A stretch of DNA of 64,000 nt, taken from assembly GCA_044892525.1 (NCBI GenBank), contig CM097886.1:101060001-101124000 (forward strand), read 5' to 3'. The position numbers and the translations under genes are program-made. Within the stretch, counting starts at the first letter, position 1, and the number at the start of each line of letters is the position of its first letter. This document shows, one piece after another, positions 1 to 64,000 of the stretch. Source of the stretch: Schmidtea polychroa. Taxonomy: Eukaryota. The notes under the pieces were generated by a model. That model searched no databases and was not told the DNA's origin. It saw only the letters and a program-made list of their open reading frames with translations.

Positions 1-1792
1 AAATCAGTATAAATACCAGAGGAAAAATCATTCAAATTTAACAAAATCTCTGTGAACTTTGATGAAATTTTAGACACAATTTTTATGTTATTTTAACCTG
101 CTCTCAGTTTTCCGTTTATGCCATTGTGATAAGTTTGCTTTGTATCAAGTAATTTTATGAATGCAGTAATGTTTTAGGTTAATAAATTTTTATATTCATT
201 TTAGTTTTTTTGTGTTCCTTTTTATCGTTTATTTCTAGTTTTAATTTTTATGGTTAGGGTAATTTTAATAGTTACGGTGGAATGGAGCTTACCCTTAGTT
301 AAGGATCAAGAGAAAGTCCTTGTCTTCTGATCGAATGGTCAAAAGCAGTTGCAATCACCCGACTGATTTGACTCAAAATGGAGGGCTTCCGCCGAGTCGA
401 TCGCTAAGACCTTTGTATGAATTTTAGTGAGTTAAGTTAGTAATGAGGGAAAGAAGGTCTATTGTGAGTAAAAAAGAGTTAGTTTTGGGTGACATTAGAG
501 AATCACTGAGTAATCAGAATCAGTTTAGCACAGAATTAGAAATATTTGTAGAACCCTGCTTAAATTTTTCTAAGAATATGTCGAATATCCTAAAGTATTG
601 CAGGAAGTATAGAACAACATTTATTAACTGGGAAATAAGGGCGGATCCCTGCGCAAAAATTTTCAAAATAACATTGAAAAACATCCAGTAATGAGGAGTA
701 TAATTACATGAATCAATGACAACAATTTAAGAAAGGAATAGATAATGAATAGAGACGTAAGACTTTCTATCGGCAGTCCAGAACCCGAAAGTGAAAATAC
801 AATGAAGAGTAGTTTTGGCAGTAGAGCTCACATGCTCATTGATTTTCAGCCATTGTGTACATCACCAACATGGTTATGACCATGGGAACGCAGACGGTAT
901 AAAGTACAACAGTCAAGAAGGCGTTTAGGAAGGAGTCGATTCAAAATCCATAGGTAACTCTAACACATTTGAATGACACACCCTAAACGCCAACAGTACG
1001 TTTTCAACCCCTTTCTGAACACGTGTAAAAGAATCCATTCTCGCCATGATCTTTTCCATCATCTCATTTGCATCTGAAACGTTTTTCAAATTTAAATTCG
1101 ATAATTACTGGGAATAGGAAATATTATTATTAACAAAAGATTATTCAATTTAATTTCCTTAGTTAACAAAGTGATCATACCACTTATATAAATAAACATA
1201 TTTGCTTTATATTTAGTTTATTTTGAGATTCTTCTTATACTTTTTATTTAATTACTTACTTACAAGGTTATATAAAAAACGATTTAACAAAAGAAAAGAC
1301 AGAGCACATAGATTTAGGGATGCTGATCTATGAAGTTTACATTTGTACTGCACAGCCCTAAAGTCACACATGATAAGTGCAATAAAGTAGAAAGTATTTT
1401 ATAACGGGTGCGCTTTCAAATTACATAGAAGGATTAAAGTGGTCCGATTAACACTATGTAAATTTGAAATACGGAAAAATAGTGACATGCAAAATCTTAA
1501 TATAACTATATTAAGATTTCGTTCGCATGTATAGACGCATTTACACATATTTGAATTTATTTCAGAACAATGTTTCACTTAAAATTTAAACAATTTTTTG
1601 CAATTATTTTATCAGTTTAATTCAAATTTGTGCCAAAATATTTCTTGAAAAATTATTTTAATTGCTGATTATAAAATTGATGACACTGTTAAAATTTTAT
1701 TTATAATTTATAATTAAAAATTACATCAAATTTTAATTATTCATTAATTATAACAACTTTATAAATTAAATTTCATTTTTGTTTAATCAATT

Positions 1793-1806
1793 GTTTCCAT
1801 AGTAAA
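1793..1806 (+). promoter_or_regulatory. Probable RFX X-box in the HYDIN promoter
   Basis: GTTTCCATAGTAAA matches the X-box consensus GTNRCC-N(0-3)-RGYAAC except at position 4 (T, as in C. elegans-type GTTTCCAT X-boxes) and the last base. It lies about 115 bp upstream of the HYDIN ATG (1920). RFX control of ciliary genes is established. Confidence 0.6.
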
Positions 1807-1919
1807 GTAATGCAAATTTTTTCGTATCAATTTTAATTAAAGAAAAAGTATTGTGCTTTTTATCAATTGCATCAGAATATATTTAACATCTATTCTACTT
1901 CCGAATCAAATAATACAAA

Positions 1920-3602
1920 ATGCCAATTGGGAAATTCGGTGAAGTTATTGGAACAATGAATACTTTAGGGGAGCAAGAGATCACATATGAGAGTAAGGTT
2001 GTAGCTCCTAAAAATCCTAAACTCTTGCGCCAGAGAGCACCATACATCAAGGTGAAATTTTATTTTATCAACAAGCATTTATTAAATGGATTATTTTTAG
2101 ATGACTCCTTCTGAGTTCATGTTCCAAATGTCTCTCGACACGAGCAAGAAATTGCAAAACACAAAGACGATGGAATTACCTGCGAAAATCGAATTGCTGG
2201 ATATGGGCAACACAACTTANNNNNNNNNNNNNNNNNNNNNNNNNNNNNNNNNNNNNNNNNNNNNNNNNNNNNNNNNNNNNNNNNNNNNNNNNNNNNNNNN
2301 NNNNNNNNNNNNNNNNNNNNNNNNNNNNNNNNNNNNNNNNNNNNNNNNNNNNNNNNNNNNNNNNNNNNNNNNNNNNNNNNNNNNNNNAGACAACGAACGT
2401 CAGTATGGAAGATCCATTATTTCAACCTTTTCCATCGTCAATGTTTTTCGTAAACTGTGAACCGCATGAAACGTACGAGTTGCCGCTCCTTCTCAGAAAT
2501 AACGACAAGGTATGGAATATTTTTGAAATATGCTCTCATTCAACTGTTATTGACACTTACAGGTGCCCAGATTGGTCAAGGTCACCCATGAGGATTCACC
2601 TTATTTTCATGTTGTATCACCATCGAATGTCAGTCATAAAGTAGCCGCAGGATTACCAATTGTATTCAAGATTCAATTCACTCCGGAACAGCAACAGGAT
2701 TATAAGCTCAATCTCATTGTCGTGACGGAGCGTGAGAAATTCATCGTCCCTATCCATTGCATTGGATCTCGAGCAATTCTCGATTTCCCAGATGAAATAT
2801 ATTTTTCTCCAACTCCATTGAAATACACTGAGACGAAAACTCTGTTTATCAGAAACATTGGCAGGGCGATTGCCAATTTCTCAATATCAACCTCAGGGTA
2901 AATTATTATTGACCGCTTTCGACATGTTTTAAATTCAAGAATTATATTGATCGAAAAGGGGTGATCAAAATTTTTTTGCATTTCTAAATAAATNNNNNNN
3001 NNNNNNNNNNNNNNNNNNNNNNNNNNNNNNNNNNNNNNNNNNNNNNNNNNNNNNNNNNNNNNNNNNNNNNNNNNNNNNNNNNNNNNNNNNNNNNNNNNNN
3101 NNNNNNNNNNNNNNNNNNNNNNNNNNNNNNNNNNNNNNNNNNNNNNNNNNNNNNNNNNNNNNNNNNNNNNNNNNNNNNNNNNNNNNNNNNNNNNNNNNNN
3201 NNNNNNNNNNNNNNNNNNNNNNNNNNNNNNNNNNNNNNNNNNNNNNAAAAGTGCAAAATTTAATTAAAGAATTTATAAAATATACAAATAAATATCAACC
3301 AGGGGAAATGGGTATGGTTGAAGGAGAAATTACGAGACAAATTCAAAAATAATAATAAAAATAATAATAAAAATTTAGTGAAGGGTCCCTAGAAAAAGTT
3401 ATAATAAAATAAAAAACTAATTAGAACTTAATTAATTATGGAAAGCCCAAGCTAATGAGAAGCCCGAGTCAAAAGAAAACCAAAACGATGAGGAAAACTC
3501 GGAATGCACCGAGACTCGACTAATCAGATGTTGAAGCGAATTCGACCAAGTGTTCGTTTAGGAATGAAATTGGTAGGATTCCAATAATCCGTCACAGTAT
3601 AT

Positions 3603-3649
<47 letters not shown>

Positions 3650-6600
3650 CGGTGCTAGTATAAGAAGCATTGAACATGCATCATACAATCACTTTTTTAG
3701 TTATTGTCTTTCCATCCCGCCTTCACCGAAGCTCATCATCATCACTACTAGTGTTTGAGTTTATTCATTAATCTCCATGTTTAGCTGTAATGTTGCACCA
3801 AATTTATCCCTATTATTTCTAGACCGTTCTCAGTTGATCCGTGCGCATCGGTTCTGGAAGTGAACGAATCAATGCAAATAGACATCCAATTTACCCCTGA
3901 ACTCCCTAAAGATTTCTCAGATGAAGTTATTATTCATTACGAAACTGGTATGAATGATAATAGAAATGACCATGTGATAATGAATTGCTAGGTGAAGACG
4001 TATACATCCGGATTCACGGATCTGGCAAGGAGATTCCAGTGAGAATAGAACGATCGCTTGTGCACATTGAGGAGACCTATGTCGGATTGGCAAATTTAAG
4101 GAAAATTACCTTGCACAATCGCAGTGACGTAATGATTCATTTCTACTGGAGCAATTTCTCGAGTCAAGTTGCTGAAGATCTGGATAGAGAAACATTTTTG
4201 AAGATACTCCAATTGGAAGAGGACGAAGAACAGGAAAGATTTAACTCTGATGATAATTTAGGATTGCTATCATCTGATAAGCTATCAATTGTTACTCGCA
4301 GTTATATCAATAAAAAGAAAGTAGTGCAGTGTCATTATATGGTCAACTGTAACGGATCCTTTTCAGATGTTTAAAGAAAAGAAATCGAGATTTATTGACG
4401 ATATCTTCACCATTGATCCAATTGAAGGTGACATTTGGCCCCACACGAGTCTTGATATCACTGTGGCTTTCAAGCCCACGGAGGCCAGAACTTATCAATC
4501 ATTTGCGTTCTGTGAAATAACCGGAAGAGAAACCAGATTATCCTTAAAGATAACTGGTGTTGGTATTGGGCCGAAAGTAGAATTCTCATTTAAAACCCTT
4601 GATATGGGATACATCTTTATCCAAGCTCACCACTGCTATGAAATCGTTCTCGTCAACAAGGGTGATATAGATGCGTTATTTAAAATCGAAGGAACAGGAT
4701 CTCCAGTTAGTAAATGCTTTACATTCACACCGGATGATGGCCTCATCAGCCCTGGTAGCCACCAAGTCGTCCAAATACAATTCCAAAGCAAAGAATTCCT
4801 TGGTGCCTTCCATCAACCATTCAAAGTGAAAATGGATGGTTGCATGGAACCTTCTATTATCGATTTCAAGTACATTGATGATAATAAAGATGATAATCAC
4901 ATAAAAGTACCATTGCAGAGGAATAGTCATTGGGCCCACATTTTCATTCAGCGTGCAAAAAATCAAGTTTGGTGAGGTATCTGTAGGTATGTATTGTCAA
5001 TATGATTAATATTCAATAAGATTTACCCCTCCTTTTAGGATTTCCAAGTTCCGAAGAGATTAGTTTGCAAAATACATCTCTAGTTCCGTTAGAGTTTCGG
5101 TTGAGAGTGCCAACTGATGGCACAAGTGATCCAATATTAGCAGCAGATTTGACAAACAGCGTGTCACCAAGGGAATACTGTTCCAAATACCAGCCTAGGG
5201 AATTCTCAATAGAACCTTCCGAAGGTGTGTTGGGCTCAATGACGATGTGCAAGATAAAGGTCATTCTCATAGCCAATAGTATAGGGAAATATCACACTGG
5301 ATTGGTTCTTGACGTGATCGGAGTAGGAAATGAGTTATATTCTATTCCCATTACCGCAACGTAATTTCCGATTATATTGATTATTCAATATTGATTAATT
5401 CAGTGCAATCGTTCCGAAGGCTGAATTATCGTGCGATGAATTGGATTTCAGTCGGTCCTTCCTCCATTACCCCTATGAAAAGATCATCAAGATGTTCAAT
5501 AGTTCCACTTTGCCGATCAAATACGAGATTCTCAAGCAGACAGATAAAACAGAGGACTTGTCATATTCCAGTTCCTTGGATACGGTTAATTTATATTTGA
5601 ATTTATTGAGTCCACTAAATAAGGGACTAGATGTGGCGGTAGAGATAATAGTTCATATATATTAGGGATTCTTAGTCTCAGGTTCTATGAAGAGGGTTAA
5701 GCCGAATGCCATCATACTCTTTGTAAAGTCACTAATCGACTCGGTGTAAACTGGCCCAAGCTTTTAACAATCTGCATAGANNNNNNNNNNNNNNNNNNNN
5801 NNNNNNNNNNNNNNNNNNNNNNNNNNNNNNNNNNNNNNNNNNNNNNNNNNNNNNNNNNNNNNNNNNNNNNNNNNNNNNNNNNNNNNNNNNNNNNNNNNNN
5901 NNNNNNNNNNNNNNNNNNNNNNNNNNNNNNNNNNNNNNNNNNNNNNNNNNNNNNNNNNNNNNNNNNNNNNNNNNNNNNNNNNNNNNNNNNNNNNNNNNNN
6001 NNNNNNNNNNNNNNNNNNNNNNNNNNNNNNNNNNNNNNNNNNNNNNNNNNNNNNNNNNNNNNNNNNNNNNNNNNNNGCAGCATTTATTATTTAAAACAAT
6101 AAAATGATAATTTAAGCCTTTTGCTGCAAATAATGTATTTAATGAAAGAATTTTCGACTATACCATAGTCCTTGTCAAGGACTATCGTATAGTCGAAAAT
6201 TCTTTCATTAAATACATTATTTGCAGCAAAAGGCTTAAATTATCATTTTATTGTATTATTATTATTATTATTATTGTTCTTTACCCAACTCGAATTTTAT
6301 TTAATTAATTAATTAATTAACAATTTTTTGTTTTTTTCATTCCGTTGATTTTCGATCATTTTTAAACGGGTACTTATAAATTCATTATCACCATGATCTT
6401 GGTCCGTTTTTTATCATTTCGCATAATTCGTCATTCGGTTTTTTTATACCATTTAGACTGCTCCTAGAGATGAAGTCACATATTGCGATATTTCCCCATT
6501 GCTAGATGTGAGAATTCCCCTCCCTCCCGCCCCCCTTGAATGTGGACTCCATATTTGGTGTCCCCCGTATCTGGAATATAAATAATAGAGACTGATATAT

Positions 6601-9600
6601 TTCATATATTAGGCAATTGTCCATCCGAATTCAGAACTCGAGATTCCAATTGAACTAAAGGTATACACTATTGGGGAATCGACAACAAAAATGTATTTCA
6701 AAATTTTCGGATCTTCAAAAGAACCTTTAGTTCGACTTCTATATTTTTCGATTGAGAACTTATAAAATCTTTAAGGCTCTTACAATAAAATGCATTGGAG
6801 AAGGTCCTGTTGTCAACCTTGATTCCGTTTCCTTAGATTGGGGCACGATTAAAGTGCTAGAAGATAAGTCTTTCAATCTTCAACTCTCCAATGAATCTGA
6901 AATTCCTGCTATTTTCCATACAACTATGGTAATATCTCTAGATCCCTATGTGATCTTATTTCACTGCATAACTACAGTTGAAAAACCAATCTGTTTTCCG
7001 AGTGGAGCCGGAATCTGGAATCATGGAGCGCCATGCAACACTCAATTTGAATGTCATAGCTAATCTAAATGATTGCGTGAAATTTACAGATGAAATACAC
7101 CTTCACATTGAGAATAGTCAAACAAAGATTGTGCCACTGATGGCTGTTGGATTCGGGACGACAATCGAATTTGATCCGCCAATTTCCTCTCTCATGAATC
7201 TTGGATCTCACTTTAGCAAAAGCAAACTTAATGAGACATTTCGAGTAACAAACAAAGGGAAAAGACATCAACAATTAGTATGGTCTAATGAAGGATATTC
7301 TTACACCAAGGCTATGCGACAGACAGGAACTAAAGTAATACATAGAATGTGCAATCCTTATGACAGTTTCATTTTATATAGAATGCAATCAAAGCTCCAA
7401 TACTGACAGTTCATCCTCACCGATTTGATTTGAGTCCAGGAGAATCGGCAACTCTAATCATTCAAGGTTATGTTGACAAGTAAGAACTCTTTCCTAAAAC
7501 TATTCTTCTTTCATTGATAACTTTATAAATAAAGGCCGCAAGTTGTCCAAGAGCGCATTATGTGCCATTCCATAATCGGTAGGCAAGGCGGCAAAGAGCT
7601 CATTAAAAAAGTAGACTTGGAAGTGAATTTCATTTGCCCTGTTTTAGAATTTTCAGACAGGTCTCTGCACTTCCGACTTGACAAAGTGAGCAGTGAATTG
7701 TTAATCGCCTCCTTAAATTGTAGGATTTAGAGCATAGATACACCATTTGAAATTCTCACAAAGACCATCAACTTTACCAATGTTTCCGGACTCGATCTGA
7801 ATGCTAAATTAACCGTTTCCTATCCTTTCAATATCCTAGAAATGAATGAATTCTCTGTTTGTGAGAAGGTTAATTTGATTCTATCGTTCCTATGCTCACT
7901 ATAACGCCATATCTTTAGCTACTGTTTCTTAATAGCAATAAGATGGAGACCATCAGCATCCAATTCAATCCGCTATACAAATCAGATTTCCATAGCAGAA
8001 TTATTGAGGACTTTTTGAAGGTTTCATTCGATGAACATCCTCATGTAGTAAGCTTTTATATTGGAATGACAGTTTTTTATGANNNNNNNNNNNNNNNNNN
8101 NNNNNNNNNNNNNNNNNNNNNNNNNNNNNNNNNNNNNNNNNNNNNNNNNNNNNNNNNNNNNNNNNNNNNNNNNNNNNNNNNNNNNNNNNNNNNNNNNNNN
8201 NNNNNNNNNNNNNNNNNNNNNNNNNNNNNNNNNNNNNNNNNNNNNNNNNNNNNNNNNNNNNNNNNNNNNNNNNNNNNNNNNNNNNNNNNNNNNNNNNNNN
8301 NNNNNNNNNNNNNNNNNNNNNNNNNNNNNNNNNNNNNNNNNNNNNNNNNNNNNNNNNNNNNNNNNNNNNNNNNNNNNNNNNNNNNNNTTATCGGGGAAGT
8401 CAACTTCCCAAACCTTCAATTCGAACGAACGAAAATCAACTTTGACTGTATTCTGAACCATTCGGAAGTCAGCCAATTCGTTACGATGTATAATATTTCG
8501 CCTTTAGAAGTCCATTATTCCTGGAGTCTTTTAATAGGAGACCAACCTAATATTATCTTTCATCGTCGACTTCGCGAACCAATGGAAGATTTAGAAATTA
8601 AAGAGATCATTTTAGATGCCACTGAAAAAGATACAACGACGGAAAAGTCTATCCAAGAGTATAGCTCACCTAAAGAACATCTCAATTTGGATACATTTAG
8701 GGTTGATGATGATATGCAACCTTCCAAAGACATTGCAATAATTGAGGAAATGAAAATTGATCTAGAATCATTAGAGAAAGTAGAAGAACCTCTCAATATA
8801 GAATCCACCAGCAAACATTCAATATCAATGCTTCCAAAGACACATGAGAAATTTGAAATAAATGAAAAACTAAAAAAATTATTGGACAGTGAAAATGAAA
8901 TCATACCTTTGGGTATTGAGGAAATCTTTGACGTGAAACCTTTATATGGAACTTTGAGACCAAATTCTTTCGAGCAAATCACCTTTACCTATTTCGGTCA
9001 CTCAGACGTTGAGGCTCACGTAAGTGCGATATGTGAAGTTGAAGGTGGACCTACATATCGATTTGAATTGCATGGAGAAGCATCTACTGTGAACTATAAA
9101 TTCAGTGATCTGAATTTTGATTTCGGTCAAATACTCTACGATCAAGTATCATTCAAAGAAATGACTCTTAGTAATCTTGGAAAGGTCGGATTTGAATTCA
9201 CATCAAAAAAGGCGTCATCAACTTTACCAGAAAATCAATTCCCAACCGGCCAACCTATTTTAATACCCTCTTCCGGTTTTGTCGAAGCTTCCAGTGACAT
9301 TCGAATAAAAGTCGGCTATCTTTGCGGATCTCCAGGAAGGTTTTCTGATTCCTGTGACATTCAAGTAGCCCATTTTCCAATAGAAACCATATCGATATCA
9401 GGTCATGGTACATTTCCTAGGGTTACTGTTGAGCTGCCGAGAGATAGCGATATTGTAAATCAATCAACAACTTCCAATTATGACCCCTTTTCAATGAGAG
9501 TATTCTTTGATACCGATAAATCCTTTGCCGAATTCTATCAAGAAACTAAAAAAGAATTTGTTGATAAGAATATTGAAATGTCTGAGGAAGAATTGATGAC

Positions 9601-10900
9601 ATATTTAGAGGACCTCGCAGTGACCAATCAGCAGAATAAACCTTTGAGCAAAGGAATAAACAAGTAGGAACTTTATACTATCATAGACCATATTGAATTG
9701 CTATAGAGCCATTTTACCTAGCTACCAATTGGAGTTTGGAAATGTCATTATTGGCGCTGTTGTATCAAAGACCGTACACATCAGAAATACAGGCCATTTC
9801 TCTATCAATATGAAGATTTTAAAAAGCTCAATGCAACAGTTCGGCTTCTTCATGAACTTACTGCAAGTGAAGAATTTCCCATGCCAAGAGAAATTGGAAT
9901 TTGAAATAAATTTCGATCCAAGAGCGGCAAATTTGAGCTTAGGAGTTGTCGAAAGCTTCCTCATTTTGAACGTAAAATTAATTATTAAACCTTTGAGTTG
10001 GTCTAATTATATCTTAATATAGATAATTGGGGGGCCATCGGTTCCGATATTATTGAATGCAAATGTTACAATGCCTGATCTGAGAACGAGTTCAGAAGTT
10101 GTGGAATTCGATAATGTCAAACTTGGGGAAGCAAAGCTAATCACGATCCAACTACACAATCCAACACCAGTGCAAACAGAATGGACAACATCAACCTCAG
10201 ACATGGATGAAATGCTCAAATCTCGGGAACATAAATCCAATGAACCGAGAACAATACGGAAGAAAAGAAATAAAGCAAAGGAAGATGCAAAACCTTTGGT
10301 ATTTGAAATGATTCCAAGCGCTGGACAGTTGAGACCAGGACAAAGAACTAACGTACAGGTAAGCAATTCTAGATGGGATCCAGTTCACTAAGTTGCCTCT
10401 CAGATCAAATTTATGCCAGTTGAAGAGAAATCTTATTCACATCGACTTGTTATGATACTTGCGCACAGCAGTAAACGCATCGTGGTCAAATGCATAGGAA
10501 ATGGAGTGGAACCCAAACTGGAGTTTAAAGAAAGCTATATTCAGTTCGGACCCGTTTTGCCGTTCACAAATGGAAGCGAAAAGATTATCAATATAAGAAA
10601 TCCTTGCGATTTCCCTATTGAGATTTACAGTCTGGAATTTGATAAATCCTATCTGGAAGTAATTTCCTCCGGTTATACTTTTCCTTGTTATTTATTATGA
10701 AATTAGGATGAAGAAATATTGCGGCATATCAGCGGCTATGACAGTTTCGGGAATTTATTGATGCCTCCGAGAGCTGCAGGAGAGAAATTGCCACAGGAGT
10801 TCATTGAATATTACGATGAATACTTGAAACGCAACATGGACCTTGATGAAGGTCCTCATAAATCATACAAATACAATGAAGCTCCAGAGGTTATTTTAAT

Positions 10901-10952
<52 letters not shown>

Positions 10953-13900
10953 TTAGTACTGATTATAATTATTAATATATAAATTTATAAATTACTAGTT
11001 GGGCTACCCGGTGATATTTGAAAGATTAAAAAAATATTACAAACGGTGCCTGTAATATTTTTGTAATATTTCTGTACAAAAATCACAAAATCTTTAATCT
11101 ACCTTTACCTCATCTTATTCAGCCATATAATACCCCCATGCAGCCATACAATACACCATTCAGCCATACAATACCCCATAGGGCCATACAATACCCTATA
11201 CAGCCATACAATACCCCATCTAGCCATACAATACACCATACAGCCATACAATACCCCATCTAGCCATACAATACACCATACAGCCATACAATACCCCATA
11301 CAGCCATAAAATACCCTATACAGCCATACAATACCCCATACAGCCATATAATACCCCATCCAGATATACAATATTCATCCAGATATACGAGATATATGTA
11401 CCAAGAGATTGACATAATTAAAAGACAAAAAGAGAAAATGAAAAACATTCTATAATCGTCTAAAAAGCGAATTTTCATGTTATTTTTTCGGAGAAAAATT
11501 TGACATTTTTTCTTATTAGTATTGTAAACAAAACGATTTTTAAGTTCATTCATTTAAGTTCATTCAAATGTCCTGTCATAAGCCTGAAATGATCAATAAT
11601 TCAAATTAACTATGCAAATTCCATTGGTTACATAATATGATTACATCATCACTGATTGCCTGATGCTTGTGTAATACATACATATTTCATGCCACCTCTC
11701 AACAGGCATAAAATATGATCGGAAAGAGGCGTTTGCGCCCTATGCCAAGCTTGTTACCAATATATCAAATGAAAGCAATTAAACAAGACCATATTTACCG
11801 CTACCTACCGGTAACCATTTCTAACTAATGAAAGTTTCTTTTTTCTAACAGTTAAAGAAATATTTCATTTAGACTTCAGAAATCGAGCAGCTGGAGAGCA
11901 ATTTGGCAAATAAGAAGGATACCTCACAAACCTTATCCAAGTCTGCAATGTCAGTCACAAATTCAGAATCACCAGCCTTAGATGAATTGGAACAAACTCC
12001 AGTATCACAAGCAATAGCTAGATATCTAGGACTTGAGCTCACTCCTGAAGGTAAAGCTGCACGTCGTAACAGAGGAATAGCAATTGTAGTCATTGGTAGT
12101 CCCATATCGGGCAAGACAGGTTTGCTAATGATTCTTGATATAGATTTGATAGAATTCTTCATGAAGATACTGCTCAATATCTAGCTGAGAAATATTCCGC
12201 TGCACTTCTAACAGTAGACCAAATAATCATGGAAGCTTTGACAGGTGGCTCGACTCCTGCAGCAAAAAAGGCCAGAGATCTTTGTTTGGATGCTGCTAGA
12301 AGAAGCGAAGTTTTTGATATGGAAGATGGGGGGGAAAAGAAATCCTTATTTGATGGGGCACAAGGTAAGCATCAAGTAATACATGAATTGGGATAATTAT
12401 ATTCCTCCTCTAACTATAATGATAATAATAATAATATCTATTATTTCATTTCATCATTCATAGGAGGTTTGGCAATCTTCAAGCGTTAGTTTATTTTGAT
12501 TTGAGTTCAATTGTCAGGTTGCTTGCGGATAGTTGTTAACGTATTTGCATGGCTGAGAATTATCATTTGCATGACGTTTGGTTTTTCTTTTCATATCTAG
12601 ACGTGATTTTATCATGGTTTCTAATTTTAACATGTTCATGACGCAATGACACGTTCTTTTTATCATATTTGTTACGTTGGCTCATTGGTTACTTGTGAGG
12701 TTTTATTCCTATATTATCAACCTGATCACCATTCCAATTGACATTAGGATCACAATTGTATCAGATCCTTACCATGTTATTTCCCTTTCCCACATCCAGA
12801 TTGAACATTCAGGGAGTTATGTTTACTTTTGGCTAGCCAATTGGATATTTGGGGAGTTATGTTTACCTTTGGCTATTCAATTGGACATTCAGGGAGTTAT
12901 GTTTACCTTTAACTGTGGAATGGAAGGGAATTGGATGGAATTGGATGGAGCGGGATGGGCGGTAATGAAACGGAATGGAGCTGAACGGTGATTACACTGG
13001 TTAAGATTTTCCATTTAGCATAAATCGTTCTTATTTAATTGATGCGACTTGATAATGACAATTTATAACAATGATTTTAGATATGGGGTGAAGAATCTTC
13101 TGAAGATTGACTATAGACTACTCTAGATATCTCTGTACCTAGGAAGGTATTTCATACTAATGGGAGATTTTCCTATACATGGTTATCTATTTTTTATTAA
13201 AAACGTTCAAAGGAATCATGGTTAACCATTGCTTTCGTATCATAAATGCAGTTGAACTTTTCTTCAATGAAGATCAGCAACTGGCGATGTTGGGAACATG
13301 ATTGGTTGGAAGTTTATTTCACCCGCGGGCGAGCTTATCGCTCAAGTGCCCATAATGTTATCCTGCGATAACTGCTTCCTAACATTTATATCTAAAAGTT
13401 CCATTATTCTTTTTTTATCTCTAACATTTTATTTTGCGCACTTTTCTCACACGGCACTGAAAATCAAAATGGCGTCTTGGAATAACCAAAGAATGCAATC
13501 CTTCCATACAACAACCCTAAACGACATCTCATTCAGTTAAAATGCTGCTTAAACGGCTAGCATTAGGATAGTAAGATCATTGTCACTCAATTTATTTATC
13601 AGACATCCTTTCATCCAATTATTTATTTAGACCTACAAAGATCTTCGTGTCTCTTTTACCCTTGTTACGTACTTTGATGTTAAGCCATAGGAGTTATTTG
13701 AAAAGGAAATAAATGGGAAAGTAACTAAGCTCATAAATATAAAAATTCGTTTATGCTCAACAACGAGTAAGATCTTTGTATTAGACTAAGGTGGACTTTT
13801 GTAGTACTATGTTTGTATGATGCGCATCGCTAGCCAATGATATTGGTGTCACAGTATGGAGGATTATGGATCATAGGTTTCCAGGGTAGCTTAGGAAGCT

Positions 13901-16900
13901 TATATATTTGTGGGAATACCCAATGTAAATGTCGTGTTTACAAAGCTCTCAACTAGCTTATCTCTTACAACATTTTAATATCCTTGATGTACCTGCTCTA
14001 GATGCCCTAAATTATTCGTGTCTTGCTTTCCAAGATTCAAGCTCTCTAAATAATCCTCTCCAGAAAATTATTCGATGTTGTAAATTTATCAATGATCGCC
14101 AACGTCTACAAGGTTATTGAAGGCCATTTAATATTTCTATTTATCACTTCTATCATATTTGCCCCTTGACTAGGAGATTATATTGTTATCACTGTAAAAT
14201 TATATATTCAATATTAATATTTCTTGAAGTATTACTAGTACTCTTTAGGTTCCGTTGTGGGAATAACTGCTATGCATAATATGATGCAAGCATCACACAA
14301 CAGAAAGACAAGTACTGTTTCAAACGTGGGCCGCCATTTACCTAAGCAAGTTAGTTCCAATAAGGATCATGGAACGGATAAGACTGACTCCAATACATAC
14401 CTTGTCAGTTATTTATTCTTTATGGAATATTTATATTGTTCCTATAGCTATGCTCAAGTCCGCCTCCATTAGCGGGGCCAGCTATGATGAAATTGAACAT
14501 TCAAATCCCCGGGGAGAACATCAATCTAGTGAACTGTATCCTCCCAGACGAAGTGATCATAGAGATTCTCAGTGAACGGTTAATGCTCAATGATTGTCAA
14601 AAAGGAATCGTATTCGACGGACTCGAATGCATGTTCAGCCAAAGTCAGTCATGTACAGCCCAACTGATTCTCCACTCATTAAATAACAGGCGATTTTTGT
14701 ATTTTATTACTCTGAAAAAGGATTTCAAATCCATAAAAGAAGAAGAAAACGATCAAGAGGAATTGAAAAGGATTTTGAAAGCGAAACAAGAGCAAGAAGA
14801 ATTGATATGGATGCAGGAAATGACGGAAGAAGAATACGAAATGTTAGACGATGAAACAAAACGACAAGTTGAAGAGAAACGCATAAAACCTCGTAAAGAG
14901 AAAATGAAACAAGAAAAGGAAGAAAAGGAAAGAGAACGTATATTGCAGGAACAAGAAGCGGAATTGCAAAGGCTTAATAATGACAAGTATTGTGTACTTG
15001 TTACTGATTGTATATGATAACCATTTTAAGAGCAAAACTGAAGGCCGGCAAAAAGCCCATTCCATCTGATGACCGTGGCAAATCTAAAACAGGAAAAGAG
15101 ACATCAATGGGGAAAAACACGCGTGAAAATACAACATTAACTAAGGAGCCCGTCCTAACTACAATGGAGAAACATGTTCCTGAACGGCCAGACTCACACA
15201 TGACAGAAATGTCGAATGAAGCGGATGATATGTAAGCGATTTTGATTTTCTGTTCCTTTCTCTCCTATTATCTATCTTACCTTACACCTTTATCATATTT
15301 CCAGAAAGAGAAAGAAAACTAAAATCATGGATAAAAAGTCAGTAGGAAAGATCGATGAAATATCAAAAGAATCCCAGGAGTCCATCGATGAAATAATGAA
15401 AGATCCTAAAAAAGAACAGGAATGGCTTCTTCATCAAAAGTTTCATTCTAATTTCAATTTTAATTTATTGACCATTTGAAAAGATTTAAGACCTTTGATA
15501 CCGAATACAAGCAAATCAGTGAAATTGTCTCATTGTGGGACCGAGCCCATCCACCAATCAAGCCGAATCAGCTCCCAGCAGAGCAGCATGGAGAAAACAT
15601 TAATGAGGAAAATTCAACCAATCCATTAAAGCGCGTTGGTCGGACAACAGTATTTAATAAAAGAAGCAAAGATCATGGAACAAATTTAGGTCAAGTTTTG
15701 TCTCATACCCCGGTTCACGATGAATACCCAGAACATAATGCTGAAATCATCATCAATAGTTCCGAGGAATCTCCAGGTGTTCCAAATCTAATCATAGAAG
15801 TATCGAAAAAATCCAAATCTGAACGAGAGAAGATAATTGAACAAAAATTAGAAAATGAATTACCGAAGATCGAGGAAGTGCTAGAGGGTCTAGGTCTTGG
15901 TGACAAAGGTCCTCCTATCCCTCCACCAGCAACCTTTAGTATTGTTCAGTATCCAATTAGAAGACGAGCTCCAAATATCTCTGAAATGATAGGAGAGAAT
16001 GGACATTATAACTTTATGGGTACATTAGAAGACAAAGATGACGAAAAGGGTTTGAAAGACATAATGGAAAAGGATGAAGATAAACTTTTTGAAAAAGTAT
16101 TTTTTGGTAATAATTATTCAATACTATTCACTATTAAAATAGATCAAAGAAGATTCGAATACCCAAGCATCGACGACCAAACCAATACGTCCTAAGAAAA
16201 GCGAAGTTTACGTTAAAGAAAAAAATTCCAAGGATAGAAAGAGTTCAGGTAAAAAGTCAAATTTATCAAGTTCCATCAGACGAGGATCTCAGTCAGCCGC
16301 ATCCGTCAACAGCATTTCAACTCCGATATCTGACGACGGATTCAAGTTTTCATTCAATTTTTACTACCCCTTTATTATTGAATGTCAGAGTGCTAACCCA
16401 TCGATGGATCATTCAACCCGACTCAGAGATCAATCTAAGACTCCGATTCAAATCTGACGAACTGGGCCAATTTGACCAATCTTTTAATTTTGAAATTCTT
16501 GATACCCGCAGAAAGTACCAAGTGTTTTGTCGGGGTATTTGTGCCTTCCCGAATATCAGTAAAGAACCAAGAATCGTATTCCCACGTCGGAAGAGAAACA
16601 AAGAGAACAATGAAATCGTACACAAAAAATACATCTTAGAAGAGGAAGTATTTGAGTTTGGCCCCTTATTAATACAGAAGGATAAACAAAGGTAGAATTG
16701 ATTTATATTTCACATGAAATCGATAAAATTGATATTGCACTATGTCATTGTGTCATTTTGATTATTTAATTATTTACTTTCTTCCTTACATCCATCACTG
16801 TTTTAATTTTTGTTGTAGATACACATTATCTTTATTTGTTACTTATTATTGTAAATAGTATATTATAATTGATTATATAAAGTGATGATTTTGTAATAAC

Positions 16901-19900
16901 AGCATTAATTAAATATTGAACAATTAAATGGTAATATGAGCCTTTTGCTGCGAAGTATATATTTGTTTGGGTTCTTAAATTTGAAATTTTTAAATTATTA
17001 AAAACAAATATCGAAAATTAAAATTTGAAAAATGGGTCAGATGTAAATGAAATTGTTAGGGTTGAGTCTGGGCACGTTTGGGGCTTGCTGAGGCGTATAA
17101 ATCAGTAATATATCGATGTTTGTTGATACTCATGAATTTTCGGCACTGCCTTTTTCAAGTGAAAATATCAATAATTAGTAATCAAATATTGATTAAATTA
17201 AGTAATAATTATAAATTGCAACAAATAAAGAATAGGTCAATATAGCTAGTAATTAATAAATAATAAATCACTATAAATAGTAATTAATAAATAATAAGTA
17301 ATAAAAATAGTAATTTTTATTGTATTTTTAATTTTAAAATTTAATATAAAAAGAAGAGAATTTTCAGAGATAAGGACGATAAAACAGATATAGAATCATT
17401 TTCTAGAGTAATTATACAAAGTAATTAGTTATAATAACCAGAGGCAAAATCAGAGGGAAAAATCTCAGGATTTCAGGCAGAACGGAAAGGAAATTATCAG
17501 AATATTGTGTAAAGAGATTAGAAAGCCAAGATATTTTGCAGTTTATTCAAAATAAAATCAAAGTTACCAAAATGTATTAACGCTTGTCATCTTTAAGTTA
17601 CCTCAGGGAAATATTTAAATTAGTAGAAAACCATACTTGCGAAAAAACATAAATTGGCCACCAAGTAGACTAATTATAGACTAATTATTACAGTTTTAAG
17701 CAAGGTTTAAATTATAACTGGGAATAAGCATCAGTTTTCTAGGGGAACTGTTTTGCTTGTATATTCTTTTGAAATAGCAAAGGGTAGTTTATCTAGGAAA
17801 CGTTACTACCAATTTCTGGATAGTAAGCTATCGTGCTAAATTTCGGGCAACCCTCGTCTTTTTCTTATCATTGTTGAGCGGTGCTGTTGATGAATTAGGA
17901 TCCTGCATTCGCCGTCTTTGAAATACCTGAGAACGGTTTGTATAAACGATATCTTTTGAGTTGCAAGTTTTATTGTTATTTTGTCAATCATATTTTTATT
18001 TATATTTCATATAATTAAATTTTCATATCAAATAAAGCGTTGCGTTCTAAAATTTGAACACAGATCTTTGGAGTCAGATCAAAGGAATGTATGTTAGTGG
18101 TACAACCCACTTACGAACTTAACAAAATGATGGGAAAGATCATGGTGAGAATAGGTTCATCAGAATATGTTCAGAAAGGGTAGAAATGCAAGAAAACGTA
18201 CAAAATCGGAAAATAGTTAATTAATTAATTAATTAAAGAAAACCCAAGTTAAGTGAGCAGAGAATAAAATAAATAAACAAAATTTAGGGAAATCATTATC
18301 ATGGTAGAATGAATAATGGGAAACGGGGAAAAGATAATCACAAGGGAGGCGCACCGTGGGGTAATTAATTATTTCTTTCGAAGGAGAAAAATGAAAGGGC
18401 CGCGATGCAAAGATTGTCAAAGGGAGGAGGTGATTATTGTTGAAGAACGTGCTGAACCATAGAGGTTACAGCGAAACTTAGTGAATAGTCAGAATAGGAA
18501 TTTTATTGCCGAATATGAATCAGTAAAGTTACCAAAAAACATCGATATCTTTACTGATTCATAGTCAAATATTTTCTAATAAATAAAATGTCTATTGAAA
18601 AGAAATCAGAGAAAATTGAANNNNNNNNNNNNNNNNNNNNNNNNNNNNNNNNNNNNNNNNNNNNNNNNNNNNNNNNNNNNNNNNNNNNNNNNNNNNNNNN
18701 NNNNNNNNNNNNNNNNNNNNNNNNNNNNNNNNNNNNNNNNNNNNNNNNNNNNNNNNNNNNNNNNNNNNNNNNNNNNNNNNNNNNNNNNNNNNNNNNNNNN
18801 NNNNNNNNNNNNNNNNNNNNNNNNNNNNNNNNNNNNNNNNNNNNNNNNNNNNNNNNNNNNNNNNNNNNNNNNNNNNNNNNNNNNNNNNNNNAAATGATAT
18901 ACAGCATGACCATAGATCATCATATTGATATGATCTTTTTCCAGAATCATGGCCGGCAGATATCCAGAAAATATGGAACAAATTATAATAAAAAATTCGT
19001 CACCAATGCTTGCAGAAATTAACTTCAGCTTCCTCCATGACTCAAACTGTGACCGGTTCTCATTAGATCCTTTAAGTATGACTTTGCAGCCGGAAGAATC
19101 TCAGAAATTGAATCTTTGGGCTTTTCCAAGATTCGCCCAGAAATTTGAGGATGCTATAATCTGTTGTGTGAAAGAAAACCCAGAACCAGTTATCTATAAG
19201 ATTTCCTGTCTGGGAGTGTCACCTTTTGTTGAATTGGACACTAAGGTCATCCATTTCGATAGAGTTCTCCTTCACAGGTATCCTTTCATTTATTGAATAA
19301 AATATCTAGACAAACAATTTGTATTTAAAGGAAAGATATGAAAAGTATTTACTTGCGTAACAGTACCGCTCTACCAGTCCATTGGAGGATTACCGGACTC
19401 GAGAGTCTGGGTGATGAATTCTCATTTGCTCAGGATGGTGGAACAATCGAGCCACTTTCCGAGTTTAAATTGAATGCATATTTCCGTGCAATGAAACCCT
19501 ATAAAGCAAATACGAAAAAGAACATTAGACTGGAAATATCGGACGTAGATGAGCTAGCGGGAATCTTGCAGACAGAAACGGTACAAATACTTGCCGAAGC
19601 ATATGACGTAGCCCTGGATATGAGCTTTCCTAAAGGTTAATAATCCATTATTAATTCCTCATTCCATGAATATCACGACGCCATTCACAATTATGGACCT
19701 AACATTTATATAACATAATTCCTATATAAGAAATATATAAGGATAAATTTCATATCTGTCGTTTTGTACAATGGAAATTTGACAATACTTTCTGTTCAAC
19801 ATTTCTTGCAGAAATTTGGCATATTTTACATTGATTGGTTTGATTTCTATTTTAGATGCATTAAATATTGATCTGATGAAAATTGTGTATTGAGGAATTT

Positions 19901-22900
19901 ATNNNNNNNNNNNNNNNNNNNNNNNNNNNNNNNNNNNNNNNNNNNNNNNNNNNNNNNNNNNNNNNNNNNNNNNNNNNNNNNNNNNNNNNNNNNNNNNNNN
20001 NNNNNNNNNNNNNNNNNNNNNNNNNNNNNNNNNNNNNNNNNNNNNNNNNNNNNNNNNNNNNNNNNNNNNNNNNNNNNNNNNNNNNNNNNNNNNNNNNNNN
20101 NNNNNNNNNNNNNNNNNNNNNNNNNNNNNNNNNNNNNNNNNNNNNNNNNNNNNNNNNNNNNNNNNNNNNNNNNNNNNNNNNNNNNNNNNNNNNNNNNNNN
20201 NNNNNNNCCAAATATATGCTTGACAATAAGGCTATCATTACTCAACTAAATATTATGAATATAAAATTGCATTTAGTAGTGACCACCAATAATGCTATGG
20301 TAGAAACCAAGGGTTGCCTAAGGTGTCAAGATGCAAAGGATGTCAGTATAAATAATTACATTTAAATAATTGCATTTTTAATAGAATGTTTCAATTGTAT
20401 TGCTAATGATATCTAATCATTCCATTGCATTAGGAGCAAATAATGGACTCGACATGGGAACATTAAAGGTCGGTGATGAGACCAAGCAAATAATCACACT
20501 GAAAAATCGAGGCCCATATGAGATTGAATTCAAGTAATGAAATATTATTTACTCTTACTCATCCATAATTATTATGAATATTACTATTATCATTTCAAAT
20601 GGGCCTGTGGGTCTGTTTTTTGATTTTCACTTTTAAATGTGTTGATGGGCATTATTAAAAGTTGCAAGCAGTCTTAGTTATGAAATACTTTCATTGCTTA
20701 CCATTCAGAATACGACAGTAGGAGGACTTTGTCCACTTAATGTTATTGATATGATTTTCATGAGGTCTAAACTTTCTGTGCTTACTTTCTTATGGATTTC
20801 TTTTTACCTTCATCTTTCCTCACATAAAGCCTATCAAAGTAGACCAATAAGGTTGAGTTATGAAAATGTTTCAATATAATACTAGTGAAGCAACTATAAA
20901 GGTTTTACCTAGATTCGAGTTGGACATGCCGGAGAATGGGAAATATAATTTATCTAACCTGTTTACATTATGCCCCAGTCAAGGGAAAATGTCTCCTGGA
21001 GAGAAAGCTATACAAGTCCAAGTATTAAATGAGAATATTATCAATAGAACGGTATATAACTCATGAGTTATAGATAAGTTATTGCGCAAAGGAAGAAGTA
21101 GTGATCAAAGACGAGCAGATATTGAAATGCCATGTAATTGAACCGAATATAGCCGAGCAAGGAGAGGTCATAGCAATAATTCCTATCAGGATCTCTGCCA
21201 GATCATTCTATAGCAAGTATGATTTTCATTTCCTCTTGATTGTGTGATTCAGATTGATATATAATATGATACTTATAATGAAATATTATTATACTAGGTA
21301 CCAAATTACGCCGAAAGCTGATATAAACTTTGGATCTGTCACTGTCCAAACTAGAAAGACCAGACAAATTATCATTGAAAATATTGGGGAATTTGATTTC
21401 AGATTTAACATAAAAAGCGGGAAACCTTTTCAAAACCTTGCAGGACCTCTTCCGAACTCAAACAAGGAAAGTGGTCAAAAAGATTCAGTTGCAATGCAAA
21501 AATCAAAACAGTAAGANNNNNNNNNNNNNNNNNNNNNNNNNNNNNNNNNNNNNNNNNNNNNNNNNNNNNNNNNNNNNNNNNNNNNNNNNNNNNNNNNNNN
21601 NNNNNNNNNNNNNNNNNNNNNNNNNNNNNNNNNNNNNNNNNNNNNNNNNNNNNNNNNNNNNNNNNNNNNNNNNNNNNNNNNNNNAGTGAGCAGAGAGTAA
21701 AATAAATAAACAAAATTTAGGGAAATCATTATCATGACAAAATGAATAATGGGAAACGGGGAAAAGATTATATTATTATTAATAATTATATTATTATAAT
21801 TATTATAATTATTATTATTTATTATTATTATATTATTATTGTTAAGATCAAAAAGAATGGGGTTACTAATCTTAACACTAGACTCCAATAAATAAATAAA
21901 TATAAAATATTTCGTGTGGTTGCGTGTAGTTTATAAATTAGATAAAACAAAGCCAACTTCCTTTTCTTTATCAAAACTTTTATTTATAATTTACAAAAAT
22001 TAGCTTTACAATTGGGATAAAGATAAATACAAGAGACGGATTTATTAATCCTTGCTGTTTGTCGCAGGCTGCAAGAAATCGTTGACTCCTGTGTAGCACA
22101 ACGATCGCAAATTCAGCACAAAGAATAAGATAAGTAAGCGGGATGAATTTGTGTCACCCAGAGAATAAATGCTAAAGTATCGTTCACTATTTTTTTTATT
22201 CGCGAATTAAAATAAAAACGCACAGGATACCAATTTATCCTTTTCAAATAACACAAAATCTTCTTTTAAATTTACCTCTGGAAAATGAATTCGTCTTCCA
22301 AAACAATTGTTTGTTCTTGTCAAGTGCTGAGATATAATTCGATTTGTCAATTTATACTGCTTTCTCTTCTCAACTGATCTGTAAATATCCCTTCACTCGT
22401 CATCTGATTATAATCAGCAAAAAACAACTGCTTATCTTAAACCGTTTTATTTTTTCTAGATTTCTTGCGATTAATTCAAGTGATTCTCAATATTTTCCCG
22501 TTCCTTGTGAACTCGTTAATTTTTCTATTTTGGTACTCAAAACTCTCCAAATTTTGTTCTCAAATTTTGCGTCCTTGGTTCTAATTTTGAACCACTATTT
22601 ATATAAAATTATATATCTTTAATATATTAATAGTAATATTATAAATACTATTTATAGTATAACATTTATAATTACCAAGTATAGATTATTTGTATTTATA
22701 GTATTTTAATTATGTATATTTCTATTATAAGTAATTGTTTTATTCCTTTATTAAACTTAATCTATTTTTAGTAATATTTATTTTAAGACNNNNNNNNNNN
22801 NNNNNNNNNNNNNNNNNNNNNNNNNNNNNNNNNNNNNNNNNNNNNNNNNNNNNNNNNNNNNNNNNNNNNNNNNNNNNNNNNNNNNNNNNNNNNNNNNNNN

Positions 22901-25900
22901 NNNNNNNNNNNNNNNNNNNNNNNNNNNNNNNNNNNNNNNNNNNNNNNNNNNNNNNNNTAAGCCTTTTGCTGCGAATAATTTATTTAATGAAAAAAATTTC
23001 GACTATAAGATAGTCCTTGTCAATCTCCTGGAATTTAGCAATCTCCTTCACGAAAATACATTTCTATCTTTCTTTTATTTCCTTTTTCTTAATTCTCATT
23101 GGTTATAAATATAATATAATATACTTTCATTTTTCTGGATTTTTTTTTTAAAATTTTACTTAAAATTAAAATTAAAATTAAAATAACATAAATATCATTT
23201 AAAATTCAAAATGACAAAAACTAAAACCTTTAAATTTTTTTAAGCTTCTATAATTAGATTCTAGAAGCCTAATAAAATATTTCAAAATATTTTAAAATAA
23301 AGCCTCCAATAACCATTTATATACGCTATTTAAATATTTCAATAAATGTGTCAATTTTAATTTTTAAATCCTATTTTTTGAAAGCATATTTCCTAAAATT
23401 TTCTATATTATTTTAATTATTACTTTTTTTTTAAATTTATTATATTTTTTTTATATATTATCAGATATTCTCAAGGTCAATGACAACAGACCAAATTCAT
23501 GATTTCATTGATTTCTTCTTTAGTGTTGATCTTTAGCTGTCTGTTTATGATGAGAATTGCTTCTTTGAATCTGACATTTTTCTTTTGGATGTTTCCATTA
23601 GCTATGATTTCGATTGAAATATTTTTTCTTTCCTCTATTGGCTGACATTGTTGGAGATGTGTGTTTATCGAGGATGTTCCACCAGGATTTAGATGTTCTT
23701 TAACTCTTTGGCTAAAATTTGTCGAAAATCTTTTTATTAAATATATTATTCGCAGCAAAAGGCTTAAATTATCACTTTATTGTTTTAAATAATAAATGCT
23801 GCTACCANNNNNNNNNNNNNNNNNNNNNNNNNNNNNNNNNNNNNNNNNNNNNNNNNNNNNNNNNNNNNNNNNNNNNNNNNNNNNNNNNNNNNNNNNNNNN
23901 NNNNNNNNNNNNNNNNNNNNNNNNNNNNNNNNNNNNNNNNNNNNNNNNNNNNNNNNNNNNNNNNNNTAATCAGGAATGAAAATGTGCTTGTCGGAGGTAG
24001 TCAAAGTCGTCAACAATTCGGAAACTTTACCCTGTTTCCTGCGAGCGGGCTGGTTGCGACAAGGAATTCAATGATAGTTACAGTGGACTGCATCTCAGAT
24101 AATCCTGGGAAATGTGATGAAGTAATTAGGAACTATTTTATTGAACATAAATGATCATAGTGATAATAATAATAATAATAATAATAAAAATTTGCTTACA
24201 GAATCTTATCATTGAAATAACGGACCGGAACCCAAAGATTGATACCAATGGTGTCCTATATCGTCTATTTGTAGAGGCGTTTGTACCCAGCATTGACTGC
24301 AATAATTTGAGCTCAATATTTGAGGAGCACAGAATATGTGATACAATCACCGTCATTAATAAGGAATTATATCTCGTAACCTATAATTCACAGTGCTATA
24401 TAATATTATTATTTGTTCCTTAGTTATGTTCGGGAGGCATTTATGGGAAATTGGAAAATAGATTCTTATTTACAAATGTTTTGGTTGGAAGCAAAGTTGA
24501 AGCTAGATTCAGACTTGACAATCCGAATAATATTCCATGCGACATAAGCCTATCATTGAAACCTCTTCATGGAGGAAGGAGTTCTATTGGCGGAAGGGGC
24601 TCAGCTTCTGTGGGTGACATATTTGAAGTTGAACCAACAAAAGTCCAAATTGAACCGAGGGGATTTATTTATCTTTCAATTATTTTCAGCCCTCTCGCTA
24701 TGCAGGTTTTTAATGTATATATAAAGGAATAATTCTTTAATTGAATTAGCAATATATCGCAATCTTTGATTGCAACATTGAAGGCCTACCCTCCAATAGC
24801 CCATATAGAAGCAAGGCTTTATCATTTGAGGTTTGTGGAGAAGGATATTTACCGAGGGTTGTAGTAACCAAACCAACTTTACGTAACAAAAAGAGTCAGT
24901 ATCTGTGTTTATTCAAAAAGTCACTATTGGGGAAATTACAATCACAGAATGTAGAGATTTTCAATGACGGATNNNNNNNNNNNNNNNNNNNNNNNNNNNN
25001 NNNNNNNNNNNNNNNNNNNNNNNNNNNNNNNNNNNNNNNNNNNNNNNNNNNNNNNNNNNNNNNNNNNNNNNNNNNNNNNNNNNNNNNNNNNNNNNNNNNN
25101 NNNNNNNNTCTTTTTCACTATTTATTTCGATAGCATTACTATCATCATCATCAGGCTACCTACATTCACTAGGAATGAATAACTATACAATATTGATAAT
25201 TTATAAACAAATTATTAAATCTATAAATTTTTAAATTCTAAATAACAATTTTAAATAATTATTTTCAAAAATAATTTTCCACAAACATTATTTTTCACTT
25301 TTAAAAATTCTTTAAAAAAATATTATTTTAATTAGTTTTTTAATTATGTAACATAACTATTATTAATATACATCAACGCACAAAAACTTAATTAAAAACA
25401 TTCAACACACAAGTATTCACTGCATTCTGCACATTGATTTTAGGATTAAAAGTTCTTATCAATAATGCTTCACATATCACACGCTCAAAACAATTATCAA
25501 AGTTTTTTGATAAGATTTTAAAATCCGACATTCCTATTTCTCTCATACAGACTTTATTGTGATCCTTAATATTGGACACTCCCTTCGGTTGACAGTGTTC
25601 TTGAACTCGAGTATAGAGATGACAGGAAGTCTCTCCTATGTATGTGGCATTACACCCATTACATGTGAATTGATAAACGAGATCCGAACACAATCCAACC
25701 GGCGTTTGAGATTTACTAACAAACATACTACGTACTTTGCACGATTTTGAAACAATTCTATAAATCAATGTACCCAACTGTTTACCAATCTTTCTTTTGA
25801 AATCTTTATATCCTTCCGAATACGGCAATACCATCGTATATTTTGGCTCAAACTTGTTTGTTAGTATTAATACTCACATTCACTACATCATTCGACATAT

Positions 25901-26317
25901 CAGTCAATTTGCATTCATTCATACTACGATCCTTAGCATTACTCATACATTTATCAACAGTCTCTTTCAACGTTAATAATAAAAACCGTTTTGAGTAGCC
26001 ATTCTTCACCAGTAATTCAACTAATTTATCTACACTTTTACTGATTTTTTTAAGTGGAAGATAAGCACCATGATCGATAAACCAATCCTTTCACCATGTT
26101 TCTCATATTTAAATTCACAAAACCTCTCTGAGGTAGTATAGAGGCCGGTATCTGTTGGTTTTCTGTGAATTTCTGTCTCATATTGTTCATCTTTATGTTT
26201 AATTAATAAGTCAAGAAATGCTATGGATGAATCCTTCTCAGTTTCATATGTGAATTTAATGTTCTTATGCAACCCATTCATGTAATGCAAAAATGGTTTC
26301 ACATGTTCATTATTTTA

Positions 26318-26377
<60 letters not shown>

Positions 26378-28502
26378 GATTATGATTATTATTTTATATA
26401 AAATTAATTGATGACAGGTCCATATTGACATGATTGATCCTGACTCAGCGTTTTGGGTCAGTACGGGCGATCAAAATGAGTCGGATCTTGGTACAGTGAC
26501 AGGTTTATTAATTATTTCTTAAAGAAAGAATTTTATATGAAATAGTTAAGCAACCTCACGATTTGGTGCTGTTAATGGACATTGGGGCAAGGAAATCTTT
26601 CGATGTTCTGTTTAGACCGCGCCTTTCTGGTAAATATATAGCGAACATCAAAATTACTGTAGTGAATAATCAGTATGAAGACACAATAATACAACTGGTA
26701 TGAATGAGTATTATAACGGATATATAATGTCGTGAGGAAACATTCTAGATCGGAGAGGGATATGAAGATTTCATTACATTTGAGAACCTTCCAATGGTAG
26801 AGAACAATATGGTTCCTATTGCCCAAGTTTCCCCTCCTACGCAAAGTAGTACTAAATCAATCTCTCAGCCACCACCGGAAGAAATTATTGAAGCATGGAA
26901 AAATAACATTCTTACTTTCGGCGACTGTTACGTTAATGAACCGAAATCGATTAGTTTCTCAGTAAAAAACCATTCCGAAGACGTCAATGTGCGATTTGCA
27001 TGGCCAAGCTTTGATTCTACAACATCTAATCAGGGAAATATCATTCCAGTGAAATTCTCCCCGTCAGTTGGCCATCTTCATCCTGGTCAATCAATCTCAG
27101 TCATAGCCACTATTCAATCCGGTACCCCAAAAGCTTGGAATGAGAAACCCATTCAATGCAAACTCATTAGAATCAACATGACCGACCTCGAATATGGAGA
27201 GAAAGTATGTTTTCTACATTTCCTTTAGTTTAATCTTTATAATATGGCATTGAATTAATGATTATTCTCATAATATAGCCGCTGAACTGGGACGACACGA
27301 AGAAGACCATGAAATGGATTGATGTTCCCTTGGACAAGTATGATATTGCTAATAAATGTCATGGTTCATTGCATGTCCAATTAGCTCTCAATCACTCGGT
27401 GCAACTCATAAAAAGAAAGTGATCGAAACCGAACCGGAACCGAAATTCACAGAAATCCCAGAAACAGCACGATCATTGGACCTGCTTATTACGGCCAACA
27501 TTAACTATTGTAAATACAAGTGCAAATTCAGCGAGATCAACTTCCAAGATACAATGCTGTTTGAAACACGAATTTATGGGTTGAGATCATTTATAAAGGT
27601 TTGATCAATAATCCCTCGACCTCTCATGCAGGGTTACTTTGAAAAACGAAGGACAGATCAAAATGAAATATCGGTGGAGTATTAAACTCGAAAACAGTGA
27701 AATATTTACACCAAGAACCAGCCGACCGAACACAGCACGTCAAGACAGAAACGATACGATCGAGAAAGGAGAGGAGGAGGATCTGAATAATCCGTTTGCC
27801 ATTATTCCGTTTGAAGGTGTTATAAAGGCCAACGAAAAACAAAGATTTGAAGTAACAATTGCCAAGGAATTTAATTGATATTGATATTCTATTCTAGGTT
27901 TCCTTTAATCCTTTAAACGTCGACCTTTACAAAGCCACGATGATATGTGAAATTGAAAATCTTGATCCAGCTTCCAATAAACCTACTATATCTCTCTCAG
28001 GTCGATCTTTGCAACCTTATTGTCATTTTGAATTGATCGACTCGAATTATCTAATCAGTGGCCGACGAGATCCAACTATGCGAGGTCCAGGAGGTTCTCC
28101 ACCAGGAAATGGAATAAATCCCAACACTAGAGTTATAGAAATAAATGTCATAGGCTTGANNNNNNNNNNNNNNNNNNNNNNNNNNNNNNNNNNNNNNNNN
28201 NNNNNNNNNNNNNNNNNNNNNNNNNNNNNNNNNNNNNNNNNNNNNNNNNNNNNNNNNNNNNNNNNNNNNNNNNNNNNNNNNNNNNNNNNNNNNNNNGACT
28301 TTTGTCACTTTCACAGACAATTTAATGTGGTCAATCCGACAAGAAACAATTTCGAATATCGATGGATCTGTGAGGATTCTGAGTTGCCTAAGAATAAGAA
28401 ATTGATACAATGTTTGGCCATGAATGAAATCGTTGAAGCTGGGAAGAAAGTTCAAGTCAGATAGATTTTGATTTAGTTTTCAGACTTCATTAGACCATAT
28501 TG

Positions 28503-28561
<59 letters not shown>

Positions 28562-31500
28562 TAAAATGATAATTTAAGCCTTTTGCTGCAAATAATGTAT
28601 TTAATGAAAGAATTTTCGACTATACGATAGTCCTTGACAATAATAATAATAATAATAATAATATCTGATAAATAGAGTTTTTTGATCGAGGATATTTCGT
28701 TATTACTTAAAAATAGATCTAGCAAACAAAACAAATAGTAATATATAAAAAGATAGAAATCTAATATATAATATATAATGAATAATAAATCTAATATATC
28801 AAGACAAATAATAAAACTAGAAAATAAATTTAACCTTATTATATTGCTTATAATTTGTCAGTAAAATATATAAAATTAAATAAATAAGATATACAATAAA
28901 TATTTTATAAATTTATCATAAATTTTAGTGTAAATTTAGTATTGTACTTTTATAGTATTGTACTGTATAAAATTCAACAAATAGACTTTAATACTTCTAA
29001 ATTTTTCATGTTGGAAACATATTTATTACACATGCTAACATTATTAAAAAACAAACGAACGGACACAGAAGTTATGCGCTAATGGATGATGAGTGACTCA
29101 TTGACATATTACGATTCATAACGTTTTGTATTGTTTATATGTTTGCTAAGTGAATAAGCAGACTTAGATTTGGTTAGACAAATAATAATAATAATTTTGT
29201 ATTGTGGTTAGAACAGAGGTTGTGATAGGGTCCCCTTGTTCTCAATCACAATCAGAAATAAGTTTTATCTGTACCACCAAATCACAACTGTACCGATTTT
29301 CACTGACAAAATAAAAGCTCTCACTTGATATTGATGAGAGACGACCCAAACGGAAACCGCCTAAAGCTGAATGGATTTGATTTAGCCTCTAAATGATTTT
29401 CGGTTTCGTCTAATTGTTTGGTTGCTTTCTTACTAGTTGCAGCTTTTTTATAGGGCTCACCTCTCATCCATCATTTGCAAATAAATAAAATATCGGTTGA
29501 TTGATTTCATATTTTGCACATTAATTTATAAATTTTTAATAATTTCAGTGCGGCTTTCAATTTACTTCCCAATCAGTCGGGGTAACAGAATCATTCTGGC
29601 GATTTGAAATTCCTGAAATTGGAATCAACGTACCTTTCCTCATTGTTGGTCAATGCACAGAACCAAATGTCACTTTCGATAAATCCCATTTCAAATTCCC
29701 CGCTCTTCTCATTGGTCATGAATCTGTGGAAACTGTTGAAATCATCAATTTCGATAACCAGCCATATCATTTCGCCTTCCAAGATATCAGTCGTCACGCT
29801 CCAGGTCACAGCAACAGTTTGAAAATTGAACCGATGCATGGAATTATCCCGAGTTGTGGGAAAGTCTCAATCCATATCGGATTCACAGCAACACTTAATC
29901 AGACCCTTAATTTCAATTTGATATGTCAAGTTGATAAGAAAACTTATCCTTTGTCTGTTAATGTCAAAGCAGAAGGCTATTCGGTCGACAGCACAGTTTG
30001 GTATGAGGATGTCACTGGTCATAGTGTCGAGTTGACTCCATGTTCAAAGAATAGTGATCAGGAGGTCTACAATAATATCGATATAGGTCGTATGGAAGTT
30101 GGTGAACAACAAACGACGTGGATAACATTAGTAAACGATGGAAGATTCAATTACGATTTCAATTGGGATATAAAATGGAAAGATGATCCAAAACTAAACA
30201 GCATGCTCCTGCTTACACCAATTTCTGGCACCGTAATTATAGGAGAGAAGCTAAGATGTGACCTTCGTATAATTGCAAACAGACCGGCTACCTTGCAAAA
30301 GGTTGTTGCTGCCTTAACAATAGGATATGGCAATAGCTATCTCTTGAACATCACTGCAGACATTCATCGGCCGATATTGGAATTTTCATTCTCCAAGCAT
30401 GATTTTGGGCATTGCTTTGTATATCGAGCGGGCATGAAACAGTTGACAACGGAATTGGTCATAACCAATAGAGACTCAAAAGATTCGAACCAGAAACCCA
30501 TCAGTGTTGAATGTCTCACCGAATCAAACGATGTCTTCATGCACAATTTCGAAGTTGCTGTTATTGTTCCTGGCTCATCAGCAACTATTCAAATCACATT
30601 TCTGCCTCGAAAACCAAAAAAATATCAACAATCGCTTCTGTTTGAAATCAACGGTATCTCAAGGCATTCGGTTGATTTAACGGGATATTGCGAGGAATTG
30701 AAACTCGAGGCCATTGACCTTCCCAACCATACAATCAATCTCGGAATGGTGAAAGTAGGAGAAAAGGTTTCCAAAACAGTCACCATTGCCAATACGACCC
30801 ATGTACCTGTGACATCGAAATTGGTATTTTCACCGACATGTGAAGAGCTGCAACAACGAGGAGTGTTCAAAATTACACCTTTAGGTATTTGATTGATATA
30901 TTATAATTTTTGTCAGTAGTATATAATTTATGCCAAATAGAGCTTTTCATTTATTAGTGTGACCTTGACGCTTCCTAGTGTTTTAATTATTTAATGTAAA
31001 TTTTGATTAAATCTTGATATGACATCAATTTATTGTTCATGACTTCTCACCACCAGATTACAGGGGTTTTACTAATATGACGTAACGTCACATATTTCAT
31101 GGCATATTTCGTTCGTATTTCCCTTATAATGGCAGGAGAGAAAAATTCTACAAAATGAAGGCGTGAAAGAATAAATTCTTCGGGTGAATGATAATATAAA
31201 TGTTTATCAGAATGCAAAGGATGTAAAAATGGAGAGCTTCAAACAATTAGCCTTAGGGGGAATAATACCAGGTAAATCAATCAGAAGTGCAATAGATAAT
31301 ATTTCTTTTACAATTCTTTTGAATATTAATACGAAGCCCGAATAAAGTCATAGCCACAAGTGTATATCATTTGATCCTAAAGTGTAATAAATAGAAAGTT
31401 AGGAAGTCAAATAAAGAATTTTTTGTGTAGATATTAGAGACTCAAATCCTTGATCCAAACAGTCCGATCACTCAGATCATGAACCGTTTATTGAGTGGCC

Positions 31501-34500
31501 TCTAGATGAGGCATATTACATTCATTGAAGCAAACGAGTCCTTTGACAAGATACCAGATATTTGATTTTATTATGAGATGTAAACTTTGATTAAATAGGG
31601 AAATGAGTGAAGAAAAAATTTCAAATAAATTAAAATCTTTGGTTATTGTTCAATTTAGATTTAGTTGATAACATGTTATTACAATAATTATAATATTCAT
31701 TATTTGAAATATCAAAAGTGATGGGAAAGCGCCACTCAAACATCCGTTTAACGATATATTTCAACAGTCTCATCGTCATCATCAAGTATGATAGAAGAAA
31801 TGCTATAGATATTATTGATTAATCAAACAGATTATAAAATCAATATTATTATTTCAAAATATTTATTTAAACAGTTTTTATATGAAATTAAAAGAAATTA
31901 AATTTATAATTAAGTTACACAGAAAACAATCAACAGAACATAAATTTATAAAATAAAATCATTTAATATAGCAATTTAACAATTCCATACATTTGCAAAC
32001 AATAACAATCCACGTTGCCTCAGCTTACCATCGAAACTATATAAAAACATTCAAAAAACAACTGATCACAACATTTTGCATATTCATTTTCGATTCAATC
32101 ATCATATCAACAAGGCTTCACGCATGACAGGTTTCCAATAATTATTACAATTATTATTTCAGGTATACCGCTTATGTTACTCATTCAGCCCTTATCGCCC
32201 TTACTTTTATCATACTTTGGCCGGCAATGTCCAAGCACTCCAATCTATCAATTATTTCTTTGGAAACATCATTTTTTAAATTTCTTATAAAAATAATAAA
32301 TACAATGTCAATGTAAAATAAATCAGTGGCGAAATTGGAAAATAAGTTCTTATAATAATATTTAATTTAAAAATAAATAATTATTTAAATTTAAATAATA
32401 ATTATAAAATAATAATAATAATAATATTAATAATAATAATAATTATAATTATTATTATCTCTTTATATATAAAAAAGCTAAGGATCCCCTCCATTCGAAT
32501 TTTACTTTTTTTAATTTTTTTAAAATTTTTTTTTGAAGTATTTATTCTTTTGTACTTATCGTTCTATATTACTTAGAAACGGTTTATGCTATTATCTTTT
32601 ATCATAGTTATGTCAACATATTAATAAACTGAATCTTACTCATGTCCACGAATACCATGGATATTAATTTTAACATTAACTCCACGTTCTAACGGGGTTG
32701 GTGAAGCGAAGCGGACAGGGTCAGAGCCACTAGTTATAATAATAATGTTATAATTGAATAACTGATCCTATCCTACCTGATGATAATCAGCACTGCCTTT
32801 TTGCTTTTATTTCTAAGCTGAAACACGAGCAGATCATGTAAATAGATCATGTAAATAGATCATGTAAAAATATGATCCGTAAAAAATATCAATCAAAATT
32901 AAATTTTTATTTAAAAACTATAAAAGGGAAATTAAAATCAAATCTAATTAGCCTCAAACCGCAGTAACTCAATCATTTTCTTGTACGAATCGCATTTGCA
33001 ATGATCTATGAGAAAAAATTCCCAAACAAACATTTCCCTACCTTCATCATTTAATCCTTTCGTCTCTTTTATTTTCAGCTTCAATTTGCTGTTGTAACTT
33101 TCAACATTTTGGGTATGAATCCCGTTGAACGGACACAGGAAATGATATTTGTGTATGAGAGATTGATGATGATATATCCGTTTATATCATTAACACCGAC
33201 ATGACTAGCCCATTCATCACTATCTATAATAGAACCTTCACTATAGTACCTTCTGCTATTATTGGTATTAACACCCTTTTAGACCAATTTTTGATTATTT
33301 TAACAAAGCTTCGGCTAGGAGATGTGGGTGTATCGACGGTTGTCAATGCCCAATTTTTCTCTCTCGGGCCTCTCTCCGGATGACTTTTAGCTTTGAAATT
33401 CAGTATAACCTAGTCAGACTGAACTATTGTGCCAGGATCAACTAGTCGTATATGGGGGGATCAAGCATAATACTCCTCGATTTTAGATATACACAGCTTT
33501 CGAATCTTTGATATTGTAGGTCTGGATATATTCACATTAGAACTTGTGACCAATAAGCAGAGGAATGGCGATATCTGCAAGAAAACTGTGATTCCTCAAG
33601 CTGAGAGTTGTTTGGTATTCTCACTTTTTAAGTCATGGATACCTTACACGTATCATAATCAACTAGATCCTTAACAATATTGTTGTTGAAGAATCACCAC
33701 ATCAACTATTTTTCATTCATAAGAGTTATTTTTTCTAATTGATTTCCAAAGTTCATGGCTAATTTATTTGAGATGATCCATAATATATTTTGTAACATTC
33801 ACACGATGATGGGCTGACATATTAGCCATTATTTGATATTTATATTGACATTAAGGTCAGCAAGTGATCATTAATCCAGGCAAGGCCAATGCCATTCCCA
33901 TTCAAATTGCTTTTGCTCCAAACCGGCGAATTGCAAAGTTTACAGAGGAGGTGTACTGTGAGGCAGTTGGGGTAACATTTCCGGTTTTCATGGTGACCGG
34001 AGGTTGCCAAGCTCATGACATTCGGTTTGATGTTGAATCCATTTCATTTGGATTAGTTACCAAAGGCAGCCATATTACAAAGAGGTTATCAATGACCAAT
34101 TACGGGGATATTGGAGCTAGGTGGCCATTTCACCATCTTTAAGAGATTTATTCACTTTTTATAGATTCCGATGGAATAACGAGTCCTTTAAACCAGACTT
34201 CTCCATAGCTCCTATATCGGGTTACATTTCTCAAGGAATGGAAGTGGTCTTTGAAATTTCTTTCTCTCCAATTAAACCAGCTCCAGATATTCGCTATGAC
34301 GTAATGAATTTTTCATTTCATTTATTATTAATATCATTATATACTATATAAACCATTACTCTTGTAGAATTTACAATGCTCAATTGAAGGCTGGAAGAGC
34401 CTTAGCCTTGTATTAACGGGAGTTTGTCAAACTGTTACTCCTGTGAAGGAAATATTAAATTTCAATGTGCCAGTCCGGCAACAAGATGTCAAATCACTGA

Positions 34501-37484
34501 AGATTGGCAACACTACAAATGCAACATGGCTCCTAAAGCCTGTGATTGAAGGAGATCATTGGACTGGACCCGAGACATTTGTGGTGGAACCGCAACAAAC
34601 TAAAAACTATGAAGTCACGTTTAGGCCTCTTACAATGACTACAGATGGCAAAAAGCATCAAGGTAATTTTTATTGTTCCTCAAATATGTTTAGGGTATCC
34701 ATTTCCTTGTTCTCCTTGTATAAATATGACTTCCATATGACTCCTCTCATATTTCCTACACAATATGATATTATATATGATAGGAATGGGAAATGTTAGA
34801 TAAAATAGACAATTATTAAAATATCATTTAAAATAAAAAATAAAATGACGGAAATGAATAAAACTGTCGAGGATTCCTAAATAATAAAACAAAAATAATT
34901 ACTAAATGCATAAAATGATTGAGGGAAATGATGATAAAGGAATGGGGTATTGGTCTGGTACTCAGTGAAATAGGAGTGGAGAAGAGATATTGAAAATGAG
35001 AAGGGAACAAAAGAAAATTGTCAACGCTAGTGATGCTGCTGATAAAGTTCGTTACAAGAGCTTGACTGATCCCATCGGTCTTGGATAGCCGAAAGGATTT
35101 AGTGATTAAAGTTATTCCAGATAAAGATTCCAATACTTTGATATAAACAATCTTGGTACAATCACCAGATCAGGTATCGAAACTTTCATGGAAGCCTTGA
35201 CTGCTAAAGCAGATATTTCTATTATCGGTCAATTTGGTGTCGATTTCAATAAATATATTGTAGGAATTAGTTTTATGTTCCTACAATTAGTAATTGACAA
35301 ATCAAATAATTAAATGAGAATAATTGATTCTAATTCGCTGCTTGGGATAACCAATTAAAATGCACGATTATTGGTAAATCATTATTTTTCACACTTCTCT
35401 ATCGATCTCACTGGTTAAAACAATTTGAAACACTATCCAATGAGATTCAATATTTCAAAATTTCATTGGATAAGCAGGAACTTAAGACAAGATTTAATGA
35501 GAAAGTTTTTGAGAGTTTCTATCTTAGAGGGAAATTTTTCAAATTATTTCTCGATTTGTTGAAGTTAGCCTTGTGGCTTAGGGTCCAAGGTTCCGTTCGT
35601 TTATAAAATATGACAACTTTCAAATGCTTCAAGCTGCTAATTTTATGTTTCTATGGCAGGGACAGTATATATACATATAACGGGTGACAACTAAAATTCT
35701 GGACTATCAATTAAAAAGTGAAACATACAAGAGGTGAAATGGTTATATTCATACTATTCCAGGTTTAAATGTACAACTAAATAAGCACAATATGAGAAAT
35801 AGGCCTAGTTCACTTGATCTTCCACTCCAAAAGCTCGAGCTTGACGAATTATGGTCTTCACCAAATGCAGGATTTTCTGTACAACCTCTAGATCAACTTT
35901 TTTCTAAAGAAAACTTGAAGCGCCGTTGCAGTTGTACATGGGTATTTGCCTACCAGCTCTTGGAATATAGAAATTACTTGAGCTGATCGAAAACGTCCAT
36001 GATTGATCGAGTGTAGGGACATGAGGCCAAATCTGACCAGAAGAGATAATTGTTGCCTTGGTTATGAGAATGGATAAATGTGAGAAAGCGCTGTCGAATA
36101 CACTTGGGTTGATAGATTTGTACTTTTCATGCAAAGGACAGAAATATGGCTTTGAAATCCCGCAAGCATTGACAGCAATCCAGCACATCACTTTGTTTTG
36201 GAACTTTAAATGGCAAGGAAACTTGAGGCTATTTTCTGTCCAACTATCTTCTGTTGAATAATGATGATTATTTTGAGGCATGTTAGTCCCAGATAATGTA
36301 AGATATGACTCGTCGTCGAGAAAAAAAGGCCATTCAGGACTTCTTGACAAAATGTTGCGATATAGACACGGTCAATTCAATGCTTTTCTGAATCTCTAGG
36401 AACTTTCTGGTTTTTGTAGGAACCAATGTCGTTTGAGTGAAGGATTTTGGGTACAAATTGGTGCAATATGCCATATACATATTCTTGCTGCTAAAATTCT
36501 TCAAATGCAGTAAGATCTGTAAATGCATATGTCCAACATTCACGTGAAGAATGAGCGGATATAATCCATCTTTATAAGGAAGGCCTATCTGTGAGTTGCT
36601 GTTTCTATAACTGGTCTCTCTTCGGCCCATTAGTTCCCAGTTGGCTACCCAGAGGTAACGTAACTCCCATTAGAGTCAATCGAGATCTAGGAAATGTATA
36701 AAGGAAGAAGCCATAAACAAAGACACACAAGCATAGCCCTACTATTTTATCACAGTCCAATAACTATTTGACAAAAGGGAAATAAATAATCCTAAATGGA
36801 GTTCATCAGATATTGTAACTGTTGAATTGTTATAGGATCAGTATTTATCGCTATCCCGGATGGAAGCGGCATTCTTTATAATCTTTCGGGGAGTGCGGAA
36901 CCTCCTAAAGCTATCTCGAAGATAACGAGAGAAGTTCCTTCAAGGACACCATTCTCTGAATTGCTTGAAGTTCCTAACTGGTTAAAACGACCTCAACGAT
37001 TCAAAGTGATTAAAGAAGTATTGAAACCAGAGAAGAGCGAATCCTCATTGCAATTAAAGGGATTTGAATATGTCGATGTTGTCGGTGGTGGATCTAAACA
37101 ATATAAATTGACAATTGTTGCCCAAAAAGAAGGCTTGATACAAATCAAAGTAAAATTTTGACAGTTAATTGCTTTATTTGGGATTTTTAGGTGACATTTA
37201 TGAATGAATCTACGGGAGAGTTTCAATTCTATGACATACAAATCAAGTCCTTTAAGCCACCAAGTACTGCAATGATCCAGCTGTCCACACCTGTAAGGCA
37301 ATCAATCCAGCATTCTGTGACACTGGAGAATGTTACCAGCACAATGGTCACCTATCAAATCAGTAGCACATCTCCAGAGATCCATTGTGCTAATCAATTC
37401 CAGGTCCAGCCACAATCAAAGGTAAGGATATGTTATCATGAAGGTAATTGGGATCTTCCTAACATCAATTCTCTATATCACACT

Positions 37485-37563
<79 letters not shown>

Positions 37564-38385
37564 CAAAAAGTTATAAATTAGGGATAAGAGCCAAACTTTG
37601 AACCATAATTTAATGAATTATAATGTATAAATACCCTCTAGATTCCATTCACATTTGAATTCTTTCCGTTACGAGTGGCTGAGTCTGTAGCTAAACTTGA
37701 AATTTCATCGCCAGACTCTAGCAGTATGTTTTATGAGCTTGAGCTATCTGGCACCCCTTCAAGACCAGAACAACCTCTGATATTCAACACTGGTATTGGA
37801 AGCTGTCAGACGTTGCTGGCTCACTTTAAAAATTGGGCGAAAAATAAATCTGATTTTTCATGCAAAGTAAATAGGAAAAGTAATGATAAAATAAATTGTT
37901 ATGATTTGATTCAGATTGATAATTCTAAATTCCATTGTGATAAATCGATAGCAGTGGCACCGAATGTTGAAGCACAATTGGATGTGCAATTTGAACCGAA
38001 TAAACTTGGTGAATCAAAAGGCTTGCTGACCATATCAAATCCAATTGCTGGAGAATTCATATTCCCATTGGTAGGTATTGCAACTCCCCCCAAGCCACAA
38101 GGACCCTTCATCATCAAGCCTGGCTCAAGTGTTTCAATTAACTTTAGAAATGTGTTTGCAGAACCGACTCAATTCTATTTCCAAATAGACAATCCTGAAT
38201 TCCATATCAACAAGAATTCAGAAAATATCAAATCGCATAAAGATCATAGAATGGTGATCGCATTTGATGGATCATCGGATGGAGGTCCAGTAATGGGCAA
38301 GCTTGTAGCTTCATGCCCTGGCGCAGACAATGGATTGAACAAGTTACAATGGGTTTACTATTTGCGAGGTTCACAGAAGGACTAA
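1920..38385 (+). CDS. HYDIN: Hydrocephalus-inducing protein homolog (axonemal central-pair protein, multiple ASH/Ig-like domains), complete multi-exon gene
   Basis: Colinear similarity to HYDIN as I recall it ([42 protein letters not shown]-loop [35 protein letters not shown]). Exons reconstructed with GT-AG and frame continuity: 1920-2051, 2101-(gap ~2220), 2390-2509, 2563-2897, 3823-3947, 3992-4320, 4367-4869, 4919-4986, 5039-5360, 5404-5584, 6613-6729, 6776-6928, 6978-7334, 7382-7479, 7535-7685, 7731-7868, 7919-8047, (gap)~8387-9663, 9707-9971, 10023-10358, 10404-10658, 10707-10889, 11873-12119, 12167-12364, 14249-14403, 14448-14986, 15031-15231, 15305-15439, 15484-16096, 16143-16345, 16389-16691, 18945-19277, 19331-19635, 20434-20533, 20913-21021, 21073-21216, 21298-21510, 23974-24121, 24202-24375, 24424-24705, 24750-(gap ~24972), 26418-26502, 26546-26697, 26749-27204, 27279-27337, 27385-27579, 27632-27851, 27898-(gap ~28158), 28317-28455, 29549-30884, 33856-34120, 34165-34300, 34368-34662, 36836-37149, 37191-37421, 37642-37866, 37915-38385 (TAA). 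Total about 15.2 kb of coding sequence, about 5,050 aa. A few boundaries lie in N gaps. Confidence 0.97.
3605..3647. repeat. (GA)n microsatellite in a HYDIN intron
   Basis: Uninterrupted AG dinucleotide run. Confidence 0.95.
6144..6178 (-). ncRNA. Minimal hammerhead-like motif, U3:A8 core (left arm of the palindrome)
   Basis: The minus strand reads TTGACAA-G-GACTAT-ggt-ATAGTC-GAAA-ATT-C-TTTC. The 5' strand of stem I is missing because the opposite arm replaces it. Confidence 0.55.
6172..6206 (+). ncRNA. Hammerhead-like motif with an A6U core change (right arm of the palindrome), likely inactive
   Basis: The plus strand reads TTGTCAA-G-GACTAT-cgt-ATAGTC-GAAA-ATT-C-TTTC. Confidence 0.45.
11120..11385. 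repeat. 20-bp minisatellite (about 13 copies) in a HYDIN intron
   Basis: Unit CAGCCATACAATACCCCATA with point variants (TAGCC, ATACACC, ATACCCT). Confidence 0.95.
12806..12910. repeat. 41-bp tandem repeat (about 2.5 copies)
   Basis: GGGAGTTATGTTTAC recurs with a 41-bp period (units start at 12806, 12847, 12888). Confidence 0.85.
16925..17165 (-). mobile_element. Diverged short element related to the Penelope-associated family: hammerhead at the 5' end, conserved GCAGCAAAAGGCT motif at the 3' end
   Basis: The minus strand has the hammerhead (17129-17163) and, about 180 nt downstream, ATATACTTCGCAGCAAAAGGCTCATATTACCATTT. This matches the family 3' motif ACATTATTTGCAGCAAAAGGCTTAAATTATCATTTT. 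Confidence 0.6.
17129..17163 (-). ncRNA. Minimal type I hammerhead ribozyme candidate, U3:A8 core
   Basis: TTCAC-TTGAAAA-A-GGC-agt-GCC-GAAA-ATT-C-ATGAG. Stem I UUCAC/AUGAG has 4 of 5 pairs, stem II is GGC/GCC, stem III is the palindrome AAUU, and the cleavage triplet is UUC. Confidence 0.7.
18252..18334 (+). repeat. Dispersed repeat of about 85 bp, copy 1 (copy 2 at 21685-21768)
   Basis: AGTGAGCAGAGA..AAAATAAATAAACAAAATTTAGGGAAATCATTATCATG...GAATAATGGGAAACGGGGAAAAGAT is nearly identical in two HYDIN introns. Confidence 0.85.
21685..21768 (+). repeat. Dispersed repeat of about 85 bp, copy 2
   Basis: Near-identical to 18252-18334; begins at an N gap. Confidence 0.85.
22958..23807 (-). mobile_element. 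5'-truncated Penelope-like element (GIY-YIG C-terminal fragment) flanked by inverted pseudo-LTR copies
   Basis: ORF 23477-23758 encodes SQRVKEH...[10 protein letters not shown]...FKEAILI...LKIN, the GIY-YIG endonuclease tail of PLEs. The downstream copy of the short family (22958-23030) is in element sense. The upstream copy (23721-23807) is inverted. Confidence 0.8.
22989..23027 (-). ncRNA. Minimal type I hammerhead ribozyme candidate, U3:A8 core, in the PLE 3' pseudo-LTR
   Basis: GAGA-TTGACAA-G-GACTAT-ctt-ATAGTC-GAAA-TTT-T-TTTC. Stem I GAGA/UUUC has 4 bp including one G.U, and stem II has 6 bp. Confidence 0.65.
25120..26310 (-). mobile_element. Penelope-like retroelement, 5'-truncated (RT C-terminus plus GIY-YIG endonuclease), frameshifted
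   Basis: 26030-26302: [26 protein letters not shown]...[10 protein letters not shown] (PLE RT thumb region). 25388-25834: [28 protein letters not shown]...[15 protein letters not shown] (GIY-YIG with Cys/His motif). The 5' end abuts (ATT)n. Confidence 0.92.
25125..25160 (-). ncRNA. Degenerate canonical-core hammerhead-like motif at the PLE 3' end
   Basis: CTGATGA-TGAT-GATAG-taatg-CTATC-GAAA, about 230 nt downstream of the PLE stop. There is an extra GAT (slippage), and stems I and III cannot be verified because an N gap follows. Confidence 0.45.
28558..28640 (-). mobile_element. 83-bp solo copy of the hammerhead-containing short element embedded in (AAT)n
   Basis: Identical to the right arm of the 6096-6254 palindrome (TTGTCAAGGACTATCGTATAGTCGAAAATTCTTTC...GCAGCAAAAGGCTTAAATTATCATTTTATTGT). 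Flanked by (AAT)n on both sides. Confidence 0.85.
32458..32733 (+). mobile_element. Possible non-autonomous Helitron
   Basis: Starts with TC (TCTCTTTATATATAAAA) and ends with CTAG, lies between host A and T, has a GC-rich GCGAAGC mini-hairpin about 20 nt before the CTAG, and shows no TSD. Confidence 0.5.
33005..33660 (-). mobile_element. Merlin (IS1016/ISXO2-like) DDE transposase remnant
   Basis: The minus strand, with stops and frameshifts, reads [20 protein letters not shown]...NWALTTVD...LIPII...[11 protein letters not shown]...[19 protein letters not shown]...EFF. This is the typical Merlin motif order. It is absent from the ORF track. Confidence 0.8.
35020..35247 (+). pseudogene. HSP90: Cytosolic HSP90 N-terminal ATPase-domain fragment (frameshifted, internally deleted) in a HYDIN intron
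   Basis: [17 protein letters not shown] / [21 protein letters not shown] / [35 protein letters not shown], compared with HSP90 NSSDALDKIRYESLTDP...[35 protein letters not shown]. The TIVDTGIGMTKADL segment is missing. Confidence 0.9.
35678..36630 (-). mobile_element. IS630-Tc1-mariner transposase remnant (DD37E-like motifs)
   Basis: [30 protein letters not shown] and, in a shifted frame, [15 protein letters not shown]-like TA-ACGGGTGACAACTAAAATTC sits at the left end; the other TIR was not found. Confidence 0.7.
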
Positions 38386-38485
38386 TGTAGATGTTGAATT
38401 AAGAATTGTGTGAATATTGTGTATGTCGATGACTTATCCACTTTTGTCCTGTTATATTTTTATAATAAATAGGTATGCTATCGTT

Positions 38486-38577
38486 CTATTGATTCCCATT
38501 TTCACTATTGATTCCCTTTTTCACTATTGATTCCTATCTGCATTATTGATTCTCATTTGCACTATTGATTCCCATTT
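38486..38577. repeat. About 20-bp tandem repeat (about 5 copies) downstream of the HYDIN stop
   Basis: Core CTATTGATTCCC repeated with a period of about 20 bp. Confidence 0.85.
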
Positions 38578-38869
38578 AAACAGATATTGACATTATTTCC
38601 ATCAATATTGTTGGGTAACGTGTAGAGGATCTTTCACTTCTTGATTCTTCTCCGACCAAGATTTCCATGTTTTTCGCTTTCACTCTGCAACCACACATAA
38701 CTGTTTTATTCGGACACTAAACACCCGTCACAATCGACGATAGTATTGCGATATAATTATTGGATATCGACAAAAGGTAACCTCTAGAATAAGAACTGCA
38801 AGTGACCCGACGAGTTACTGGGTTCATAGGGTACCGCAGAAGGTGCCGTGCCTCGTTTCGATTGCAAAT

Positions 38870-39910
38870 TATATAATCTTGGCCTTATTCATGTACATGG
38901 AAACATGCTTGCAGATAGGTGTTTAGAAATTTTGAAGTCGAAATTATCTTTGGCTTCCCTTTGATTTAAATGACTGTATCGCCATTACTACTAATGGAGC
39001 TGCGGTAATAAAACGATTTGGACAACTTTCACAGATTCGACATCAATTATGTATAGCGCATGGCATACAACTTACACTCTACAACTTAAACTTTTGTACA
39101 AAACGGGAGTCAACTGTGTAGCAAGAAGATGAAAATGGACTAATAGCGAACCCAGATGAAATTTTTTCCTATTATGGTGATGAAACTGAGTCTGATAAAT
39201 GAATATGTGTTAATTTATACATAATCTGAAATTCATATTAAAAACACAGATGTGCATTGTTTGAAAAAATTGATAGAAAAAATTAGAAGTCGTCAAAACT
39301 TTCAAAAAATCTCCCACTGTAAATGAGGATAAAATGATTCAGTTTTACAAAAACATGTGAAGGTTATGCTTGTGAAAGAAAAATCATTAATTTTAGATGC
39401 CAAAACCAGATGGAACAGTCTCCTGGATATGCTCGAACGATTTTACGAATTACGTGATTGTGTCCGAAAAAGCTTGATCGACTTAGAAGAAAATTTTAAC
39501 TTTTATTCTGCAGAAATAAATTTATTATCTGGAATTAAAAAAACCAATCAAAGTGGCAGCCGAAACATTATGTTGTGCAAATGCTAATTTAATAATTGCC
39601 AATGTCACATTAAAATTTATGCTAGACGAATTAACAAAGCAAAGTCTACCATTAAGTGTTGAAATGAAGGATGCATTAATTCTTGAAATAAAAAAAGGCG
39701 AAGTATATATTCTGATGTTCTGGAATAACTTCATAATCCTCAGCAAGAGCTAAATGTGAGTGAGGATAGTTTATTTAACAGCACTGCAAAAAAGTTCCAT
39801 TTTGAAGCATATTATTTAACTTGCACAGCGATTTGAACAAAATGAATATATTCCAACCGTAGCTGACCAAGAACCGAATGAACACGACAATCTTGAAAGT
39901 AACGATTGCG
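38870..39910 (+). mobile_element. Decayed hAT transposase
   Basis: NLGLIHVHGNML, TT(N)GAAV, CIAHGIQL and ILDAKTRWNSLLDMLERFYELRDCV are hAT catalytic and dimerisation motifs, with multiple stops and frameshifts. Confidence 0.85.
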
Positions 39911-40422
39911 TTTTTGTATTTATCATTTAAAGACAAACGGCATGACATAATTAATAACGTCAAATACTACCAAAAACGGACCTGATGGTCTTGAAATTAA
40001 ATTATGCAAAAGATTTTTTCTTTTTCTAATCGATTATACTGCCACCAATATCTTTAGCCAGGCCTTTCTAATAGTCATCATTCTCTTAAGTCTAGTTTGC
40101 GGTACTTAATTCAATTTGTTTCGTATGTAACTTGTTGCGGGTTTTTTATTTTTAATTTAGTGTTGTTTTATTTGATGTTCTTTTATTTTTGTCAACTTCT
40201 TGCATTTTCTCAAGTTAAGCTAGCTCACTTTGGCATGTTTTCGGGATCTCTTAATTTTTTTTTGGATTACTTACCATTTCGATCCGATTATGTAAATTGA
40301 CATTGATATGTTGGCCATTGTAAGGGAATCAATTAACAAATATGTGACTTCTCGTGTTTGGCTGGAATAGAAAAGTTTTCAAATTTATCATTTCAATATA
40401 AAGATAAGACAACAAATTATTT

Positions 40423-42209
40423 TTATCTGTTAAACTTATCAAGAATCCTTCGAACATTTCTGACAGTTTCCATTACAGTGTATTTTGCTTGCCCCTTTGA
40501 AACACTAAAAGAACCGTGAATAGCCCGCACATTTGTCTTGTCGAGAATCTCTTGGATATTTAATTCGGTTATTCCTCCTCCTAAATAGACGTTGAGAACT
40601 GTATGGAAAGAAGAAATCAACATGAGTCGGAAGGATGAATTAACGTAAATAAACTGAGTTAGCAGGGAAACCCGGAAAAGTCTATATTGGCATCTGGAGA
40701 TGAGTGTCCATTGGTTACGGTGTTAGCAATATTTAATTGATAAATAACTGTATGAGCTTATCGAATGGATTGTTTAATTATGGCGGAGATATGTTGCTGA
40801 TAAGCATTATTCCACCGTGGGTTAAGATGCAAGATTTGGCCGATCTGACCTCATCATCACAAGGTCAAACCAATCAATATGGACAGCGAGGAGTGATAAT
40901 AATTATTCCTAAAGCTGGGACAGCAATATTTCCTGGGATAGTGAACTCACAATGTGAGATCGATCATCATGTATCGTAGCGAGTGTGTCACCCTACCGTC
41001 TGGAACCCCTCCAAATATGCAGTAGCGAGTGTGTGACCCTACCGTCTGGAAGCCCTTCCACATATACAGTAGCGAGTGTGTCACCCTCCCAGGAACTCCT
41101 TCAACATGTACAGTAGCGAGCGTGTCACCCCCAGAACCCCCTCAACATGTACAATAGCGACTGTCACCCCCTCAACATGAACAGTAGCGAGCGAGTCACC
41201 CCCAGAACCCCCTCAACATGTACAGTAGCGAGCGAGTCATCCTCCCCAGGAACCCCCTCAAAATATACAATAGCGACTGTCACCCCCTCAACATGAACAG
41301 TAGCGAGCGAGTCACCCCTCCTTCACATAGACCCACAAACCTACCTGCCATAATCTGAATCCCACTCGATGCCACCTAAATATGTTATCAATATCGATAC
41401 TAAGAACATTCCACCTTCCCGCCCAATTGCCGAATTACATCGGACCCCTCCAATGCGCCGGGGTGACCCCCGCTGGTCAATACACGAAATGTACGGTGGA
41501 AATGTTTGTACCGGTTAGCCAGTTCAATAAGGCTATTGATCGTGATCAGAGGATCCTTGCTAGCGTCAATGGCTAGATAAATAAGGATTAATAATAACAT
41601 CAATATCAACTGTACACCCCTGTGAAATGTAATCGGGTAGCTGCCAATCCGCTCTGTGCCGTAAATTTCATGGTAATATCGAGTCAGACAACAAAAATTT
41701 ACTCATCAACAAGCCCGTCTGGTCGACTGATATCTCGCCGGATCTGAAAACGAAGATAAGTGATTTGTTCACATGACAAGAATGGAAATATTACTCTTGT
41801 AAACACCCAATAACAAATCCATCGGCATATTCTTTCAAATGATCGATGTCACAAAGCATGATGTCCAACTCATCGTTGTCATAAACGAAATCTCCTGATC
41901 GCGGCCTTATTATAACGTAACTTGGAATGCAACAAAGTTCCTTTATTTTCCGACAAAATCCAATAGATGGAGTCAGGCCGTCACAGTGCAATCCATAGCA
42001 TAATTCGAGTCTATCAGCACCTAAATTTTGTATTAATTTATATTTATGATATTAAAATGCAATATCAAAATGCAATCCAGAATGAATTGTCATAAATACC
42101 ATAAATATTAACTTTATAATTATTAATAATTCTGATCATTAGAGAACTAACCACCATTAACAGCTGCTTTAGCGGAGATTAATGAATCAACACAAACTTC
42201 TAACTCCAT
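40423..42209 (-). CDS. CUTC: Copper homeostasis protein CutC homolog
   Basis: Exons 42209-42152 (MELEVCVDSLISAKAAVNGG), 42020-41795 (ADRLELC...GLTPS...IRPRSGDFVY...ADGFVIGCL), 41743-41703, 41653-41618 (YPITFHR), 41572-about 41410 (AID...RVLTSGG...ALEG) and about 40600-40423 (GGGITELNIQEIL...IHGS). The boundaries of the last intron are uncertain. Confidence 0.93.
40973..41325. repeat. GC-richer minisatellite (variable 30-50 bp units, about 9 copies) in the last CUTC intron
   Basis: Core CAGTAGCGAG(T/C)G(T/A)GTCACCCC...CCCCTCAACATG, with a higher-order duplicated block (CAATAGCGACTGTCACCCCCTCAACATGAACAGTAGCGAGCGAGTCACCCC occurs twice). Confidence 0.9.
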
Positions 42210-42915
42210 TTCGTATTGTGATAATAAGTTTAAATCAAATCAACCGCAAAATGTTAAATATTATTTAAAGAATAATCATTTAAATATTTGATTGTTAAAA
42301 ATTAAATCACATAATTCAGTTTAAGTAGAATAAAATTACTATATATATATTTTCCGCTTTTATTGCTGGCATTCTAAATAAGAGTGCATAAAAGTTAATG
42401 AGAAAGTTCATGCGCAAGTGAATTGGGTACCTAGTTGGAACAGTCCATATTGCAATCCACTGTAAACTTAAAGTTGGTAAAATATATAAGTATTATGAAA
42501 TAATATAGAGAATTAGTTTTCCTGATTTACTTAAAATGAATTCAATATATTGAGTAAAGTTTTTAATAAGCATTGATTTTAACAAGAGAATCTTTTCCCT
42601 CTGGGTCAGCATCAATGTAACATTGTACAACTTAAGCACTACATAAATCCGGGCGCAGGATTTAAGATCAGAAAATTCCTAATAAACTTGAATAACTTTA
42701 TCAACAAAATGTGATTGATCCCCAAAAAATAGAAATTGTACGAAGGTTTCCACTAAATCAAATAATTTTTCTTGTATATCTAAAAAATAAAGCGAAAAGA
42801 CAGAAATAATCAAGAAATTAAATAAGAAAATTGTTAACAGAATTTCGAAAAATCTTATTTATCAATAACTTCACAAAATTTCATTAAATAGCAAACAAAT
42901 CATTTATTTTTCAAG

Positions 42916-43489
42916 TTAATTATTTTGTGATTTTCCTGATTTTATTTCCTTAAATGGCACATCAGTGGGGCCATATAAATTCCACATTTCTTCAAGACTT
43001 CGTTTCATGGCATAAGCATCTTCTCCGTCCCCATAATACTTGGCTTCAACTTCACTTATAGTAAATCCAAGTGTTTTTTCATACAAATGCAAAGCGGCTC
43101 GATTGCTTCTTCTGACATGAAGAGAGACATATCTAGATTGAAATGTTTCAACCATCGCACGGCAAGCTTGGTTCATTAACTTTTGTGCCAATCCTAGACG
43201 ACGATGGGATTTCTTAACAGCCAACGATGTAATGTGACCATGAGGTATATCGTCTGATTCTTCTTCCATTTTTGATAAAACATAACCAACAATTTCGCCA
43301 TCTGGAGCTTCAGCAACATAAGACAATTGAGGCCAGGAAAGCCCATGATAAAAATAATATTTCATTTGATAATTTTCGGGCAAGCATTGCAAATTGCAAT
43401 CTTGCATATTTAATAAATCACCTGGCTAATGAAAATATGAGTAACATTTAATAAAATATAATAATTACTCTGCAATTTCTAATATTCAT
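42916..43489 (-). CDS. NAA10: N-alpha-acetyltransferase 10 (NatA catalytic subunit, ARD1)
   Basis: Exon 1 is 43489-43469 (MNIRNCR), followed by a 43-nt GT-AG intron (43468-43426). Exon 2 is 43425-42916 ([23 protein letters not shown]...HGHITSLAV...[16 protein letters not shown]...[14 protein letters not shown]). Confidence 0.98.
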
Positions 43490-44379
43490 TTCACGCAATT
43501 AAATTCGTGGTGAATTTAAACAAATTTCAATAATTCATCAAAATGAAAATCTGCATAAATCTGGGAAATTGTGTATAACATAAAGGTTATTTCAATAATT
43601 AAATTTTCTTTATTTGAATTAAGACATAATTATTTATATTTTTATTATTAAATTTCCACTTGTGGTAAATTAATAAATTTGATTAAAATAATATTTGAAT
43701 AAAATTTTCAATGAAATAAATTTATCAGTAAAATACTTTTATTTTTTCACTATTCTCATTTTAATTTGATATTAAATATGATATTAAGTGGTCGGTGAAA
43801 GCAAACGAAATATTAAATAATATTTAGGGAAAAAATTGAAATAAAGGAAATTTTAAGAATCATCTAAAAATTTGCTATAGATCTGATAATTTGTTCTTAA
43901 TATATTCATAGAAATTCTAAATCAAGACGCTCCTTCTTCAATTCTTAAATGAGCGAAGAAAACAGGACCAAATACATGAAATCACTGAACAAACACTTTG
44001 AGTGACTTTAATCTTATGTAACCTGGCACGAAATCTGAACAACTGTAAATGCATATAGGAGATTACAAATGTAAGGATCTTTCAGGTTTGTTATCGACGA
44101 TTGTAACTGTCCCCCAGTCTCTTAATAAATTTTATATCAATAAAGATCTGCTCTTACGAGACAGATTGGTCCTTTTAACGGGACGAGCTTCAGCCAGTAG
44201 CCAAAACTAAGCCAACATTTGTAGTTTTCTCTAATTTCTTAGCCCTGTCTCGAACACAACGCTTGTTATTGAATATCCTTTCGTATATCGGTATGAGTAG
44301 AACAGCTGTTGCGCAGATATGTATTCATTCGGTATTCTGTTTTTTATTTCGCTTCTTTGTTCAGTTTTCGTGATATTTT

Positions 44380-47300
44380 ATTCAATCTTTGTAGGTAAGA
44401 CAAGACAAGGCAACAAAAAGAGATACCCAGAAACAAAATTAAAAATAAAAAGCCATGACGATGCATAAAAGGACCATAACACGGCAAAAAAAATGTAAAA
44501 CATTACAAGGCATGAATGTATAAAAAATAATAAAACAGCTAAGCCATTTACAAGGCATAATAAAAAGAATATATATGTGTACTTTTATACATATCTATAT
44601 GCATAATTATTTATAAATAGATGATAGTTATGAAAATTAGTTTGCATAAGATAATTATTATAATAGTTACCTTTTTATATAATTTTGTTTAATATATGGT
44701 CCATGTATATGTTGTATGCTGCTATCACTGCTGTTTTTATGCATTTTTAGATAGTGCGTCTATTTCTTTATCATTAAGTCCTATTTTTCTTAATGGTTTA
44801 TTGTTTTCATTATCCCATGTACCTAGTGTTCCTACAACTAATGCAGATAATGTACTTTTTGTTTTATTAGTCTTAGCAGTCTCAAGAGCCAGGCTTCTAT
44901 ATTTCTCAAAGTTAGCATCTCTAATTGCTACAAAGTTTTCTAATGTGTCGTAAGGCACTTTTATATCTAATAAATGAATTTTATTATTTGTTTTAGATTT
45001 AATAATTAAGTCGGGTTTTAATGTTGTGGCAACTCCTGGAGGAGCTTTCTCTATATCTACTTGAAATTGTTTAGATTTTAGGTATTCTTGCATTACTTCT
45101 AAAACATGGTTATGTTTATTTCTCCTTGCATTTTGAGTGTGCGTGTAATGGTTAAAGATGTGTGCTTGTGTTTCCCAGTCTATTTTACATAACCTACATA
45201 GTATATTTTGTTTCTCTTTATGTCTATTAATACTATAGTTTAGACTGAGAATATTATTTCTTGCTTTAACCAAAAAGTAGTACTGATTGTCTGTTAATTC
45301 ATGCTTTTTAATCAGGTATGCTGATTGGTTATTACTTCCTATTGTCTTGGCGATATGTCTTTGGTGTATCATCGAGTACCATTTATCAGCATACCACTTA
45401 CTAGTTAATGTATGTAGTATTGAGGATGTGTCCTAGAGGTTGTTATAATTTATATAGTTTATTGTATTATCATAACTAATTTCCAAAGCGAAACAACCAT
45501 CAATAATTACAATTCTACTAATAATGTTAAATTTTTCACGTAATCGTTTATTGGAATCCCTAAGTTTTGAAAAAAGGCAAAAAGATCGACTCCCTTAATG
45601 TCAAAGTTAATCCATTTTAGTTCTTTATTAAGGTTTATCTCCTTATTGTGCGATCGTTGTTTTACCGCATCAATAAGTTCCCCTATTATAAAATCCCTCA
45701 TTTTAATGTCGCTGGAGTTGAATAGTTTTATAAAATGAGTAATACTCTGTATTAAGTATTCATCAATTGTAGGTGTAATTCCTAACCCTCCCAAAGAGCA
45801 ATGTGCATAGATGAAGAAGTCATTTAGATTTTGGTGTATATCTCCTAATTCATTTTTTATTATTTTTTTTACTTTTTGGTCGAATCCTAGTTGTTTTTCT
45901 CTATTTTGGACAATTTTATTTCTATTACTATCTAAAATTATATGATTAATTGTAAAAGTACGAAAAGGGAATATAAATCTCGAATGAATGAATTATATGC
46001 GTCAATTTTTTGCGCTGGATGTAGGTCTGATGAAAAAATCTTTTGTGTTTCATCCAGTGCTTTATCTACTATTTTTTCTATGCTGTGTTTCGCTTTTCGC
46101 CAAAGCCTACTCCTAGATATCTATATATATTGTCTTTATTTATGATTGGTATGGGTTCATTATATATTCTTAATGGGGTGTCAGTATGATTTTTATGATG
46201 TTGAAAATAACCGCACTTATTGGGTTTAAACTTAAGACCTGCCTTATCTGCAAGTTCTGTTATTTTACTTAGCTTGTCTACAATGGTGTTTCTCGACTCT
46301 GATTTCTCGACTCAATATCATCAGCATACGCCAATATGCTGACATTGTAATTATTAATGTGTAATGGGTAATTTATTAGTATGTCCTTAAGTATAAAGTT
46401 GATGGAAAGACAAAATAATGTCATTGACATTGGGCATCCTTGTCTGACCCCATTATTTATTTTAATGTTTTCAGTTAGTTGACCTTCACAGTCATAGTAT
46501 GTATTGCATTCTATATATAGATTTTTAAGTATACCTAATGTGTTATCATTCATCCCTAAGTCAGTCAATGTTTGCCAAATCAACTTGTGTGGCACACTGC
46601 CACACGCGACTGCTAGATCTAACCATATAATATTAATATCTTTATCTATGCGCACTGCTCTTTGTTTTATTAGTGTCAGAACAGTGTTATGTTCAGAACA
46701 TCCATCTGGGATCCTTATAGCTTTTTGGTTTCTACTTATAAAATTTTCTACTTTTATCCACTCTAATAATCTTTCATTAATTATTGCTGAAAAAATCCTA
46801 TATGAGGTATCTAGAATTGCTAATGTTCTCCATGATGAGACATCATGACTAATATTTGCCTTACCTGGTTTTATAATTAATTTAGTTTTAAAAGTTTTCC
46901 AGGTAATGGGCGTAGAATTATTATATATAATATTATTAAAAAGAGCGCAGAACAAAATGAATTGTGGATCTAAATGTTCCCAGTCCCTATAAGTCAATTT
47001 ATCCCTTCCTGGGGCTGATCCATTATTTAATTTTTTAAAATTATAACTATATCATTAATTGATATAATTTTTAATATAGTATTTTCAATATTTATTTTGT
47101 TATTACTAATACCTGGACAATTAGCAATTCTAACCTCATTACTAAAATTACTGATGATTTTTTCCTTTGGAGGAGGTTTTAATTTAATAGCATTGTTAAA
47201 AATTTGATTAATAGTTAGTTTTGGTTTTTTAATATAATTATTTCTTAGTTCATAAGTCAAAAGCCTAAGTTTAATACTATCTCTTATATCAGGGCTTTTC

Positions 47301-50130
47301 AAACTGGGGTCCGTGAGCGATTTTATGAGGGTCCGTAAATATATGAAATTTATTTTATAAAACGTATTTAGTTAATGTTCTATAATAATTTCTTTTTAAT
47401 AAATTTAATTTTATAAAAATATTAATAATTATATATCAGGTTTTACAAACAAAATAGTAATTTTTTAGTAAAATGGTCCGTAAACTAAGTGTAATAAAAA
47501 TTAGGGGTCCCTTGTTTAAAAAGTTTGAAAAGCCCTGTCTTATATCAATCGAGAAATTTTGCTTAATAAATTTATTTGGAGAAGTTGCCTCGTGTATTTT
47601 AAAAATCTCTTGTAACGCTTTTTCTGGTAGAATGTAATTATTATTTAATTGTAAAGCTATATCGTCTATAAATTTCTTATATTTTCCTATATTATCATAT
47701 GGTAATCTATCGTTAATAGTTATTTCTCTTATTATTTCTCTTATTATTTCTCTTAAGTTTCTTATCATTTCGTTAATATTTGGTCTACTAATCACTTTGC
47801 TTTTTCTCATTAGACAAAAGGCAAAATGACATATATAGAAACCTGACTCTTCACAATTATTGGTTATTGGATATTGTAGTTCAGTGGGTGTTATTACTGT
47901 TGGGTTTATTATGTTTTGGAGATTAATAATTGTACTTAATATACTATCAATAATAATTTGGTGTTTATTTAAGCTATTCCCACAAGTAGGATCCAATAAT
48001 GGTAGCAAATTTATTCTGTTTATCTAAAAAGAAAATAGCCCATATTTTTCCCTCTATGTTAAGTGGCCAGATTATCTCATTCCAATTCGGATATTGGTTG
48101 AAAGGAAATGTGTTAAAAAAGGTAATAAAATTTTTTCTAATTAATGCTATTCCTATAAAACTGTCAATTATTATGGTAGTTTTGTTTTTTACAAATGCAT
48201 GCAAGTATAGTTTTATAGTGTGTTGTCCTAGTCAATGTAGACTTAGGTCTGTATTTGTTACTGGAATGTCATCAGGAATTATATTAATGTTATTATCTAT
48301 TGGTGTAATACCTATATGTTTATTGAATTGTTCTAGTTTGTTGTGGGTTTCTATTGTCTCACCACAGTAACATGTGATTAGATTGCTATTGCATGTTTTA
48401 TTCTTATGCTTGCTGTTGATATGTTTATCAATTTCATTTTGTGTTGATCTAATGCTTAGGTTATTTATGCATGTTTTCCTAAGTATTTTGTTATTACAGT
48501 TGATCGTACCTTCTTCGTTTATTGTTAATGTAAGTTCTTTGTGCTTTATTATAGTCATCTCTCTAGATAGAGGGATTGGTAGATCTTTATGTACCTTATT
48601 TATGTGCTCATTAATTTTATTTAATAAGAAAGTACTTTTAATTATACTAGAGCACTGTGAGCATATCACACATTGAAAAGTGTAGTTTTAATCAATTTCT
48701 ACTGTATGTACTATTAATCTATGTTTAGCCTGGTCTAGTTGCATCTATCTTACCTTTACAGCTAGAGCTGCAACATATAAGGTAGCCATCACTCCTCAGT
48801 TTAAAGATTGGCTCCTTTGCTGGTCTTAGTGTCATTTTATTAGCTTTTATGTTTTGGGGTTCGGATGTTATTGTTTCATTGCTTTCTATTATTGGTAAAA
48901 AATTGACAATATTTGTAGGAATGGCATTTTCAAATGTCAACATATTATTATAATCATTTTTTGGTGTCGGAATTAATATATTATTATGGGCTATAATCTT
49001 TGTTTTACCTAATACATCCAAATTTTTCAAGACGTTAATGGCTTCAAAAGTTTGGGTGTTCATTTGTGACGGCTTATCACCATAATCATCAGCACTATAA
49101 CCCATGGTTGCATTTTGAGTGTTAGTCGGAGTGTTCTCGAATAGGTCTGTGCTTGAATTAATTTCGGGGTTCTCGTTAATAATTGTTAATGGGCTAAGAA
49201 AAACCATATATGGGACTGTATATAGTTATTGTTGTAATGATTTTACTTATGCTATCGTTAGGAGACTTAGATTCACAATCAGAAGGACACTCTCTAGTCA
49301 TATCAACGTCAGGATCTACATTTTGGTAAATTTGATTTTGGGCTATCTATGTGGATTTTACTATTTATTGCAGGTGGAATATTTTCATTTACAGTATCAA
49401 TTGGTTCAGTAGTATCAGATTCAGAGTCAGAAAGAATCCCTGCGTCAAGATCTACGTTTTCATTTAAGTTATCTGAGTTTTTATCTCTTAGTAGTTCATA
49501 TCTGTTATTCCTATTAGGGTCGATATCAGTGTTTATTTTCATTGTGGATTTATGAGGACGATTTATTAAAGATTTGCGTGGTTTTGGTATGGGTGGTGAT
49601 CTAGAAGGTTCAGGTGATGTCGTTGTTTTGTCTTTGGTTTCTATTTGTGGTGTAATAGGTTGCAGCGCTGATGATTTTTTTGATGGTTCTTGATTATTAT
49701 TGAAAATAAATGAATGAAGTTGGTCAAATTTAATACTTAAAATATAGAAATAATCAGTAATAATATTATAGTTAATATTTTTATTATTTTTATGCAGTTG
49801 TTTGTGTAGGTCTCTAAATGTTGGTTCCTAAGGTTTGTTGGTTGTTTTCTAATTCTGTTATTATCTTTATCACTATTATTAGGTCTATTAAAGAATCTTA
49901 CTTTGGTGGTATTAAATGGAAGTTTTTTGTTTCTATTATCTGGTTTTAATATTTTAATCAAAGTCGCATAATCCTTATTCATCTCATTAAAAAAAATTGT
50001 AAATGTTTCTTTGATTACCTGGTAGTAGTTATTTAGTTTACTGAATTGGGGTTGTATATCCGCAAAACATTTTTAGTGAGACGGCCGCAGGCCGGCGAGC
50101 TGCGTAAAGGCAGTTTTTCGTCCCTCGAAA
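44380..50130 (-). mobile_element. Decayed RLE-type non-LTR retrotransposon (NeSL/R2-like) with zinc fingers, Ulp1-like cysteine protease, RT, CCHC and restriction-like endonuclease
   Basis: Cys/His fingers at 48232-48725. Protease-like IIWPLNIEGKIWAIFFLD...NNCEESGFYIC at 48204-47800. RT motifs WRTLAILDTSYRIF, QKA, DGCSEHN, WLDLAVACGSVPH, GVRQGCPMS, YADD at 46278-46997. GGLGI at 45790. CRLCKIDWETQAHIFNH and KPDLII...LLDIKVPYD...KY..L...VVGTLGTW at 44737-45372. Many frameshifts. Both ends are approximate, and the 5' end may extend to about 55900-56370. Confidence 0.9.
47290..47537. mobile_element. 248-bp hAT (Buster/Charlie-type) MITE inserted in the non-LTR element
   Basis: TIRs CAGGGCTTTTCAAACT / AGTTTGAAAAGCCCTG. 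Perfect 8-bp TSD TCTTATAT (47282-47289, 47538-47545) with a central TA. Confidence 0.95.
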
Positions 50131-50382
50131 GGTTTTCATGGTTTTCGTAGGTTATGAGGTTTGGATTATATTTAAACAAATTATTTTGATTTTTAATATT
50201 TTTTTCAAGAATGTATTTTTCATTTTTATTTTTGTAATTTCTATTTATAAAATTATTTAAAGCATTGGTATTAAAAATTTCGGGATTTTCTATTTCTATA
50301 TTATCTTTGGTAAAAATATCATTATTAAAGTTAAATCCATCTTTAAATCCATCTTTAAATTTCTCAGCAAAAGTCTTGAAAC

Positions 50383-50446
<64 letters not shown>

Positions 50447-50531
50447 ATCAAAAGGATTTATAAAATAATAAGTTTTTAAATTTTTCACAAAAACCGCCAC
50501 TCCAATTATTAAAACAACAAGATATCTAACT

Positions 50532-50542
50532 CTCCCCTTCTT
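50532..50542 (-). other. Polypurine tract of the gypsy element
   Basis: AAGAAGGGGAG lies immediately 5' of the 3' LTR on the minus strand. Confidence 0.85.
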
Positions 50543-51906
50543 AAGACTTTTTCCACTTATTCAGCCACTCAATTCTCCTTTCTTTCGTTCCTTCTTGTGA
50601 ATGTAGTTCGACTCGATGAGATGATAGAAATCTGACGATTTTATATGGCCATCGTATTGCATACCATCTTTGTGCCTGTTCTGCGGCTCTTTACGTACGA
50701 GTACCTCCTCCTCCACCTCGAAAACACGAGTGCCCCTCTTTGTCTTCTCCATAGCTCTCATAGTGTCTGCGGCTTTACTCGAGTTAAATCTCGCGTCTTC
50801 GATTCTTTCGCTTCTTGATATCTCGACTTGTTTCAGGTTAGAGTGTAGGTTGACACTCCGTCCATAAATTATCTCAAATGGTGATAAACCTGTAGCACTT
50901 TGTCGACTGCTATTTATAGTGAACTTTATTCTGGGTAGAAGTTCGTGCCAGTTTCTCTCTTTACATCCACCTGCCAATGTTGCTGTAATAAGATCTCTTA
51001 TCGTTTGTATGGCTGGTTCGGCTAAACCATTTGATTGGTGCTGGTAAGGTGAGCTGAATTCCTGTTTCAATTCCAAGTTTCTGTAGCTTCTGTCTTATGA
51101 AATTCCCTTCGAAATTTCGGCCTCTATCTGTTAAAATGGTCTTCGGTTTTCCAAATCGATAGATCCAACTATTAAGTATTGTTTTGAAAATTGTCCCTTC
51201 GTCTTGCTTTGTGATTGCAGTTAAAGAAATCAGTTTGCTAAAACTGTCCACTATTACTACCATATATTTATATCTTTATCGCATCCAGATGTTGCAGCGT
51301 ATAATGGTTCGGCGATTTTGGCATAGTCGTTGATGAATCTTCTATAGTAGTTCGTTAATCCGAGAAACGATCTCAATTGTTTTGAACATTTTGATACTTC
51401 TGCTTTCTCAATCTCTTCCACTTGCTTCCTGTTTGTCTGTATACCCTTCTCGTTAACTGTGTGACCAAGGAAACAAAAATCTGTTTTATTGAATTTGCAT
51501 TTTTCTGGATTTATCTTCAGTCCTGCCATTTGAATTCTTCTGAATATTTCCCTTAATAGCTCATCGTGGTCTTTTTGAATTTTATCATATACCAAGATAT
51601 CATCTAGATAAACTACTACTCCCTTGAATAGCATTCCTTCTAGCACTGTCTGCATCAGTCTCTGGAATGTCGCAGGGGCTGTTGCTAAGCCAAACGGTAG
51701 TCTATTGAAGCAAAACTGTCCTTCTCTTGTACTGAATGCAGTCATTTCTTGAATTTCTAGAGCCAACTCCACTTGATAATACGCTTGACCTAAATCGATT
51801 AACGAAAATATTTTTTCATTCGCGAGACAGTCTAGTAAGAATTTGGTGTTAGGCATCAGAAATGACTCTTTTTCTGTTATGGAATTCAATCCACGATAAT
51901 CTACAC

Positions 51907-52688
51907 CAGATATGTCAAACTTGCGGCCCACAATGTATAACTTTGTGGCCCACTTGATATATCAGTACAAAAAAACAAAACAAAACTTAAAAATAAAATT
52001 TTCTATGTAATCACTTCTTATAACTGCTACATTTAGTTTTTATCGCCCATTAAACAAAAAGTTAAGGAAACGAACCCCAAAAATCTAGTTAGGGTGCGAA
52101 AATAAATTCTGGTTTGTCGTACTATACCGAGGTACGTTGGTTATCCTGCTCCAAGGTTCTCAAACAATTTTGGGATTTGAAAGACGAAATATATCAGTTT
52201 TTAACATAAAAGAAACAAGACATCACCTTGTTTTCTGATACAGTGTGGTGGCAAGATTTATCTTTTATGGTTGATATAACGAAACGTTTATCCGATTTAA
52301 ATTTGAAACTGCAAGGAAAGGATCAAATCATTACAAACATGTGTGACCAAGTTAATGCATTCAAATGTTNNNNNNNNNNNNNNNNNNNNNNNNNNNNNNN
52401 NNNNNNNNNNNNNNNNNNNNNNNNNNNNNNNNNNNNNNNNNNNNNNNNNNNNNNNNNNNNNNNNNNNNNNNNNNNNNNNNNNNNNNNNNNNNNNNNNNNN
52501 NNNNNNNNNNNNNNNNNNNNNNNNNNNNNNNNNNNNNNNNNNTTTTGTTGAGTTTTTAATTAAATAAATATTAACGTCGGTGTTTCAGACTCCAAATGTT
52601 CTGAAAAACAATTATTTATGTTGCGGCCCGCCGGCTCATGATACTAGTCTAATGCGGCCCGCAGGCCAGTTTGAGTTTGAAACCCCTG
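51907..52688 (+). mobile_element. Internally deleted hAT Buster/SPIN-type transposon inserted in the gypsy RT
   Basis: TIRs CAGATATGTCAAACT / AGTTTGAAACCCCTG with 8-bp TSD ATCTACAC (51899-51906, 52689-52696). Transposase remnants EVRWLSCSKVL and WQDLSFMVDITKRLSDLNLKLQGK. It splits the RT motif MCVD|YRGLN. Confidence 0.93.
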
Positions 52689-54660
52689 ATCTACACACAT
52701 CCTGATAGATCCATCTTTCTTCCCTACTATCACTAACGGGGCATTCCAAGGACTCTTGCAACACCGAATGACATTTGCTTTCATTAACTCTTTTATCAGT
52801 TCTTCAATCCTTTTCTCCATGTGCATTGGTTGACGTCGAGGTTGTTGCATTATTGGGCCTCCTGTTATCCGCATCTCATGTTGAACTAAGTTTGTAACTC
52901 CCAGATCGAATTTCGATGCCATAAAAATTCCGCCGTATTCCCTGATCATTCCTTCAATATCTTTACTATTCTCACCTGCCATCGCCACTAGTGCTTTATT
53001 TATTATTTCTTCATCAGTGTAAATTTTGTTTATCAATGAAGTTTCTATATTATTGATTTTCACTAACTTTACTCCAAACTCTTTCATTGTATCAATGCCC
53101 CCTATGAATTCGGGTTTGATCTCTTTTACCACTACTACTGAGATTATTTTGGTCTTCTGATTCCATGTGGCCGGTATAGTCATGTATCCCATTGCTTCTT
53201 CACCTACAGTTGAAAAAACTCCGCATAATAAAATCATACTACGTTGAAGTTCTGGTTTGCCTATTTTCTCCCATAAATTCTTGCTCATGACTGTTACTGA
53301 TGCTCCAGAGTCCCATAACATATCTGTTTCGGCATTATTCAACATTATTTTTTTCCAATTTCTTCTATCTTCCGTCTGGTACATCTCTTCTTCTGCCTCG
53401 TCTCTTCGTCGTTCATTTCTTCTTTCACAATTTATTGTCTTGACTCCACCGACGAAATGAAACCCATGGAGTCGCTGATGTTTTTTCCGTCTTCTCTCAA
53501 TATAGTATATTTTTCAGGGACATTCTATCTATCTTCCATGTCGCTGTGAGCAGTTCTGAAATCCTGGCTGTTCTCGGTGTAATCTCTTCTTTCAGATTTT
53601 GAATCTTCTTCTTCTATGCACGCTATTCTTTGATATCGGTGTGGAACCTCTTTCAGTAACGAAAAACAATCTCGGAACCCGTGACCTTCCTTGCCACATA
53701 TCAGGCATTTATTTCCCAGTGGACACTCATACCTTCTGTCTCCCTTTTCGCCACAGCAAAAACAATCACCTACCGTTAATTTTGGGACCGATGCTTGTGG
53801 TATATTCTTCATGGATATTGTTGGCAGCTTCCTTTCTGAGCTATTCGGAATTCTCGCATTTCTCAAGAATTGTTCTATTGAAGATTATTCACGACGACCA
53901 TGATTATTTCCTTCGTATTGTATTGGTCCGCATATAGGATGTTCGTCTCTTCTTGATCTGTGGTGACTAAACGACTCTTCTGATAGTCTTTTTTGTGGTG
54001 ATGTAGGCAGGGGATCATGGGTATTCTTTTGAATTCTTATCTTCCCTCCCTCAGTCACGCTAGCGTATGTTCTTTGACCGATTGCTTTAATAAATTCCAT
54101 TTTATTGTTTCCATTTTTGTTACTTTCAAAAATTTTCGCCAATGATCTCGTTTCTTCAATTTTTGTTTCTGGTTTCGTCAGTAGTATCTCCCGCAGTCTC
54201 GCATCGCGTGCTTTATTTGCAATGAGGTCTTCTTCTGATCGTCCTGAATTTACAACTTCAGCTAAAGCTTTCCTTAGCCGTATCTCAAAAGCTGCAAACC
54301 TTTCATTATCTTCCTGTTCCATAGCTGCCAATTCTCTGATTTTATCAGTTATTGATTTTGTGCTTGTGAACGTATGTAAGAACCACGCTTTGGTTTTCGC
54401 ATTTGTTGTTTCTGTTTCTCTGACGTTTCCCCACAATGTCCTTGCTTCTGCCACTAATAACACATCGAAAGTGCTTGTCAATCGCTGTCCATTTGTCAGC
54501 AGCCATTCTTCTATATCCCTGATCCATTCTTCGGCTTCTTTTAAACCTCGTCCATCATATCGCCTGATGTTCAGTGTGAGCATGTCTTGGCATGATTTCG
54601 GTAGGCATTCCATTAGCGATTTTGTCGATTTCGAAATGGCATTGCTATTTTGATTTTCGG

Positions 54661-54671
54661 CGTGGTCGCCA
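54661..54671 (-). other. Primer-binding site of the gypsy element (tRNA-Arg type)
   Basis: TGGCGACCACG is complementary to a tRNA 3' end CGUGGUCGCCA, as in tRNA-Arg(UCG) as I recall it. It overlaps the last LTR base. Confidence 0.7.
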
Positions 54672-54823
54672 GTTAAATTCATCTTTAAATCCATCTTTAA
54701 ATTTCTCAGCAAAAGTCTTGAAACCAACAATATATATATTTGATCAAACAAAATAATAAGTTCTTAATTTTTTCACAAAAACCGCCACTCCAATTATTAA
54801 AACAACAAGATATCTAACTATTA

Positions 54824-55458
54824 AAATCATTATAAATATATTTTTCATTTTTCTTAATTTTTAAATTTTCTATTTCTTTATCATATTTATAAAAAACTTT
54901 TCATTTTTATTGATTCCTAAATTTTCTATTATCATTGGTATTTAAAAAATCATTATTAAAATTATTTTCATATTTCTTAATTTTTAAATTTTCAATATCT
55001 TTACTATTTCTATCATTTTCTAAATTGGAAAATTTTTCATTTTTATTAAATCCGAAATTTTTAACACCATGTTTAATATTATTATCATAATATTGATTAT
55101 TAAATACCGTAATTTTAGTTCTTTCGGAAAACTTTGAACGGATAATTTTTGCTTTTTCGTGCTTTTCTCTATCATAGTTCGAAGCATTTTGATCGGATAT
55201 TAATTTATCTAAGTATTTGTAGGTTCCTGAATCATTGGCATCAATAATAGCGGAAATATTTTTCCTGTGTGCTCTCAATTCTTCCTCAGTTGTTTCAGAG
55301 TTGCCTGAAATAAAGGTTAATAGGTAGTTCAATGAAATAAATAGTTCTGGCCAGTGCTCATGAATGCTATATAGAAGCAATTCTACTAAGCTCTGGTAAA
55401 CGGCGGGATAATCTAGTATCTGTTTCAAAAAGGTTTTCATGGTTTTCCCAATTATCAT
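54824..55458 (-). other. Unidentified Asn/Lys-rich ORF interrupted by the gypsy insertion, continuing at 50328-50033
   Basis: ORF 55458-54907 (MIIGKTMKTFLKQILDYPAVYQSLVELLL...) and the ORF across 50328-50033 have similar composition and are separated by the gypsy element and its TSD. No family recognised. Confidence 0.4.
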
Positions 55459-58072
55459 ACTATTATAACGCGCTTTTTTGTTTGTAATATATACAGCGGC
55501 TTAAAATCAATAAGCAGGTGAGCTCCATTGCCATAACTACCCCTCATTGCTTTTTCACCTTTGGGTTCATGACTTCGCTTTATCATTATACTTCCATTTA
55601 TTGGATTATTGTTTCTTGCTCGTTTAGTTATGGTCTTCATTATTTGCTGTTATTCAATGTTATTTTCAAATTTTTAAGTAGGAATCCACCCTTATTTCTC
55701 AATTTCGATAATTTTATTTTGTTGGGTTTTTGTGCAAGTCGGTATTACTGTCTGATTATTTTATGTTCTTTTCGAAATTAAGTAAATTAAGTAAACACAA
55801 AAATCTTTATTTGAGACTAATACAGTTGCACTTTGGTTACACTTTTTATGAATTCAACCACACTTGATACAACCTTTTTTTGATCTGCACTTTTCAATAC
55901 AACTGCAAATCTTACGTAGGGATAAATCTTCCAACGGGAGATGTCCCTTTCTTGTACGCTCGATTTAAACTACTGAATTGATACTAACTTCAAAGTTTTC
56001 TTTGTCACTCTCACTAAATTTCTCGTTTCTTTTTCTTCGACCAACTGGCAATTCTGTTTACTTGCCGGTCGCTTTTATACCCATTTTGTAATTGATTTTA
56101 CTTTGTCAAATTAGTCTGGATCCAACTTCTCCTTAGGCTTCCTCTTGTAGCTCTCATTGCTTTGAGGAATTTACTCGTCTCCTTTGACGGCTTGCCCCAA
56201 TTTGATTTTAGCCGACTGATTTAATTGCCTTTCCTAATTTGATTGATAATTCAGGTTCTCTCAAATCGCTCGGGTTTTCCATCGTCTCGGGTTTCCCACT
56301 ACCTCGGGTTCTCCATTAGTTAAGTAATTTTAGTTTTTTGTAATTTATTCCTTCTAGGACCCCCCCCCCCCATTGAGATTATTTTATTATAGTTGAGCTC
56401 GTCTCATTATTCAGTATCCGCCCATACCAGTTTCCCCCGGAAAATATTCATTTTTAATTTTTTGATTTTTTTAATTATAATTTTGTACTTAAAATTTTTA
56501 TTGTGGATTTGGTGTTTTTATTGATTTTTACCTCATTTTGTACCTCTCTTGTTGAACCCCAACAATTTCTAGATCTTCTATAATGATTGTTATTGGTAAA
56601 TAATAGTCTTCGTTGTGAGGATGTAAGCGATGGTGGGTTACAAGTGTGCATTCTATTCTATCGTTACTCGTAATTTATCCTCTTTCTTTTCTTTACAGTC
56701 TGCATTCACTGATTACATATTTCTTAACTCTTTATCCTCTTTTGTAATGATAGAATTCCAATAAAGTTAAATCATGATAATTGTAAATAAATAACTTGAA
56801 TAATATAAAGTATGACGCATGACCGCTGACTCATGCCACGTCAAATGACTAAACACTAACATGATTCATATTTTACATAAGCATATGAGAACGCTATGCA
56901 CTGGATGGCTCGCATCTAATTACTCTTGACAGCTATTCAACGATAACGGATAAATCACAAGATATCTTATATCTTGACAGTTGTCTGAGATAACAGATGA
57001 CTTTGACAAAGATCGAAGAGTTGAAATTGAGGAAAAACTACAAAAACATTGAATTACGTAGAAGTGAAATAGAAAACTATAAAAATCAGACACTAATTGA
57101 TTCGTTGAAAAAAGTGGCATAAAACACCGAAGCAAAGAAAAAACGCCAAAATAAACTTTAAATTATTATCATAACGTTTTTTTCAAAAACTCAAGGGTGT
57201 ACTTTGTTTTGAATAAAAGTGAAATCGGAAACAGAAATTAAGGTAACAAACCAATTGATACAAATATATTGAAAAAATTCAATCAAAGAGGCAGTCGAAT
57301 GGTTATTGAGTTTGCTATTGCTAACTAGGTTGTAGTGAGCCATTACACGGCCTTAACAATATCTATATACATATTATACTATATTATATTATATTATATT
57401 ATATTATATATATAAATGCGCGGTCACCAATGAATAAGGACCAAGCAGAACACAATTATAGTCAATCAAAATTCGTGCGATCAGCTAATACTTCTACTTA
57501 TCAATCAGGCTCTATTAATCCATCTCAGACGAGTAAAGCAAATTCGATGCCATGTTATCATTATCAAGATAAACTGTATTCGGCTCCCAATAGTTTTAGT
57601 GTTGGCTCTCATAGACCAACACCCTCATCCATTACAATTCGCGAAATACGTAACAAATCCTAACAATAATATGAACCCGAATAGATCTTTTTATCAAACC
57701 ACCAAATTTACAAATTCTGATCAATGTGATTATGCAAAAAAGGATCAGAACGGTAAAGGATATACATTTCCTCAAATATTGTATGCGAATGACAATGGTC
57801 AAATTGGTTCATGGACAAATCGGCAGGCTGTAAAATCTTTAGAAATAATTAGTTAATATTTAGTTAAATATTTATTTAACATTTTGTAAATGAGAAATGG
57901 CTGTTGAATATGTTTATCTGGTCTGATTATATTTACATTTTTATGTAGTTTAGATTATATATTTTTGTTTTACTTATACATAAGTAAATTTTGTAATTTA
58001 AATAAAAACTGACATTAACTCTTTATGATTTATTTTATAAGTTTTTAATTTTATCAGCCAATTTGTAGAAAA

Positions 58073-58400
58073 ATGCGACCATTATATACATATAAGGAAT
58101 TAATTAATTGGAAGCCAGTTAATACTAGCAACAAATGTATATTGGATTACCAGAAACCAATATTCCAAGAAATGAATGGAATGAAAGTTGTCGAAAATCA
58201 TAATTCGCGACGCAATAAAGTTCCCTTATGTCATGATATGAAAGGTGGTTATTTAGACGATGCTCTTACTGAAAATTCTATTGCCAAATTACCAGATTGG
58301 ATTACCCCAACCACCACATAGGTGTTGTAATAAGCACTGAAATTATAGTGGATGATTGTGCCCACATCCCCAAAATGGCACACAAGCAGATTAAACACCC
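58073..58400 (+). pseudogene. ENGASE: Cytosolic endo-beta-N-acetylglucosaminidase (GH85) N-terminal fragment, apparently truncated
   Basis: PLYTYKELINWKP...KVPLCHDMKGGYLDD, compared with ENGase LSSLEELLAWKP...RTLLCHDMMGGYLDD. There is no GT donor after YLDD. A stop follows soon after, and a shifted frame gives HHIGVVIST (cf. AHRHGVCVLGT). Confidence 0.6.
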
Positions 58401-59115
58401 CATACAGTAGCTTGCTAACTGTATTTGGCCTTACATATTTATTATGCTGTAGTTATTTTTATTAATAAATTTTTGCCTATTGAGTAGTTGTAGTAGGAGG
58501 AATCAAATCGATTGTAATTATGATAGTCAATTAATATCGGTAACATTAAGAATCTGTTATTGTTAATATGCCAAGACGCGCCTGAAATCAGGTCGATAAT
58601 TGATAATATTTAATTTCACCGACAACCTCAACAAATAAAATATTAATATAATTTCTTGAATATATTATTATCCAGAAATTATATTATTATTATTATTATT
58701 ATTACCATATTAAATCCATAAGATATACAACGATAAAATTTATAAAATTTGAAAAAAGAAAAATTTTCCAAGCTAGTCATAATTTATAAAGAAATCGAGG
58801 GTGAAGTCTAAAAATTCAAGAGCTCGAAAGAAATTGTTTTCTCACAGGGATAATAGCGTTGAATCGAGTTCTGTTTGCAATTTTGCTGGAAGTTTCGCAG
58901 ATTCAATGCCATAATGCCGGCCCCTATGATCTTTTATTTATCACGAAATTGAGCCATTTTTCATTTGGATTCTCATTAATGTGATCAAGATCAAGATTAG
59001 TAATAATGGTTGATCAGAATGGTTAGAAATATCCGCATGAGAACACTTTCTAGATTTGATGAAATTTGAAGAATTCATTTAAAATATTTTTTGTAAATGT
59101 TTAATAGTAAAATGA

Positions 59116-59190
59116 AGGACTAGGAGGACCAGGAGAACCGCGAGGATCGCGAGAACTAGGAGGATTAATAGGACCAGGAGGACCAGGAGG
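59116..59190 (-). pseudogene. Decayed collagen-like Gly-X-Y repeat fragment
   Basis: The minus strand has 9-nt periodic GGT CCT CCT / GGT CCT ATT / AAT CCT CCT / AGT TCT CGC / GAT CCT CGC / GGT TCT CCT / GGT CCT CCT / AGT CCT, with Gly codons decayed by G>A. Confidence 0.35.
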
Positions 59191-61413
59191 CCTAACAATA
59201 AGTAATCAAATTGAACATAACTCAGCCTTTATATTTACAGCTCGAAATAATATTTGATATAAAATGATTTTTGGGAATTTAACATCAGTTTGTAGGAAAT
59301 GCGCTCATTTTTGTGCAGAATTATTCAAAACGTCCTATTGTCATCGTTGATCATCAAGTAATCCAAATCTTTGGCTATAATGAGGAAAATTTGAGTACCG
59401 GGGTAGCCACTGCATTATCTAAATGCCTTGGGATATAATAGGAAATAAATGATTCATAAATAGATGGGTACCTGGGTCAGTCTCATGATATCTTAGATAG
59501 TTTATTAATCATTTAATTCTAGATGATAAAAGGATAGATAAAATAAAGAATATGCGGTGAGAGATAACCATCAAATTGTATAACCAGTACCTAATTGGAA
59601 ACCTTTCTGTATGGTACGCACGAGTCACAGAAACATTATTATAAGGCTGGGAAAATGTGATATATATCAAAACATAAAATTATAATCTCAACAATTCCAT
59701 TTGTCTATGTTTGAGTGACATGATATTGAAGGGGAGGAAATTTCCATTTTCTTATCCTTGGGAATGTATCAATGATACCGTCATAGAAATGGAAAGTTAA
59801 TAGGGGGAAAATTAACTATTAACTATATCAACATGGTAGTTGACAAATTTCCTCAATCCGATCTAATTATAAAGAGGAAACAATTCAAATAAACTCCCGA
59901 ATGCGCAAGTGATGAAGGAGTTGTTGCGAATGAAGAGATGAATCTACTCCTAATTGATGAGTAAACTATCCTCATTGGTGTTTGATACATCGGAGGTGGT
60001 GATGGCGGTGATGGCGGCGACAGCAGCAGCAGCTGAAACAGCTCTATCACATATTCATTACTATTGAGCTCTAGGAGAGCCTAATATGATTTCTGACTTC
60101 TGTAACATTTTTTGCTTACAACTAGCTTATTAATGTTTTTATCCTATTCTTACAGGCGCTGGGAAAATATTATGTTGAAAATGAAGCAGGGAAAGTTTTT
60201 TATTAGTAAATCAATTAATAAAAATAAAAAAATACACATAATTAATAATTGGAGAAAAATGAAAAATCGATAAAAAAGAAAACGATCAATTAAATTAGTT
60301 TGCAAAATCAAGAATAATAAAGGATTAATTTAATGTTTGGATATAAAGCATAAATTTGTTTGTCTGAAGCAACAAAAGGTCATGTGTGGAGAACTCTGGC
60401 ATCAGGAAACGTGCATAGGTTTTCTCTTTGGAATTTCTAGGAGACCACACGATGCCATTTTGTTTGTCGTTACTAGCACCAAGTCTTACAGGATTTAAAT
60501 AAANNNNNNNNNNNNNNNNNNNNNNNNNNNNNNNNNNNNNNNNNNNNNNNNNNNNNNNNNNNNNNNNNNNNNNNNNNNNNNNNNNNNNNNNNNNNNNNNN
60601 NNNNNNNNNNNNNNNNNNNNNNNNNNNNNNNNNNNNNNNNNNNNNNNNNNCTTAAAATCTTTAATTTAAATTGAAGAAAAAATTTTAATAATTAAATTAA
60701 AATTTCAAAAATATTTTTTGATGAAGAAAAATAAATAAAATTTGTTCTTAAAATCTATAATATCTATAGTTTTTCTATCCTACCTGGTGATGACTGGCAA
60801 ACTGACGAAATTTATGACCAAATGAATGCTCGAGTAGCACTTTCTTATAATCAAATCATTAACATATTTATTTGATTATTAAATCAATAATAATAAACAA
60901 TAATAATAAAAACAAGAATATACAAGAATCAGAAGACCATATGCAATATTGAAACAGGCAGTGAGCAAACAGAAAGCATAAACCATTTCAACCTTTCATT
61001 GCGATCTTTGAATTGTGAACTTTGTCACTGTGCTTCAAAGGTGTAGCAGAAAGTCAGTTAATATGTCTGACTGCTTCTATTATTGGTAGGAAACTCAGTA
61101 AATTGTTTATTTTCCCATATTTTTATAATAATTATTGTAAGCACAGTTTCCACCGATAATCACTTAAGGGCCCCGACGATCAATAGTGCACTTATCAACT
61201 GAGAAATCATAGATCTCTTTTCCTGGAAGCAAATTCTTATTTTGCCTCATGTGGNNNNNNNNNNNNNNNNNNNNNNNNNNNNNNNNNNNNNNNNNNNNNN
61301 NNNNNNNNNNNNNNNNNNNNNNNNNNNNNNNNNNNNNNNNNNNNNNNNNNNNNNNNNNNNNNNNNNNNNNNNNNNNNNNNNNNNNNNNNNNNNNNNNNNN
61401 NNNNNNNNNNNNN

Positions 61414-61482
61414 AGATTGATAAGGAATAGTCGAAAATTTTTTCATTAAATACATTATTTGCAGCAAAAGGCTCAAATTATC
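61414..61482 (+). mobile_element. Copy of the hammerhead-containing short element (U7 variant, stem II deletion), between N gaps
   Basis: AGA-TTGATAA-GGA[7-nt deletion]ATAGTC-GAAA-ATT-T-TTTC-ATTAAATACATTATTTGCAGCAAAAGGCTCAAATTATC. Confidence 0.8.
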
Positions 61483-62879
61483 NNNNNNNNNNNNNNNNNN
61501 NNNNNNNNNNNNNNNNNNNNNNNNNNNNNNNNNNNNNNNNNNNNNNNNNNNNNNNNNNNNNNNNNNNNNNNNNNNNNNNNNNNNNNNNNNNNNNNNNNNN
61601 NNNNNNNNNNNNNNNNNNNNNNNNNGTTTTGCATAAGTCAATATGCATAATAATTGAACTGGAGAATTCGTGGAGAATTGGTGGACCATTCGGACCATTT
61701 GTGTCAATCTGTAGGCAGTTCGTGGGCAACTTATTGCTCATTTCTTATTTATAGAATTGTGATTGAGATGTAATCTATCTGTTATCATATTTATTGTTTC
61801 ATTTCCCATATAAACAAAATCTGTCTGAGCCATCCAAATGAAAATGGCGACTGGATTGATCTGAAATTCTGTTGGGTTCGTACAAATAGGATATGAAGCA
61901 TGATGAAAATTTATGATAAAATTCATATTTAATTGGAATTCAGTAAATTCAATGCTTGGGTCAAAGAGCATTGTTTGTTTTCTTCTGAGTGAACCCAATG
62001 CACCTATCCCCCAATTTTGGTATCAAGGACAGGAGATAAGATCTCATAAAGGTGATGTTGAAATATCCTCTTTGCTCTAATATATATACTACCATTGCCT
62101 GAGAATTTATAGCAGTGGAAGTACACCAAACCCTCATATATACTACACCCCTTCTCCCTATAAACAATTAAAATGTACGTTATTTGGAATTAGAAATATA
62201 CCGCTTACTTAAATTTTTAGACCCATCATTTTAGACCCATCACCGCTCAAGAAATACTAGTAATACAGTCACACCTTGGTCAGCGTTGTTATGTGGTTCC
62301 ATTAAAATGCGACGTTAATCAGAACATTTTCAGCGACATTTCCAAACTAGTTCATTTGCGTCTCGACTTCCCCAGGAAAGAAATAACTGGGCTCATTCAT
62401 ATGATGGTTGTAGGAAAAGCATTAAACCAATAAAGAAACATGAAGATTATTCAATAAGTAATGAAGATCAATTGCAACTAGATCAGTTATTCCACAGCTA
62501 TAAAATATATTTCTTGAATAATCAACTGTTGGTCAAGTTAGAGAATCCAGTAAAGGTTCATAAAGTTCTATATTCTCATCTGATGGCTACTCTTTCCAAT
62601 ATGGAAATAGATGTGTTGAAAAATCAATAAATCAATACAAAATCAATATAAATAACTATAACCGAATTTATTAATGATCGTCAAGCTCGATTTTATGAAA
62701 CTTTCAAGGAAATTTATTTCAGAGAAAAGGGAGTTGGTCACCGCATGAAATAGAAAAATGCTTAAGATTATTAGTGACATCACATTGCAAGACACACAAT
62801 AAAGTTTAAATACAAAATTTACGTTACCATATCGTTAGTTGTTGTGTATGTTCTTTTTTAACACTCGTGTTAATCATGC

Positions 62880-63700
62880 CACGCACTTCAGGTGTCAGTG
62901 AATTGTCAGATTTTTAAGAGGTCAAATTATTGGACAATGTAATGCAGGAAAATCACAAAGAATGGTTGCGGCTGCTGTGCACTTGCCTCTGTCGACAGTA
63001 AGCAATATTGTGTGTCAATTTAGTGATTCAGTAAAATCCAGTGTCAACCCTCTCAGTGGACAACCAAAACCCTCTGAGCGTATTCCTCGGTATGTGAGAC
63101 GAAGTGTTGAGTCTGATCATCGTACATAAGCTGCCCAAATAGCGAAAGAATCTGATATATCTGTGTATACTGCATGGCGTTATTTGAAGAGGTTGGGACA
63201 GAACTGCAAGACGAAAGTCACTATTAACACTCACGAGTATTGCCAATTTTCTTGGGAAAAGAAAATGAGAAAAAGCCTTATTATTTCTGGGAATAGGTTA
63301 TCTTTAGTAACAAGAGTTCCTTTCAACAGTTTTCACCAATGTTTGGATTTGGCGTCAATCGAATCAAGAATAAGATAACACTTGTCTCCAATCCACTGTG
63401 AAACGCAGCATCTCTGTCATGGTATGGGGAGTTATTTGGTTCAAAGGAAACTCAAAGCTACAGCATTGTCAAGGGTCTGCCACTCTCACAGTTAACCGTC
63501 AAATGCTTTATAAGACCCTCCTTCCCATCTATGAAAACGGTAACATATCAAGAGAAAATTCCTATTTTATGCAAGGTGCACCGTGCCACACTGAACGAGA
63601 ACCGAAGACCTGGTTAGCGAAACATGGAATTTCCTGCCTCAAATGTAGCGCACAATTGCATTTTATATTATAAATAAATAGTCTAGGAATAATTTTCTGA
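62880..63700 (+). mobile_element. Tc1-like transposase remnant
   Basis: SVMVWGVIWFKG...LLPIYENG...YFMQ(D)GAPCHTE...WLAKHGI...C, the Tc1 DDE-domain signature, degenerate. Confidence 0.75.
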
Positions 63701-64000
63701 TTCCTAAAATATAAGTTTTATTATTTCTCATGGCTATGGAGATGTTTTTGTTCTGGATGGCTTAGATCTCTCCATTATCTGCAAAATAAGCAATTTTTGT
63801 TTTCCCATTGGATTTTCTTTTTCCATTTTATTGTATTTTATACAAGGACTTGAAATAGCAATATTTCTTTAACTATAACATTTTAATTATATTAGATTTC
63901 ACTTGATAAAGGTATTGCCCACAAGCATATCCAGTATCATAATGAAAATAAATGAAATGCTAAAGAATACATAAATAAAGCAAAAGCGAACAAAAAAATA

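Follow-up and report, generated by a model that had tools for sequence, protein, structure and literature searches.

The window analysed here is a stretch of 64,000 nucleotides from Schmidtea polychroa (contig CM097886.1, positions 101,060,001 to 101,124,000). It contains at 6096-6254 a 159-bp palindrome that raises the question of whether such a unit is copied from site to site as a small mobile element or is assembled anew at each insertion. The initial annotation had read the region as two hammerhead-like ribozymes, head to head on opposite strands of a branched palindrome and sharing one 7-bp core, and had proposed that a fold-back event made this form, which was then itself copied elsewhere. 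Sequence comparison in the window bears out the palindrome, whose arms are complementary across 79 bp around an unpaired central T (T6175), with a sole mismatched pair, 6164/6186, where loop II of the left arm has a private C at 6164. The single core serving both strands is likewise present, as 6172-6178 is TTGTCAA when read from the plus strand and TTGACAA from the minus strand. The unit exceeds 159 bp, because the left arm runs on into the tail of its parent element, visible at 6077-6095; the minus strand of this tail leads into the first codons of that element's ORF. The locus is composed as follows.

6077..6095, minus strand: inner portion of the tail extension that is visible on the left, longer arm; matches the tails of other copies
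6096..6174, minus strand: left arm, a pLTR 3' end (5' portion of the RNA) with a truncated minimal hammerhead
6172..6178, no strand assigned: shared junction TTG(T/A)CAA, the near-palindromic U3-A9 hammerhead core of the parent
6176..6254, plus strand: right arm, a second, tail-less copy of the same pLTR end, which stops at the upstream 3' boundary common to tail-less copies
6255..6275, plus strand: (ATT)n target microsatellite flank; most copies of the family sit in (TAA)n tracts

The junction at 6172..6178 is likely the microhomology at which two cDNAs would have been joined, under the mechanism proposed below. Exon-bearing HYDIN frames flank the locus (Pfam HYDIN Ig-like domains; for a later frame, PDB Hydin at E 9e-94), and the palindrome likely lies within a HYDIN intron. 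This gene covers about 2100-38400 (+) of the window in many exons, and its introns appear also to house a solo arm and two copies of Penelope-like elements (PLEs). Elsewhere the window holds a Gypsy-like LTR retrotransposon remnant (50329-54819), with terminal direct repeats (D19, D20) of 97-99% identity and with protease and RT frames on the minus strand that are split into several frames, and a degenerate non-LTR retrotransposon (44737-49827, minus strand), whose RT frame (Pfam E 1e-19) is followed downstream by a frame where CCHC and a PD..D-like motif were recognized by eye. It also holds a single-frame GNAT acetyltransferase (42916-43425, minus strand), which we take to resemble the N-terminal acetyltransferase NAA10, minisatellites at 11094-11413 (20-bp unit), 12800-12919 (40), 38487-38596 (19) and 40951-41318 (about 30-47), and an 87-bp direct repeat (18252-18338 and 21685-21771) of 94% identity, 3.4 kb apart.

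The ribozyme content of the palindrome is less than had been claimed for it. The motif of the parent element reads GAGA-UUGACAA-G-GACUAU(CGU)AUAGUC-GAA-AAUU-C-UUUC, with U3-A8, one extra base between 9 and 10.1, G10.1-C11.1, a 6-bp helix II, palindromic 15.2-16.2 (AAUU) and a 4-bp helix I. Judged by these letters it fits the published minimal type I hammerhead of the U3-A8 type, and it is like the U3-A8 minimal type I hammerhead described from Schistosoma Cercyon by Cervera and De la Pena (2014; PMC4209133). Our own descriptor of the minimal type I form (core 3-9 with C3-G8 or U3-A8, helix II with G10.1-C11.1, GAAA, UH, and helix I) matches copies L137, L092 and L030 and the window at 23023(-). 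With helix I set to at least 4 bp it has 0 matches in 20 shuffled windows, and with helix I ignored it has 0.65 per shuffled window. The palindrome has its other arm where the GAGA strand of helix I would stand, which leaves a helix I of 0 bp for the motifs at 6172(+) and 6178(-); for the solo copy, at 28640(-), it is 1 bp. An Rfam scan of the window found no hammerhead family at E up to 1, and a candidate type III hammerhead on the opposite strand was dropped after inspection by eye, having no core. The RNA of 6090-6260 folds at -112.9 kcal/mol (z -28; 0/200 shuffles as good) as one unbranched hairpin, not as the branched structure first suggested, while single arms folded alone give nothing past stem II (z -0.8 to 0.9). 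Because the palindrome lacks helix I and a single perfect hairpin dominates the fold of its RNA, the two motifs are ribozyme remnants and not two complete ribozymes. Dual motifs on opposite strands are described in PMC4209133 at distances of 100-700 bp, whereas here they have zero spacing, share their core and are incomplete, helix I having lost its 5' strand; the same paper reports minimal hammerheads to be weak in cleavage even as dimers. Among older copies of the family, the cleavage-site region is variable.

Both arms of the palindrome are pLTR ends, and the Penelope-like element they come from is of the RT/GIY-YIG kind and, to judge by an intact ORF, active. One copy, L137, retains an intact ORF of 856 aa, with RVT_1 at 389-579 (E 2e-14) and, at the C terminus, a GIY-YIG domain at 756-790 (E 1e-5), which begins MLLPSNHHFIL inside the tail of ~40 bp. 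In other copies the arm extends into the 3' UTR, the GIY-YIG frame (IVYCITCNVCNEIYIG) and RT, and within the window it recurs at 22958-23023 and 23721-23807, flanking an element body. The parent has the makeup of an endonuclease-bearing (EN+) PLE: a single ORF with RT and C-terminal GIY-YIG endonuclease, as in L137; pLTRs in direct or inverted arrangement, with 5' truncation; a tail of 30-40 bp at one end, overlapping the ORF start; and a target site duplication (TSD) together with an AT-rich or microsatellite target. A young subfamily with the diagnostic letters of the palindrome accounts for 1,503 exact matches to core plus stem II outside palindromes, and many parent matches form divergent pairs 0.3-4 kb apart, an arrangement that corresponds to the inverted pLTRs reported for PLEs (PMC8557442, PMC3846280). 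Further pieces of the family in the window are the following.

22958..23807, minus strand: older-subfamily copy of the parent Penelope-like element, core at 23023, holding an inverted tail piece, the end of the GIY-YIG ORF, the 3' UTR/pLTR and a minimal hammerhead with the GGAGA strand of helix I intact
28558..28640, minus strand: solo arm without a tail, set between (TAA)n tracts on both sides and beginning with TTGTCAA
61414..61482, plus strand: further degenerate arm of the same family, with a core variant and a deletion in stem II

A diverged (82%) arm-related piece at 16920-16964 (minus strand), adjoined by a tail-like stretch, belongs to an older or sister PLE family. Head-to-head insertions of the parent with arms of about 2 kb, each carrying most of the RT-EN frame, were seen at L133, L135 and L136 (C1, about 8.20, 35.97 and 35.76 Mb); these are kilobase palindromes from the same process as the short ones.

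The palindrome is one of many. In the genome of 781 Mb, where most matches lie on four large contigs (C1-C4), the best 40 of 394 candidates from a DNA search are full palindromes without exception (40/40), of 98-100% identity, on C1-C4. Junctions of the CTTG(T/A)CAAG type, which the initial annotation had wished to see counted genome-wide, are found in their exact 21-nt form at 82 loci, against 0 for a control pattern. A broader pattern, allowing 0-30 nt between two stem II halves, gives 386 loci with a short head-to-head junction. Among the first 50 of these, counted by eye, the exact core junction is the commonest class in a broad spectrum of head-to-head joints, with 8 cases; TTGTCAA-GGAGA-TTGACAA comes next with 6, and the remaining joints are mostly unique, with inserted or duplicated bits frequent.

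Perfect hairpins are known trouble spots in sequencing, and an origin of the palindrome in faulty assembly was raised for that reason. The 40 of 40 scored palindromic copies and the 82 exact junction loci argue that it is no such artefact, the loci having distinct flanks, subfamily-specific arms, one-sided tails and TSDs, and we regard the chance of an artefact as next to nil. The palindrome had also been thought to abut an N gap. The genome record of this locus contains no N, and therefore an N beside the palindrome is not an assembly gap. One 49-nt contig spans the palindrome centre in X5 and one in X6, each with fewer than 31 letters a side and not locus-specific; these contigs are not taken as proof of the palindrome.

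For closer analysis we used 67 palindromes, 28 from the DNA search and 39 more from the DNA and exact-junction searches combined. This set is not random, consisting of the 40 best matches to the window copy and the first-listed loci on C1 and C2, and it favours young copies and C1/C2. L132 was excluded, having a different junction, while L095 and L104 were included despite extra inserted bases.

The ends of these copies are unequal in a regular way. A tail is present on exactly one arm in 66 of the 67 palindromes; none has two tails, and one rearranged locus has none. Other short inverted insertions, judged by eye, have one tail in 17/17 cases, and among long inverted pairs a single tail is seen in 12 of 14, two tails in none and no tail in the remaining 2. 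Solo insertions carry a tail in 5 of 12 cases. Of the 30 loci whose flanks are not pure microsatellite, 9 show a clear TSD, 11-15 bp in length, the other 37 of the 67 sitting in pure (TAA)n; at the unique-flank loci L109 and L113 a TSD is absent.

The opposite, 5' end is sharp. Extending the core and stem II pattern by about 9 upstream bases reduces its matches from 1,503 to 868, and 16 more bases reduce them only to 792; 179 matches begin at GGAGA. Thirty GGAGA-start loci represent 29 insertions, 17 with a short inverted arm and 12 solo, and in none was the 5' end seen to pass AGGAGA, 6 nt ahead of the hammerhead core. From these DNA break points the RNA would start at the A of AGGAGA, a C/A start site. 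A splice or trans-splice origin of this end, considered for its acceptor-like CAG/GAGA, is unsupported in the short insertions, the 29 sharing no upstream exon or leader.

A second Penelope-like family is present in the window at 25154-25873 (minus strand), with a GIY-YIG end (Pfam E 7e-6) followed by a pLTR whose canonical CTGATGA hammerhead-like motif, a C3-G8 version at the same position, has 543 exact matches in the genome. In this family no 5' break was found within 10 nt of the core and no adjacent inverted arm in 30 copies (0/30), and the short head-to-head form is not general to all PLE families in the genome. At L010, L019, L100, L222 and L241, the family of the palindrome has a second insertion, which shares the (TAA)n tract of the first or adjoins the end of a different PLE; this suggests that the same targets are used repeatedly.

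Since the central base is unpaired, each palindrome can be oriented by its tail and the base read. With the tail placed 3', this base is A in 32 palindromes and T in 34 (p 0.90), and the A:T ratio is 24:23 in the young subfamily and 7:11 in the old one. This balance bears on a scheme in which a single cDNA snaps back at its TTG/CAA end and serves as its own template. That would yield both the exact core junction and arms that are identical, but the tail should then be found only on the first-made arm (A phase only), and 34 of 66 palindromes are in T phase. Phase flipping after insertion would have to be at saturation even in near-identical young copies, and the stop of the second arm at the other fixed boundary would be left unexplained. 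We consider such a snap-back extremely improbable.

Subfamily markers place the palindromes with their sources. An old-subfamily marker is present in both arms at 18 of the 67 palindromes, and the same markers are common among 87 copies in parent context. The exact junction thus occurs in both subfamilies and in both phases, which implies at least four origins. In long inverted pairs, with one of 15 loci unusable for the test, the arms share source markers in 13 of 14, and 0 of 100,000 permutations did as well. At the palindrome L110, the tailed arm is of the old subfamily and the tail-less arm of the young one; this could reflect a pair of RNA templates, conversion, or an insertion that went into an older copy. 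Arm-specific variants that young palindromes have in common, such as position 7 in L129 and L130, do not exceed chance coincidence by a rough estimate, in a test of shared lineage that has low power, the young copies being nearly invariant.

Here the model of the initial annotation, in which one or a few fold-back events made a palindromic, MITE-like unit that was itself mobilised, can be weighed. Part of it stands: the arms are the ribozyme-bearing end of a retroelement, joined at its near-palindromic core. What lacks support is the single fold-back followed by MITE-like copying. The near identity of all 40 scored copies, the one exact junction common to 82 loci and the existence of TTGTCAA-type solos (2 clean among 30 examined) would agree with such a history. 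Against it, the young parent is equally homogeneous. The junction arose in each centre phase and in young as well as old subfamilies, whose markers the two arms carry; it is absent from 42 of the first 50 short joints, and many other joints fall within 30 nt. TSDs are long and variable, and no arm-specific variant marks a clade (at low power). The equal terminal inverted repeats and short fixed TSD of a MITE are not what is seen, the ends being unequal by the tail and the TSD 11-15 bp, nor is there the fixed junction, fixed phase and own lineage of descent from one master, although power is low for a minor subset of secondary copies. We hold this model to be very unlikely. Given the tail on one arm, the random centre base, the two parent subfamilies with matching arms, the 8 of 50 short junctions and the TSDs, the copies look re-made at each insertion and not copied as a MITE. 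There is likewise only a slim chance that some young palindromes are daughters of others: the dead-core hairpin would be transcribed from either strand, its arms would offer the Penelope protein start sites to recognise, and it would spread by retro-mobilisation as a 200-bp palindrome, its centre switching between T and A in the manner of a hairpin-ended replicon.

The solo copy at 28558-28640 had been taken as a sign that the palindrome itself was copied. It is indeed identical to the right arm, matching the reverse complement of 6172-6254 at 83 of 83 positions. Non-palindromic TTGTCAA-type copies of this sort do exist, as had been asked, but they are rare, with 34 genome-wide. The 30 examined by eye comprise 8 point variants whose parent context is intact, a majority of complex inverted junctions among the rest, and just 2 clean solos flanked by microsatellite. 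The copy in the window is one of these 2, and it therefore does not show that the palindrome was copied. This copy is either a separate short insertion or a palindrome minus one arm: microhomology with the flank may have supplied its T at the junction, or the T may be left from a palindrome that lost an arm, and neither origin needs retrotransposition of a palindrome.

Taken together, the palindrome is probably a minimal insertion of an EN-bearing Penelope-like retroelement, made anew at each site from two short cDNAs joined head to head. Frangieh 2024 (PMC11167929) reports that a PLE protein, a predicted dimer, cuts and extends both strands and prefers ATT, that reverse transcription starts at two internal sites bounding the tail, and that HHR cleavage is dispensable for insertion. 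In the S. polychroa family, both strands of the target would be cut with a stagger, a step consistent with the TSDs and (TAA)n targets observed. Each cut strand would then prime at one of the two RT start sites, on the upstream pLTR/ORF-start copy of the RNA; one site per strand is suggested by the presence of one arm with a tail and one without, together with the two start sites found in vitro. Two cDNAs of about 90 and 130 nt would extend to the 5' end of the RNA, both ending ...CCTTGTCAATCTCCT-3', and would anneal through whatever microhomology is available, most commonly TTGTCAA with TTGTCAA, in 6 pairs and a T:T mismatch. Repair or replication would fix T or A at random, giving the 32:34 phase. 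Both motifs would be catalytically dead in cis, and the copy would be a dead-end scar in the HYDIN intron.

A different route to the same structure has been put forward for head-to-head PLE junctions by Arkhipova 2013 (PMC3846280), in the form of self-priming, with "EN-mediated resolution" from Craig 2021 (PMC8557442): antisense RNA, or a hairpin intermediate tailed at both ends, folds back at the core, and the endonuclease resolves one end at the tail boundary and the other at the tail-less boundary, the choice of end being random. It accounts for identical arms (13 of 14 concordant) and for palindromic junctions, and random resolution could also yield 32:34. It sits less easily with the solos, which share the same two 3' boundaries and the AGGAGA 5' end without any hairpin, with the many junctions that have inserted or duplicated bits, typical for end joining of two DNA ends, with the arms of L110 from two subfamilies, and with the two RT start sites on sense RNA, which explain the tail in vitro (PMC11167929). 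We judge self-priming unlikely. Some observations also weigh on the preferred explanation, two separately primed cDNAs. Some secondary copying among palindromes may have taken place, the concordance of arms could reflect gene conversion between them, the arms of L110 contradict a strict rule of one RNA, L109 and L113 are without a TSD, and the second PLE family is without the short form.

In LINE-1 twin priming, both target ends prime cDNA on the RNA, the junction shows microhomology and a TSD is made; the two cDNAs cover different parts of the RNA, and the outcome is an inversion without duplication. In the palindromes, by contrast, the two cDNAs would cover the same part of the RNA, and the outcome is a duplication and a palindrome.

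Published insertions of EN+ PLEs (PMC3846280, PMC8557442) are described with the same head-to-head inverted copy, a palindrome at the junction and a tail at one end over the first ORF codons, as well as a 5'-truncated inverted pLTR, a tail of 30-40 bp, a TSD of around 10 bp and microsatellite targets. As compared with those descriptions, both arms here are reduced to 85-125 nt at the 5' end of the RNA with no ORF body between them, the hundreds of loci permit statistics, and the unpaired centre base marks strand origin; those papers favour self-priming or EN resolution, whereas the data here favour two primed cDNAs. PAc (Poseidon of Anolis; PMC11167929) shares the ATT preference, the extension on both strands and the two tail-bounding RT start sites. 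That report, in the text covered here, does not trace the inverted arrangement back to the two start sites; a single site for each strand, and joining by microhomology, are proposals of the present analysis. MITEs, by their general features, and the non-LTR retrozymes of bioRxiv 10.64898/2026.07.22.740005, as far as described there, are also short, non-coding, inverted-repeat or HHR-bearing and present in many copies, but the palindromes differ from them: they lack a short TSD of fixed length, their two ends are unequal, their HHRs form no tandem array, and nothing points to descent from a single master. In place of the head-to-tail tandem repeats with complete type I HHRs of a non-LTR retrozyme, there are two head-to-head arms with incomplete motifs. 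A literature search of openly accessible texts, supplements aside, found no description of ORF-less core-joined palindromes or of PLE twin priming, and the supplements of PMC4209133, PMC11167929 and PMC3846280 may contain such copies.

The architecture of the insertion is already known in print, and the centre-base test is a useful addition. For the way in which PLEs acquire inverted ends and one-sided tails, the published proposals are self-priming on antisense RNA (PMC3846280) and endonuclease resolution (PMC8557442), and one in vitro study gives two RT start sites (PMC11167929). The S. polychroa family offers a natural test set of hundreds of minimal products, with a one-tail rule, source-matched arms and a sharp 5' end. 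Its palindromic core supplies, in the unpaired base, a built-in strand marker, whose 32:34 distribution favours two separately primed cDNAs resolved through a heteroduplex. The impact on host biology is likely minor, amounting to scattered 80-bp hairpins, with the copy in the window in a HYDIN intron. For annotators of transposable elements there is a caution, in that such "MITEs" can be by-products of a retroelement.

What the first reader, a model, noticed from the sequence alone, without database searches (positions are those of the whole stretch)
6144..61482. Dispersed family of minimal hammerhead ribozyme candidates with a compensated U3:A8 core, tied to Penelope-like elements
Seen in sequence: six motifs read [stem I]-TTGANAA-N-[stem II]-GAAA-ATT-H-[stem I'] or a damaged version of it (6144-6178 -, 6172-6206 +, 17129-17163 -, 22989-23027 -, 28606-28640 -, 61414-61444 +), plus a half copy at 23721. 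Position 7 varies (C, U, A) as expected. Stem II differs completely between subfamilies (GACTAT/ATAGTC vs GGC/GCC), as does stem I (GAGA/TTTC vs TTCAC/ATGAG), while the core is kept. All are followed by the 3' motif GCAGCAAAAGGCT. Established knowledge: C3 and G8 form a tertiary Watson-Crick pair that U3:A8 can replace; an extra nucleotide after A9 occurs in natural hammerheads such as CChMVd(+); Penelope-like elements carry minimal type I hammerheads with short palindromic stem III thought to cleave as dimers. Inference: this is a lineage-specific ribozyme and non-autonomous PLE-derived family that searches for CUGANGA would miss.
Basis: partly seen in the sequence, partly recalled or inferred. 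Interest (0 to 1): 0.88.

Follow-up and report, generated by a model that had tools for sequence, protein, structure and literature searches.

The report
Penelope-element hammerhead motifs, U3:A8 core
The repeats are broken 3' end pieces of Penelope-like retrotransposons that carry a minimal hammerhead ribozyme motif whose C3:G8 core pair is swapped for U3:A8; the motif is real, but this variant was published in 2014, so this is a new example of a known thing.

Summary
A full minimal-hammerhead descriptor finds 4 sites in the window against 0.013 expected from shuffles, and none with 17 scrambled-box decoys. Three sites carry U3:A8. A covariance model found a fifth, decayed site behind a second PLE gene remnant.

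Relatives of that PLE protein on public contigs carry the same motif beside the gene. One full-length element (L041) has U3:A8 in both flanking repeats. Stem II covaries strongly. Positions 3 and 8 are U:A (12), C:G (5), U:G (1) and one unpaired (a register artefact) across 19 aligned motifs.

The copies also show the usual PLE insertion marks: 5' truncation, head-to-head inverted copies, an optional 3' extension, (TAA)n at junctions and adjacent assembly gaps.

Every family A copy here is truncated or mutated, so they look like relics. Cleavage is untested. U3-A8 PLE hammerheads were reported in Schistosoma mansoni in 2014, so the motif is not lineage-specific.

The parts
22958..23034 (-). 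Family A copy, the only one keeping both strands of helix I. It reads GGAGA UUGACAA G GACUAU CUU AUAGUC GAA AU U UUUUC (core 22995-23023). The AAUU palindrome is mutated to AUUU, and the 3' end is cut by gap 22790-22957.
   Evidence: 47.6 bits
6077..6178 (-). Family A copy truncated at its 5' end inside the core, with no 5' strand of helix I. It carries the 3' extension TTTTAAATAATAAATGCTGC after TTATTG and is cut by gap 5781-6076. It is the left arm of the palindrome 6092-6258.
6172..6262 (+). Family A copy, right arm of the palindrome. The core reads UUGUCAA (A6 to U). It ends at TTATTG followed by (TAT)n.
28547..28641 (-). An 83-nt family A copy, 100% identical to 6172-6254, with the same 5' end (UUGUCAA). 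It is embedded in (TAA)n on both sides.
23721..23807 (+). Half copy of family A that starts at GUC GAAAAUC. It carries the 3' extension and is cut by gap 23808-23966. It lies head-to-head with the 22958-23034 copy, about 700 nt away.
61414..61482 (+). Family A copy sitting as an island between two gaps. The core is UUGAUAA and the 5' strand of stem II is deleted.
17124..17169 (-). Type B U3:A8 motif: UUUCAC UUGAAAA A GGC AGU GCC GAA AAUU C AUGAG. It is complete. Helix I can extend to 3+5 bp with a 2-nt bulge.
   Evidence: (38.9 bits)
16897..16964 (-). A 3' tail homologous to the family A tail (GCAGCAAAAGGCTCATATTACCATTTAATTG...AATGCTG), 170 nt downstream of the type B motif.
   Evidence: score 73 against 32 +/- 4 in shuffles, 0/500
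25391..26314 (-). A 5'-truncated Penelope-like element gene remnant: the RT C-terminal region (26033-26314, 56% identical to P0125) and the GIY-YIG endonuclease (25391-25873, Pfam PF01541 E=7e-6). (TAA)n lies at its 5' junction (about 26309-26400).
25113..25162 (-). Canonical-core minimal hammerhead in the 3' UTR of that PLE, 234 nt after the stop codon: GUAGC CUGAUGA (UGA) U GAUAG UAAUG CUAUC GAA AU A. An extra UGA, seen by comparison with L003/L004, blurs the register, and no helix I is left. Gap 24973-25108 follows.
   Evidence: 36.9 bits
31747..31796 (-). Decayed hammerhead (U3.G8, G10.1.U11.1, GAA AUAUAU C) about 250 nt downstream of a second PLE gene-end remnant at about 32042-32140(-).
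   Evidence: repeat D17; 23.9 bits, E=0.002; not in the seed

Best explanation
The repeats are 3'-terminal pieces of Penelope-like retrotransposons (PLEs), or of short non-autonomous elements that PLEs mobilise. Each piece has a minimal type I hammerhead motif followed by a tail of about 55 nt, and some also have an optional extension of 25 nt or more. The motif has a short helix I, the core U3-U4-G5-A6-N7-A8-A9, one unpaired base, helix II closed by G10.1-C11.1, G12-A13-A14, and no helix III hairpin, only the palindrome AAUU before C17.

Shown here: the motif is far commoner than chance. Helix II covaries. Positions 3 and 8 switch together between C:G and U:A across related elements. The same kind of motif sits next to PLE RT/GIY-YIG genes, both in this window and on public contigs.

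Inferred from published work on PLE hammerheads: in a transcript of a master element, two motifs pair through the palindrome to build helix III, and the RNA cuts itself after C17 (GAAAAUUC^). This may need help from the PLE protein. The PLE RT/endonuclease then copies the RNA into AT-rich or microsatellite DNA. Starting reverse transcription at either of two internal sites gives copies with or without the extension, and often produces 5'-truncated and inverted head-to-head copies.

The family A copies in this window are truncated or mutated. They lie mostly in introns of a HYDIN-like gene and are most likely inert relics.
For: Motif enrichment: 4 hits against 0.013 expected and 0 hits in each of 17 decoys. 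With any base allowed at positions 3 and 8, no uncompensated core appears; the only extra hit is an alternative (A,G) register of the 25154 site.

In 13 aligned motifs, U4, G5, A6, A9, G10.1, C11.1, G12, A13, A14 and A15.1 are invariant.

Pair counts on 19 motifs aligned to the model: 91% of cells paired against 69.5% in shuffles; covariation score 0.66 against 0.29 (0/500 shuffles reach it) and at most 0.13 when partners are slid. The 3-8 pair is UA:12, CG:5, UG:1, other:1.

PLE gene remnants in the window are followed by hammerheads on the same strand.

Public contigs found by protein homology alone: L002, L003 and L004 have CUGAUGA-U-GAC..GUC-GAA-(AU palindrome) 75-145 nt after the stop codon. 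L041 is a full RT+EN PLE with UUGAAAA motifs in both flanks. L044, a 42%-identical PLE from the same sample, has CUGAUGA with a nearly identical stem II.

A metagenome scan found a roughly 278-nt dispersed family, 'M', with UUGAGAA-G-GACGU..ACGUC-GAAAAUUC, usually as head-to-head pairs.

The insertion marks match the published PLE traits: 5' truncation, an adjacent inverted truncated copy, an optional 30-40 bp tail, microsatellite bias and assembly trouble (PMC8557442; PMC11167929).

The architecture matches published S. mansoni PLE minimal hammerheads, including U3-A8 (PMC4209133).
Against: No family A or B copy in the window lies next to a PLE gene. Tail similarity between family A and the gene-linked PLE tails is not above chance in this AT-rich sequence.

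No family A copy is intact.

Rfam hammerhead models do not match, either at the gathering threshold or at E<=10 on small pieces.

Folding energies are no better than shuffles (z -0.5 to -1.5). The AAUU helix III would be only four A-U pairs and does not appear in the predicted dimers of A or B.

Part of the pairing signal is built in, because the descriptor and the scan pattern required a stem II and allowed only C:G or U:A.

Published PLE minimal hammerheads cleave poorly in vitro. In the Anolis PLE, cleavage is not needed for insertion in vitro.
Confidence: 0.8

Rival explanations
1. The motif is a true descendant of the PLE hammerhead, but in the U3:A8 lineages it no longer cleaves. It is kept as an RNA structure that the PLE protein binds, or that marks the 3' region used to start reverse transcription.
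For: PLE minimal hammerheads cleave very weakly in vitro. The Anolis PLE inserts in vitro without hammerhead cleavage, its ribozyme needs the protein, and no RNA-seq reads end at the cleavage site. Naiad PLEs thrive without hammerheads. The motif sits only about 55 nt from the element's 3' end.
Against: A compensating double change at the tertiary 3-8 pair, together with invariant U4, G5, A6, A9, G12, A13, A14, is what selection on the catalytic fold predicts. A plain protein-binding hairpin would not need those unpaired bases.
Confidence: 0.15
2. The resemblance is chance. The repeat is the hairpin-bearing 3' end of a LINE or SINE with a (TAA)n tail, and the flanking TTGANAA and GAAA strings are accidents of AT-rich sequence.
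For: The loose string is not enriched. The copies are 5'-truncated and end in a microsatellite, as many LINE and SINE copies do. There are no Rfam hits.
Against: The full descriptor gives 4 hits against 0.013 expected and 0 in each of 17 decoys. The independent type B motif and family M share the core with a different stem II. U3:A8 motifs flank a full PLE gene on L041. Head-to-head terminal copies and an optional 3' extension are PLE traits, not LINE traits.
Confidence: 0.03
3. The functional unit is the long palindrome, not the hammerhead. The head-to-head copies at 6092-6258 are transcribed into a hairpin RNA that feeds small-RNA pathways.
For: The 83-nt arms are 98% complementary. Generic miRNA-precursor models match below threshold (up to 60 bits against cut-offs of 100-230). 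Family M also occurs mostly as inverted pairs.
Against: The miRNA matches only reflect a long perfect hairpin, and all are far below the gathering scores. Inverted truncated copies are a known by-product of PLE insertion. This does not explain the conserved core bases.
Confidence: 0.02

Closest known systems
Minimal hammerhead ribozymes of metazoan Penelope-like elements, in particular the U3-A8 variant of Schistosoma mansoni Cercyon PLEs (Cervera & De la Pena 2014, PMC4209133)
   Same: Type I motif without a helix III hairpin; helix I of 4-5 bp; long helix II; one unpaired base between A9 and G10.1; G10.1-C11.1; palindromic 15.2-16.2; U3-A8 in place of C3-G8; mostly single truncated copies; paired motifs on opposite strands 100-700 bp apart.
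   Different: The family sequences (stems I and II, and the GCAGCAAAAGGCT tail) could not be matched to any published sequence, because no supplement is held. The organism is not identified. Helix II is 6 bp in family A and 3 bp in type B, against 7-8 bp in the main S. mansoni families.
Poseidon PLE of Anolis carolinensis (PAc; PMC11167929)
   Same: A hammerhead beside the gene. In L041 the start codon lies in the core/stem II junction, as in PAc. There are two alternative 3' ends that differ by an optional tail.
   Different: PAc has a C3:G8 core. Its cleavage and protein dependence were measured; nothing was measured here.
Sm-alpha / Sj-alpha SINE-like elements and animal non-LTR retrozymes (type I hammerheads in short non-autonomous repeats)
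   Same: Short dispersed non-coding repeats that carry a type I hammerhead, thought to be mobilised in trans and recently linked to PLE flanking repeats.
   Different: Those have the canonical CUGANGA core, a real if short helix III, loop-loop contacts, and tandem direct arrays. Here there are no tandem arrays, no helix III hairpin and a U3:A8 core.
CChMVd(+) hammerhead with an extra nucleotide after A9
   Same: One extra unpaired base between A9 and G10.1, a comparison also drawn by Cervera & De la Pena.
   Different: That is a type III viroid ribozyme with three full helices. It is unrelated in origin.

Membership tests
PLE minimal hammerhead (min-HHR) | Core boxes N3-U4-G5-A6-N7-N8-A9 and G12-A13-A14, A15.1-U16.1, H17, with positions 3 and 8 able to pair | tested here: met
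   Met at 22995-23023(-), 17134-17158(-), 6148-6178(-) with U3:A8 and at 25123-25154(-) with C3:G8. Not met at 6172(+) and 28610(-), where A6 is U. 61414 lacks half of stem II and 23721 lacks the 5' half.
PLE minimal hammerhead (min-HHR) | One unpaired nucleotide between A9 and G10.1 | tested here: met
   G in family A and M, A in type B, U in L002, L003, L004, L041, L044 and L046.
PLE minimal hammerhead (min-HHR) | Helix II closed by G10.1-C11.1, with compensatory changes between families | tested here: met
   The closing pair is GC in 17 and GU in 2 of 19 motifs. Five of the six stem II pairs show changes on both sides. 91% of cells are paired and the covariation score is 0.66 against 0.29 in shuffles. 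Part of this is built in by how the motifs were found.
PLE minimal hammerhead (min-HHR) | No helix III hairpin; palindromic 15.2-16.2 that allows a dimer | tested here: met
   AAUU in the family A consensus, type B and family M. AUAUAU or AUUAAU in L002, L003, L004, L041 and L044. Lost in 22995-23023, which reads AUUU.
PLE minimal hammerhead (min-HHR) | Short helix I (4-5 bp) flanking the core and the cleavage site | tested here: inconclusive
   Family A: GAGA/UUUC, including one G.U, is seen in only one copy. Type B: 3+5 bp with a bulge. Family M: only 2-3 pairs. The copy at 25123 has none.
PLE minimal hammerhead (min-HHR) | Location in the flanking repeat or 3' region of an element encoding RT plus GIY-YIG endonuclease | tested here: inconclusive
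   Met for the C3:G8 site at 25113-25162 and the decayed site at 31747-31796, both behind PLE gene remnants, and for U3:A8 on L041. Not shown for families A and B: no gene is adjacent, and tail similarity to gene-linked PLEs is not significant.
PLE minimal hammerhead (min-HHR) | Self-cleavage 3' of position 17 | not testable with these tools
   This needs transcription and cleavage assays or end-specific RNA sequencing.
PLE insertion signature | 5' truncation, adjacent inverted truncated copy, optional 30-40 bp tail, microsatellite target bias | tested here: met
   Variable 5' ends. Head-to-head pairs at 6092-6258 and at 22958/23807. Two kinds of 3' end: TTATTG plus (TTA)n, or TTATTG plus TTTTAAATAATAAATGCTGC.... 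(TAA)n at the junctions of four insertions. Traits as listed in PMC8557442.
Canonical three-helix hammerhead (Rfam hammerhead families) | Match to an Rfam hammerhead covariance model, which includes a helix III hairpin | tested here: not met
   No match at the gathering threshold over the window, and none at E<=10 on the three regions holding the U3:A8 motifs.
Animal non-LTR retrozyme / Sm-alpha type | Tandem direct repeats, each with a type I hammerhead | tested here: not met
   No direct tandem of the motif in the window; copies are dispersed or inverted.

The most novel reading that the evidence does not exclude
U3:A8 hammerheads ending in GAAAAUUC may form a separate, widespread branch of short PLE-dependent elements. 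Candidates are family A and type B here, the roughly 278-nt family M in another sample, and L041-type autonomous elements. In that case the switch from C3:G8 to U3:A8 would have happened more than once, giving a natural and repeated test of the tertiary pair seen in the 2006 crystal structure. These variants might cleave only with help from the PLE protein.
Probability: 0.2. Interest if true: 0.5.

Novelty: new member of a known kind. Interest (0 to 1): 0.3.

Why it matters
The finding shows that a reader without tools can spot a ribozyme variant that the standard Rfam models miss. It also adds independent natural examples of the C3:G8 to U3:A8 swap: L041 against L044 in one sample, families A and B here, and family M elsewhere. 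These support the tertiary 3-8 pair as a selected feature of PLE hammerheads. For annotating this genome, it explains a repeat family, several assembly gaps and (TAA)n arrays inside a large cilia gene as PLE debris. It does not open a new class of ribozyme.

Tried and rejected
- Rfam scans for hammerhead families found nothing. The only matches were sub-threshold miRNA models driven by the palindrome.
- My first working idea was a LINE/SINE or Helitron-like 3' end with a chance hairpin. I dropped it after the descriptor, decoy and PLE evidence.
- I tested tail homology between family A and the gene-linked PLE tails (window 31640-31752, L002, L003, L041). It is not above chance, so I do not use it, although the MAFFT alignment looks suggestive.
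- Folding energies and predicted dimers are uninformative for such short AT-rich RNAs.
- I tried to name the organism. An intronless NAA10-like gene has flatworms as its best-scoring named hits at about 74% identity, but mammals reach about 80% over less of the protein. A HYDIN exon finds only two unnamed fragments. The organism stays unidentified; a flatworm is a weak guess.
- tblastn with PLE proteins against the 36 metagenome loci found no gene next to family M.
- The supplement of the 2014 paper and Lunse et al. 2017 are not held. A search for papers on C3U/G8A mutants found nothing.
- I did not read or infer the letters of any N run. The 3' end of the PLE at 25 kb stays unknown beyond base 25109.

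Full report
**What is in the sequence**

The window is 33% G+C and has 15 runs of N. Exons of a HYDIN-like cilia gene lie on the plus strand from about 4 to 38 kb.

They belong to one repeat family, here called A, with six copies:
- 6077-6178(-)
- 6172-6262(+)
- 22958-23034(-)
- 23721-23807(+)
- 28547-28641(-)
- 61414-61482(+)

There is also a separate motif, B, at 17124-17169(-). A tail homologous to the family A tail lies 170 nt further on, at 16897-16964(-).

Several details need correcting:
- The copies at 6172(+) and 28610(-) read UUGUCAA, so A6 is lost.
- The two copies near 6175 are the arms of an 83-nt palindrome and share the same seven core bases.
- 28558-28640 is identical to 6172-6254.
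- 61414 has lost one strand of stem II.
- 23721 is a half copy.
- 22995-23023 is the only copy with both strands of helix I, and it has AUUU where the others have AAUU.

No family A copy is therefore an intact motif. Type B is complete.

**Is it more than chance?**

The loose string is not enriched: 3 hits against 1.1 expected.

I then wrote a full minimal-hammerhead descriptor. It requires:
- a core with either C3:G8 or U3:A8;
- 0-1 unpaired base;
- stem II of at least 3 bp closed by G10.1-C11.1;
- GAA;
- a palindromic A..U stretch;
- H17.

It finds four sites in the window. Three hundred dinucleotide shuffles give 0.013 per window. Seventeen decoy descriptors with scrambled boxes give zero hits each on the real sequence. 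With any base allowed at positions 3 and 8, no uncompensated core turns up.

**Penelope-like elements in the window**

The fourth descriptor hit, 25123-25154(-), has the usual CUGAUGA core. It lies 234 nt downstream, on the same strand, of an open reading frame with a GIY-YIG domain (25391-25873, Pfam E=7e-6). Just upstream is an RT C-terminal piece (26033-26314) that is 56% identical to a PLE protein. The element is 5'-truncated at a (TAA)n array, and its 3' UTR runs into gap 24973-25108.

A covariance model built from 13 motifs was run over the window without filters. It recovered all seed sites and one new one, 31747-31796(-), at 23.9 bits and E=0.002. This is a decayed motif (U3.G8, G10.1.U11.1) about 250 nt behind a second remnant of the PLE gene end at about 32042-32140(-).

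**Relatives elsewhere**

A phmmer search with the endonuclease piece found 2,661 proteins at E <= 0.001. I fetched ten contigs that encode them and looked beside the gene:
- L002, L003 and L004 (58-64% identical) carry CUGAUGA-U-GAC..GUC-GAA-(AU palindrome) 75-145 nt after the stop codon. Their stem II sequences differ and compensate.
- L041 encodes a full 818-residue RT+EN protein. It has GUCAC UUGAAAA U GGUA..UACC GAA AUAUAU in both flanks, the first overlapping the start codon.
- L044 comes from the same sample and encodes a 42%-identical PLE. It has CUGAUGA with an almost identical stem II.
- L046 and L045 are canonical.

One scan of metagenome contigs for UUGANAA-N-GAC..GUCGAAAAUUC returned 36 loci. 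Twenty-three of them are one dispersed family, M, of about 278 nt. It usually has a diverged inverted copy of the motif head-to-head just upstream. No PLE gene lies on those short contigs.

**Covariation**

In the 13-sequence alignment, U4, G5, A6, A9, G10.1, C11.1, G12, A13, A14 and A15.1 are invariant.

On 19 motifs aligned to the model:
- the 3-8 pair is UA in 12, CG in 5, UG in 1 and unpaired in 1 (the last is a register artefact of the UGA repeat at 25150);
- stem II is 91% paired;
- the covariation score is 0.66, against 0.29 in shuffles (0 of 500 reach it) and at most 0.13 when the partners are slid.

Two cautions apply. The descriptor and the scan pattern demanded a stem II and allowed only C:G or U:A, so part of this signal is built in. 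Cells also count sequences, not evolutionary events. The gene-linked contigs were found by protein homology alone and are the fairer sample.

**What it is and how it probably works**

The architecture matches the minimal hammerheads described for metazoan PLEs. Cervera & De la Pena 2014 report for Schistosoma mansoni a short helix I, a long helix II, an unpaired base before stem II, G10.1-C11.1, palindromic 15.2-16.2, paired motifs on opposite strands 100-700 bp apart, and explicitly a U3-A8 variant with about 1,300 hits.

The arrangement of the copies also matches published PLE insertion traits:
- heavy 5' truncation;
- an inverted truncated copy next to the 5' end;
- an optional 30-40 bp tail explained by two reverse-transcription start sites;
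- a bias for microsatellites;
- trouble for short-read assembly.

That last trait fits the five gap edges that abut family A copies.

The likely mechanism is that of PLE hammerheads in general. Two motifs pair through the palindrome, the RNA cuts itself after C17, and the PLE RT/endonuclease inserts the copy. Cleavage itself is inferred, not shown. Published PLE minimal hammerheads cleave weakly, and in Anolis cleavage is protein-assisted and not needed for insertion in vitro.

**Weak points**

- No family A or B copy sits next to a PLE gene in this window.
- The tail of family A is not significantly similar to the tails of the gene-linked PLEs.
- Rfam hammerhead models do not see these motifs.
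- Folding energies are unremarkable.
- A four-pair A-U helix III is weak and is not predicted in the dimers of A or B.

Whether family A is a non-autonomous element or just truncated copies of an autonomous one cannot be decided here.

**Verdict**

It is not a new or lineage-specific kind of ribozyme. It is a further example of the U3:A8 PLE hammerhead published in 2014, and in this window it is seen as decayed copies.

Noticed in passing
window 25391-26314 (-) and about 32042-32140 (-): Two 5'-truncated Penelope-like element gene remnants (RT C-terminus plus GIY-YIG; a second gene-end fragment). Each is followed by a hammerhead motif on the same strand.
   Followed up: yes
window 6259-6281, 26309-26400, 28500-28557, 28641-28665, 32387-32470: (TAA)n arrays sit at or near the junctions of four PLE-type insertions. 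Other (TAA)n arrays (10889-10990, 37456-37575, 58664-58703) have no PLE piece beside them. This suggests microsatellite targeting, but I did not test it statistically.
   Followed up: partly
window about 4000-38400 (+): Exons of a HYDIN-like cilia gene (HYDIN/CFAP65-type Ig-like domains and the Hydin ADK-like domain). Most PLE pieces lie in its introns. The copies on the sense strand (6172, 23721) are both disabled, while the best-kept motifs (22995, 17134) are antisense. There are too few copies to call this selection.
   Followed up: partly
window 42919-43425 (-): An intronless open reading frame for an N-alpha-acetyltransferase (NAA10/NAA11-like). The best-scoring named hits are flatworms at about 74% identity. 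It may be a retrocopy.
   Followed up: partly
window about 44700-55500 (-): LTR-retrotransposon coding pieces (gag, aspartic protease, two RT segments at 46281-46997 and 51260-51931). Direct repeats 97-99% identical lie about 4.3 kb apart (50329-50531 and 54671-54819).
   Followed up: no
window 6092-6258: The head-to-head family A copies form an 83-nt-arm hairpin that draws sub-threshold matches to many miRNA-precursor models (up to 60 bits against cut-offs of 100-230). This is a generic hairpin effect.
   Followed up: partly
window 11094-11413; 12800-12919; 40951-41317: Three tandem arrays: a 20-nt unit in about 16 copies, a 40-nt unit in 3 copies, and a G+C-rich unit of about 43 nt in about 9 copies.
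   Followed up: no
window 18252-18338 and 21685-21771: Another repeat (94% identical over 87 nt). The second copy starts directly after gap 21517-21684.
   Followed up: no
L005-L040 (contigs Ga0126325 to Ga0126334): A dispersed family of about 278 nt with a U3:A8 hammerhead motif near its 5' end, usually preceded by a diverged inverted copy. It ends in ...AAAATGGCCTG and comes from one group of metagenome contigs of unknown host.
   Followed up: partly
L042:30-100: This public metagenome contig begins with what I recognise from memory as an Illumina/Nextera adapter sequence, so its 5' end would be an artefact. No tool checked this.
   Followed up: no
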